In this document: positions 1 through 64,000 of the stretch, in pieces | Position numbering within the stretch: the stretch's first letter is position 1 | Layout: every line of letters starts with the position of its first letter | NCBI RefSeq assembly: GCF_902459465.1 | Contig: NC_047064.1 | Location: forward strand, 13,206,001 to 13,270,000 | Source: Asterias rubens | Taxonomy: Eukaryota | DNA: 64,000 nucleotides | Direction: 5' to 3' | Position numbers and translations under genes: made by a program | The notes under the pieces: model-generated | What the model saw: only the letters and a program-made list of their open reading frames with translations | The model's database searches: none | What the model was told of the DNA's origin: nothing

Positions 1-398
1 ATTTATAATAATAATTAGTTCTCATTAGCACATTTCACAATAACATCTCCATGTGCTTTACATTAGTGCCCTGTTAGTGGGTCAATAACATTCCTTTATA
101 ATCTTTCTCAGCTCCCTTTGGAGTATGCAGCATAGTTGCGATAACATCCAGGAGGGTTATGTTATCGCAACATGGCGCGAGTGGCTTTTTTCATACACAA
201 TATCAACCTCTACCCTTGCAGTTCACATACATTTGTGTACCCCCTGGGTGAAGGGAAGCAATAATAATGTAGTAACATCTTGCTAAAAAGGACACAAGTG
301 CCATGACCACAAGTTCCAACCCACACTTCAATGACTCAACCACCAGAACTTGAATTTGATGCTCTTATTATTAGTCTAAACCACTCGTCCATGACATT
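1..398 (-). mobile_element. tRNA-derived SINE with CORE/Meta-like central domain
   Basis: Reverse complement has head gtcatggacgagtggtttaga, gacacttgtgtcc, cacccagg, ctgcaagggtagaggttgat and an AAT-rich tail; colinear with 27203-27450. Confidence 0.8.
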
Positions 399-757
399 GA
401 CACTCTAAATTTTGTACACCAAAATATAAAATTTTCAACATCCAAATGAGGGTGAGCCTATACATGTTGCAATGTGCTACATAACGATACATTTTCTTTT
501 GTTTAACCTTTGGTGTACGAATGTGTACGCATATTTGTCAGTTTGTAGTTGATAAAGATGACCTCGGTTGTCAGTTACCACTTGTGCACATGTTAGTTGA
601 AGGACTTTGAAGCAGGGGAGTTGGGTGTCAACAAATTAAAATGATTGGACAAACACCCTGTTGTTGTGCAGCCTCATACATGTATTACAGTTTATGATGG
701 TAACAGACTGGTTTGTAAGGGGTTCAAAATTATCACCATTTTCACATTGCTTGGGAG

Positions 758-998
758 TAGTTTTGTAGCTACACCAATTCTAGTGTGGGCTCTAAATCCA
801 ATTTAGTCCACTAAGAGCAAGCTGACTAACAAAATGATTCATGTTAAGATATTGGGCCATCATTGCTGAAGTACAATCTGGTGGAAATCTGTGCTGGGCA
901 GCACAGTATATTTTGCTCAGATTGCTGGGCGAAATTTGTTTGTTCTGGGCAAGCCGAACCAGCACCGCCCTACAGCGCCCACCGTGGCTACAACACTG
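758..998. mobile_element. hAT-like MITE
   Basis: TIR (c/t)agt(g/t)ttgtagc ... gctacaacactg with exact 8-bp TSD CTTGGGAG at 750-757 and 999-1006. Confidence 0.8.
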
Positions 999-1221
999 CT
1001 TGGGAGTAAAAATGAACACAGGTGGAAATGGTGGATGCACATTTTTAAGGTCCTACTAGTTGCCGTCAACTCGCTTTGTGCCATAAATTTGTCGTCAACT
1101 CCTTGAATATACATTTAAAATTCCCTAAAGAGGCATAGAACTGTAAAGTATTCGCTCAAAGAGAATTTTTTGTAAAATTTAGGTTACATTTAGGTATAAA
1201 AAATTAGTTTTTTTCTTGTGA

Positions 1222-1265
1222 CAAAATTATCTCATAGCAGCAAAATTATCTCATAGCAGCAAAAT
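1222..1265. repeat. 19-bp tandem duplication caaaattatctcatagcag x2.3
   Basis: Exact copies at 1222 and 1241, partial at 1260. Confidence 0.95.
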
Positions 1266-2984
1266 CGACAGCCGCCATCTTGCTTTTTCACAGTGCTTGC
1301 ACAACATCGACAACAGAGGGCGCTTTCCTGCATTTGGAATAGTCTTGGCTCAAGATGTCAATGATCGGTACCGCAAAGTGTATTATGGACTGCGCGTTGT
1401 TTAAATTTATCGCTTGCTTCTTGGGTCAAGACTAATCCATACCTGCCATCTGCGTAGTGGTTGAGTTGACGGCACTAAGCGAGTTGACTTCTTGGGTAAG
1501 TTGACGGCAAGTGGTATGCCCATCCGTTGTCTTTCGTTTGTACTCAACTGGTCTTTTTCAAGTTTTGGCAAATTTTGCATCTAATCTTCATGTCAGTCAG
1601 GGGATGGCAGTCAATTTTTTTTGGGTGGTTGCCATCATTTATTTTTGATAAGTAGTAATTTTTAGTAGTATTTAAAAAAAATTTTTTGTAACATTGACTA
1701 TTTTTCTGGATGGCCGCTAATCCAAAGTTTCTATGGTATAGCAAATTTATCTTTGATTGTGAATCGGTTTTGTCTAGCTGGGTGTTTACCTCTGGTCAGT
1801 AAAACACTAACAACAATTATGTACATTGGAAACCAGGTTCAAAGAAGTCTTGCCTATATATTCAACTTGAAAAACATGAAAGTGGTTGATTTCCATACGT
1901 ACAGTTTGTACAAACAAACCTGGGCTGAATGTCTGTTATAAATGTGGAATTACTTTCCCAACATAATGGCCTTTTACTGTTGATACAGGGTACTTTTACA
2001 TTTTCATTACCACTCTGATTCTGAAAAGACTACACAACAAGACAAAAACAAAATGTGTGGAGACCACACAGCATACTACAGAGACTGATTATAAATATCA
2101 ATAATAATACAATTAGGTTCTTACACTTTTATGTACATTAGGCCTAAAGTCAACAAATCGCAGGTTCTCGATCAAGGCGCTGAGAAGAAAAAATGGAACG
2201 TGAGAGTTATTTTCGAATTGTTAAAGTTATCTAACTCATGAGCATTTTTTTTTTGAAAAGCAGAGCTGAGGTAGAAGAGCAGATGTCAGCTATGTGCCCG
2301 GTTTAATGGCTCTGCTTAATGTAGAATTCTGCGGCCCATTGAATGTGCTTTATTAACGGGTGCCGCAAGTGTACAATGTAGAAGTTGGTGGTAAGCAGTA
2401 GCCATGAAATTTGACCACTGATAACCCCTTATTTGTATGATGAAATGTGTGTGCCCTAAAATATACCAGCAGTAGCCAGTGCTATGTAAGCTTGAAGCTC
2501 CTACGAATGTGCAGTGTACATACACTTACAATAAGTAATGTATCATCTTGTCTTGTCACGATTGTCAATGTCATGTTGAACCTTGTTGCCGCTAGAGGGT
2601 ACTGCATGTACCATGACCACATGTAATGTATTTGTGATTTACCCATTGGGCAGCGGCTTGGTACCAAGACTAATTTTAACACCTTTACGAAATGTGTCAC
2701 ACACACCCCTTAAAGCTGGATGTTCTGTTTTTCAAATCCATGAATAATGTAGACGTTACTTTTAGTTATGTTTCACTCCTAAGAACAGGCTTCCTCAGAC
2801 TGGTGACCATGTCCAACAATGCTCAACAGGGCATACAACTTTCAGAACATTTTAAAGAGCCAATAAAGGATGATCTCAATATGTCAACTATTACCTTTTT
2901 ATGGCCAAATAGACATCGTAGATACCGGTTAATTACCATTTTACTCTCAAAATTTGCATTTAGTAACGAATAACTCTAGTAAAA

Positions 2985-3257
2985 AAAGCACCCGGTCGCG
3001 CGGCCATTTTAGCCGAGGGTCACAAACGGCTTATCTATTATAATGACCTCTTGATGCCAGTGACGATATTCCCCTAATTCTCCTCACAGTATTCCAGCTT
3101 TGGCAAACTAAGGGCGCTATTTTCCACACCAAATAGCCGCCACTGACGTCACGATTCCTTTGTCGCGCAGGTTTGTTTGACCCCGCGTTTTTCAGAAATT
3201 TGGCTTGGAGCGTTCTGTAGAAAAACCATTTTTACCATGTTTTAACTTGAGGTAAGA
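2985..3257 (+). promoter_or_regulatory. CpG-rich promoter-like island ending in a splice donor
   Basis: Locally CpG-rich, full CRE TGACGTCA at 3144-3151, donor ttgag|GTaaga at 3252. Confidence 0.4.
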
Positions 3258-4687
3258 GACTCGTTATACTTTTTTTATGTTTACTATAGACTCTAGCTAT
3301 TAGAAAACTATAATATCTATATATTTTATCAACTATCTAGGAAATTTTGTTATGCCACCTTTTAGGCAAAGTTTTTTCTTTTAGAGCTGTTTACATACAA
3401 TGCATGTCAGACAATCTCAACCATCTCTTATTTGAATCACAGAACTGGTTTAAATTTGCTCTACTTCTCACACAACCTGAACCCAAGGGTTTCCAGCTGG
3501 GTGATAAATGTAATCCACGGAAATTAAGTTTCATAATTTGTCTCATCTTCATTGATTAATACCTCCCCTCCTCATGTCACCAAGGACATCAAATGAAAGA
3601 AGCCCTTTCTATGTTTCTCATGTGGGAAAGCTACTCTAGCGTTCCAAATCCCATCTGACATTTTGTTTACACTCTGCTATTGTCTCTGGGTTTTCTATGA
3701 GTTGTATTCATGTTTTGTGCGGGCACCCTTTATTACTTGACTTATCCATTGATTGGGGTTTGGTGGCTGACTTGATCTATTATGAATCAGTTACAACAGT
3801 ACATGTAGCAACAGTTTCAAGGATTCTCAAATGACAACATTAAGCCAAATGAAAATAAAAACATGTTTAGTGGACCCTTGCCCGCTTACTTTTGAGAGGC
3901 CACTTTCTGTTCATTTTTTCCTTGTTTTTGTTTAAGAAAAAATTATACATTTTAACGATCTCAGACGAAACAAATATATTAAAAAAAAACAAAAAAACAA
4001 TCAGGTTGTCTTTAAAAATGTGTTGAGCGGCCATTTTGATAAAAGGAAAAAAGGCTGTCCTCCTTTAAAAAAAAAAAGGCATGACGCTAAACATGTTTTT
4101 ATATCATTTGGCCATAGGATGTTTTTGTTGGAAAGTATTGTGGAGTTTCCTTCTTGGATGGGGCATGGATGGGGGGGCACTTGGGTCCAGTGGTTTTGAA
4201 TGAGCATGCCAGCGCTTGGTCACAATGTTTATTACTGACGCAAGACTGAAACAATTAGTCCAAGAATGCATGAAAATTAAGATTGTAAACAGGGTGCTGA
4301 ATGGAAAAGTTTCAACAATGACATTCTTGAGGTTGGTGGGGCAAAAATTCCCACAGTTGTTCCTCAATTACTGTTGATTTTGAAGAAGCAGAATTCATGC
4401 ATTCCAAAATGTCCAGTTTCCCATAAAATGCACCAATGATCTGTTGTAAGAGTAGTCGTAAATACTTCAACAATTATTTTGCCATTATCCATAAAATCTT
4501 ACTTTTGAAAGAAGCAATGACAATTTAGTAACTATGTGAGTTCTCTGGTTTCAACCAGAAATCTGTTTTATTTAAACCCCCCAAAAAAATTATAGGCCTT
4601 TTATTAATTTTAAGCAGAAATTTATAATGATGTAAAAAAAAAATTGATAAATATTTTGTTTTAAAATAATAGATGTTAAATTTACAT

Positions 4688-4825
4688 TAATTTGGGTTTA
4701 TACCCATGTGCACCGATGTGTGTTAGCACTGTAACTGTATGTTCAGTACTTTCCAGAGTTCTGTGAAAATAAACATGTAGTCATACATGTATTACTTAGG
4801 TGGGATTCTATTTTTTACTAAGAAT
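4688..4825 (-). mobile_element. tRNA-derived SINE, second family, 3' part
   Basis: Shares gttagcactgta..tcagtacttt...ctgtgaaaa with 34345-34510 and 55650-55752. Confidence 0.7.
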
Positions 4826-4954
4826 AACGAGATAAAACCAATGGCAGAGCAAATTGCAGAATAGGGGTTTCAAAACCAAAGATACATGTTAGCAGGCTTT
4901 GCAAGGCTTCCCGCTTTGCACTCTATACGTTCAACAGCCTATCACACGTATAGG

Positions 4955-5110
4955 ATTTGGTTTGCGGTAACACCATGTACTGTGTATCTACTTGCCAGGT
5001 AGAGTTTGTTCTTAGAGAACTGTCTTGCTTTTAAATTCTACTGCCGCGGAGTAGATAATTGGGGGTTTGGGAGGCTTCTCAGTTCTGAAAAGAACTGTCC
5101 TGTTTTTTAA
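4955..5110. mobile_element. Dispersed repeat with gtttgcggtaacaccatgta end motif (Penelope-like tail family)
   Basis: 20-mer at 4960-4979 is identical to 18166-18185; body matches 33170-33320 in reverse. Confidence 0.6.
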
Positions 5111-6011
5111 CTATTACCAGGGCGGCTGACTATCACATTCGTGATTTTGAGAAAAGATTCCCTTTAAAAAAAACATGGTTTGGACAATTTTCAGGGCTCG
5201 GCTGATAAAGCGCTGTTTGTTAGTGGAAGGTTGCAGTCCTGCCTGCCTGCCCCTTTGTAAATTGTTCTTTATTTAAACCCAACATTTACTTAAAAAGTAG
5301 ACACTGTGCACATAGTACATCTAGGATAAAGAATGAATGAATGAATAGAAGTAAGGAATTTTATGTACTAGTTTCACATTGAGGATGAAGTAAAACATCC
5401 ATCAATCTGAAGCTGACAAAAAATAACAATGAGCGACATTAACACCTGCAACACAATACAAAAGCTTAGTGTGGACCGTTTAGACCCTCTCTTCATTTCT
5501 GTTCGCACGCTTAAATAAAGAGCCATCCATCATAATGCTTCATGAAAAAGTGTTTTCTTTTTATATTTGATTGTTCATGGAATATTCACACTCTATGTAG
5601 AATGCCCTTTGAATCAAGAAATTTGAGTCTAACTGAAGAATGGCATACATTGTAACAATGCGTTAGGCTTTACAGTCCATACAATACTTGTGCACATATA
5701 GGGCTTGATGGATTAGTCACTAGCATTGATGTGAGTTCTCTCGATGAGAAAACTGCTTGGTGATTCAAACTTGGCTCTCAGGTAGCCCAGTGGGCTTGTC
5801 AAACACTAGCAACTGTACCCTCTTAATATATATTTGTTTAAGTTCCAGTGTGCATTTTACTCTATGATCTGATACACTGTATGACTGATGGTAGGCTTCA
5901 ACAAAATCATGGGCTATTCAAATACAGCTGACTAGTCTAGAAGATCAGTCAAAAGAAAAAGGTAGTATTGACTGGCAGTCAGTTTAAAATTCAAACAAAT
6001 AAATAAATTTA

Positions 6012-6206
6012 CAGGTCTGTATGCTTCGGTTTTGAAAGGGCAAGGGCACCAATGCATTTTCTCTGTGGTAATGGGCACCCTAAGACTATGAGTAAATTGT
6101 AAATTTCTGCTGTATACATAGTACGTAGCATTCAAAGGGCACCAATGCAATGACCAGGGGGTATGGAGGTAACTGCCTTCGTTGTCTCCCTAAAGTATCA
6201 AGCCTG
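6012..6206 (+). mobile_element. CAGGCCTG-ended MITE (gggcaccaaggcaatgacc family)
   Basis: Ends caggtctg and caagcctg, flanks aattta and acttta; colinear with 9475, 12170, 14075, 42736 and 50605 copies. Confidence 0.75.
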
Positions 6207-7002
6207 ACTTTAACTTTTAAAATTATTAAGGAATTATCAAGTCAGTTTGCGCTGCGGTTCATTACCTGACTGTACATGTTTACAAAGAGTAAACATTTTA
6301 ACATTTAGCCAAAACAGGGTTCTCCCCAGGTTTTTTTAAAACTGGGTGTATTCTGGAGCCAAACTTTGGAAGTTTTGCATAAACATGTTCTTCAGAATGT
6401 TTTCTACTTTGTGTTTTTCTTGGTTTTTAAAAGCCATATAGTACTGTGCAATATGGAGTATTTATGTTTTCTCTGGATGTGTTTTGTGAAAATAACAGCC
6501 GAATTGTCATCGAGTATCAGCAAAATTTTGCATTTCGAACCCTGTAATAAATCATGGTTTGAAAATGTCAATACTTTTCTCCAAATAAGCTTCTACACAG
6601 AATACATGATGTTGTTTTGTTGTGTATTTTGTACATTGTAATCACTGCATAGTGCACCAATAACAATGTGCCACCATGGAGTATTTAGCCTAGAGACTTG
6701 TTATCAATCAATCAGACCAAATGACTGAAGGGCGCTTAGCATCTATACTACACCTGACCTAATTTTTTGCTAGCGGCTGAAAACATTGCCCATTGTTCAT
6801 GTTGTTCTCCATATGCTGTTGTCTACCCTGGTTTCCTTTCTTTTCCCCCAAGATTTTGACCCAAATCCCATGTCAGGGCCGGCACAGCTTGTCCCCAATG
6901 GTAATTGTGCAGTTTTGTGATTCAGATGTTTTGAAAATTATGAAAAGACATCTGCTCTGATTTTGTTGTTGACGGTTGTATTTGTATTAAGGTAAAAGGT
7001 GT

Positions 7003-7260
7003 GCTTACAATTGGCGGTTTTGCTTTGATCATGTTGATGTGATTCGCTTCACAAGCAAACCCACCGATTGGAGCGATATACAAGCTTGTCTTGAAACTGC
7101 ATTTGTTTCCTTTTTAAATTTTTACATTTCAAGGGTTGTGTGTTTAGGTTGTACTTTCATGTACAATTGGCGGTTTCGCTTTGAAGTGACTCGCTCCACA
7201 AGCAAAAACTACCGATTGGAGCAGATTTATAAGTGTATCTTTTAAACTGCATTGGTGTTT
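7003..7260. repeat. Diverged tandem duplication, about 155-bp unit
   Basis: acaattggcggttt...cacaagcaaa..accgattggagc...aaactgcatt occurs twice. Confidence 0.8.
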
Positions 7261-7795
7261 TTCTAATCAGGACTTGCAATGTACAGGGTTGTGGGTTCAA
7301 ATCCTCCAAGCTAACTGCTGATTTCACAAAGACTAGAATATTTATTAAGCATTGTCTTCTAGTTACTGTTTTAAATCACAATTTCTTGATTTAAGTGCAT
7401 TTTGTTATTATACATGTAGACATTAAACCAGTGTTTGTATTCAAGAAAAATTGGCTGTTGCCAGCGTGATGGTTATATCCCCTTGTGGGAGTTTGCCAAG
7501 TTCCTCTGACGGGAAGATCATTTAACATACAAACAAGTGTTCAAGCACCGCATGGCCACAATGCGCATTACACAAGCACGTCTATAGGGACATTGCCTTC
7601 CAAAATGGTGCAACCAAATTATTGTGACACTGACATCTCAGGGCCCAACCCAATGTCATAGCTCGTGGAATCCTGTACCAATACATGTAAATCTGGCTTA
7701 TAATGTAGATTCATGCGCTTGTCAGGGCTCAGTTACCAGAGAATTCTTCGGTGAGCAGTGAAACCATGGAGGAATAAATTAGAACTAAGCCTTGG

Positions 7796-8235
7796 GGTAA
7801 TTTCATAGAGCTGCTAAAGCAAAATAAAATTGGCTTTAAAGGCAGTGGACACTATTGGCAATTACTCAAAATAATTATTAGCATAAAACCTTACTTGGTA
7901 ACGAGTAATGGGGAGAGGTTGGTAGTATAAAACATTCATTCTCATTAGCGTGGTCAAGTCTAGCAACATGTAATCATTGCAATTGTGGTATCATTTTAAA
8001 GAGGAACAGTTCAGCTTTGCAATGATACCATTATTACAAATAGAGTATTAAATAATAACAAATATACTGGATTGAAAAAAGTTTCCTTACTTTTTGTGAG
8101 CAGTTTATTAATAGCTGTTGTTCACTTAGTATTAAGAATTGAGTGGAGTCTTGGCCGATAATCTGATTTTACTAAGCAAGGATTTGTTTGCTTGAAAGCA
8201 AAATTTTGTGCTTAAGCAGCTCCATGTTGGGTCAA
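7796..8235. mobile_element. PIF/Harbinger-like MITE interrupted by a Kolobok-type fragment
   Basis: aatttcatagagctgct left end and gcttaagcagctc right end; nested TTAA|aggcagtggacac fragment at 7840-7936. Confidence 0.6.
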
Positions 8236-9186
8236 ACCATGTGTGTACAGTTATGCCTTAGTTATTTTTCTAAAACTTGTTCAAGCTCATTAAAAGATCA
8301 GTTCAAGGTACTTACTACCACAACCATGGAGCAAGGACAACAGTGTACTGGGGGGGGGGGGGGGGTGATCTGGTTGGCTTAGGAAAGAGGACAACAATTA
8401 CAAATTTCTAACCTTGATTTTAAAATGGTGTAAATTGTCACTGTGTTTGATACTTCAAGTGCAATTTTTGTCTATGGTTCATTATACATTTTTGTAGAGA
8501 ATTTTCAGTTTAATCCTGAATTCTGCTGAATGTTTTATAGTCAATGTTGGAATGTTCAGAATCAGTGGTTTTGCTGTCAGATGTAGTCATGATTCAAATT
8601 TCACTTGGAAGAAAAGTATAAAATCAAATTATTGTTCACCATTTCAACATGAGGTAGAGACCTGATAACTCCCCCCCCCCCCCCCACTTTCATGAGGATT
8701 CTATTGAAAAGTTCGCGTATTACAAAACGCAAACCGATCTTGGAGCCCCTCTTTAAACTTTTTTTGATTCGATGCCCATTTATTCTAGTAAAGCCAACGG
8801 TTGATTGTATTCATCATAATGGATTTAATTTTTGTTCATGTGTGCAATGTTTACATTTGTTGTTAAAGTAACAAATCCTTCTGAATAGTAACCCCGGTCA
8901 AAATTCAAGAGCAAATAGAGAGGGTTGCCGGGCAGCGTATAATTGTAGATAGCACTTGAGACACCTGGAGTGTTAGACAAAGACATTCCTGCCTATGAAG
9001 CATTGGATCATCAAATCCCTATGATCAAACATGCTTCAGATAAAATAAATAATAAATCAGGGATCAGTCGGACAAGCTTGAATCAGGAGGAGGGATTTGG
9101 GGTCTGGAACCCTCTTGGAAAAAAAACACAGGGCGAGGGTTAGCTACTGTTGCATAGGTTTCAGGCATAATATTCTTCCTACTTAA

Positions 9187-9301
9187 AGCTCGGTTCATAC
9201 TTCCTGCATACGTCACTGCCCTGTTTTCGCTGCAAAATGTTTCACAGGAGGTGAGCACAGTTCGCATCATATTCGCATTTGCAGGAAATATGAACCAGGC
9301 T
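9187..9301. mobile_element. Short PIF/Harbinger-like MITE
   Basis: TIR agc(t/c)(c/t)ggttcata(c/t)ttcctgc, flanked by taa and tta. Confidence 0.7.
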
Positions 9302-9474
9302 TTAGTCTGTTTGCCAATTTCTATTGCCCAGAAACAGCATTTAGCTTTCACCAAATAAGTTCAGTCTGAATTTCTTGCTATAATGCAAAATTGCTGGACG
9401 AAATCGTTCCCTGAAGCTCAACATTTAAATCTGTTGTTCATTTGGTGTCTTTGTAACAAATTGTAACAAACATG

Positions 9475-9650
9475 TCGGCCTGTGTGCTACGTTTTTGAAA
9501 GGGCATGGGCACCAAGGAGGGTTTCTCCTTGGTAGAGGGCACCCTATGGGAAAATTGTAAATTTCTACTGGGCATTTCAAGGGCACCAAGGCAATGACCT
9601 TGTGGCACGGAGGCAATCGCTTTCGTTGCCTCTGTGAAGTATTGGGCCTG
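9475..9650 (+). mobile_element. CAGGCCTG-ended MITE copy
   Basis: gggcaccaagg...ggaaaattgtaaatttctact...gggcaccaaggcaatgacc...gggcctg. Confidence 0.8.
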
Positions 9651-9839
9651 GATTGTACCCAACACACATGATTGTGGCTGTGCACATTTCTGTCAAGTGT
9701 AAATTTTTTATCCATTATTTTGTGTCCATCCAGATTTTCTGTGACTGTGTCCGGAGCACCAGGCATCATGTGAGATTGGAACCAGTTTGTCATGTTTCAC
9801 CCAACCTTACATTGGACTGGGAGAGATGTCACAGAGTCT

Positions 9840-9948
9840 ACTGACATGGTACTTATTCTTTAAGATGTTGTAGTGTTTAGGCTATTTGTAGATTCCACTG
9901 ACATGGTACTTAAACTGTAAGATGTTGTAGTGTTTAGGCTATTTGTAG
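9840..9948. repeat. About 57-bp tandem duplication
   Basis: actgacatggtactta..taagatgttgtagtgtttaggctatttgtag occurs twice. Confidence 0.9.
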
Positions 9949-10091
9949 TCCAGAAGGTCACTTGCTTTTAGAAGGCCACATTCTGTACTAAAGAAACATA
10001 AATTAATGGAGCCCTGGAATTTGACTCAAGGTAAGGCTGCAAGAGATTGTGTATAAAATGGATTTTGTGTAAAAGGCTGTCAGTACAGCAG

Positions 10092-10263
10092 CCGATTTCA
10101 CAAATGCTAGGATTAATTCTATCTCAAGTTAGGACAAGTAACTCGCCCTAACTTACATTGTAGGATGGGTTCAATGCGTCTTTATGGCTATAGATATGGA
10201 ACTGAACTTGTCCTGAGTCCTAAGATTAATCCTAAGTTCGAAAGAGTTTTGTGAAATCGACGG
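10092..10263. mobile_element. Harbinger-like foldback MITE
   Basis: ccgatttcacaaa ... tttgtgaaatcgacgg with CAG flanks; inner inverted repeat aggattaat/attaatcct. Confidence 0.65.
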
Positions 10264-10570
10264 CAGAGAGTTGAAATTTCGCTTGATTTGAATTCACCAT
10301 ATTTTTGACCGCATGAGAGTGCTCAAAATAATTTTTGTATCATTTTAAGCTAATTGTTTAAAACAGTTTCATCAGCGGCTTTCTGTCACTTTAGTGCACC
10401 GTAGTTTTAGGTTGATTTGAGGTGGGTTATAACGGCTCCCTTTGTTTAAAAAATCTTATTGTCTGTGATGGATATGATGTCTCCGGTTGTATCAGTAGGA
10501 ATGAATATATATCTCCGGAAGTACTAATAATATTTTGAAAGCGCTCTCACACGAACAAAAAATATTGGCA

Positions 10571-10650
10571 TTTGGTTTGATTTGATTGGAATTGAATTGA
10601 TTTGGTTTGATTTAAATTGATTTGATTCAATTTGATTTTATTTGAATTGG
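10571..10650. repeat. Degenerate (TTTGA)n pentanucleotide microsatellite
   Basis: About 16 imperfect units seen directly. Confidence 0.9.
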
Positions 10651-12169
10651 CTGAAATTTGCGCGGATTGCCTGCAATTCGGGCGGTTTTTTTTTTGTGCC
10701 TGATTTGCCAGCTTATGCATGGGGAGAACCCTAGACATATAAAAAAATAAACAGGGCTACATGTGTTTAGAAAAAGTTAACATCCAACACATTATTTACA
10801 TTATGGATAAAAACAAGAAGGCAGTATAAAGTTGCCAAAGCTAAAGTTTGCACAAAGTTATAATGCAAATTATGACTCCCTTGACCCTTTTGGCTTTTGA
10901 GTTATTAGTATCTGGTAGGCCTACAGGCGACTTACATGTACATGGTGTCACTGCAAACCTTAACGTACTTGATACACTTTATTATGTAATGAAATTATCT
11001 TCATCGGTAAACCATGAATACTGCACTAGATGTGTGACTAATCCCGTAATGTGTAAATTAGCCACTAGATCGTTTTCTCATTCAAAGATTCCAAAACCGT
11101 GTCCCCTAGAGGCTGGTTAACCCTCTGTGGGGCTGTCGGGGGTTTTTTCGAAAAAAAGGAAGCAGAAGAAAAAAAAACTCCCGCCCCGGTCAGTTGATAT
11201 TATACCCTTTGCTTTTTTGATGTTTCTCCGCGATCCAATTTGGCAATTTCAAAAGCCTGGTGATATCCCATTCATAGCTTAAAAGTGCAGCGGGGCATGT
11301 GTTAATACCTGAGTCATAGATCAGCAAACATTGACTGTGGACGGATTAAGGTTGATTTTTTAACAGTTAAAGTGGTCGCTTGGGGGTGGGGGGTTGGGTT
11401 GGAGGGAGGGGAGGGTTAATGGAAAGTAGATGGTACACGTAGATCGTGCAAAAGCACAAGGTCGGTAAGCTATAAAGGGTCGCCAATCTGCTCATGAATT
11501 TGTGATTTGATAATTGTTGAAAATTTTAAACCTTACTGCATTTAAGTATAATATGAACCTTAGGTTTTTGGAAATGTTTGATTCTTTTAACCCAATAGAA
11601 ATGTAGATTATAGGGACTATAAAAAAGCTAATCTGTGGAAATTTCTATACTAAAGGTGGTCGCGTTTTTGAGATATCGCCGAAAAATCTGGAGCTGGAAC
11701 AATCATAAGAATAATCTGTTATTGGCAAACACAATCTGATTAACGTACAGTTATAGTACTCAGCTTAAATGTTTGGGGATAAAACTTACAGTTTTTATAA
11801 CCACATTACCTTGAATTGAGGTGATTCTCAAAAGCTGACTTCTACCCAAGTTAGTTTTTGTCATCAATTGTAAAATGAGTAACGAATACCTTCACTTAAA
11901 GCACTTCAACAGTCCCTATACATATTGTAGGGCCTACATATGTGTAGTACGGTATTTTATCTCATTATTTATTAGTTTAACTTTCCACTAAAATACAATG
12001 TTTAGCGTTTTCTGAGACTAGCAGGGTTCTCATACACAAACAGCAAAGAAACTGTCTCTCAGTTAATCACTTGGTCATAAAAGCATGGAAGGAGAAAATG
12101 GGGAAGACAGAAGCTCAGCTACTATACAGACATAGTTGCCAGGGATATGGGACAAGCTTCCAAATGATC

Positions 12170-12316
12170 TTCATGCAAAGACACCAAGGCATTTTCTCCT
12201 TGGTAAGGAGCACCCTGTGAGGAAATTGTAAATTTCTACTGGAGCATTTCAAGGGCACCAAGGCAATGACCAGGGGTCATAGAGGCAACAAATGCCTCCA
12301 GGAAGTATCAGGTCTG
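12170..12316 (+). mobile_element. CAGGCCTG-ended MITE copy, 5' degraded
   Basis: Colinear with the 9475 copy, ends gaagtatcaggtctg. Confidence 0.75.
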
Positions 12317-12929
12317 ACCCTTGGCAGTTTGGGGATGGATATAAATGGGCAAATCTCAACATGATTCCAAAAGATAGAGAGAGTCTATGGATAATTTGCA
12401 TTTATGTGCATTACTGAATTACATACGTACAAGCAGATCATTGAAAGTACATTTGGGTCCACATCCGACCAACCACTGGGTTCAGTCAATATTTGTAGAG
12501 CGGGAGGCTGAGACCGAGACTGCACTTTACTGCATCATGAAGTGAAGAAACCACTTGCTGACTGCCATCACGAGTCAAAATTTATTTGCTGTGTTCTGGT
12601 GGGGAGTAGGCTGATTAACAGCTAATTAGAACTTGTTTGATTAATGGCTGAGTCACCCTCCATTAGAGCTTAATGTTTGAATGGCCTAAAATGTATGTCA
12701 AACAGTACATTAATTTTTTACTTGGGAAAAAGGCACCTTGCCTTTGAGAAAGTGGTGCATTCATTTGGGAATGGTGTTGGAAAGTGCAATAGGCCTACAG
12801 TAATTGTGGCTTCTGTTAGTGTTTGAATATTAGTCACTCAGTAAAGCTCAAGGCTCAACATTTAGTATTTTCCTGCAAGGTATGTGGTACTACATTTGAA
12901 TTTCAGCACATTGGCATATGCTGCCAATC

Positions 12930-13150
12930 AAACCGGGAACACTGGCGAGCCCCTTCTCTTTTCGAGTGCACTGGTTTCTTTTACACTCGTTGCACATAAC
13001 TACATGTACGATACCAACAGCTTGACGTCCCATCCGAAGTTCGAAGCATCATGATTAATTGTTTTGCTTAAAAAGCATGGAGGGACACATGACCTGCATT
13101 GGAACCCTGCTGAACCCACACTCTGCTAATGCTCTTAACCGCCATGCCAT
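12930..13150 (-). mobile_element. DeuSINE-like element
   Basis: Reverse complement has cttcggatgggacgtcaagc...gtaaaagaaaccagtgcactcgaaaagagaagggg, resembling the Deu domain; sibling at 33755-34010. Confidence 0.7.
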
Positions 13151-13155
13151 ACCTC

Positions 13156-13200
13156 CAGTGTGTGAACATTACCTGCAGTGTGTGAACATTACCTGCAGTG
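13156..13200. repeat. 20-bp tandem duplication cagtgtgtgaacattacctg x2.2
   Basis: Exact copies. Confidence 0.95.
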
Positions 13201-14074
13201 AGGGCCTTGTTGCCAACACATGCTGGCCTAAATCTTCCATTGTCTTAAAAACCACATAACACATTAATTTGGCAGCTCATATGCCATGATAACCTAAGCT
13301 GGACCATGTCACTTGATCTAGAGGGGTGTCAATCAAACGGAGTCAGCTGTTTTGATTTGGAGTGTGCACCGTTAAGTTTGATCTCCACTGTACAGTATTG
13401 TGAATGCAACCCAAGTTTAAATTGATCAGTAAAAACAGTTTGATGTTCTTAGGCATGACTTTAGTTTGCATGATGTGTTTATTTGTCCTAATATGATAAC
13501 AAGATTATTATTTTTTTGTCAACCACAACTGATAACAACTGCTGCAGCATCTTAGCTTGTCAGATAATCATTGTACGCATGCCATCGCTCACTCTGGTAG
13601 TTGACATAAATTACATACACTGCATGTAATGACGTGCACATGGTGTACAATGTAATGTGTGATGCTTCATTGTTCATAACCATTCTAGACATCAAAATTC
13701 TACTTCACACGCCATGTACAACAAGGCGTGCCGGTCACTCCATCGCACAAAGTCACAATGGGTTGTAATTGAATTTGTAGTGGACAGAGATTGATTAGAG
13801 TCGCAGCATCTCCAGTGTACAATGTTCCCCCTCCCCCGCTCTGCTGCTCTCCTTGAAGCTAGGTACTCTAGTAATAGGACCACAGAGCTATCCATTTTAT
13901 AGCTCCATGATAAGAGCCTGATAGGAGGTACACAATGTGCACATCACTCAAACCCATTGGCATATCTTGGGATGTAAAGTAGGATGAGGATTGAGGTGGA
14001 GTGAGGGTTAGCAAATTTGCTCAGGGAAACCCTTTAATATCATACACTAAACGAACATTGTACGTACACTGTAT

Positions 14075-14245
14075 CAGGCCTGATACTTCATTGCCTCCAA
14101 GCCCCTAGTCATTGCCTTGGTGCCCTTGTAATGCTCCAGTAGAAACTTACAATTTCCTCTTAGGGTGCCCTTTACCAAGGAGAAAATGCCTTGGTGCCCT
14201 TGCCCTATGAAAAACCATGGAGAAAGAAGCGAGCATGCAGGCCTG
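14075..14245 (-). mobile_element. CAGGCCTG-ended MITE, complete, with 6-bp direct repeat
   Basis: ctgtat|caggcctg ... caggcctg|ctgtat. Confidence 0.85.
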
Positions 14246-15799
14246 CTGTATGTAATGTACATTACACTGTACCTACAATGTACACTGTACGTACCAACAT
14301 TTGTAAGCCACAGCATCCTACTACATTGTACATGTTTGCAGCCTGAAGACACAGTGAATGATACAGTCTTCTAATCTAGCAAATGCATGCATACAAATTC
14401 AAATATTGTATTTTGTTCACTAACGCACTGTTTTTCTTGACTCAAATTTTTATGTTTGATTTTTTACACTTCACCGATATGTGTTTAAAAGCATTGTATA
14501 CTCGGTACTTCCCATCGACAATCAAAAATACACCTGCACCATCATAATGTCACGTACGTATGTAGCTTGTTTTCCTTTTCATAAATAATTCAAAACAGCT
14601 TATTGCATATTCATGATAATGTATGATCCCCCACCCTATTATTAGCCGGCTATGTCATCTCTATTCGCAGCGGCAAACCATCATGGTTTATTTATGAGAT
14701 GTATCCCATAGTGCTTTGAGATTCTCCTCATTGCCACAGGCTGGAGCGTTTCATGCCTGACTAAACAGACAGTCCAATATTAGAATCCCTTGATGAGGAT
14801 GGGTCGTTCCATTTCGCGGGGAGGGGTTCCGTTGAAGCTGTCGAGCTGTCAGAATTGTCATTTGAAAGGTGTGGACTGTGTCGTGAGATTTATTCGTTAT
14901 AGGTGAATAGTAACTGCGCGTCTTGAAGATGGTACAATATGCTCATTGCGTATTGAACAATTGCGTGAACTACGTGCATACATTGTCTTAGGTAACAGCC
15001 TGTATTTGCACCTGTAATTTACAGTTGCAAATACTTGAGGCATTTATAATTGTTAGAGTGCAGTCAATTTCTACTTGACTTAATGAAATAATTTCACATA
15101 ATGCTGCTTACCACATCACTAGAAATAAATAAAAATACATCTAATTTTGGGGTCAGGAAAGTATGATCCTACAAAATATACATTTAAAAGGTGTAGAAAG
15201 TTGAATGACAGACTGTTTATGAGTTGCCATCATAAAGTTGTCATTTTGAAATTGCAATCTTCACTGTTTAGTCTGTGTGCTCCTGGGCCCGGTCTTATTT
15301 CAAAAGAGCTGCTTTAAATTGTGCGGAGTAGAAAAAGGTTACCAGCAAACAACCTTATTACACAATTTGTAACTGACAATCTGCTCGTTTTTGCTTGAAA
15401 CCGTTACACATGTACAAATGTACACATGTATGCAATTCTTTCAGCTCAAAGATTTCCGGGAAATTTGGCCCGTGTCCAGATTGTAACCCTTCTGCCATTT
15501 ATTATGTATCTTAAATTTTCTTGTCTGCTTTACAGGATTTGAAAGGATCTGTATACTTTTGGTAACCACTCCTGAAATTAATGGCAGTATATTCTTACTT
15601 GGTCAGAAGTACATGAACAGGCAGCTTTTGATAGTGTATTAAACCCTTTGAGAAACATTTAACCTCAAAATAATGTGGTTATACAGAAAAAATAGGCTTT
15701 TATTCCCCAAACTTGAACCTGAGAAACAGATTATGTAATTCTATTGCAGTCCTGCATGGACAAAGCCACTGCCGATTTTCTGCGATATCTCAATAATGC

Positions 15800-16165
15800 G
15801 ACACTATTGGTAATTACTCAAAATAATTATCAGCATAAAACCTCACTTGGTTTTATAGGGAGAGGTTGATAGTATAAAACATTGTGAGAAACGCCTCCCT
15901 CTGAAGTGACGTAGTTTTCGAGAAAGAAGTAATTTTCCACGAATTTGATTTCAAGACCTCAAGTTTAGAATGTGAGGTCTCGATATCAAGCATTTGAAAG
16001 CATACAACTTTGTGTGACATGGGTGTTTTTTCTTTGATAGTTGTCTCCCAACTCCGGCGACCAATCAAGCTCAAATTTTCACAGGTTTGTTATTTTATGC
16101 ATATATGTTGAGTACACCAAGTGAGAAGACTGGTCTTTAGCAATTACCAATAGTGTCCAGTGTCT
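15800..16165 (-). mobile_element. Kolobok-like TTAA MITE (family A)
   Basis: gacactattggtaatt ... aattaccaatagtgtccagtgtct|TTAA; central gagacctca/tgaggtctc hairpin. Confidence 0.85.
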
Positions 16166-16396
16166 TTAATTGAATAGAAGTGCAACAGCATTTGATAGTG
16201 TACAATATAAAGCATTTTGAGAATAACTCCATTGTGAAGTTTTGTTGTTATGGATAAATATCAGTTTAAAGTCCCCTATTCTTCCTGCGAGGACATACCC
16301 GCTCCGTATTTTCTGCTATATCTCCAAAAACGCTTCCACCTTTTGAAATGAAATTTTCACCGGTTAGTTTTGTTGTCTAAATTTTTAAAACAATCG

Positions 16397-16488
16397 AACA
16401 GTTCCAAACACCAATGCTTTTAAACAGCACAGTTCTTGAGATAACAGTTCCAAACACCAATGCTTTTAAACAGCACAGTTCTTGAGAT
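16397..16488. repeat. Perfect 46-bp tandem duplication
   Basis: aacagttccaaacaccaatgcttttaaacagcacagttcttgagat occurs twice. Confidence 0.95.
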
Positions 16489-18152
16489 GCAGTGTTAACA
16501 AGTCCAATGTCTTTCTTACACACATCTCAAAATGTACCCTGTAGACAGCATTGCATTGTAATAAATAAAACACCCTTGCATATTGAGCTACATGTACTGA
16601 CTGCAATGGCAATGTTCACACTCAGCAACGCTTCGGCAGTCAGTCAGTCACCTACCATTGAGAATGGATGCGGCCACACATAGCATTAAGTCAGAATTAA
16701 TCACCGCGGTACCATAAATGACATCATAGTGCGAGGGGGGAGAGCGTGAGAGAGAGAGAGAGAGAGAGCCGGTGAAGAGAATTGTGAATGAGTGTGTATA
16801 GTAGAATTATTATCCACTACTCTTCACCCTCCTGAAGGTGTGGCGTCAAGAACTTAACACCCGTGAGAAAAGACACAGAGTTTTGCGGTGTGAACGCTCC
16901 CCGAAAATCAGACTTGAGCCAGGAATCCATTGATAAACACCTTATATGTTTTGTCATCCTCTCAAGCATTGGATAAATATGGAAATTATGTCTTGTCGTT
17001 GGACTTTGTGTGACAGCTTCGCTAATGGCAACCATATTGTTTGATAGAAACGGCAAACACAGGTAAAACGCTTTCATGAGCATTTTGTGAGTACATGTTG
17101 TTTTACTGGACAGATTTTCCTCAAGACCCTTGAATGTCATGTCTTGGTTGTTGTATTCTTTTTGTAGGAACATTACAGAATTGATGAGAAAAAAAACTTG
17201 TTTAGGAGATCACAGATTTACATAAAACTTACACGGTATAATGATGATGATGATAAATGTACATGTTGAAAACATCCCTTGAAATATTTCTTTCTGAATT
17301 GTCATATTTGATGAGAAATAAATAAAACTAATTTCCTGTTAGGAGTTTATTGCTCAGTGAGCGTTTTATTAATTTTTATTTTGAATCGATGTCATGCAAA
17401 ATGCGTAATCCTTTTTTTACTCTCTCTAGACCAAGATGGCCGTTCGATCTCAAACTTCTACAGGTTTGTCAGTTCATGTACATGTACAATGTGTATGGTG
17501 GATTATATCTGCTTACACTGCCAGCAACTATTTTGTTAGCAAAACCCATTTTGTAATGTTCCTTAAAACAAATTGTCAGGAGAAAAAAGAAGGAAAAAAA
17601 AACATTATTATGTCTAACTTGATGCTGTCTGGATCAAGTCGAGTTGCCAGCCATGTTGGAATGTGACTTGACAGAACATTCAGGTCCTCCTACATTGTAT
17701 GTCAGTGTACAACAGACATACATTCATGTACATACTGTCTGCATATCATCAGTATCTTAATCAGAATGACTCACGTTCACATTAATTGCCATCATAAAGG
17801 CACATTGGAGTGGATCAAGGTTTTAGTCTAGTTGTGTGCACAGTGTTCAGTTTGCTCTGATAGCAGAGTCTTCACAGATATCTATTAACTTTCACTTCTC
17901 TTTTGTTTTCATCTCAAAGCGCATAGAGACTGTGCGACTCTGTGATTGTGATATGCGCTCTACAAAAATTGTTCATTATTATTAGTTAGAAGGGTGTGTT
18001 CACATTTCAGTACATTATGGAAAATGTACTTGGGACATTTCTTCAGTGCGCTTGCCTTGTTATTGGACACACAGTGCACACAAGATGTACTTGGTGGGAT
18101 TTATTGACATCGTCACTTTGTGACCATGAGGTCAAATTGCAGGACAATTTTC

Positions 18153-18293
18153 AAGATATAGAAGAGTTTGCGGTAACACCATGTAATGACTATCTCTAAA
18201 TGAGTTGGGGTGGTTCTGAAAACCACCCCACCCCACCCCAACTCATTTAGAGATAGTCATTACATGGTGTTACCGCAAACTCTTCTATATCTT
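18153..18293. repeat. Perfect 61-bp inverted repeat with 19-nt spacer
   Basis: 18153-18213 is the exact reverse complement of 18233-18293. Confidence 0.95.
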
Positions 18294-19814
18294 ATTTCCA
18301 CCATACAAAGTTTCAAATCCTATTTAATTTTCAAGATAAAAACATCAAAATCTAAGCTTAGACAAGAATTGAAGCAAAATTTAAAAATTGGAAAATAACC
18401 AAAATAAGAGGAAATAAAATACACACAATGCACAGATTTGTAAATTTCAAATCTGCTAAAAGTATATTCAATTAAACTTTAAAAACAGCTTTGTATAGAC
18501 CTTTACTATGCTGCCTCCACCTTGGTCATAATCCTTGTATCGAGAACAATAATGAATGCAAACAATTATTTTGCACTTAGGAACCTGACTAGTTTGTTTT
18601 TCCGGCCTCGGTTTGGTAACATTGATATCAATGGGAGAGATTCAAGATGGCTGCACCATGATAAAGGTCTATTGTACAATTCTCAAAAGGCAAGCCTTAC
18701 AGCAAACCTACATTTCTGTTCAATACCTACAATGTATACAGTCAGCTCTCTTTATAACAATATCGATGGGACTGGCCAAATTACCTCTGTATAGCAGGAT
18801 GGTACAACCCTCTATGCATACAAGAGGACAGCAAAACAAAGAAACTAAAAGCAGAATTGGGATTCATGACTTCAGAATGGAGACTCTTTATAACAGTGCT
18901 CTTTTTAACGAGGGTTGACTGTATGTATCAGGGGAAATACCTGCCAAATACCCCCCCCCCCCCCGCCAAAGATGTACAGTATAGATATCTGTTACCCTTT
19001 ACAAAATTGTGCATACTTAATTAATACCATAGTTACAATAGAGCTGGAGAGCCTCCTGCGGAAACTGTAACATATTTTTCATTGATGTATGGAATTTATA
19101 GGAACCCATCTTTATTTAAATCATCTTTTTCTACACAAAGTATTAAAATACTGATTGGATTATGTGAGATAACAAGTCTGCAATTATAAACCAAGCCAGC
19201 CCTAGAAGTATTGATTTCTAAACACAACAAATCCTTTAAAAAAAATCCTAAGCAGTGCCGCCGGCTGGGCGTAATCCATCCATACGGTTTACTCATGCAT
19301 TCCATTTCATACCTCACACTAAAAAAAAAGTATTATTTTGTTTTCTTATTCCATAAGTCCCCCCGAATTGGAACTGTCTTGGAATGCGTAAGGAAAGCCC
19401 ATCCATTACACCTTGTCCAGAAGCGATAAAGAAAAAGAAGACACAGGAAAAAACGAAAAACTATACATGTATCTGGCCAAGGGGCTTCATGAATAAGACG
19501 TATTGATTTGAGACTAATTTCTTTTGTCAGTGGAAATAATCCCGCTAGCTGGATGGATATTGGGGTATCAAATTTATTGAGCTATGGTTTGCTGGAGGTG
19601 TAGAGTAAGTTGGAAGATTGTCCGTGATGACACAATGACCACAGATCGATCGGGATCCATGGGGCATGGTGGACACGGGGAAGGATATTCAGTAAGATTC
19701 TGGTAACTTTGTAGAGAAAGCCTGAATCTCATGAGTTTTTCAGAGCCATTATTATTCATTTGTTTATTTATCATCTTGAAAGAGAGTTTCTCTAATGAGG
19801 TATTCACAAACCAT

Positions 19815-19854
19815 TCTCCTGAAGACGAGCAGAGTATTGTTTGAAACGTCAAGA
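19815..19854 (+). ncRNA. Minimal type I hammerhead ribozyme motif (Penelope/retrozyme type), mildly decayed
   Basis: UCUC-CUGAAGA-C-GAGCAG(AGUA)UUGUUU-GAAAC-GUC-AAGA: both core boxes, stem II, palindromic ACGU stem III, GUC cleavage triplet, and stem I with one mismatch. Confidence 0.7.
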
Positions 19855-20315
19855 CCAAACCGGCTCTTCTGATAGCCAACACTCTCACAAAAAGGAATTT
19901 ACACATGGTTGTACCCGCAAGTTTACTATTTATTTTTATTTCTTTCCTAAACCTCTCGTAGTTTAAAATCCTACTTATTTATTTCTTATTTTTATAATAA
20001 TAATGATATTTATACCGTCCCGCATTTTCCCTTCTTAAAATGATAAAAAGCGGCCACCGATATAAATGGTTAAGATGAACTAGCACAATGACACACATGC
20101 AGACGAAAACCCAATAATAAAACATTTGGGGCCTTTAATAACCCTTGGGAGACCTCTCTGCGCTGTTTTTTAGAGGTATATAAAAACAATGACTAAGAAA
20201 CAGTTAACAAGATACAAAAACATAATAACAGCCAAATTAAAGGACAAAAACTATCAGCTGCTCCTGCCCTGTGGAATATTCCCTTCAAGAGGGATCTAAA
20301 TTCACACTTGTTTAC

Positions 20316-20505
20316 TATCGACCAAATTCACGTGATGTCATCATCAGAATAATCTTGGATGCACCATTTTGGTGGTCAATGTCACTGTGTTATTCAGTAA
20401 AGTGTGCATTTTAGGCAACCCGGTGTTAACATGTTAACCTATTGACCACCAAAATGGTGAGCGTGGCACAGTCGCTGCGTGTGTCGTGCGTGCAAGGGGT
20501 CAGAA
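20316..20505. mobile_element. Foldback MITE
   Basis: Perfect 19-bp inverted repeat caccattttggtggtcaat (20362-20380) / attgaccaccaaaatggtg (20441-20459); outer ends approximate. Confidence 0.6.
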
Positions 20506-21379
20506 TATTTAATTTCACTACTAAGTATGTAATATCCATGATTTTCATTTCATACATGTATATACACGTAGTTTGTTCTGTATGTCGGCACTTTGATCTA
20601 CTTTCTGAGGGAGTGCGCATTCTAATTCCATATTATTATTAAGTGGGCCTCATAGATCTACACTGTAGGTTTTTTTTCATACTGACATGACTGAAATTAC
20701 AATTTCCAATAGCCAGCCATGGTCCATTGGTCCTTTTATAATGTTTCAGCTATTAACGGAGCGAGGGCCAACTTTGTCGATTTATGGTTTTCAGCGATGC
20801 TGTGCATTATGCAGTCATTCAGTTTCATTCATGCTTAACAGTCCATCCAACTTTCAATACGTTAGTTCATTTTTTTATGCTTCCCTTTAGGAAAAACCGG
20901 TAAATCAAGTCACTGGTCCGATGCAATTTATTGTTCATCCTCATCATAAACATGCCTTTTTTTTACTAACAGATCGACTTTCCATTGTTGTCCCCTTCCT
21001 GTATGGACAGACTTTTTATTGTCAAATTGTCCCCCAATTTTGTTCTTGTGTAGTGTAAGCCCCTCATTTATACAAATTTGTCGAGTGCTCTCACAGTCAC
21101 ACACATGTTTTTAGTTTGTTGGCAAAGATCTCTGCCATGGCTTGACTGTACAGTGTTTTTGGACTCGAGCAAGCTTCTGCGCCACTGTTGGTTAGTACTA
21201 TTATCATGGTTTGTTCTGATTAAGAAGTTTTGCTGTGTACAAGCAAGCTTTTAGCGTTATTTGTACAGTATTGATTTGGAAAGAATCATCATGGCTAATT
21301 TATCTTGTTGTGCTTATTGATTTATTTTATCAAGTAATAAGCCACAAGGGAAAATGACTGGGTAAGTTTGAGATACATG

Positions 21380-21485
21380 CAGTTTGGGTTTGAACAAAGA
21401 AAAATAGCATGGGGCATGACTTGAGCCAATGACCTCTAGACTAACGTACCAGCGCTCTACCAATTCAGCTGTCCAGCCCTAAGTT
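21380..21485 (-). mobile_element. tRNA-derived SINE head fragment
   Basis: Reverse complement agggctggacagctgaattggtagagcgctggtacgttagtctagaggtcattggctcaagtc resembles a tRNA with A and B boxes. Confidence 0.55.
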
Positions 21486-22735
21486 ACATGTAGGGCACCA
21501 ACATTTAGGACTGGATAGGATGCCGGTACATCTGCTGCAGTAAATTTGTTTTTGTTCTAACCAAAACTATTGATTTCTTAAACAAAAAGAAAGTTCATTT
21601 CAAAGATGGTTGAGCTTTTGAGATAATGACGAAATTCAGGCAGAAAGAATATAATCGCTAATAGCAAAAACCAATCTGAGAGACTCTATTTTTAGGGCAT
21701 AAAAATTGATATCTTGTACTAACCACATTACTAAAAAGTGAAATGTTTCTCAAAATGCTTTATACATTGTACTATCGAAAGCTGCTGTCAAACTCTAACC
21801 AAAAGAGTGAAATACATGTTCCTAACATCTCATTCTTTTTAAGAACGTAAAAAAAAAATTCTTTGGCACTTAATGTACAATGTCCCCGGCTGTTAGTCAT
21901 AATTAAAACTGTCACTCCAAAAAAAAAGAAATTCTCAGTGGGATTTTTTTAAAATTCCTTTTGACATTTCACTGCAGTTATTCACCTCCTGTTGGCCTCC
22001 ATAAAATGCTTTATGCAAAAAGAAATTTGCCAAATTCTATATATATATATATATGGATTTTCTTTTTATATCGGATTGGGATCACTGGTTTTGAAACCGA
22101 AAGGCAATTGTTGTAACGCAGGCTCCATTACTGTGATAATACAAGTTAGTGATTGAATAGAATGTGAATAGGAAACTGGTATAGGGGATTATAGAGTTCC
22201 TGACTGGAACTGCTAGCTGAGGGTAATGCAGGTCGCGAAATAACCATAGAGCAAGGACCATAACCCACGGCACATTGCTGTGGTGCTTTGTGCTTTTGCT
22301 GTGCTGGTACCCTGTGCAACTCTTAACGTCTAGAGCCTCAGCGTGAGTTCCTTGCAATATTGGTGATTTATAACTAAAGAGTTATCCATCATTTGAAAGT
22401 GAATATTGGATGAAAGTTAGATAGGATATTGATTGTTACTAGTTTTAAATTTTGGTTACATGTATATCCTCATACATAACTTGACTTTTATGATTCCAAA
22501 GTTGTTTTCATTCAAGTATTGTTTTATCTTTGTGACATTTCAACGGATTTTATGTGCGCACAGAACAGCCTATTGCAAGGTTCCAATACAATACAAATTT
22601 ACATTTTCTTAATAGATTTTAGTGCCCCGTACCATAGGAAAATTGCTGTGCCCTTTCAAGAAGGAAGTTCAAGGCCTGAATATACTCAGCTGTAATACCA
22701 TTCAGTGGGGTTAAATGTTGGCAAAATATCCTTAA

Positions 22736-23111
22736 AGACGCTGAACACTATTGGTAATTGTTAAAGACTAGTCTGGTGTATCTTTTGTATGCATAAAATA
22801 ACAAACCTTTGAAAACTTGAGCTCAATTGGTCGTCGATATTGCGAGATAATAATGAAAGAAAAAACTCCCTTGTCGCACCTTGGTCACACGAATGTGTGT
22901 GCTTTCAGATGCTTTATTTCGAGACCTCAAATTCTATAGGATCTGAGGTCTCGAAATCAAGTTCGTGGAAAATTCCTTATTTCCTTGAACTACATCACTT
23001 CAGAGGGAGCCGTTTCACAACGTTGTATATCTAAATCTTCCCATTACTCGTTACCAAGTAAGGTTTATGATAATAATTATTTTGAGTAATTAACAATAGT
23101 GTCCACTGCCT
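22736..23111 (+). mobile_element. Kolobok-like TTAA MITE (family A)
   Basis: TTAA|agacgctgaacactattggtaatt ... gtgtccactgcct|TTAA. Confidence 0.9.
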
Positions 23112-23699
23112 TTAATACTTCAGTGCTTGTAGCCCAAACATTTTAATGGACGAACATTTTAAAGACTGGGATCAAATTCAAAATGAGATGAACGCTACAT
23201 ATGTGTATCTACACAATTTCACATTTGAGCTGTTTTTGGAACAACCACTTAGAGAATATTGTGTTTGAGTTAATACTCAACATGAAAAAATACAAAATGC
23301 TTCCATAAAGTAGGTCAGCCCTTGAACTCAATATAAATGCTTCTACTTTTTTTCCAAAAGATCAAATAATAAGAGTGGCCATTTATAATTTGCCATCCTT
23401 GGTCTAAAAGACACTTCTCACACAGGAGTAGCCACGTGTAGTGATGGGAATTCTCTCACAGGCTTTGGAGACAAGGAGGCAGATTCTCATCAAAAATTTC
23501 ACACTGTAACTAATAAACGGGCTGCACACATATACAAGAGTGTTTGGACACACTGTGCCCATCAAATTTTAGGACCAGCTTCTTAAAAGGACGTTCATTT
23601 TTTGGCAGGGCTCAGATTTCTTGGGGTAACTGCACAAGACCATAGAGCTTGTTGCTCAAAATGTTTATTGATGATGAAACTGTTCTAGAAGACCAGGGG

Positions 23700-23925
23700 T
23701 GGCCAATTCATTGTGAGCAACTTTGATAGATGGATTGCAATATGCATCATCTGCCGCCATATTTGATGAATTGTGCGCGCGTGAAGAGCTACCATTGGCT
23801 GAGAGTCACGCGCAGCGCGTACATGCGTGCAATTTTCCATTGTTTTACATCAATGACGCGTATTGCAACACATCTACTGATTTGCAGTTAAAAGATCAAT
23901 AGTTGTTCTATATGAAATCGGCCGA
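23700..23925. mobile_element. Harbinger-like MITE with CpG-rich core
   Basis: tggccaattcat ... atgaaatcggccg ends; inner inverted repeat gattgcaata/tattgcaac. Confidence 0.5.
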
Positions 23926-24342
23926 GTCCAGTTAAGCATGTATACTGTTTTTATTTGAGCAAGCACTAATGACATACAGTATATATGAAAAGATAATCTC
24001 ATTAATTTGTCTTTATGTGTAACATACTTCATTTCTCAATAGAATTGAAAGAGAAAAACTTTCTTGAGCCTTCGTGAAAGACTCTGCTGGGGGTCAAAAT
24101 TATTCTCACTGTCAGTTTGATCAAACTTTTCTTGAACTTATCAGCATTTGAAAATAGAACATCAAGGGCTAGAATCTGCTTATTATGGAGGGGTTGCTTT
24201 CTTTCAGGATGTTACTAAATCTTACTCTCTAAACCAGACCCTCTAGGCAGACACCGGCTGCCTGGTACATTACCTCACACCCCTAGAAATCAAGGCTCAA
24301 CCAGGGTTAGACTGGTCCCCTGTCTTCAACTGCAAGGGTTAA

Positions 24343-24716
24343 AGGCAGTGGACACTATTGGTAACTGTCAAATACTAGCCTCCACAGTTGGTGTATCTCA
24401 AAATGTATGCATAAAATAACAAACCTGCAAAAATTTGAGCTCAATCGGTCAAATAACTTGCGAGATAACAATGAAAGAAAAAAGCACCCTTGTCACACGA
24501 AGTTGTGTGCTTTTAGATGCTTGATTTTGAGACCTCAAGTTCTAAATCTGAGAATCAAATTCGTGGAAAAATACTTCTTTCTCAAAAACTTTGGCACTTC
24601 AGAGGGAGCCGTTTCTCACAATGTTTTATACCATCAACCTCTCCCCGTTACTCGTTACCAATGAAGGTTTTATGCTAATAATTATTTTGAGTAATTACCA
24701 ATAGTGTCCACTGCCT
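24343..24716 (+). mobile_element. Kolobok-like TTAA MITE (family A), near-intact
   Basis: TTAA|AGGCAGTGGACACTATTGGTAA ... TTACCAATAGTGTCCACTGCCT|TTAA, a perfect 22-bp TIR; RR/YY termini with a TTAA TSD are the Kolobok signature. Confidence 0.92.
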
Positions 24717-25532
24717 TTAAGATAGGTACTGGTCTTGCATGCCAAATGATATCATTGGATAGCTTGCCATATTGCATCAACAAACTTGTATTTTCTCATG
24801 TGCGTTGACACCCCTCGCACCCCTAGAAATCATGGCTCACCTATGATAACAATGGCCCTTTGTCTTAAGACAGACACTCGGTCTCACTTCAGTGGATAAA
24901 CATGGATTTCAATGGTCAAATTACTTGCATTTTCACATGCGTGTACAATCGTCCTACACTGAACAAGCGCCAAGCAAGCGCTCATATAAGCTTGCACGTA
25001 AAGTAGTCGCTTTCAGCGCTGTATAGAAGTACATGTACATCCCTACCAGGGGTTTGTGATGAGAGGTATTGATAGGCGACTGCCATTGGTAGCAAATTCC
25101 TCCCAATTCCCAATATTATGGTTGTACATGTACGTACTACAAGCGGTATGTAGATTCATGTACAGCTTGAGCGGATAAGAGCACCGGACTCAAGCTCTGG
25201 TGTTTCTGATCAGCAGAGTCATAGGTTTCCCTATTTTGTCAATATCTTTGTTCGGGGGATGCCATTCATGAGCCATTCAACCTGTAATTGCCGTGTAGCA
25301 GTGGGTCACACCCAAGTTTACGACCCAACCTGGAAAGCGGCTTCTTTTGAAGTGGTTTTGTTAAAGACACTTTTAATGAGTACCGCTCAAAATCAAAATG
25401 AAGCATTGCTACTAAGGGTTATTTACAGTTCAAACATTGTACATTGTCGTCGTGTTTGTGATATGTGTATGTGTAGGAATGTACATTAACTGTAATAGCA
25501 TGAATAGAGACTTAAGATTAGCCGTGGCGTAA

Positions 25533-25874
25533 AGGCACTGGACACCTTTGGTATTTTTCAAAGAACAGTATTCTCATTTGGTGTATCCCAATGCATAAAA
25601 TAACAAATCTGTGAAAATTTGGACTCAAGTTTTTTCAAACAAATGAAAGGAAAACACCCTTGTTTCATAAATGTGTGTGCTTTCATGGCTTCAGGCCTGA
25701 AGTTGTTTAATATTCGAGTGAAAAATTGCCTCTTCCTTAAAAACTACATGTACATTTAGTAACATTCAGTTTCTCCCAATGTTTTAAACTATCAACAGCT
25801 CTCCATTGCTTGTTGTCAAGTAAGTTTTTATGCTAACAATTATTTTGAGTAATTACCATTAGTGTCCAGTGCCT
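25533..25874 (+). mobile_element. Kolobok-like TTAA MITE (family A)
   Basis: aggcactggacacc ... gtgtccagtgcct|TTAA. Confidence 0.85.
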
Positions 25875-25968
25875 TTAATGTTGGTTTACAACATGTGTAT
25901 ACATGATTTTCTTTGTTTGGTGAATTGAACCGTGAAATAGTGTGCATATGGACCATTGTACACAAGTG

Positions 25969-26024
25969 CATTGTACGATGTAATCATAATGTTAATCATT
26001 GTACGATGTAATCATAATGTTAAT
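25969..26024. repeat. 28-bp perfect tandem duplication
   Basis: cattgtacgatgtaatcataatgttaat occurs twice. Confidence 0.95.
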
Positions 26025-27202
26025 ATAAAGGTGATTGTACTTTTCTAACATCTGCTGCTCATGTCGTTATAGACTACATGCACAAGGATGCTTATTTCAT
26101 ATGTTATGGATGGTAATTTTTCTCAACAGCAACAATCTGCTTTTTTTAATTATTGTTTTTGTTAATGAAAGAGCGCCTGTATACATCACAAAGCTGAATG
26201 GCTTCAGTGAATTCTGGTCAAGTAGATTAAACACTGTCAGATACGTACATGTACACGTCAGCCCTGTGGTCTGTGCATGTACATGTACATGTCAGCCCTG
26301 TGGTCTTGTGGGTTACCTACCCCCCCCCCCCCGCGATATTTTGGTGTAGTGTTTTTCAATAAACAGTGTTTTTATCTGTGCGCTACTGCTTGTCTTGCAT
26401 GACGTTATTAATGATTTTGTAAAACTTCTATTGCTTTACCATAGAGCAATACCATGCCCCAAACACTCAATGCTATACACATGCCGTGACTTTTCCCCCG
26501 ATTAAAAGCGTTTTTGAATTTGTACCCTGCGATCCCGGTGGGGTTATCTGAAAATTTTCCAACGGCGCCGGCTGTTGTTAGATAGTAATGTGCACGGTGA
26601 GGATAAGTGGAGTAGGGGATTGCGATTGTTGAGTTATAGCGAATAACAATGTTTTGCACCAAGAATACGCTGATGCTAGAAACAGTGTCAAGTTGCCTTA
26701 ATCACATGGGTGTTCCATCGATGGAGGGAAGAACAGTGCAGTCAAATATACATTTCGAGTCTTAAAAAAGCTCTCCAACTTCTAAATGCTTTTTGTACCC
26801 ACTGATTACACTGGTATCAAAACATTCTTCGACCACACAGGCCAGTGTGTGTTTATTTTCAAAACAAATCTCCCTGAAAATGTATGATTATAGTCTAGCT
26901 TTGAGTGTAAGCCTTTGTCTGAAGGAACCCACTTCAGAGGGGCAGAAACCCAAGTTCTCCCCCCAAGTCGGTAAATCCATAGACCCTAAACTTTGACAAA
27001 TCAGGGCATCAGAGTTCGGTCTCGAGGCATTGGGCCAATATCTTGTTCCCCACTCCAAGTGAAATAAAAGTAGCTGTTCCGGTGTAACTCCGCTGTCAGG
27101 ATTTGGCCGTAGAAGTGGTTATGAATTCATTAGTGTCAGTGTCTTAATTCCTTGGGGACGTCGGTGGAGTAGAGTGTTTGATAGGCCCTGCAAATGTATT
27201 GG

Positions 27203-27450
27203 GTGTCATGGACGAGTGGTTTAGAGCATTGGATTCAAGTTCTGGTGGTTATAAGTCTTTGGTTTGTGGGTTCGAATCCCGGTCCTGACACTTGTGTCCT
27301 TGAGCAAGATGCTTTTCTGTACTGGGTAATTGCTTCTCTTCACCCAGGTTACCTGCAAGGGTAGAGGTTGATGTTGCATTTGAAAAAGCCTGCGAAGCGC
27401 CATGGCAGCCCGGAGCTGAGAAAGAGCCTGAAGAGCTTTCATGTTTATTT
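27203..27450 (+). mobile_element. tRNA-derived SINE with CORE/Meta-like domain
   Basis: A-box-like tggacgagtggt, B-box ggttcgaatccc, gacacttgtgtccttgagcaag, cacccagg. Confidence 0.85.
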
Positions 27451-28149
27451 ATATCCAATATGTACATTCAGCTTATGGTGTACAAATGTACAGTACATGT
27501 ATGCAGGGTTTGTCCCAGGATTTATCAGAGCTGTGGGGCATTCTTGAACCAGATTTTGGAAGTTTGGCCCAGGCACGTTGAGTTGAAACAAGGTCCTTAG
27601 AATGTTTTTCACTTGGTGGTTAGCGTTGGTTTGAAAAGTCGGACCTTGCAATCTCGACCATTCTAAATGGTTTATTTATGATTTTTGTGAATGCAATTTT
27701 AAAGCCTCCCCCCCCCCCATCAAAAAAGTTACAAATCATTATTACAAAAAATTATCCAGCAAAAGAATAAGCTGTTGCAAACTGCTCTTCAATCAAAAGG
27801 ACCAACATATTCTTGTTGGGGGCTTAAAAATAAGTCTTAAAAAGTTGCTTATCGGCAAGAGATTGGCGATTTTGTCCGAATACACTAAGGCTTGCTTAGG
27901 GCATGGGGAGAACTCTGGGTGTATTAGATATGGAGCAATAACGCCAGGCAATTTTGTGTCATAGATTTACTTCTATCGACATAAGTCAGTGTTCCTTCCT
28001 CAAATGCCCAAAAGCCCCAAAAAACACTGAAAATAGAAACCTTATGGAAACTAGTAACCCAAGTGCCACTTTATGATCTTACCCAGTCATAAATTTTAGT
28101 GGACAGATAGTTTTTTGGGGAAAAAAGCAGCGATATGAGAGAGAAAAAT

Positions 28150-28610
28150 AATAATAAGGAGGTAACGTGTAACTAAGAACGCCGCAGGACCTTTCTTCAA
28201 CGTTGGGTGGTTAGCGACTGGAAGCGATTTTTCACGCTTGAACGACTCGGGTGTTCTGATTATGATCTAATCAGTCGCTGAATGAGTCACTTTGCCACTG
28301 ATTGGCCTGATGCGCTGAGCGGGAGAGGGGGGGGGGGCTTGTTATTGGATTACCACCATTGTTTGGCGTGGTGGCGTTTCAATCGAATCGTATTTTGTTG
28401 GGTGACTTTATAATCGGCGTTGACACCTCTGATGCATCAGGGAGGGTTAATGCTATGAAAGAAGAAATTTACTACATCTATTTTGGTGGCGGGTGTGTCA
28501 GATTTGCATAGAGCAATCTTGCTGCAGGTTATCAGAGAAACTCTATTAATGAGAGGGATGGATAATAGTGGTTGGTGCGTGGCCTCAATCATTAGTCAGA
28601 TTGGTTGATT
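28150..28610 (+). promoter_or_regulatory. CpG-rich promoter/enhancer-like island about 3 kb upstream of the APC ATG
   Basis: Several ATTGG (CCAAT) boxes, AP-1 TGAGTCA at 28283-28289, G-tract, no match to other repeats in the window. Confidence 0.4.
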
Positions 28611-28619
28611 ACAAGTTAA

Positions 28620-28974
28620 AGACACTGGACACTATTGGTAAATGTCAACATATCCATAAATTAACAAACCTGTGAAAATTTGAGCTCAATTGGTCGTCAG
28701 AGTTGCGAGATAACTACATGTATGAAAGAAAAAAACACCCTAGTCGCACGAAGTTGTGTGCTTTAAGATGCTTGATTTCGAGACCTCAAATTCTAAACTT
28801 GAGGTCTTGAAATCAAATTTGTGGAAAATTACTTCTTTCTCGAAAACTACGTGACTTCAGAAGGAGCCGTTTCTCACAGTGTTTTATACTATCAATCTCT
28901 CCCCATTACTCGTTACCAAGTAAGGTTTTATGCTTATAGTTATTTTGAGTAATTACCAATAGTGTCCATTGCCT
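28620..28974 (+). mobile_element. Kolobok-like TTAA MITE (family A)
   Basis: TTAA|agacactggacactattggt ... gtgtccattgcct|ctaa. Confidence 0.88.
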
Positions 28975-29198
28975 CTAAGCAGTGAACATTTTCCCTTGTA
29001 TAGCAGAGCAAAATGCTATGCAAAATGTGTCAGTTACTAAAAAAATCATCATTTGTGACTCAGTATTAGCATTCACTGAGCACAAAAACTGCTAGTCAAA
29101 ATATTTTGCTATGCAAAAATGCAGGATGACTTGTTCCCTGTTAAAGGCTAATTCTGAGTTGTAAGTGTTAAAAATACAAACATAAAAAAACGTTTTTA

Positions 29199-29477
29199 AA
29201 ATGTTTCTTTTTTACATAGAACTGGCGGGGAGATGGTCTTAGCTTAAAATCCAAACCGGACTTTTTTCAGAGGCAATATATTATATGATTTACATGGATT
29301 TTACAAACTAAATAATAATAAAAAATAGTAAAGAGAAAATGTTTCTTTTTTACATAGAACTGGCGGGGGAGATGGTCTTAGCTTAAAATCAAAACCGGAC
29401 TTTTTTCAGAGGCAATATATTATATGATTTACATGGATTTTACAAACTAAATAATAATAAAAAATAGTAAAGAGAAA
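29199..29477. repeat. Near-identical tandem duplication, 138-139 bp unit
   Basis: Two copies differing by one extra G and one substitution. Confidence 0.95.
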
Positions 29478-30337
29478 TTTATGAAGTGCACAAACAATAG
29501 CAGAAAGAATCCGCCTCAAGGCGCTGGAAAAGAACAACAATAAAAGTCTGCACTAGACAAAATTTATACAAATCAAAGTAATACACAGTAAAATAATTTA
29601 AGGAATCTAGATACAGAAAGCTGGCAAAAAGTTAAAAAGTTAAACAACCATTTTAAAAAGAAAAAAAATACCAAAGTTAAAAACAATGAAAAAGAAGAAG
29701 ACAAAAATAGCAGGGCCCTACAGTACACATAGTGAGATTTACATTGTGCATCATGTACATACATGTAGTGTAGTAGTACATTATTCTTATGGGGAATTGT
29801 GACTACATCAGTCCGAAGAGTCCCCCGAACCCCCTCCATAAAAGAAATGTCCAGGGCGGTCGTACTCATTATATTTACTAACTTAACCTCCCCCCCCTCC
29901 CCGCCCCCGCCCCCTTGAATGATCAACAAGCTTTCTGTCAAGAGGTCATAACTCACCAGTGACTCCATTAAAATAAGAAACACCCACAAAAACCGCACCA
30001 TTATCTTAATGCTCTCGCTGTATAGTGCAGTGAGTGTTTTAATGAAAAAGTATGCAGCGCAGTGCCACTTTACTGATGCATGACAGGAAAGCTTCCCGTT
30101 ATGGGTAGACTCCAGATCAATACGCAGTACGTGCCTTAAAAGCTCCATGCAAAGATTAAAAAACAATGACTAAATCATCCGTGTACTTGAATGCAAAAAT
30201 AGTAGCACTCGGGAGAGCGAGCGTGTACTTTCGAGTTGCAGCACTCTACCAAAATTAAATGTGTGTATATCAGGGGAGGGGGGGGGGGGCATTTGGCTCG
30301 TCAAAGGCTGCAATTAGTTGGGTACTTGAACATTTAA

Positions 30338-30597
30338 AGGCACTGGACACTACTTGTAATTACTTAAAATAGTTGTTTCTTAAAAACTTACTTGGTAACG
30401 AGCAATGGACTGCTGTTTATACATGTAGTATGAAACATTGTGAGAAAAATTAAACCAAATTGTGCAACAAGGGTGTTTTTTTTGCAATTTTGATGACCAA
30501 TTGAGTCTAAATGTTCACAGATCTGTTATTTTATGCATATGTTGGGAAACGAGTGAGAATACTGGTCTTTGACAATTACCAAAGGTGTCCAGTGCCT
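30338..30597 (-). mobile_element. Kolobok-like TTAA MITE, internally deleted
   Basis: TTAA|aggcactggacac ... gtgtccagtgcct|TTAA. Confidence 0.88.
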
Positions 30598-30775
30598 TTA
30601 AGCAACTGTGAATGTAACATGTGGTCTACTCACTGAAGGATGAAAACTCTGCCAGTGGTGAATATTTTCAATAAAAGGATTAATTAGCAAATGTTTGGGC
30701 TATTTTTGTAAGCATACATGTAAATGTATGGCATGTGTAATAAAACAAAAAAAACAGTAAATTCTGTCCCACCCA

Positions 30776-30943
30776 AGCCATACGCCTCTCTTAATACTTA
30801 TGCATGACGGCATAATTCTTACCCAAAATGAGGCTATGGGCGCACGTTCCCCATCACTTGCAGTGGCTGCGCCCATTGCCTCGTTTTGAGTTAGCATTGT
30901 GACGTACCTCATGCATAAATATTAAGAGAGGCGTATTATGGCT
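30776..30943. mobile_element. Foldback MITE
   Basis: Arms tacgcctctcttaata(c/t)ttatgcatga and caaaa(t/c)gaggc(t/a)atgggcgca, each present in both orientations. Confidence 0.75.
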
Positions 30944-31407
30944 CATTAGGCTTGTTAGGCCACTGTTTACATCTGGTTTCATTGGCTTTAAAGGACCCAA
31001 AGTAAGCATTTGAACATAATTTGTGAAATCAAAGATAAGGTGTGATACATCTTCAAAAACACAAGACAGATAAATTTCCGTATGGCGCCACCCTTTTCAC
31101 TCATTTAAAAAAAAGGGATATCTCATTGAGATAAATTAAATACAATATTAATTCATATCGAATAAAAAAGTGTTGGCGACATACAGAAACTATTCCCATA
31201 AGACTGCTGAACTTGTTTGATTGTAAGCATACTGGCCCGATTTTAACACCACAGGCCATGTGCCTGTAATCCAGTGTCAAGCCCTGAGGTCCATTGAATA
31301 CCTTTTGGGATGCATAGTTTTTAACTTGTTCTCTGTTCTGTATCTTAAGTAGTTTTATGTATTCTGTTTTCCATTTTGTTTTTCTTCTCTACAGATGTGT
31401 GACTGAT

Positions 31408-31482
31408 ATGGCAGTATCGTCTTATGACCAGCTACTATTTCAAGTCAATTCTCTCAAGGCTGAAAACTCCCACCTCAAAAGG
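31408..31482 (+). CDS. APC: APC orthologue, first coding exon (MAVSSYDQLLFQVNSLKAENSHLKR)
   Basis: Translation matches the APC N-terminal coiled coil (human MAAASYDQLLKQVEALKMENSNLRQ). Strong acceptor ttgtttttcttctctacag ends at 31394, ATG at 31408 in good Kozak context (gatATGg), donor GTcagt at 31483, phase 0. Confidence 0.95.
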
Positions 31483-31973
31483 GTCAGTTTCATTCTATTC
31501 CTTTTAATGTTTTTGCATTATGATTAATGTGTTTTGTGCACAACCTGCTACCTGTTTATGTTTATAAAATGTTCTTGTGATTCATTTGGGCATGGAATTG
31601 CCTCCACCACTTATACTGAAACAGGCCAAAGAATACACCAAATACGCCAAAAAAGTATGCACAAACACAATAAAAGTAATAAGTTTCACACTTAAAGGAT
31701 GGCTCCTGTTAGAGTTGTGTGGCTTTTTTTAATCTTTGTTTGTATTAGGTAATATTTTTATATTTTTCTGGACAACATTTTGTTTAAATACCAATTAACA
31801 ACCCACAATTACCATTTTGTTTAGCCTAAGAACATCAGAAAAACTTTGATAAAAAAGCATGAGAAGTCTATTCAACCCGACATCATATGAACAAGTACTT
31901 GTTGGTCTGCTCTCGTACTCAATAAAAATGTTTGTACTTATTATCCCAAGGACAAAATTGCATGCCTGATTAA

Positions 31974-32349
31974 AGGCACTGGACACCTTTGGTAATTGTC
32001 AAATACCAGGCTTGACACTTGTTGTATCTCAACATATGCACAAAATAACAAACCTGTGAAAATTTGAGCTCAGTTGGCCGTCGAAGTTGCGTGATATTAA
32101 TGAAAGAAAAAACACCCCTAGCCTGTCACACAAAGTTGTGTGTTTTCAGATGCTTGATTTCGAGACGTCAAAATCTAATTCTGAGGCCTCAAAATCAAAT
32201 TCATGGAAAATTACTTCTTTCTCAAAAACTACATTACTTGAGAGGGAGCCGTTTCTCACAATGTTTTAAACTATCAACATGTCTTCGTTACTCTTTACCA
32301 TTTACCAAGTAAGGTTTTATGTTAACCATTATTTTGAGTAATTACCAAT
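31974..32349 (+). mobile_element. Kolobok-like TTAA MITE in APC intron 1, right end truncated
   Basis: TTAA|aggcactggacacc...; stops at gagtaattaccaat. Confidence 0.88.
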
Positions 32350-32392
32350 GATTTATGTTGACTGATTATCAGGTTTTTGGGTTGCCATTCAG

Positions 32393-32588
32393 GGTCTACA
32401 GGATAACTCGTGTCAGCTGAGCAAGCTTGAGACGGAGGCCTCCTGCATGAAAGATGCCCTCACCCACATCCAGACCTGTATGCAAGAGGAGGAGGCAGGA
32501 ACAACAACGACAACAACAACAACAGCAGGCACGACCAGATCCATGGCAACGGTTGGCATGACAACCAGCCTCGATCAGAATTCAAATA
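32393..32588 (+). CDS. APC: APC coding exon 2 (GLQDNSCQLSKLETEASCMKDALTHIQTCMQEEEAGTTTTTTTTAGTTRSMATVGMTTSLDQNSN)
   Basis: Continues the match to human ELEDNSNHLTKLETEASNMKEVLKQLQGSIEDEA. Acceptor cattcAG at 32391-32392, donor GTaagt at 32589, phases 0 to 1. Confidence 0.93.
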
Positions 32589-33025
32589 GTAAGTTGGGGA
32601 GATCTTGTCTGATAATCACTTTATCGAAGGATCAGACCAAATTTCTTAGCTCTTCTAACAGAAAGCAAAGAATCGGTGCTTACGGAAGCAGGAAGTTATG
32701 CACGTACGTCAAGCGTATTTCAAAGGTTAGCAGGGAATTTCCGCTTGTACGTATCCTTCGCTTGCACAGCTATTACGGAATTGTGGTGCATGCCCTTTAT
32801 ATTAACAAAATAATAGTGATCTTATTACCTTCATTGCACAAATACATAAAAAACGACATCGGTGCAAAGAAACCATAAACAGGCACACAAGCCCGCTAAA
32901 CGGAGACCCTTGTTCACACATCAAGACCGAAAGACAAAGGACAAGCACAACTACAGGCAAACAACCCAAGAAAACAAATTTATACTATACAAAGTAGAGA
33001 ACGTTGACTTTAAGCACAGATTTCA

Positions 33026-33130
33026 TCTCAATGTTTTGACTATAACTTGTTCTAGTCGAAACATTGAGACCAATTAAGAACTCATTCCACAGTAGTGAAG
33101 TTAACAAAGAGAAGAACCTTCGATCCACTA
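33026..33130. mobile_element. Hammerhead-half foldback remnant (Penelope-like)
   Basis: 17-bp inverted repeat around GACUA..UAGUC-GAAAC-AUU-GAGAC. Confidence 0.5.
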
Positions 33131-33169
33131 AAGCAAAAGATTTTCTACCCTCCCGCCCAAGTACATGTA

Positions 33170-33320
33170 GTAGTAAAAAAGCAGGCAATCTCCCGAAATT
33201 CTGAAAATCTACTCTGTGGTAGTAGAATTCAAAGCAAGACGGGTTTGAAAAGAAAGTAGTCTACATGTACCTGGCAAGTAGATACATACTTGTAGGGTGG
33301 TGCACTGCAAACCAAATATA
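33170..33320. mobile_element. Copy of the 4955-5110 family in reverse orientation
   Basis: acctggcaagtagatac, agtagaatt.aaagcaagac and related blocks match. Confidence 0.65.
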
Positions 33321-33754
33321 TTGATACCTTACCAAGCATATCTCAAATCCCATATACCTGAATACAGTGAACCAGTTTAATTATGCATGCATGCTGATGT
33401 TGACTGTCATGAACTGTTTTGTGTGATTTAGGTTTTTGAATTTAAGTCCACAGAATAATATCAAGTATATGCACATCCGGCATCAGTCAGGTTTTCTTCC
33501 AAAATGCTGGCCATGAATAGTTACATGACTCAGAAATTTATGGGGACCTTTAACGCACATAACTTCCTCTGATGGTTGCCCCAGAGGTTCTGTATGAGAC
33601 TAGGGAAACCTTTTTGAGGGCAGTGTCTATTTTTAACCCATTCCTTACTGTCGGGGACTTGAATAATTTTGACACTTACGAACCCCAGATACCAACAAGT
33701 TGTTGTTCACCAACGTAAGCTGGTCAGCAAGACACTTACCCATGATGCTTCGTC

Positions 33755-34010
33755 CTTCGGATGGGACATTAAGCATGTCATGGCCTAGCAGTTAAGGGCA
33801 CCAGGTTCAAACTCTGGTGTTTCTGATCAGCAGAGTTTGGGTTTGAGTCCCAGTCATGTTACCTGTGTCATTAAGCAAGACGCTTAACAATGATGCTTTG
33901 TCCTTGGGATGGGCCAGAAAGTCATTGGTCTTGTATATTGTGTAATGCACGTACGTTAAGAACCCTGTGCACTTATCCAAAAGAAGGGGTTTGCCCTGGT
34001 TTGATCAACA
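33755..34010 (+). mobile_element. DeuSINE-like element, preceded by a partial copy at about 33725-33753
   Basis: tRNA-like head gtcatggcctagcagttaagggcacc, then gatgctttgtccttgggatggg...aagaaccctgtgcacttatccaaaagaagggg. Confidence 0.75.
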
Positions 34011-34016
34011 GCATTT

Positions 34017-34160
34017 TTTCTTCCATCTTACAATCTAGACTTTTTTAAGAGGAATATCATTTCCTCCCCTCAGCTCCCCCTAGTTCTTTTCACATTAATT
34101 AATGTTTCTTCTTGTAGCCCCATACCAAGAGTAGCTGTTAGCCTTGTTTGATATGCGTAA
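34017..34160 (+). repeat. Unclassified dispersed repeat, second copy at 60332-60465
   Basis: tccatc.tacaatctagact..ttaagaggaat...cagctcccc...ttgtagcccc.taccaagagt shared by both loci. Confidence 0.75.
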
Positions 34161-34344
34161 CAAAATTTACAAAACATTGCGCCAGAGCACCTTGAAAACC
34201 ACTACATGGTGCTTTAAAACATAGATCTCATACTTTCAAACGTAGCTTCACATACATTGGTGTACCCTGTAAGAAAACATTACTTATTGCTTTGGTATGC
34301 CCCTTCGGGATTTGATGAAGCGCTTTGTAAGAATCAAGTACTCC

Positions 34345-34510
34345 TTATTATTGTTAATTTTGGTTTACCCATACACACAGATGTATGTTAGCACTGTATA
34401 CTCAGTACTTTCCCGAGCTCTGTCAAAAAAATTACAGGCATATTACTCATGTGAGATTCGAACCCATGACCTTCGCAATTCTAGAGCAGTGTCTTACCAA
34501 CTAGACCCCT
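34345..34510 (-). mobile_element. tRNA-derived SINE, second family
   Basis: Reverse complement gggtctagttggtaagacactgctctagaattgcgaaggtcatgggttcgaatc is a tRNA-like head. Confidence 0.8.
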
Positions 34511-34598
34511 GGGCTTGCCTGTTAGCTATTATTACTATTATTAATGATAGTTTTGACTTGGCTTTTAAAAGAGTCTTGCCTTTTGTTTTAACCTACAG

Positions 34599-34782
34599 CA
34601 GGCTACTCCCCGCTGGCTTCTCCGCTGTCGTCAGCTACATTTAGAGCCTACAAACTACAGAGTCCACCCAGCATGCATTCATCGTCGAGCAGCCTCACGG
34701 CAGACACGCCCGGCAGCCCCGCCCAAAACAGGCAGCTGAGAGACCACTGTAATAAGCAGATGCAAGAACTGGAAAAGGAGAG
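34599..34782 (+). CDS. APC: APC coding exon 3 (TGYSPLASPLSSATFRAYKLQSPPSMHSSSSSLTADTPGSPAQNRQLRDHCNKQMQELEKER)
   Basis: Acceptor ttttgttttaacctacAG (tandem cagcag). Open in the phase required by exon 2. Ends QELEKE-AG|GTaaga, matching human YLEELEKER with its phase-2 intron. Confidence 0.9.
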
Positions 34783-34829
34783 GTAAGAGTTTGTTTCCAT
34801 GTTTCTCGTTCTTCATAACCTCCCTAAAA

Positions 34830-35039
34830 AGGCAGTGGACACTATTGGTAAGTACTCAAATTATTTTAAGCATTCAAACTTACTTAGTAACGAGCAATGG
34901 AGAGCTGTTCATAGTGTACAAAATTGTGTGAAATGGCTCCCTCTGAAGTTACATGTACGAATTTGGTATTATGTACATGTTTGGATACACCAAGTGAGAA
35001 TACTAAGTCTTTGTCAATTACCAAAGGTGTCCATTGTCT
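34830..35039 (-). mobile_element. Kolobok-like TTAA MITE, internally deleted, 47 nt into APC intron 3
   Basis: aggcagtggacactattggtaa ... gtgtccattgtct|TTAA. Confidence 0.85.
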
Positions 35040-35159
35040 TTAAGCAGCACAGGGAGTTGATGTAATAATATTCATTATTTGGGGTGGGGGGGGCTGGGTT
35101 TTCACCCTTTCTACAAGAAGCAGCAGTAAAGTGTTGGAGCCCCCTGCCCTTCTTAAGCC

Positions 35160-35402
35160 AGCCACATCAACCCATATATATACAATCTCGGAGCACAGCC
35201 TGAGATTGTAAGTGTCTGAATTTGTTTGGGAAGGAGGAAAGCTGGAGTGCCCGGAGAAACAAACACCCTTATGGCACAGGGGAGAAACAACAAACAACTC
35301 TACTCACATGGCACAAGAGAGAAACAACGCATTACTCTTCATGTGACCCCTTGTTGGGAATCGAACCAAGGTCAAAGTGGTCAGAGGCGAGTGCTTCACG
35401 CA
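35160..35402 (-). mobile_element. V-SINE-like element
   Basis: Reverse complement has B-box ggttcgattccc, then atgtgagtagagttgtttg...tttctccgggcactccagctttcctcc, resembling the V domain. Confidence 0.7.
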
Positions 35403-36905
35403 CAAGGGGAAAATGTAGCACTTTTTCAGATGTGTGGTTTTTCTTTTTTTTTTCCCCCTTAATTGAGGGTTCGCTTCTCAAAATCTCCTTTAGCTTTCGA
35501 ATTTCCTTGATAGAAGGTTAAAGCTGTCACTGAGAGTGAGGAAGAAACGGGTCAATATTGCGTCCAAAACCTGTAGTTGTGTATCTCCTGGGTTGGAACA
35601 TCTGAGTTGTGCTGGGTCTAGAACAAGACAGAACCTACATGTACCCTGAATATCTGTCACACTTCGAGGCTTGTGAATAATGCCAAATTCATAATCACCT
35701 TTAACCTGTCATTATTTCACATGGCTTTCATGGCTCTGGAGATTCACAGTTAAATTTAATGTACATGTGTGTACATTGTAAAGCCAACACCTGTTCTTAT
35801 CCTTGTGAATGGATTAGGACAGGGGACCAGCCTAGAGAGAACCCAACCGCAAGCATTTTATTTTCAGGAATTTTCACATTCGTCAAATCTCATCCCTGAA
35901 TGTGCAGGTATACACTTTTATTCATCCCATACACAGGACCTTTCAAAAAGCAACCTTTGAGAGTTCTTGGTGTACTTTTAACGACCAGTTAATTAGATGA
36001 CATGTTAACATTGACATGTTTTACAAATATAATTGTACAAAATGCTTACATGATACATGTACATTATGTGTACCTGTGCACTTCAGTGAATGTTTGTACC
36101 GGTGTATCAGTGGGAGCCTCCGAACTATAGAGGGCAGGCTTCATCATGTCAGTTCCTTGCATTATTGAGGATGCTTGCATATGGACCAGCTGGATCACTC
36201 GGTGAATTGGATTGTCAGTCAATTAACATGACCACATGAGGCGTGGGCATGTTCATTTACAAATAAGCACTTGATTGGTCTCTGGCCATAGAGGAAGGAA
36301 GCTCCATGGTCAATCTCAATAATAGAGACATGGATTCACACATTTTGTTTTCAAAGTTCTTAAATTCATTTCAAACTGTGTCTTAAAGGTGCATCGTTAT
36401 ACATGTAAGATTGTGTCCAATGTACAATGTAACAACAATATTTTTATCCCTCAAATCCCTCACTCAATGTCTCTATGCGTATATCACAGATTAAATTTAT
36501 TAATTGTAGTTTCGTCTGAGAAATACATTGTACGTGTCACTGGGCAATTTATTTCATTCCTAAAACCATCTTGGCTCCTTTGGAAGTAGTAAGATTATAA
36601 GAGCCATCTTTGCCCTCACAGGTATTCAATTTATCCCTGGTAACAAAACATCATTGTTTCTCACTAAGAAATATTCATGAAGCTTTTAATTTTGCATAAT
36701 TTACAGGTACATGTACATGTACATGTAATCCTAGAGCTAGGAAATGTACTTGTACCCTTGGGTTCAACATGGTTTAACCGCTGTGTGACTCCGGCTCAAT
36801 GGGAAACACTGTTGGCAACATTTTTGACGGTCATGGAATTTGTATCCAGACTATTTCTAATGAAAGTACATCTACATATACTCTGCGAGGAAAGACAAAC
36901 CTTAA

Positions 36906-37150
36906 AGGGCACTTGACATGTTTGGTAATTGAGAATAATGAAAGACAGAAAACCCTTGTTGCACAAAATAATTTGCTCGCTTGTAAATGTATACTATGTA
37001 GTTGCCTTAAAAAGGCTTCAGGTTTGAAGTACTTCAGCAGGAGTCGTTTCTCACAATTTTGTTTACTATCAACAGCTCTCCATTGCTCACTAACAAGTAA
37101 GTTTCTATGCTAACCTTTATTTTGAGTAATTACTAATGTGACCAGTGCCT
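36906..37150 (+). mobile_element. Kolobok-like TTAA MITE, degraded
   Basis: TTAA|agggcacttgacatg ... gaccagtgcct|TTAA. Confidence 0.75.
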
Positions 37151-37569
37151 TTAAGAGAGTGGGGAAAGACGAATCTTAAGAGAGACAGAGAGGAAAAAGT
37201 GGATAATTGGCTCCAGAATCACATCTGGTGACAATTTTCGACTCGTTCCTCCCGTTCAGCCCAAGAAAACAAAACGGTGGCTCTGGAATTACCTTTCGCT
37301 GAACCTATACCCTACTTTTTGAGTATTGATTCGGCTTGGCTGTGCAGTGGCCCTACCCAGTCGATCGAGCCATCACATGGATATATTATATGACTACAGG
37401 GCACTATCCATCATCTATGTATGTCCCACAGAGCAAGGGGAACGGTGTACGTGTGTGTACATGTAAATGATCATATATTCAGAGATGGATTTTTGTAATG
37501 TCGCTTGGGAGTAGGGAGGGAGTGTTTGTCGACGATGGTGAGTTTGATTATAATGTTGTTCGTTGCAGC

Positions 37570-37853
37570 CTGGTTGCGGCCTAAATTCATGGAGCCGCTT
37601 CAGCAGAAATGCTTGACAATTTATTTTGTTGCAGCCTTGGCCCAAAATTCATGGAACTGGTTCAGCAGAAATGCTTGACGATAATTTTGTTTGTAGAGCT
37701 GCTTTTAAAGCAGAAATGCTTGGCAATTTTCTGCTGTGCTGAAATGAGGAGGCTATCAGTCACAGATGGTATATGTGGGATATCAGTTTTGGTTGATAAG
37801 GGTCTGGTGCTGTGCTTACAACTGTATCTGCTTTGAGTTCTATGAAATTGGGC
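37570..37853. mobile_element. Harbinger-like MITE with reiterated left end
   Basis: cagcagaaatgcttg occurs three times; right end ctatgaaattgggcc. Confidence 0.6.
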
Positions 37854-38104
37854 CCTTTATTAGAGCTGCATAAGTGTATAGTTGCTCAGTAAATTTATTC
37901 AAAGTAGACTGGAATGAAATGTTGTTTCAAGTGCAGTTTGTTTGTGATAAGATCTGGACTCAAATTCTCCATCATCAATCCATAGATGACCTTTGACCTC
38001 TCAGGACCCATCCCTCTAGGCACATACATGTATTGTGTGTGGGTGCGTGCTGCTCCTTGTCGAGATATACATCTTAACCCAGCCATGGTCACGCTCTATG
38101 TCCC

Positions 38105-38228
38105 TTTTTGAAACCACAGCTTCGGCTTTGGATTCGGCTTCAGGCTCGGCCCTCTTGTCTGAAGCATAGCATGCACAATATTGCAAAACCAGCCGCGGGG
38201 CCAAGCTAGCCTGAGCCGAATCCAAAGG
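38105..38228. mobile_element. Palindromic MITE fragment
   Basis: tttggattcggct..aggct ... agcctgagccgaatccaaa. Confidence 0.6.
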
Positions 38229-38414
38229 AGAAGAGCCCCTGAATTCTGAAACTCTTCAACCTACTTTTCAGAATGTTTTTCGTTTTCTCCCAACCAATGG
38301 GGAGCGAAAATTCTTTGGCTTGTTGAGTCTTTGCTGCAGTTCTCATCATCAGATGTCATATGTTGGGCTCCAGGATGTGTATTTGTGTATTCTGCCAGAA
38401 GCCGATTTTTGTTT

Positions 38415-38995
38415 GTGTGTTATTCTTGGGCTTAGCACTGTCTTCTTAGACTGTTAGGGTCTGAATTTGTGTACATATACACTGAGCGCTGTTTAATGGT
38501 TTAACAAGGAGCGTCTTAAAAAAACAGATGATGTTAAAGGTCCTGGGTGAGATTGCTCTGTTCTGAAGTGGAGTATGAGTAGAATTTTAAATTTTACTGA
38601 CGGAATATTTTTTTTTTTTGCTTATTCTTTGGCTTAGTGCTGTGTTCTTTGGATCTAAATGTCGGAGCAGTGTTTAATGGTTTTTGTTTTTAAAGACGCT
38701 CCTTGTTTAAACAAGGAGCGTCTTTAAAAATAGAAGCTGTCAAAGGTTCTGGTAGAGATTGCTCTGTCCTGAAGTGAAGTACGAGTACAAATTCAAGTTT
38801 TACTGGCGGAGTTTTTTTCTTTGAGTGCTTATTCTTGGGCTTAGTGCTGGGTTCCTAGGATCTGAAATGTGTGTTACATACACTGAGCGTTGCTTAATGG
38901 TTTAACAAGGAGCGTCTTTAAAAAAAACAGATCCTGTTAAAGGTCCTGGGTGAGATTGCTGTACTCTGAAGTGGAAGATAAGTAGAAATTACATT
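38415..38995. repeat. Three diverged tandem units of about 200 bp with a perfect 44-bp palindrome in unit 2
   Basis: ttattctt(g/t)ggcttag...aacaaggagcgtctt...aaagg(t)c.tgg...gagattgct...ctgaagtg occurs three times; palindrome at 38687-38730. Confidence 0.9.
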
Positions 38996-39664
38996 TGAAC
39001 AGGTTATGTACATGTTTGTATATACAACCATAGTCCAATAGTTTGAGTTAAAGGTTATGGTGATGGATTTTATTTGTGTGAGGGAGGAGCCAAGGAAATC
39101 ACTCTAGAGTTACATACTCTGGTACATTATGAGTGGTAAAGTTTACTTGCAATGTACATATGTAACACAAAAAACTTTGTTTAGAACATATTAGCACAGT
39201 GCAAATCAAAATCTTATAGAATGCTCAATTATTTATTCATTAATTTTTTTATTTTCATTAAGGGAGATATCTAGCAACATACATGTATTTGTGCTCGCAC
39301 AATCTCAAAATAAATATATAGCTTACAATGCACATTCATGTGCAGTACATACAATGTAGCCTTGTTTGACGATTTAAATTTTTGTACAAACCGATGATGG
39401 AAAGTTGTAGGATTGCACTTTTCCCTTTTTGCTTCATAAACCCCGAGGCAAAGGATCTAAAGATTTGCTAGATGATCTGAGCTATCCTTGCATCTTGTGG
39501 GCACACCCTTCAGATTCATTGTCAACCATAACACAGGTACACTACCTGACAGGCTCTGACTCTGAGCTCTTAGCATCTCCTGTGCGGTGATATCGTATTC
39601 CCACCTGGAGGGGTGCCTTCTCCCTGCTACCCCCACCTCTTCCCTCCTCTGCCAATTACTCTAA

Positions 39665-40020
39665 AGGCACTGGACACTATTGGTAATTGTCAAAGACCAG
39701 TCTTCTTACATGAACTTGATGTATTTCAATGTATCCATTAGATATCTGTGAAAATTTGGACTCAATTGGTCATCAAAATTGCATGAGAAAAATGAAAGGA
39801 AAAAAAGCACCCTTGTTGCACAAATGTGTGTGCTTTCAGATGTCTTATAAAAGGCTTCAGGCCTGAAGATTTTTAATATTTGATTGAGAAATTACCTCTT
39901 TCTCAAAAACTTGTTTACTTCCGAGGGAGCCGTTTCTCACAATGTTTTATACTGTTAACAGCTGTCCATTGCTCGTAACCACGTAAGTTGTTATGCTAAT
40001 ATTTATAGTGTCCTGAGCCT
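39665..40020 (+). mobile_element. Kolobok-like TTAA MITE (family A)
   Basis: aggcactggacactattggtaatt ... gtgtcctgagcct|TTAA. Confidence 0.85.
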
Positions 40021-40380
40021 TTAAGAAGTACTGTCTTCTGAACTTGAGGATCATGGAAGACCCAGATTGATTAGTTTGCCCGAGGGTGATTTCTGAATTC
40101 CAAAATGCCATGGCTTGTGATTTAGCCCAGGGTTTCCTCCTGTTTTCAGGATTTTCTCAATTGAACCTTCAGATAAAAAATTTAAAAAAACAGTCGGCAT
40201 AGGGGTGTGTAGTGCAAGTATTTCTGGTGATGCAAAGAGTCTGGTAGTTGGTCCTCCGGAGGCAAGTCCCAGAGATGGCTTTCCAAAGAGTCTGTAAATC
40301 ACCTCAGATGTAAGATTTTTGAGGTTCAAAACCAGGCCAATTTCTCTTGTTATATTGATAAATCCGTACAGTTATTGCTA

Positions 40381-40665
40381 ACCACAATTACAAGAGCTTC
40401 TTCCATTTTGTATGGTAAAAGATTATTTTCTTATGCTGCTCCATTTCTTTGGAATAGTCTTCCTTTGCATATAACTACCCGCAGGCTAGTTCTTTACGCT
40501 GTTTTAAGTCTCTGTTAAAAACTCATTTGTTTGAAGCTGCTTATGTGTAATCTGCATACTTGTAGTCTTCACTCATTGTGTATTTTATTGATTCTCTTTA
40601 TACACTTAGAGGCTTTTGCATTAGGCGCTTCACAAACATGTCTTTACTAATATTAATATTATTAT
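40381..40665 (+). mobile_element. L2/CR1-clade LINE 3' fragment
   Basis: Translates YGKRLFSYAAPFLWNSLPLHI, a frameshift, then ASSLRCFKSLLKTHLFEAAY*, the typical L2 ORF2 C-terminus; attattat tail. Confidence 0.85.
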
Positions 40666-41212
40666 CTGTCTTTTTTTTTACCAATGTGCATTATTGTACT
40701 TTTTATCTTCACTTTGAAATGAAATAAATATGAATACGTAAATAACATGTACCCCAGAATCACCCTAGCAAGTCAAACCATATTTTCTACATGAACGTCA
40801 AATTATTATTATTAGTTCTTGGGACAATTTTATAAACTTCCTGTCCTGCAGCTTGAGTTTCCTAAGACATTATTGAGCAGGACGCGCCATCCCATCTCGC
40901 CCCAATGCATTTCCCACAAGTGCCCCCAAGAGAACGTATTTACCCTTGTGTTGCGGCAAGCGCCAAAAAAAGAAGAAGCTTAGAAGCACCATTGGTCCCT
41001 CACAGTATCGGATTGCCTTGCTCAGCAGTGATGCTTGGCCTGACAATTATCTCATTACCTATTCCAGCTTTTTAGTAGTTGTACATATTATTTGTAGTCA
41101 TGTACACTACATGGTACATCACACATATCTTTATTGTATGTAACACCTACAAAGGATTGCCTCCTTAGAAGGTCCCACAAGGTGACTAGTGATAATTGAT
41201 TTATTGAATTAA

Positions 41213-41412
41213 AGGCACTAGATGCTATTGTTAATTACTCAAACTAATTGGTAATAACTCCCTCCCCCCCCCCCCCAGTATTATTCTCTTCCAACTTCCA
41301 TGACCAATCAAGTCAAAATTTACACAGGTTTGTTATTTGAATTTGATGCACATGTTCGGGATACACTAAGTGAGGATACTGGTCTTTGACAGTTACCCAA
41401 GGTGTCCAGCCT
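41213..41412 (-). mobile_element. Kolobok-like TTAA MITE, degraded
   Basis: TTAA|aggcacta... ggtgtccagcct|TTAA. Confidence 0.75.
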
Positions 41413-42735
41413 TTAAAGGGGAGGGATTGGTTTGGTAATTACTTTAAAAGAAAATGCAATAACAACTTATGGTTAGAAGCCTACATCAGCTTTCAAAAGG
41501 ATTTCAGGATTATTTCACTTTCAATTGATGTAGTTAATTGAGTAAAGATATTTTAAAAAAATTCCCAAATAGGCATTATTTTTAGTTAAGTTTCTCAGAA
41601 AGCGTGTGTATTCCTATTATGAATTATTTTCCTGCGTGGGTGTATTCGGCAATATCTTGAAAAAGTGACCACATTTTGCAATGAAATGTTCACATGCTCC
41701 AGCGCTCCCCCAATACAACGAACACCATTGATTACGGTACTTACAGTACACATGATGCAAGATGCACTTGTTAATTTTGTCACTTATTAGGATAATCCCC
41801 CTACAGCCCAATATGGGTGTTTAAAAACCCTACAAATCATCTACACGGATTCATAACCTTGATGGAACTAGGCATTTGATCAAATATTGGCAAGATTTTT
41901 TCTCTCCAAGAAATGATGATGGTTGGAGTCATGCTGACCTCTCCACATATCAGATTAGTAACAGACACAAACACCTGTGACTGCCATGGTGTTTGCACTG
42001 CCAGCAGAACAATATCAAAATATAAGCATTTGAATATTATGGGACTTGACAGTGATGGTGTGAGTGTACAGTTACACCAACTTGCAACTCCAGCAATAAA
42101 ACAAAGCCCTTGGGCACTAAGGGGGGGGGGGAGGTAGGATTTATAAGTGTCAATAATATTACAAGTTGCACCTAGGACACCGGTGAATCTGTCAGTTGGC
42201 TTTTGACATGATTATATCTGAATACAAAACAGGCACTTGTTTCGTTTCCCCCATGTACTGATGTACAAAATTCTGATATTGCATATTTTGAACGCATATG
42301 GCAGGTCAGCCAATATTGCCCATGGCATCTTTTGTTATGGATGTGGTTCTCTTTTTCGCTCTTGCTTGACTCTCTCTTGGGGCAAGAAGGTCTTTCATTT
42401 GACTTTGGATGCAGTGGGACCATCAAGGAATCGATGACAGGAAGGGCCTAGAGGGTATACACACCATTTGCAATTACATGACCTTTTCTCTTCAGTGTTG
42501 TGTATCTCCCCCCCCCCCCCCTCTCTATTTTTTCATCAGGGTTTGGGGGGTAGGGGATTGCTTCTGTTCACCTGAAGAACTAGTTCGGAGTCTGTAATTT
42601 TGATTCATGGCATGTCACAATGCTTTTCCAAAGGTGTTTATGAATACGGTGCTCTTTACTAAAAGCTTTGCACATCTTTACTCGCTGAACTTCACTGGCG
42701 CTACATACAAATTAACAAATGGATTGTCTTTGTTA

Positions 42736-42885
42736 CAGGCCTGATATTTCACGTAGGCAACGAAGGCGATGCCTCCAGTCCCCCTGGTCATTGCCTTGGT
42801 GCCCTTGAAATGCTCCAGAAAAATTTACAATTTCTCAGTCATAGGGTGCCCTTTACCAAGGAGAAAATGCCTTGGTGGCCTTTCA
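42736..42885 (-). mobile_element. CAGGCCTG-ended MITE copy
   Basis: caggcctgata...ggtcattgccttggtgcccttgaaatgctccag. Confidence 0.8.
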
Positions 42886-43634
42886 GAAATATAGCATTAC
42901 AGATCTGCTTAAAGATACGCACTCAACATGTGCAAAACCTTGTTCAACAAGTTCCCATCTTGCATATTTCTCGACCGCAGCAGAAAGTTCTCGAATGCAA
43001 CAAGCCCAAACAACAAAAGTCTCCACTTGGAGGCCAATTAGGTCATCCCTTTCAATCAAAAAATGTGATTAAACAGCCTGAAAAGTGTTCTAAATCCTAC
43101 ACCATGTGAATGTAGCTTAGCCCTTGTACTCAATAAATGTTCCTACATTTTTCCCAAGGACTAAATACCATGCCTGCAATCAGCAAATTGATTGTATGAC
43201 ATTTAGGCCTACATTTTGAATGCCTGCTGACTGGCTCCCTGAACACGGGTCAAGCAAAAGTAGTTCATTAATGGTTGCATATTTTTGCTCTCGAGGAAGA
43301 AAGTATTTTTCAGCACCTCACGGAATGACTGATGAGGTTTCTCTGTCAACACCTCGTAATATCTAGCTCAGTTTGTTTCTTATCCCCTAATGTCCCTAAT
43401 GTAGGAATTCAATGCCGTGATACTAAGAAATCACATTGGTTGAGTCATTCTGGAATAATTGCTTGGCAGCGTCGCCTCATCATATTGCAGTTTACACGTA
43501 GCATCATTCATCAATTTTAGACCCCTTATTACACCAGCGTCATGCTGGGGCTTTGACCACAAATTTTTAAATCAAAACTGTAGGCATTTTGAAGAGGACT
43601 TCAAAATGGTAGACCAGACTCCATTGTGGCTGAA

Positions 43635-43872
43635 CAGAGACCATTCAAGTCCAGAGACCATTCAAGTCCAGAGACCATTCAAGTCCAGAGACTATTCAAG
43701 TCCAGAGACCATTCAAGTCCAGAGACCATTCAAGTCCAGAGACCATTCAAGTCCAGAGACTATTCAAGTCCAGAGACCATTCAAGTCCAGAGACTATTCA
43801 AGTCCAGAGACCATTCAAGTCCAGAGACTATTCAAGTCCAGAGACCATTCAAGTCCAGAGACCATTCAAATC
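43635..43872. repeat. 17-bp minisatellite x14 (CAGAGAC[C/T]ATTCAAGTC)
   Basis: Head-to-tail units with no spacers; T variant at units 4, 8, 10 and 12. Confidence 0.97.
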
Positions 43873-44338
43873 TCGATAGTGCGTGCTGTATTGAATAGAG
43901 GAGAGGAGGCCTGGGTGGATTTCATGAAGATTTATGATTAATTTTTTTCAGATGAGTTGCCATGATTGTCATAAAGTCACACTTTGCTTAGCAATTAAGA
44001 TTCATGCACATAAGATTCATGCATGTATGCATTTTAACCCTGTAATCATTTGATTTGGCTAGCTGCCAAAGGCGCTCTCGCATGCCAGGTTCTTGAAACA
44101 CGTTGTCACAGCATCCTTCACAAGTCAGCTTCTCATCTGCGAGTAAGGATGGCTAGCCTCACAAATTATTATAAACTGGTAATGGAGACCATGGAGTGTA
44201 ACAGAGATCCTCGCCTTCATTGCCCCGGTCTAGGCCTTGGTGCCTCTTGAAAACGCCCCTCCAGATTTCCCACTAATGGGAGCGACCTTCTTCACATGGC
44301 CTTGCCCATACACAGTTCTGACTGAAATTACAGTCCAG

Positions 44339-44537
44339 AGCCCAATTTCATAGAGCTGCTTTTAAAAGCGGAAAATATTGCTTACCAAATCTCTGCTAAG
44401 CAGAAATGAGCAGGTTACCAGTGATAAATTGTACTTGTGACATGGTAATTTTGCTGGTAAACTACATTCTGGGAAGCGTAACTTTTGTTGTGCTTAGCTA
44501 CTTTTTGTGCTTAAAAGCAGATCTATGAAATCAAGCC
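44339..44537. mobile_element. Harbinger-like MITE with CWG flanks
   Basis: cag|agcccaatttcatagagctgct ... agcagatctatgaaatcaagcc|ctg. Confidence 0.75.
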
Positions 44538-44740
44538 CTGGTTTGAGGCAACTTACTTCCAGGTATGACATGAGCTTACCCATGTTCCATGCATCATCTC
44601 TGGGTCCAATTACTAGATTCGTAAAGGGCGTTCACTCGTTTACTCGCTGTGTAGGAATTATAGTTTGTTCCAAGTGGCTACAGTGCTGGCAGACAGCCGT
44701 AATTTGACTCTCAACTTCAGAACATGCAAACAATAGTTAA

Positions 44741-44869
44741 TGGCCTAATGTTTTGATCCTAGCAGAGTCTTTCTCAAAGGCTACATGACAACAAAGCAAA
44801 CATGGTTCATGTTTGTTGTGTTGTTCGAGACAGACTCTGCTACACATGTAGGGTCGAAATGTCTGGCCA
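44741..44869. ncRNA. Inverted pair of decayed hammerhead-ribozyme-like motifs
   Basis: Minus copy AGCCU-UUGAGAA-A-GACUCU(GCU)AGGAUC-AAAACAUU-AGGC; plus copy UCGAGAC-A-GACUCUGCUA[CACAUGUA]GGGUC-GAAAUGUC-UGGC. Confidence 0.5.
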
Positions 44870-45540
44870 TTTGCGTTTTTTTCCAGGTACTTTATTGGTT
44901 GGTAAGCAGTTTGTAACAGCTAATTCTATTTTCTCAACATGTCGGTAAACATGACGCTTGCTGCAGGTTTGCTGGTTTGCGAATCATGGTACCAATGGTA
45001 GTATTTCATCCCTAAACGAAGTCTATTGGAGAAATATTATTAGTTTATAATCATCCTTGCTCATACACCATGTACATGTAGATACATTACATGTACACTG
45101 TAATGTACACCCCACTGCCTGCTCGGTTAATTTTTTAGTGTTTGTATTGTGGAATATCAGGTACTAGGAGTGAAAATCAGACAAATAATCCACGCCCGAA
45201 ACCCCCAGAAAATAATTCAACTGAACATTAACTTCTGTTTCATTTTTATACGTTTTAATAAGGTATTTCCATGAAATGAGACATTCCTATCAAACAGTAA
45301 ATCAATTTTAGTCACTGCACTGTATCTAATGACAGTCATCAATCAAGTCATTTAATACCAAAGCTACATTATGGAAGCTGTCAGGATATTAAAAACATAA
45401 TAACCTGCATTGGGCCGCCTTGCAAATTACCTGTGATTGTACATCTAATTTAGATTGTCGCTTTCAATTCCAAATTCTGGGCTCTCTTCCACTGCCACAC
45501 AATTCAATGCATACATGTACATGTAGGTCCCATCTATTAA

Positions 45541-46037
45541 AGGCACTGGACACCTTTGGTAGTCATAGATCAGTATCCTCCATGTCCTCACTTGCAAATA
45601 TCCCAACATACTGTACAAGTACAAGTATGCTTCAAACAACAAATCTGTTAATTTTCAATAATGAAAGAAAAACACCCTTGTTGCACAATTGTGTGTGCTT
45701 TAAGCTATTTTTTAATAGTTGAGTGAGAAATTATACCTCAATAAACTGTGTTACGTCAGAGGGAGCTGTTTCTCAAAATTTATACTATCAACAGCTCTCC
45801 ATTGCTCGTCGTTTTATGCTAACAATTAGCATGAGTAATTGAGTAATTACCAATAGTGTCCAGTGTTTTTAAATGCAATGGACACTCAATATTTTTCTTT
45901 AATTTTGTTGTTGTTGCAATTTTGATGACCAATTGAGTCCAAATTTTCACAGATTTGTTATTTTATGCATATATTATGTTGAGATACACCAAGTAAGAAT
46001 ACTCATCTTTGACAATTACCAGAGGTGTCCAGTGTCT
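45541..46037. mobile_element. Two adjacent Kolobok-like MITEs (45541-45868 and 45873-46037) sharing one TTAA
   Basis: TTAA at 45537, 45869 and 46038. Confidence 0.8.
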
Positions 46038-46269
46038 TTAAATGGGGGCGATGATCAGTGAGGTTGATCAGATCTTGTATATCGGCAACAATAATAAGTG
46101 TGTCAGCCTGGCCAGAGATTGGCACCCTGTTGTTAAGATAACAATGTAGTAGTTATCCATCCAATCGCCTGCAGGCCTGCGGGGAATACAAATCCCATTG
46201 TCACAAAACACAGAGGCTCAAACAGAGGATGAATTCAATGGGGCGATATAACAGCTGGTATTGACAAGA

Positions 46270-46660
46270 CTTATTCAATTTATGATGACAATGAATGCAT
46301 GACTGAGGAATATTACTCAATCTTTCTTTCTCTCCTCTACCTCCCCCGTCTCCCCCATGTGGAGAGGTAAATGAGAAAATCGCAGAAAGGATTAAAAGTT
46401 TGTTTTCATAGAGGATGACACACGAATACCAAGATACCATTCTATGCTTATTTTGTATTTGTAGGAAAATTTGGTGTCAATTTTTTATGATGACAATGAA
46501 TGCATGAGGAATAATATTACCCATAATCACTCTCTCCCAGCCCCTCCCCCTCCCATGTGGAGAAGGGAATGAGAAAAAGGCTGAGAGGATTTAAGTTTGT
46601 TTTCATAAATGATGACACACCAAGAAAGGATTTTATGCATATTTTGTATTTTGAGGCAAC
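46270..46660. repeat. Diverged tandem duplication, about 210-bp unit
   Basis: ttatgatgacaatgaatgcatga...cccatgtggaga...aagtttgttttcata...gatgacacac...ttttgtattt occurs twice. Confidence 0.85.
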
Positions 46661-47084
46661 AATTTTTTTTTTTTCATGTTAGTTTGTTGGATGCAGTGAT
46701 CAATAAAGCAGTTACATCTTTGTTGCTGAAGCAGTGTAAAAATTTTTTTATATAGATGAACCCAAATAAAGACATTTTTGTGATGAATCCCCCAGGCCAA
46801 GCAGCAGCGACTTAAGTACCGATTAGCGACTCTAAAACATGTGACTGTTGACCCCAATTGACCCCTGCCTGTGATCTTTGACCTTGTGTGCAATCATTCT
46901 GCACCATGCCTTGGTTATAGCACCCATGAGGGCCCCATACATCTCAACACAGCTTTTTTTTTTACATAAATAGTAACACCAATTGAAAAGAAATGGTTAT
47001 GACAGTGTTATGATTGTTTCCCTGTGGTTTAACCAGGGTTAGTTGTTCAGGTGTGAACAGGAGACCCCAGTTTCTTTGGAAATG

Positions 47085-47215
47085 CTTGTAGTGTGAAAGG
47101 GACTTATGAGGGCAACTTTAATTTCCAATGGGGGCACTTCAAAGGGCACCAAGACAATGTTCATGGGCACGTACATTTAGGCAGCTACCTTCATTGCCTT
47201 TATTGCCTTTGTGAA
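47085..47215 (+). mobile_element. CAGGCCTG-family MITE, degraded
   Basis: aagggcaccaagacaatg core. Confidence 0.55.
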
Positions 47216-47412
47216 ATCCCTTTAATCTCTTTTTCCCATTAAATCAGAGCTGCCAACCTCTTTGTGATTCTGTCAAAAGTTCTCTGAAATCAACCAATCT
47301 TTCCATGTTTGAATGAACAAATTTGCCAATCTCCCCTATTGTGGAATCGCTGTCCCAATTATGTCGAATGTAATTTGAAATATCATCCTGATTGTTTTAA
47401 ACAATCTCCCTG

Positions 47413-47595
47413 GTCCACATTTCATAAAGCCTGTTAGCACACACAAATTGCTAAGCGGGGACTAGTATTGCTTAGAAGAAACAGGTTACCAACCAAATTG
47501 TTGCCTTGTCAAGGCTTGTGCCTGACCAAAGTTGTGCCTAGCAAATAAACTTGTCACGTAGTTTTTTCTGTTTAAAAGCTTTATGAAATTGGGCC
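47413..47595. mobile_element. Harbinger-like MITE with CTG TSD
   Basis: ctg|gtccacatttcataaagc ... gctttatgaaattgggcc|ctg. Confidence 0.75.
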
Positions 47596-48199
47596 CTGAT
47601 TGCAAGAAGCTTGGCATCTCTGGTGTCCCAAAGATATTCTGTTATTTTAACCAACAAATATTGTTTGGGCCTTCAGCACTTTGGGTGGAAGTAATTAATA
47701 AATTTCCAATAATCTCCATAATCACTGTTTACATATCAGACATTCTTCCACAATCGTAACAAATGTCGGAAAGTGGCCATTGATTACTGTTTACACAAAA
47801 GGAGTAATTAAATTTGCCACCATCCCATCATCCTGAGAGTAAAAAACCTGCTCGGCAATCATCCACGTCGAGAGGAGACAAAAAAATTAAGATGATTGTG
47901 CCGTGTGCATTTTACGAATGCAAGGAGCAATGGGCGCACCTATATCTTTCTCTTGTTGCATAGTCAATGTAATGAATACTTAGCAGTCAGTTTTGCATTT
48001 CATGCGCAACTAAAGAAATTGATTCACATCGATGAGAGTCAGATGTTCATGTATTATTCACTACTCTTATAGTCTCTCTTAATATACATTGAACAACCCC
48101 CCCCCCCCCCCCATTGATGCTCTACTCGCTGTGAGATGTTCTGCTATGTGTGTGTGTGTGTGTATGTTTGTTAGAGGTAATTCATTATGCTGACTAGCA

Positions 48200-48941
48200 C
48201 CACGAAGGAGGACAAGTTATTATCATTTCTCGTAGTACGTCCGCAGCGTAGAGAGTACCCTGCTGTGTGTGTGGCTCATCACTGTCATGCAATATAGACG
48301 ATGCGCGGTTTAGCTCATCTTCTCGTAGTATTTGTCTCTGGAGGCAACGGATGTACTGTTTTGCCTGTGGAAGATAGAAATAGCACTGGGCCTTTGCTTT
48401 GAATACATGTAGTTTTCTTTAGCTCCAGACTGGATAGTAATCACGTGCCTCCCCTCACTCGGTAGAATCGGACGGAGGGATCCTCGGGGGTTCTCGGACG
48501 GAGAGGGGAAAGTGGAAGGAAGAGAGAAAGAGAGAAGAAGATGACTTTGGGATTTGATTTCCATGTGTGTGTCTTCTGTTACTGATTACTGGAGGGTCGA
48601 AACGGTTGCCCAGTGTGGCCTAGCTGTGGGAGTTTTTATCGTCCGACTTATTTACGAGCTGGAGAAAGAAAAAAAACGGAAAAGATGTTTTGCTACAGAC
48701 GGCTTGGGTTGGTGATGATGAGATGTTTGTGTGGATTTTGAACTCTACATACTGTAGTCGCATTGATTGCTTGGAAAGGGAATTTGTTGTCTTCTTGTAC
48801 ATGTTGATGGTAGCAAGATGTATGCAGTTATCTATTGAGTACGATATTCTTAGGACAACCGTAGAGAAGCGACAATTTCATTTGGAAATCTAAATATATC
48901 TTCAGATTGGATAACAAGACTTCTCTGTCATCAAGAAATTT
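48200..48941 (+). promoter_or_regulatory. CpG-rich internal promoter or non-coding exon candidate
   Basis: CpG-rich unique sequence, E-box CACGTG at 48442, GA-rich tract at 48500-48541, donor aaattt|GTaagt at 48942. Confidence 0.4.
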
Positions 48942-49374
48942 GTAAGTGTAGCATGGTTTCTTGGTTTATATACTTTAATTTTGTTTCTTTTTTTAGAAGG
49001 TTCTTTCACTGGTTTACTCAAGAAATTTTGTCACCAAACATTGCATGGACAATGTTTTTGATGCCGATGTTTAGATGTGAGGTTGATAAAAAAAGATGAT
49101 TCGATGATTCATTTTTTTTTTTTTTTTTTTTTTTTTTTAGGAAAGGGTGAATTAGGGCACACTTCATAAGTTGCCTGTTTGACATGTTGTACCTACGTAA
49201 CTTCTTGGATTTATCATGAAAGGAAGTAAGCAAACCTGTTAAGATTTCTCCTAGTCTTTGAGAAAACGGTGATGATATTCTTCCAATATTTATTTTTGTG
49301 ACAGTTAAGCCACAGTCAGAGCCTCTAATTTAGACATGGCTTACAATACATCTGGTTTGTGAGATGTCGAGGGT

Positions 49375-49560
49375 CTATAGCAGTGGAATTTAAGTTCTGT
49401 TAATTTACAGAATATGGGTTTGATTCCTAGCCTGGTCAACCGGGACACTTGTGTCCTTGAGCAAGACACTTTATCATAATTGCTTCTCTCCACCCAGGAG
49501 GACAAAGTGGATACAGGTGTGAGCCGGGAGTATTCTCAGTCGTTTGATGCCAAGCAAACC
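49375..49560 (+). mobile_element. CORE/Meta-like SINE, degraded
   Basis: gacacttgtgtccttgagcaagacactt...ttgcttctctccacccagg. Confidence 0.75.
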
Positions 49561-49704
49561 AGATATAAACACCATCCCGATGAGGTGGGGAAAATGGTTT
49601 TTTTACTTACATGTACTTCTGGTTGGAATGATTGGTGTAGAAGAAAGACGAGATGTCCTAACCATACATGTACATTATTACAATATGTAGGACCTTCTCA
49701 AAGC

Positions 49705-50165
49705 CAGTACCTGTAGATCATTAACTATTAATTTCAAAATCCCACTGTTGACTTTAAAAGCCCTTAATGGTCTAGCCCCAGTGTATATATACATGTATAG
49801 TAAGAGACGTCTTGTGTAAATATCATCCTCGGTGCGATCTGAGATCTTCAAACAAAATACTGTTGAACATTCCTAGATCTCATTCTTCATGTTGTAATGT
49901 AGCTTTGTTTCATTTGCACCAAAGCTGTGCAATGATCTACCCTATCAACTCTGTATACTTGAGTCCTTACAGATCATCTATACAGATCATCAAAAGCCAG
50001 CTTAAGACTCATCTCTTTGAATCTGCTTTCATTAATTTCATTGCACTTGTCATCTCCATTTGAAAATCTGTCAAATCTTTTTTTCTTAACTTGTTCCTTC
50101 ACTTTGCTAAGCGCCTTGAAATAGGCAACTAGAATGACATGAATGGTGGCACTCTTCAAAACGCC
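49705..50165 (+). mobile_element. L2-clade LINE 3' fragment, decayed
   Basis: FKIPLLT.KALNGLAPVYI ... YHPRCDLRSSNKILLNIPRS ... SQLKTHLFESAF across frameshifts. Confidence 0.85.
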
Positions 50166-50604
50166 TTCAAAATGATTGACTGGTTTATTACCCATGTGGC
50201 TTTGGTAGGCTTGGTTGATCCGTTAGATCTTCACAAAGATACATTTTGACTGTATTTATGCATGGACAACCACCTTCGCACAACGGTGGACATTTCCATT
50301 AAAAGTAATCAGAACCCTTGCAGTGTTGTCCCTTTAACATGTTTAACAGTGCCCTGCTGGCTGAATGGAAGTTAAAACTACCGTGGACCAGTCAAAATTC
50401 TCTCCATGTAGTCTTGCTTGCTAGTTAATTGCTTCCTACTGCAAAATGTATGTAAACCATGTATGCATGCCCAGCTAGTAGATGAAACATAGAGAAGAGT
50501 CTGAGATAGAGGAGGGATGGAGGACCAGTGAAATGAAAAGCCAACTGGTCCCACTGGCTAGTCAGTAAGAAAAGGGCAAACCCAAAGTTTGGTGGATAGT
50601 AGCG

Positions 50605-50775
50605 CACGCCTGTATGCTTTGTATTTGAGAGGGCAAGGGCACCAAGGTATTTTTTTCCTTGGTAAAGGGCACTCTATGAGGAAATTGAAAAAATTCTACT
50701 GGAGCATTTCCAGGGCACCAAGGCAATGACCAGGGGGCATGGAGGTAATTACCTTTGTTGCCTCCAGGAAGTATC
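50605..50775 (+). mobile_element. CAGGCCTG-ended MITE copy
   Basis: cacgcctgtatgc...gggcaagggcaccaagg...gggcaccaaggcaatgacc. Confidence 0.8.
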
Positions 50776-51362
50776 GTATCAGTGCATGCCCAGCTAGTTC
50801 AAAGACGAAAAAATGAGGCTTGTCCAGTTCACAGGACAGTATTCAACTTTTACTTTCATTATCCCTGTTCTGTTCGGTTGACTCTACCAAGCCTAGGATC
50901 TCCTAGCGAGTCCTTGATCAAATTTTCTTGAATTCAGGCTGACGACTGATGGTAATTGTGACACATACGGAATGCGCTCTCCAATCGTACTGCGATCAAT
51001 AGTGCATTGAGTCACACTGGATTCTCAGTGGTTTAAGGGTCAGGGATTTATACAGGAGCTCCAGCAATGTGTAAAGAACTATCTGCAGTTATGCAGGCAA
51101 AAATGTCTGTTATTTTGTATAAACGCTGCCAGCGTTTTTTTCTTCTTCTTGTATTCGGAGATGGTGGATGTACTTTTGGGTTTAAAGGAGGCTGGTCATT
51201 GCCCAGCAATCTGGTAGCTTGCAAAATTCAGTAAGCAAAAGAGTGCACAAATAAGAACCATAACAACAAAGGGAACTAGGAGATGGATAGTGAAGGGGAA
51301 AAAGTAATAGGAAAATGCTTGTTTGACTTCTAAGACACACATTTTCTGTTATAAAATAAATT

Positions 51363-51510
51363 CAAGCCTGATACTTCAAAGAGGCATTGCATGCATACAT
51401 GGTACCACAGCGCTTTACAATTGCAATTGCCTCCATGCCCTGTGGTTAGTGCCCATTAAAATGCCCTTACATTTCTATGTTAAAGGTGCCCTCTGCCATG
51501 TCTCCTAAGA
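51363..51510 (-). mobile_element. CAGGCCTG-family MITE, degraded
   Basis: caagcctgatacttc...ttgcctccatgccc. Confidence 0.6.
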
Positions 51511-52138
51511 AAAACTGTCTTGTACAGTGTGTGTACAAGTTCAAAGTATCACAAGGACTGTCATTGTAAAAAAGTGGAAAATGTGACTACAGTTTTTTCA
51601 TAATAATAATAGGAAGAACACTTACAAACACGCTGGTATCCGTCAAGTCATAACACTCATGGCAGGGAACGAAATACAAACTAGATACTATAATAACATA
51701 GCAACATTTCAAAACAGCATATAAAAAGCTATCATTTAATACAAAACCGATAGCTGAAACTAAGCCAAACTACTTTTCTGGAAGAGATGGGTAGCATCAC
51801 TTGACTGCATCTTAGTTGCATTAAGTAATTAAAAGTATTGATATATATGAGTGTTCAACTCTGAAATTTCGAGCAGTCATTTTTCAAATTTCCCAAACGT
51901 CAAGTCTTCAATTAGTTGCTGTATACAATGCAATCGTAAATGCATCTTTGAATGTCACAACTTGTTAGAATATTTTACTGGTTGAATGGAAAGGTCAATC
52001 GCTTCTCCTCATGTTTGTCTAAGGAGCGTAGTGGTACATGTACATTTTCAATCGTACGGAGGATCTACATGTATATCAACACTGTACAGAGCGATGTGCA
52101 ATTTATCTCTCTGTGAAGATATACTTTGTTCAAGCTCA

Positions 52139-52498
52139 AGACACTGGACACTATTGGTAATTGTCAAAGACCAGTCTTCTCGTTTAGTGTATCTCAACAT
52201 ACATGTATGCACAATATAACAAACATGCGAAAATTTTAGCCCAATTGGTCGTCGAAAGTTGCGAAGTTGAATCAAGACCTCAAAATTTCAAAATCTAATT
52301 CTGAGGTCTTGAAACCAAATTCGTGGAAAATAATTTCTTTCTTGAAAACTATGTGACTTTAGAGGAAGCCATTTCTCACAATGTTTTATACCATCATTAG
52401 CTCCCCATTACTCGTTACTATGTAAGTTTTTATGCTAATTAAAGTAAGTTTTTATGCTAATAATTATTTTGAGTAATTACCAATAGTATGCGTTGCCT
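52139..52498 (+). mobile_element. Kolobok-like TTAA MITE (family A)
   Basis: agacactggacactattggtaattgtcaaagacc ... ttgcct|ctaa; internal 18-bp duplication gtaagtttttatgctaat. Confidence 0.85.
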
Positions 52499-53619
52499 CT
52501 AAGGAAAGGATATATGTTTGGTAATCACCCTAAAAACTAACGGCAATATAAACTTTGGGTGAGAAGCCTATGGCATTTGTGGAGAGCACAAGGCATTATT
52601 TTTATTAGCTGATTTTACATGTAGCTGAGTGGTACATTCTCAATCGTTCATAATGATATGATCTACAACATCAACATACTGTACGCAGTGATGTCCAATT
52701 TATATCCATGCATTCTCTGGAGTGTGTATGATATTGTTCCAACTTTATTCTGATTTCTGAATTATTTTTGTTTGCCCTTTGGAAAACTCAGAAGAAATTG
52801 TGACTAAAAGCTACCGTATTAACATCTTCAAAACTACCTTCGGTTAAGCAAGTTACTTTTCAGAGCTGCGCTTCTGGATAAATTTTCACACCGCAAATCA
52901 CACCGCATAGCAGCCCTACCTACATCTTGTGGCTAGAGAAGAAATCTTCATATATGCATCTTTGAATGGGGTCACCAGAATAATATTTCACTCCTCACAA
53001 CACATTGTGTATATCTACACTCGCATTCAGTATTGGCGTCTAGGATTACTAGCCTGGCAGCCAGTCTGCCATCCCGCAGAAGTACGTTATGATCTACAGT
53101 TCCTCGATCGTCAGTTCCATCCGGTTTTCTCTGTGTCCCAACCGATGTATCCAAAGCTCTCCCTTAGCGAGATTAGGTATGAATTATTCATAGCCATTTT
53201 TATGTAGGGCAGTAGGTTTGTTGTATTTGGTGACATAAACTACGCGCTCAACAGCTTCAAGATGTTTTAATTGGAGTGGTCGGTTTAAAGCTTTTAATTA
53301 CATGACGGTTTGATGTTTTTTGTTGTGTCGTCGATATTGGTGGCTGATGGAAATGTTAATTAATGAGGGTTTAGTGCATGTTGGCGTTAGCTTGCTTTGG
53401 GTAATTTGACGCCATGGAGTATTGTGTGTAAAATTGTTCCGCACTGCACATAATACAGTGATGTACATGTACGTAGATGAATTGGACACATAAGGTAGGG
53501 CGTAGTGGTCATGCTGCTCGACATGCTTGAGGAAACTGAGTCTGTTTACTAAAGTCGTGTTTGAGCCAATATGTCTCATCAGGCCTGTGTTTATATCCGG
53601 TTTCCTTGACATTAAACGA

Positions 53620-54065
53620 CTGAGAATATGTTGTAGCCTCCTGGAGGAATGCCAGTCCATTGCATGTTACTATCCCAGGTTTCCCCGATACCCATTTGTA
53701 CTCCTGGGTGGAGAGAAGTGATTGTAATAAAGTGCCTTGCTCATGGAGACAAGTGACTGACCAGCACCCAATTTCACAGAGCTGCTAAGCACAAAAACTT
53801 GCTCAGAACTTGCATGAAATTTCTTCCTTGATAAAAACAGGATTACAAACCAAATTTCCATTTGCTGCATGCTTGTTTGGTATTCAGCTGTTGCTTGAAA
53901 TCCTGAAAATCACGTGGAAATTTGGTTGGTAATCCAGTTTTTATCGAGGAAGAAATGTCATGCTAAGCAAATTTTTGTTGCTTAGCAGCTCTGTGAAATT
54001 GGGCCCAGGCCGCATTTTGTAAATTATAGAACTTGAGTCTACCATCATAGACCACTCGGCCACAA
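53620..54065 (-). mobile_element. CORE/Meta-like SINE split by a Harbinger-like MITE (53765-54005)
   Basis: SINE halves flank cag|cacccaatttcacagagctgct...agcagctctgtgaaattgggcc|cag. Confidence 0.75.
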
Positions 54066-54591
54066 CACCCATATATAGTGGGGACCTGATAACAAAAGTG
54101 GTCAATAATAACAACACTACTGTATGTGGACCTACAAATGTAAGGACATAATTACCGCTCTAGATTTTCGGTGATACTGTATCTCAAAAACGCTACTGAA
54201 ATAAAATATTCACATGGTTAGTTTTATTGTATATAGGATTAAAACAGTGGCATGGTTTCAAAAACCAAAGGTTTACGTTCCCTTTAAGCCCATCCAACTG
54301 AAATCTTGTCTTTTTCTGTGGGTGCTGTCTTTTCTCATAACATCATTCTATTCAACTGGGACTGCAGCTGTGGTTGCTAACCATCCTCCATGTAGAAGAT
54401 AAATAATTCAGGAAGCGTAGTGTACTTTGGATTCAGAATACTAATATGGCCAATAGCAGTTCTTGGAAGCGCTATATCCTCCAGTGTGCTTGACAAATTG
54501 AAGTTGTTTTCCATTGATGCATCATGACGGTTGAGTCATCTGTGAACCCAATATGCCATTTGTATCTCAATGGTTTCCCATCAACCTTTAA

Positions 54592-54990
54592 GGGTTTTGG
54601 ATACCTTTTGTAGATCAAGTTTTTGGCCATGACATGAATCCCTACTTTTCACTGTGAAATAATATGTATATGTACACTGTACATGTAGTTTAATTTACCT
54701 GTGGAAGTTTCAGCTTAGAACATTAGTTGTCAAGTTTTTGAGAGAGAAAAAAGTGCAAATCACAGAGGAGTGTTTTCAGGAGAGTCACGTAAATCCGTCC
54801 TACACGCTTAACAAGGTTTTGTCGCATTGAAATGGCAAATATTTATGTTTGTACTCATTTCTCCACAACAAAAATACAGCACCTCAGCAAGTAATATGTT
54901 AATGACAGCTGTCTACCATCATTATCTTTCAACATTTGAAAGTTTAATGTAAATCTGTGGACATTTGTGTTTTGTGTAAAAAAGTACCCT
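54592..54990. mobile_element. Kolobok-like TTAA MITE (family B)
   Basis: TTAA|gggttttggatacc ... aaaaagtaccct|TTAA. Confidence 0.7.
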
Positions 54991-54994
54991 TTAA

Positions 54995-55339
54995 AGGATT
55001 TGGGTACTTTTTGTAACACAAAACACTACAACTTGCACCGATTGAAGATAATGACAGTAAAAAGTGTACCTCAAAATATTAGTTGCTGAGGTGATGTAGT
55101 TTTTGAGAAATGAGTAAAACAATGTCATGAAAATATGTTTTTACATGCTAAAGTAATTTTTGTCTCATGAAAATTATTTTCATGACATTGTTTTACTTAT
55201 TTCTCAAAAACTACAGCACCTCAGCAAGTTATATTTTCAGGGAAGCTTTCTACTACTATTATCTTCAAATTGTGTTAGTTTAGTGTAAATCTTTAGATAT
55301 TATGGTGGTTTTTTGTCCTACAAAAAGTACATAGACCCT
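54995..55339. mobile_element. Palindromic Kolobok-like TTAA MITE (family B)
   Basis: TTAA-flanked; 53-bp internal arms at 55083-55135 and 55175-55227 with 2 mismatches. Confidence 0.85.
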
Positions 55340-55649
55340 TTAATCAAGAAATTGTCTTTTATTGGTAACGCTTGATGATGTTCAAGTTTTCATTTATTTA
55401 CAAATATGATAACCCACATAATGTTTTCGTGGAAATAGTTTCCCCAGAGGCAGTGACATCCATCTTACTAAAACCCTGACTCACCCCCCCCCCCCCCCAA
55501 CCTCCTTCCATTTGCTCCCCCCCCCCCCCCCACGCATAAGTATCATACACAGCCTTCCCATACTTGCCTCATGCCTGAAGATCCAAAGCTGTACTGATTT
55601 AAACGGAAACTACTATGGTAGATCATTGATCAAGGACTGTGGTTTGTCA

Positions 55650-55752
55650 TTTTGGTTTACACTAACTTAGATTTGTGTTACATGTAGCACTATATACTCA
55701 GTACTTTTCTAGGGTTCTGTGAACAAAAAATCGCAGGCATATTATTCATGGG
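55650..55752 (-). mobile_element. tRNA-derived SINE, second family, fragment
   Basis: gcactatatactcagtacttt...ctgtgaacaaaaaatcgcaggcatatta. Confidence 0.65.
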
Positions 55753-55936
55753 TTTATTTAGTAAAGATATTGATTGTATAAAAATATTCTCAGACAGTGT
55801 CCATGTTTTGTGTGATCAATGAGGTACATGAAGTAACAAACCTATGAAAATTTTGGCTTATTCCGTTGTGTGAGTCAGGAAAGCATTTAGTGAAAAACCA
55901 TGCATGATGATTAGCATGTAATTCTGTTGTCCTTAA

Positions 55937-56332
55937 AGACTCTGGACACTGTTGGTAATTGACAAAGACTAGTCTTCTCACTTGGTGTATCTCAACATAT
56001 GCATAAAATAACAAACCTGTGAAAATTTGAGCTCAATCAGTCCTCAAAGATGCAAGATATTAATGAAAGAAAAAAAACCCTTGTCGTACCATGGTCACAC
56101 GAAGTTGTGTGCTTTCAAATGCTTGATTTCAAGACCTCAAATTCTTAATCTGAGGTCTCAAAATTAAATTCATGGAAAACTACTTCTTTCTCGAAAACTA
56201 GTAACTACGTCACTTCAGAGGGAGCTGTTTCTCACAATGTTTTATAATATCAACCTCTCCACATTACTCGTAATCAAGAAAGGTTTTAAGTTAATATTTG
56301 TTTTGCGTAATTACCAAACGTGTTTAGTCCCT
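55937..56332 (+). mobile_element. Kolobok-like TTAA MITE (family A)
   Basis: TTAA|agactctggacactg ... gtgtttagtccct|TTAA. Confidence 0.88.
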
Positions 56333-56594
56333 TTAAGTTTGCAGCAGCTGCTGCATTTTGAAAAAAATGATACATGTGAGAAACTACAGATTAATTAAAA
56401 TGTCCATCACAACGTGTGTGGATTATTTTTCATCATATCAACCCTTAGCCAATTCTCATCTGTTTTATAAATCAAGAGAGACTGATTATTTGGTGATATT
56501 AAAGTTTATTTTGAGACTGTCAGTTGTTTCATGTCATACTGACGGGGGACCTCCATTTTTTTAATTAGAATCACCAGTCTACCGATGGCACGCT

Positions 56595-57060
56595 ATGGAT
56601 GTCAAACTCAAATTAAAGAAAACCGCAATCACCGATTACAGGACATGTAATCAGTAATCAGCAAAGTGCCATAACAGGCTCTATTGCTTACTACTCTTAC
56701 ATTCTAATTTCCTCTTACATATTTGTGTACATGTTCTGGTGAAGCTGCAATGCAGTGTGTACAGTTTTAATCTCAAAGCTATAGTTATTGTTTTTCTCTC
56801 TTTTTGGATGACACACTATGGATGTAAAATTCAAAAGAATGAAACCGCTATCACCCCTTAGACAGTAATCAGTAAACCAAGTGATCAGTTAACATGGTTA
56901 AGTGCCATAACAGGCTCCAATTGCTGCCTATTCTAACATTCTAATATGGCAGATTATTTGTGTACTTGTAAACCATGTTTTGGTGAAGCTGCATTGAAGA
57001 GTGCAGTTTTAATCCCGAAGCCAATTGTTATTTTTCTCTCCCCTTTTGGAACTGATATGG
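56595..57060. repeat. Diverged tandem duplication, about 230-bp unit
   Basis: aagtgccataacaggctc...acattctaat...tatttgtgtac...tggtgaagctgca...cagttttaatc...tttttctctc occurs twice. Confidence 0.85.
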
Positions 57061-57459
57061 TGAGTCAGATGAATTGATATTTCTTACTTGGCCTTGTCTT
57101 GTTGTGAATTGTTTTCCCACTGTCAGCAACAGATCAACCTTAAAGGGGATGGATCATCTTGGGGTACTCAGAGATTTGACTTAATTTCAACATTCATAAC
57201 GTATGTTTGTGCCGTTAAAGAAAACGTCTCATTTTTTGTTTGCACATTGCAAGTTTGTCACATAAGAGGCGGAAAACCACTCGTGGTAAGGGTCTACAGC
57301 AAGAAAATATTTTAAGATGAAAGTAACTCAGGAGAGCCGAAGAAAGAAGTTGATACTCCTAAAACAGTCTAGATTGTAGGATGGAGGGAAACATGCAACA
57401 GGCAAGGTGTTCCAAAGATATGCTGTACATGGAATAAAGCCAAAACAAAATTTATTTTT

Positions 57460-57616
57460 GTGACATTGTCTATAACTCATTTCTCAAAAACTACAGCATC
57501 CCAGCAAGTAATGTTTTAAGGGAAGCTTTCTACTATCATTATCTTCAAACTGTTTTAAGTTTAATGTAAATCTGTGGACATTGTGTTTTGTGTCTTACAA
57601 AAAGTACCCATACCCT
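57460..57616. mobile_element. Family B MITE right arm
   Basis: tttctcaaaaactacagca...aaaaagtacccataccct|TTAA. Confidence 0.75.
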
Positions 57617-58719
57617 TTAATGTCTCTTGCTTGCCCAGCGGATTGTTTCCAGCGTTAGGGATGGCTTTTCTTGATTGGTATCTCTCACCTTGAATCATAA
57701 CAAGACACTTTGCTGATGAGAAACGAGCCAGGCTCGACTGGGAATATTGGCCTCCGTCATTAAACTGCGTGGGGCTTTGGAAGATCATTCATGCAGTGTT
57801 TTATGGCTGCTAGAATTTTGAATAACGCAGATACCCTGTCTTTTGTTGGCTTAAATGTTTGTAATTATTTGTGTCTATGCCTTGGTTTTCATTGGTTTAG
57901 CTACCTTTTGAGACTCGGTGCAAAAGGAGTTCTAATAAACATTCTAATACATGACACATTTTTTCTTGATCTCATATTTGGTACTGAAGTAATTCTAGTC
58001 TAGGTTTACCCTAACTTATATGAGGTTAACAGTTATTAAAACTTTTCAGTAAGGTAATTACAGACAAAGTAATCCTAAAAGTACATGTACATCACAAACG
58101 TAACGTGAGTAACCGTTGAATTGCCCCAATAGTATCGCAAGACTGTGAGAGTTTCTGTAGATTTGTACATCAATGACAATCAAAATGAAAGTGTCCAGGC
58201 GGCTCCACTGTACAATGGGCGTTCTCTCCGGCCAACCATAGTGGGACACCAGATTGACTGTTCCATATACATGTACCTCAATGAAATTAACTCAGCGGTC
58301 ACCTCAGACGAAATTTATTAGATCTGTCCGCTTAAGCGTATCTGCTGATCCCCGAGATTGTCAGTTTGTTCAGAGATTTTCTCTCACAGTGACCAAAAAG
58401 CCTTCTGGCAAAATAGGAAGCGACAACTAATGCTGGACTCAATCTGCGACAAAATTAGCATACTCTTGCAAGAACACTGATGGAGGATTTGGGTTTATGC
58501 TCCTATGGTTTGTACAAAATATAGTAGTTAAAGTGGATCTCAGACATTTATTGATTTTTGTATCAAATGCAACCTTAAGTGTAGAATACCATTAGAAAGC
58601 ACCACATGTTATACCAGCTGTAGAATTGTTCGTATTTTGTTGAAGTTATTGTTTTGTGGAGACAACAAATACTGGCAATTCCCCTTGTTTCTTTGTGTGG
58701 GTTACTCGGCGTGTTACTT

Positions 58720-58990
58720 CACAGAGGCAATGGCAACCGTTGCCTCTGTTGCCCCTGGTCATTGCCTCGGTGCCCCTCAAGGATTCCTCACGGAGGTGCC
58801 CTTTTAGCAAAGAGAAAAACGCCTTGGTGCCCTTGCCCTTTACACAAATGAAGCATCAGTCCTGTTGCTTACTGCATTGCAAAATACAAATAATATGCAG
58901 GCCCGATACTTCATGGAGACAACAGAGGCAATAATTGCCTCCATGCCCCTTGCCATTGCTTTGCTGCCCTCTGAGTGAAATGTTCAAATA
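58720..58990 (-). mobile_element. Two adjacent CAGGCCTG-family fragments
   Basis: ggtcattgcctcggtgcccc...gccttggtgcccttgccc...cagtcctg, then caggcccgatacttc. Confidence 0.7.
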
Positions 58991-59874
58991 GAAACGTTAG
59001 TCTTCTTCAATCATGTAGAGTTTCCCTTTATCACAGGGGAAAAAAACACTGTGTCCTTACAAAAAAACAAAGTACATGGGGGCATGTGCAAGGACATTAT
59101 ACTGCAATACATCATGGAGCAAGATTTTGAAGTATCGTTTTACATGATGTACCTGTACTGAGTAGACAGCAATCATAGTATTATTGGAGCAGCTATGATT
59201 TCACCCACGCCCCATTAAGTCTTGAGTTTCAGGCTCTTTGCCATTTCTTGAATATTTCATCCTGGGATGGTACTGGACAATATAAGCATTCTTGGATGCA
59301 AATTGCTTTTATGAAACAGATTTATTGGCTCCCCTCAAGTTGTCAGTTGATACATGTAGGTGATAGGAAATCTTCTCCTACAGCCCTGGGCATGCTGGAC
59401 ACGGGATGGCAGGTTAAAAGCACCCATTGGACTTGGTGGAATATCCTAGGACTGTATTTTTAAATTGTTACGTTGCCCATTTGCTCGGTTAGTTTACCTT
59501 AAAAAAATCAAATGGGCACAGGGTTTAAGACAAATAAATTCGGCTGTTCTTAAATCTAGAGTTTATGCATTTGATAGTACTCTTTTTATTTTTTAGGGTT
59601 CCTGAGTGCATACCTACATAAAACCTTTTTACAGGGAGAAGTTTTTGATTTTGTTCATAAAGTGATGTGTAAGCCAGAGATAATCATCATTGATTAATCT
59701 GTTTGGTATTTGGCATGAGATACGTACATATACATTGTATGTACACTGCATGCGCAGTTTGTCTGGTGGCTATCACAAACTAAATAAACATATGAGGAAT
59801 TTGATATCTGCTGATATTAGAATTAGAATCCAACTCCAAATATGGCCAATTTCAGACCTTGATTTTCTTTCTTG

Positions 59875-60019
59875 AACAGGCACAGCAATTTTTCTCTGGT
59901 GAGAGGCACTTCTATGAGGATAATGTTACTTTGTATTGAAACTTTGCACAGGGCACCACAGCAAAAACACCAGGCATCATTTTAATTAATGTGGGTGTCG
60001 CAGGTTATTTTGAGGCCTG
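59875..60019 (+). mobile_element. CAGGCCTG-family MITE, degraded
   Basis: gggcaccacagcaaa core; ends gaggcctg. Confidence 0.5.
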
Positions 60020-61372
60020 TAAATTTTATATGTGGATGCATCTTTTCATGGAATCCACAATGTTTTGTCAGGTGCTTGCTACAAACTCTTTTCCTACTGT
60101 ACATGTAGGTATGTAGCCAGCCTCTGTATTTTCTACAGATGTTTTATGGTAAATGAGGCACAGTGTGTTCAGATTGGGTCCTCCTGTCAGAATGTTTCAC
60201 CATGGAACCAGGCTCTTTGTGTGTTCTCACACATACACTCTTGCTTTTCTGAGATGTAGTTTTAAAAAAAACCCAGTGAAACAGCTTTATTCTATATTCT
60301 GCATTTCTTTGGAACCCTTTGCCTGGTGCATGTTTTCCTCCATCCTACAATCTAGACTGTTTAAGAGGAATGTCAATTCCGTAACCTTCAGCTCCCCTGA
60401 GTTATTATCTTCTTAAATATTTGTAGCCCCTTACCAAGAGTGGCTTTTAGACTTGTTTGGGAAGCAAACTTGCATAAAATATTTCTAACAAAGAGTACAA
60501 AATGTACAGGTGTACAAAAATATATAAATGAGTGAGTTGATGAATTTTTGTGTGTATCCTCTGCCATGATGCAGAAAGAGCCGCCTTGAAATCTTGACAT
60601 GTCATGAATGCAGCACATGCCATTCCATTTAGTCAATTGCATCTCAGATTTGGTTGCGCTCTGCTTGTTTATGAAGGACGTATACGAATGGAATCGTCCC
60701 CCAGCATTCCTACTCGCGCCTCAATGCTTCATACACAGGTGGTGCGGTTGTTTCCAAATTGCCATTTCACATGAATGCTCTCCGAACCCAGACAAGAAAA
60801 AATACAAATTTTGACTGGTTAACAATCAATAAATAGCAAGGTTTGACAAATGTTCAGCGACGAGCCAGCAGGACCAAGTAGCTTGTCATTTCACTTGTCC
60901 ATCAACTTCTTCACTGGTCCATACTTGACAATCTATACTGAATAGGGATGCTTTTTCAACACTGAATTGGCCAGCAGGACAACTTGGAGTGAATATTGAC
61001 CGGTCCTGAGGTGTTTTAACAGGCAGTTGGCCAGCAAACAGACGAACGCTGAATAGGGTTTTCTGGTAATTGTTTTACCAACTATATCCAGGAAAGGTTT
61101 TACATGTATTTAATTCAATAAAACATTTAATTTGGTTTTGCCCTCACATGATAAAATACATTATTGGACGTGTTTCATAATATAAACAGTAGCCAACATT
61201 ATTGATAAGTCAGAACATAATATTACCGTTGTCTATAACGACAAACTGTTCTGCACAGTTCAGGAAGAGGGAGAGACAAAGGTTTTTGCCTAGAGCCAAC
61301 TGATCGCAACCTTTCCTGATAGAAGAGAGGAAAAAATCCTGTCACCCAAAATGTCTGTTAGTGACGTCTTAA

Positions 61373-61614
61373 AGGCACTGGGCACGTTTGGTAAATGTCA
61401 AGGACCAGTATTTTCACTTGGTATATCCCAACATAATACAAATAACAAATCTGTGAGAATTACGACTTGAGCAACTGGTTATAGAATTTGAAAGAGGGTA
61501 ATAAAAGAAAAATCACAATACTTTTTACTATCAACAGCTCTTGATTGCTCATTGCCAAGTACGTTTTTTATGCTTACAACTATTTTCAGTAATTATCAAT
61601 AGTGTCCAGTGCCT
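61373..61614 (+). mobile_element. Kolobok-like TTAA MITE, internally deleted
   Basis: TTAA|aggcactgggcacg ... gtgtccagtgcct|TTAA. Confidence 0.85.
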
Positions 61615-63059
61615 TTAAGATGTTCATCAAAACTTATTCTGACTCCTTCGTCCTGGCTGAGAAAAAAAAATCATTTTGAAGAAGCCGCAGGAAAGCCAAC
61701 TGTGACCTTTCCGATATGTGCCTCTTGACAGGGAAGGAGAATTAGGGAATGAAAACTAACGGATGTGAATCAACTGATTAAAGATCAAACCAATGTTGTG
61801 GGATGGAGGGGTGGGGAAATGGAACATCTTATTTCTTCCCCAGGGTATTGTGTGCTGATAAAGTTTCATTACTGGCTGATTTTTGGAACGATTTGTGTCA
61901 TGATTTATGTCAAATTTGACAAATGTGTGACTTACAGTGATACTTTTTTTTACATCAATTTCCTTGGTGTCGATTTAAAGATGAACATTCAAAACGTTTT
62001 CAGAATCCCCTGACAGTATTGAAAATGTCAAGATGTCACATGATCCTATGGTAGGTCTTATGGATGTGTATAGCAGAAAATACCATACATGTAGAAACCT
62101 GCAGCTAACTTTGTATTGCAGTCACTTTGTGGACATTTCTTTGTTCTACTTCCAACACAGGTGCAAACCCTGTGTCCGTAGTGTTTAAAAAGCCTGCCTC
62201 ATGAGAACCAATTTGTGCATAAGCCTAGCGGCTCTATATGCTATTTTGTGTCCGGGGGGGGGGGGGGGGGGGGGGGGAAGAATCCTAAGTGTAGCCTTTA
62301 TTCTCAAAGTACCATTTGAAAAATGAAAACAACCTTGCTCATTCACAAATAATATTCTCCAGGGTGTATGGAATTAAACACTTTAAAAAGAAAAACAACG
62401 TCCATTTGGCCGTATAATCCTAGATGTCACTTTTTCCCCCTGAACCTCTTCCTGCTTAGAATGCAATACGACTACTTTGGACGTCTGAGCTTTGAGCCAT
62501 AGATCTCACGACTTTATTAAATTTGACCGCAATGAGGCCGCAGAGAGTTGGTTCTTGCTTTAACTATAGCTGCCCCCCCCCCCCATCATTTCATAGATGT
62601 CTAATGGGATTGTGTGATGGTCCAGTACACTTCAGCTTATGAAGGTGTTGGGATTGGTTTCTGTAGCGGAATGTGGCTGGGTGTGAGTCATATTTGACTT
62701 GAGGAGGTGGTAGTGTGTGGTGGGGTGGAGGGGGGGGGGATGTTGGACTACTGAGGGGGGGATGTTTCAATGTTGTTGTGAGTTAAGGAATAGTGATAAC
62801 AAGTAAATTCATTCCGCGGTAGTGAAGTTAATTTTGAGAATTCCCCCAAGCCACTAAAGTGAAAGTAGTCCATGCTAGTAAAGCAGGACAGTTTTAGCTA
62901 TAGTATATCAAATTCTGTAGAATAAACAGCAAGATATAAGTTCTCAAATGGAATATTGTTTAAGTACAAATTCAAATTTGTTTTTGTATCGTTCTAATGA
63001 TGCAAATTTAATGACCTATATAAACCACAAGGGAAACTTACTTAACATTTATTTATATC

Positions 63060-63222
63060 TCAGCCCTTGATGGTTCACTATACACCTGGTTGAGAGAAGC
63101 AATTATGGTTAAGTGCCTCACTCAAGGACACAAGTGTCATGACCAGGACTGGAACCCACACTCTGATGATTCAACCACCAGAACTAGAGGCCAATGCAGT
63201 AGACTGCTGGCCATGACACACC
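63060..63222 (-). mobile_element. CORE/Meta-like SINE
   Basis: gagagaagcaatt...aaggacacaagtgtcatgacc...ggaacccacactc...ccaccagaact...ggccatgacac. Confidence 0.75.
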
Positions 63223-63971
63223 AAATATTTGGGTTCTCTCGGTATTGAAATGAATTCAATTTTCCATCTGAACCATGCTTTAAAGTTGAATACTTTGATC
63301 AATATCTGCGGCCAGCTTTTGGAAACATATGTTAAATTGAGCGGTTGTCTGGCGGGGAGAACATAATAAAAATGATGTGCTTTGGATTGCGTTTTGATTG
63401 GCAAGCTTACACAGGCGTATCATGGAGTTCCTATTTAACCCGTTAGTCACAAGAAAAGCCTGCGGGCTCGTTGCAGATCATCACCCCAGAAATTTAATTG
63501 ATATGATTCCCAGATGTTATTTTTTTTATTTGGGTGAACATATCAGCAGAAGAGATATACCTTGTTGAGAGTGTTATTATTGCATTGGTGTCGCTGCATG
63601 CTGCGGTTTTGTGAGGTAATAATGTAGACAGATAGCTAGACGTCAGGAATGGTTTTGTGAGTCACACACTGCCAATGGGGTTCTAAAAAGCTGGCCATAC
63701 CTTTACAATCCGAGGAAATATTTCCAATTAAAACATCAGGATTCGACAGCGGAATCCGAGTGTATAGCGGCTGGTAATTGCACCCCCTGGAATTTACAAG
63801 GAAGACCTGTAAGTTGTGCATGCCTTTGTACATAACACATTTTATGTAGGGTGTTTTGGAATTTTTGTTTAAAATGTTTGATAAATCACAGGATGTCAGT
63901 TTGCAGTTGGGCATATTTTTTTGCACAGATCTTTAAACCAACGTCAACATTTTCTGCAAACTTTCAGTTAG

Positions 63972-64000
63972 AGACACTGAACACAGTTGGTAATTGTCAA
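63972..64000 (+). mobile_element. Start of a family A MITE, cut by the window edge
   Basis: agacactgaacacagttggtaattgtcaa. Confidence 0.7.

Follow-up and report, generated by a model that had tools for sequence, protein, structure and literature searches.

Uniform 6-bp insertions at TA dinucleotides in sea-star DNA: candidate excision scars of a TA-targeting transposon

Introduction

The 8-mer TACATGTA recurs throughout a 64-kb stretch of DNA from the sea star Asterias rubens (the window, that is, the whole stretch that was analyzed), which raises the question of what process could have written the same bases into so many different places. A first-pass annotation of this DNA proposed that the copies were footprints left by the mass excision of a Tc1/mariner-type element. 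Following up this proposal, we favor, with a probability of about 0.6, the reading that TACATGTA represents scars left by the excision of a cut-and-paste element that targets TA and has the ends CA(TG)...(CA)TG. The excision itself is something that we infer, since neither a matching element nor a filled or empty orthologous allele was encountered, and the same applies to the transposon, its end bases, its cut geometry and its copy-number dynamics.

Results

Enrichment of the motif in the window

The occurrences of the motif were counted over the whole window and compared with shuffled sequences and Markov models.

677..62093, unstranded: all occurrences of TACATGTA, 56 in number (53 events)

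The 56 copies correspond to about 0.83 per kb. After tandem units were collapsed, 53 independent events were left, representing 1.19% of the 4452 TA sites in the window. The expectation was 1.9 copies in dinucleotide shuffles (n = 100, maximum 6), 3.4 under an order-2 Markov model, and 3.0 under an order-3 model for which the inserts had been taken out first, corresponding to a 16- to 30-fold enrichment. An order-5 model gave 26 copies, and this figure was set aside because the motif's own copies inflate the model. The earlier count by eye, roughly 50 copies against about 2 by chance, was thus borne out, while the GC content, previously put near 37%, was measured at 38.65%.

Among the 16 palindromes of the form TA-xy-y'x'-TA, strong enrichment was found for TACATGTA only, with TAGGCCTA as a minor second (4 vs 0.4 expected). 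Similarly, forms of the type XY-CATG-XY were enriched solely when XY was TA. The sites showed no significant clustering and no positional pattern within the window.

Requirement for both TA dinucleotides

Both TAs were needed, as half-scars stayed at background: TACATG followed by a base other than T occurred 26 times (22.9 expected), and TACATGT followed by a base other than A occurred 15 times (9.8 expected). The flank preference around the scars was palindromic. Over 106 half-sites, A was depleted at position +1 (0.13 vs 0.33) and T was enriched at position +3 (0.51 vs 0.30), each deviation amounting to about 4.5 standard errors by our own arithmetic, and TA followed by CAT was 3.5-fold enriched at scar half-sites. 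As in a Tc1/mariner footprint, the TA was duplicated with both copies kept, and the target preference around it was symmetric. A DDE transposase with TA as its target is compatible with both the strict two-sided TA specificity and the palindromic preference in the flanks. A related form was also in excess.

2372..59739, unstranded: TACAWTGTA, a possible second class of scar (15 sites vs 1.7 expected)

Paralogous copies were available for this form at one site only and were ambiguous as to insertion, so that TACAWTGTA is regarded as a putative second class.

These observations bear on a transposon-independent origin, in which a TA-specific break, made by a nuclease or at a fragile step, would be repaired by adding a fixed CATG and duplicating the TA. 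We consider this unlikely. A target TA that is duplicated and a flank preference that is symmetric are both hallmarks of staggered DDE-type integration, CA...TG are the end bases of Tc1/pogo-type elements, and no repair pathway is known to us by which a fixed tetranucleotide would be added regardless of the flank. What speaks for such a break is that the window is without a source element, that the second enriched form differs by one central base, and that the outcome is more uniform than the usual repair of natural excisions (PMC4423477).

Insertion at pre-existing TA sites

The window contains sibling copies of several repeats, so scarred and unscarred versions of the same sequence could be aligned. 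At six sites, the siblings carried a plain TA opposite the motif, leaving a clean 6-bp gap.

4784..4791, unstranded: +6 insertion at TA; clean 6-bp gap against the sibling near 34425-34460 (...GGCA-TA-TTACT...)
28715..28722, unstranded: insertion in a TTAA-flanked MITE copy; the six bases are absent from sibling copies
30420..30427, unstranded: +6 insertion in a MITE copy, at TA; clean 6-bp gap at a TA or near-TA dinucleotide in seven siblings
33262..33269, unstranded: +6 insertion at TA; the reverse-strand sibling at 4975-5015 reads ...CTC-TA-CCTGGCAAGT...
52200..52207, unstranded: +6 insertion in a MITE copy, at TA; the siblings at 55985 and 32022 read CTCAACA-TA-TGCA
55679..55686, unstranded: +6 insertion at TA; the siblings at 34370-34410 and 4708-4745 read ...TGT-TA-GCACTGTA...

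Since the siblings carry a single TA at these six sites, TACATGTA is a +6 insertion at an existing TA, as the first-pass annotation had concluded from paired examples. Five of its pairs (4784, 30420, 33262, 52200 and 55679) showed siblings with exactly TA and a 6-bp gap. The pair at 28715 was upheld by one sibling together with the consensus of hundreds of genomic repeat copies without the insert, the consensus of the other copies running on without the six bases in all four sequencing runs (111-472 contigs per run). A further pair, at 25745, was ambiguous against its siblings and counted clearly neither for nor against insertion. The opposite polarity, with shorter siblings produced by deletion, would call for repeat families whose consensus already contains the motif, and no family consensus containing TACATGTA was found.

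The insert at the six verified sites was never a repeat of the neighboring bases, in contrast to what slippage or tandem duplication produces. The same six bases stood beside unrelated flanks at the 53 events and were therefore not copied from the flank through hairpin opening, in agreement with the earlier annotation. The palindromic flank copies left by hairpin-type systems (hAT, Transib, RAG), which vary with the flank, were accordingly not seen.

Host repeats and relative age of the scars

The main repeat of the window had been called a SINE, and turned out to be a MITE of about 390 bp with TTAA flanks. The motif flanks differ from site to site, so the motif is not a property of one repeat family. 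In an alignment of 10 MITE copies, four private insertions without tandem duplication were found, all of which were TACATGTA-type events. A decayed scar was also recognized.

39707..39714, unstranded: decayed scar TACATGAA, a private +6 in one MITE copy of 10, one substitution from the motif

Scar decay was about 5%, compared with 10-20% for the host MITE copies. The scars are younger than the repeats hosting them, and the earlier claim that the motif arose after the repeats had inserted is consistent with this lower decay.

One-mismatch variants of the motif were in no more than modest excess (75 vs 53), which might also come from purifying selection. Together with the perfectly palindromic form of the motif, this would be expected if TACATGTA were kept or spread because it served for binding or as a structural palindrome, its excess being due to selection or conversion. 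Such an origin is highly improbable in our view: the sites are spread over decaying MITE/SINE copies and unique non-coding DNA and show neither positional pattern nor clustering, and a function would leave the entry of six fixed bases at TA unexplained.

Occurrence of the sites in independent data

Contigs from other organisms crossed several of the scarred sites.

25745..25752, unstranded: site common to organism B; the X3 contig spans 25601-25805 with no differences and no gaps
27494..27501, unstranded: site common to organisms B and C; the X3 and X6 contigs cross it gap-free
29760..29767, unstranded: site common to organism C and to a metagenome contig of the same species; the X6 contig crosses it gap-free
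30715..30722, unstranded: site common to organism D (about 3-5% diverged); the X7 contig spans 30579-30745 with one difference and no gaps

The read comparison across four runs was swamped by high-copy MITEs and provided five usable sites. All five were scarred in the other organisms too, in repeat-swamped output that left most indels unlisted, and no filled or empty orthologous allele was found among these five sites in the four runs. The metagenome contig (L001), which was the sole contig returned by a protein-collection probe with a window ORF spanning a scar, was 99.6% identical to the window and carried the motif at its position 499.

Three places in the window held tandem or duplicated units, as seen from the motif count and the flanks.

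36708..36727, unstranded: triple unit, (TACATG)x3 followed by TA
45512..45525, unstranded: double unit, (TACATG)x2 followed by TA
26246..26287, unstranded: two motif copies in a scar-bearing 34-bp tandem duplication; the same flanks recur at 26246 and 26280

The triple unit at 36708 fits either repeat visits to a TA within an earlier scar or slippage. These units are what could be cited for an origin by chance, microsatellite slippage, a repeat-internal motif or an assembly artefact, all of which can practically be discarded. Growth by slippage is possible only for the units at 36708 and 45512, and the insert at the verified sites copies no neighboring bases. None of the 100 shuffles exceeded 6 copies, the diversity of flanks argues against a repeat-internal motif, and the same sites recur both in contigs from other organisms and in an independent metagenome contig, so that they are no assembly artefact.

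Search for a source element

The CATG between the two TAs fits CA...TG-type ends, and no element with such ends was obtained from the window. Consistent with the earlier remark that no full element is visible here, searches of the 64 kb found no element with TA followed by CA... at its ends or with matching inverted repeats. Searching the window for TA-flanked TIR pairs and clustering its half-site-adjacent sequences gave no CA-type terminus family, and the window's repeat families whose similarity starts at TA had no CA-type terminus. None of the eight window ORFs that reach 110 aa had a significant Pfam match or was assigned to a transposase family, and a scan of the MITE terminus against prokaryote and viral collections gave no match.

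Two candidates were rejected. The 224-bp inverted-repeat element at 54875-55098, with ends reading TA followed by CAGCACC..., was embedded in nested inverted repeats, and its similarity continued beyond the TA on both sides. The shared terminus TA followed by CATGGTGTTACCGCAAAC (4960, 10941, 18166 and 18263) was identified by a metagenome scan as the start of a 68-bp satellite tandem unit. A perfect 141-bp palindrome at 18153-18293 includes this terminus.

A window with 53 scars but without a resident element would also be expected if a domesticated transposase removed TA-bounded inserts, in programmed elimination or efficient germline clean-up, and the assembly showed the junctions only. Likewise, a cut defined by an enzyme and leaving self-complementary overhangs should give an invariant junction. 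We nevertheless judge host-controlled excision of this kind to be very unlikely, as filled forms did not show up where the sites are crossed by contigs of several organisms and runs, although rare variants drop out of contigs, and as the decay of the scars and their tandem doubling are in line with DNA inherited in the ordinary way. To our knowledge, programmed elimination of small internal sequences has not been described in echinoderms.

Discussion

Proposed origin of the scars

Under the favored reading of excision by a cut-and-paste transposon, the element would duplicate the TA on insertion and would have CA(T)(G) at its left end and the complementary bases at its right end. The transposase would cut the non-transferred strand a few bases inward from the element's end, each flank would then hold TA plus a short 3' overhang of element end bases, and flank-to-flank joining would give TA-CATG-TA. 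Three geometries may be envisaged. With a 2-nt stagger (CA...TG), the ends would not pair and would have to be bridged by fill-in; a 3-nt stagger (CAT...ATG) would allow AT/TA overhang pairing with one base filled per strand, and a 4-nt stagger (CATG...CATG) would give self-complementary overhangs that ligate directly. The 3-nt or 4-nt geometry is favored because partial or trimmed scars are nearly absent, and the uniformity of the scars suggests microhomologous or self-complementary overhangs. Since scars far exceed resident copies (53 vs 0 in the window), the source family probably stayed low-copy and excised often, acting over a long time as a +6 mutator.

That no ordinary resident transposon lies behind the scars, whether through host-controlled excision or through TA break-and-repair writing a fixed CATG, appears rather unlikely. 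If it were so, about 10^5 identical enzyme-defined junctions would lie in the sea-star genome, a figure obtained by extrapolating the window density to an assumed genome of several hundred Mb, and the pattern would require a new mechanism if no element exists.

The scars are unusually dense and uniform, and literature searches on motif footprints, echinoderm Tc1 footprints and fossil footprints returned no earlier report of the pattern. If they are excision scars, the genome holds a dense, readable record of hit-and-run transposition, with about 1% of TA sites visited and then left and almost no elements remaining. Small insertions other than duplications would stem mainly from one transposon family in this lineage, each event adding two in-frame codons wherever a scar falls in an exon. 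Each scar would be essentially irreversible and datable, and therefore useful for sea-star phylogeny and population history. A low-copy cut-and-paste family could thus persist and still mark a genome heavily, and copy-number surveys would miss it completely. Finally, the uniform scar predicts self-complementary or microhomologous overhangs, which can be tested on the element ends and the cut geometry.

Comparison with known excision systems

Tc1/mariner elements are cut with 3' overhangs, and their scars are built from the first or last 2-4 nt of the element (PMC6943129). The first-pass annotation had offered Tc1 of C. elegans as the precedent, which holds for the TA target and the CA...TG element ends and is imprecise for the scar. 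In C. elegans somatic cells, 78% of Tc1 excisions leave TATGTA or TACATA, a +4 change (PMC12632400), whereas TACATA and TATGTA were at background in the window (33 vs 28.6 and 30 vs 25.9, respectively). This common Tc1 scar keeps the end bases of one side, while the sea-star scar keeps both.

Minos, a Tc1-family element studied in Drosophila, is characterized by a donor-site scar of 6 bp (PMC3386967). As a TA-targeting element with a six-base scar, it is the closer precedent for the +6 event as regards scar length. Minos scars come from single experimental loci and are accompanied by flanking deletions, whereas the sea-star DNA carries one sequence about every 1.2 kb of inherited DNA.

Sleeping Beauty also leaves two TAs around element terminal bases, through 3' overhangs and end joining (PMC6943129); the canonical target sites are palindromes, and the non-canonical ones echo the end of the transposon (PMC5801840). 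Its scar is +5 (TACAGTA or TACTGTA) with a central A/T choice, in contrast to +6 in the sea star, and neither form was enriched in the window (8 vs 6.6 and 6 vs 6.9).

Excisions that are inherited, fixed and recognized by comparison are known from Asian and African rice, where 8 of 94 fixed DNA-transposon excisions were clean, the others having deletions and/or filler, and where insertions were more numerous than excisions (PMC4423477). The sea-star scars are uniform and exceed the resident elements. By this analogy, the messy, insertion-rich pattern of rice is the opposite of that in the sea star and counts against the excision-scar reading.

The internal eliminated sequences of Paramecium are TA-bounded, related to Tc1/mariner ends and very numerous genome-wide, and they resemble the sea-star sites in providing many TA-bounded excision sites across a genome. 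They are removed precisely, as a programmed event of the somatic nucleus, and one TA stays behind, whereas the sea-star scar retains six extra bases.

Abundance and specificity of the motif

The window (64,000 bases, G+C 38.65%, zero gaps) contained 56 copies of TACATGTA, in which TA has become TA-CATG-TA, against an expectation of 1.9 (largest value 6) in dinucleotide-preserving shuffles of the window, 3.4 under an order-2 Markov model, and 3.0 under an order-3 model built with the inserts taken out, which bears out the strong excess claimed in the first-pass annotation. An order-5 model gave 26, a figure that was disregarded because the motif's own copies inflate the expectation. After tandem units were collapsed, 53 events remained, corresponding to 0.83 per kb and 1.19% of the 4452 TA sites. 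No significant clustering of these events was found across the window, and their flanks were unrelated between sites.

In each of the two series of 16 related forms, strong enrichment was limited to the TA version. Forms missing either outer TA were not enriched above background in the window counts, so that what can be detected is nearly always the full six-base insertion, hereafter the scar.

Observed and expected counts in the window
TACATGTA, among 16 TA-xy-y'x'-TA palindromes: 56 observed, 3.4 expected
TAGGCCTA, runner-up among these palindromes: 4 observed, 0.4 expected
TACATGTA, among 16 XY-CATG-XY forms: 56 observed, 3.4 expected
TACATG then not-T: 26 observed, 22.9 expected
not-A then CATGTA: 22 observed, 24.7 expected
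TACATGT then not-A: 15 observed, 9.8 expected
TACATA: 33 observed, 28.6 expected
TATGTA: 30 observed, 25.9 expected
TACAGTA: 8 observed, 6.6 expected
TACTGTA: 6 observed, 6.9 expected

The runner-up (2139, 10916, 12790, 43204) was followed by CA or AA at 4/4 sites. A second enriched form, TACAATGTA or its reverse complement TACATTGTA, is the main motif plus one central A/T; judged by its sequence, it may be a second scar type. It occurred at 15 sites between 2372 and 59739 (e.g., 5646, 13646, 36423, 39350) against 1.7 expected, an approximately 9-fold excess.

Two other compositional features were observed. TACACTGTA occurred 7 times (5873, 14065, 14263, 14281, 20659, 45094, 54673) and its reverse complement TACAGTGTA 0 times, with about 0.75 expected for each, a strand asymmetry. 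Long homopolymer runs were frequent throughout the window, with 43 G8 and 69 C8 windows against 2-4 expected under the order-3 model.

Insertion of six bases at pre-existing TA sites

Comparison of the window with itself revealed plain TA in sibling repeat copies, with a clean six-base gap against the motif, at 4784, 30420, 33262, 52200, and 55679, as well as in one sibling copy at 28715. The proposed insertion at a pre-existing TA was thus confirmed for six of the paired examples in the first-pass annotation, while the comparison at 25745 was ambiguous. That annotation had also named a family consensus already carrying the motif as the counter-case. For the 28715 repeat, hundreds of further genomic copies gave a consensus lacking the six bases in each of four sequencing runs, and the motif is therefore not part of the family consensus. 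Separately, single contigs at single-copy depth in three runs omitted one base at 28718 across the 28715 scar, giving TACTGTA or equivalent; they could represent another MITE copy or an allele.

The abundant repeat of the window, previously taken for a SINE, proved to be a MITE. It is flanked by TTAA, measures about 390 bp, has the ends TTAAAGGCACTGGACAC..., and is present in at least 10 copies. In each of the four runs its contig depths summed to millions, which makes it an extremely abundant repeat in these sea stars.

MITE copies in the window
15795-16181
22735-23115
24339-24721
28617-28980
30334-30598
31967-32349
39661-40006
45743-46038
52150-52503
55936-56337

Private insertions in the alignment of these ten copies fell into two classes, tandem duplications and the scar event. 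The latter accounted for all non-duplication insertions (n = 4; 28715, 30420, 52200, and 39707, the last a decayed copy, TACATGAA).

Scars in independent data

A 1558-bp marine metagenome contig with 99.6% identity to the window carried the motif at the spot matching 29760. Contigs from the runs of three other organisms (B, C, and D), about 2-4% diverged from the window by shared words, spanned 25745, 27494, 29760, and 30715 with no gaps; 25125 was probably spanned as well. This recurrence rules out an assembly artefact, and the five scars carried by the other organisms' contigs therefore predate the splits. Six contigs from another metagenome, derived from a related echinoderm, had only repeats in common with the window (80-86% identity) and contained four motif copies in about 11 kb. 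Chance, slippage, an internal motif of one family, or artefact can practically be discounted in view of the shuffle counts, TA siblings, unrelated flanks, and independent contigs.

Neither an empty nor a filled state was seen among the indels listed, the output for the other organisms' contigs being swamped by high-copy repeats. Host-controlled excision, whereby only junctions would be visible in sequenced DNA, is very unlikely, as filled forms were not among these differences and it would be without precedent in echinoderms, where we know of no such process. In the same contigs, organisms B, C, and D all had 23 extra bases at 26030-26128 relative to the window, indicating a 23-bp deletion in the window lineage or an insertion common to the others.

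Flank preference and age

Flank bases were read outward from the scar, with both sides pooled (106 half-sites), and compared with ordinary TA sites. A was depleted at +1 (0.13 vs 0.33) and T enriched at +3 (0.51 vs 0.30), each deviating by about 4.5 standard errors by our own arithmetic, and CAT immediately past TA was enriched 3.5-fold.

One-mismatch variants of TACATGTA numbered 75 against 53 expected, implying roughly 5% decay per site. Host MITE copies diverged 10-20% from their consensus, so that the average scar is clearly younger than the host repeats; not every scar is recent. That the motif was kept for a function is highly improbable and would leave its origin unexplained.

Probable excision as the source of the scars

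The duplicated TA, the fixed flank-independent core, and the symmetric target preference point to excision of a TA-targeting cut-and-paste transposon, to which we assign a probability of about 0.6. A transposon-independent process writing CATG at TA breaks is unlikely; no pathway known to us does so.

Three geometries of excision would yield TACATGTA. If the ends were CA...TG and the stagger 2 nt, the overhangs would be unable to pair; CAT...ATG ends staggered by 3 nt would allow AT/TA pairing with one base filled per strand; and CATG...CATG ends staggered by 4 nt would give self-complementary overhangs that could be ligated directly. As scars that are trimmed or partial are nearly absent, the 3-nt or 4-nt geometry is the more probable.

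As the first-pass annotation had stated, no full element was found in the window: searches for TA-flanked inverted repeats with CA-type ends, for termini among shared sequences adjoining half-sites, and for termini among repeat families whose similarity starts at TA were all empty, leaving 53 scars and 0 resident copies. Two candidates, a 224-bp inverted-repeat element (54875-55098) and a shared terminus (4960, 10941, 18166, 18263), were tried and failed. Similarity of the first continued beyond the TA at either end, within nested inverted repeats, and the second turned out to begin a 68-bp tandem-repeat unit.

Other repeats observed
18153-18293: 141-bp hairpin, two 61-nt arms (100% complementary), 19-nt loop, no obvious target-site duplication; a 68-bp satellite unit begins within each arm
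18263-18330 and 4940-4977: single or partial units of this 68-bp tandem repeat (unit start CATGGTGTTACCGCAAAC, unit end ...CTCATGTA), which forms arrays in the related-echinoderm metagenome contigs L002 (35-258), L004, L005, L007, and L008

In a single ancestral lineage in which almost all insertions were later excised, scars would build up about as fast as insertions occur. Assuming a family of tens to hundreds of copies that inserts in about one gamete in fifty, several hundred thousand scars could arise in some tens of millions of generations, and the scar number can thus be reconciled with the missing element. Such rates require unusually long-lived activity, which together with the missing source keeps our confidence from rising above the stated value.

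Comparison with known systems

Scars left by transposon excision are familiar as such. The literature that could be searched yielded no description of an animal genome in which a single invariant scar reaches about one per kb, dominates small insertions, and is at the same time far more numerous than its presumed source. Sitting uneasily with the excision reading, the window reverses a natural genome-wide comparison in which only 8/94 fixed excisions were clean and insertions exceeded excisions (PMC4423477).

Tc1/mariner excision leaves 3' overhangs, and end joining places the first or last 2-4 bases of the element between the TAs (PMC6943129). The C. elegans Tc1 precedent originally cited is imprecise, since 78% of its somatic excisions give the +4 scars TATGTA or TACATA (PMC12632400), which were not enriched in the window. 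By contrast, Minos, of the same family, leaves a characteristic scar of six bases (PMC3386967), the length observed here. Non-canonical targets of Sleeping Beauty copy its own end sequence (PMC5801840); the TA|CAT flank enrichment parallels this behaviour, and by analogy an element end beginning with CAT would fit it.
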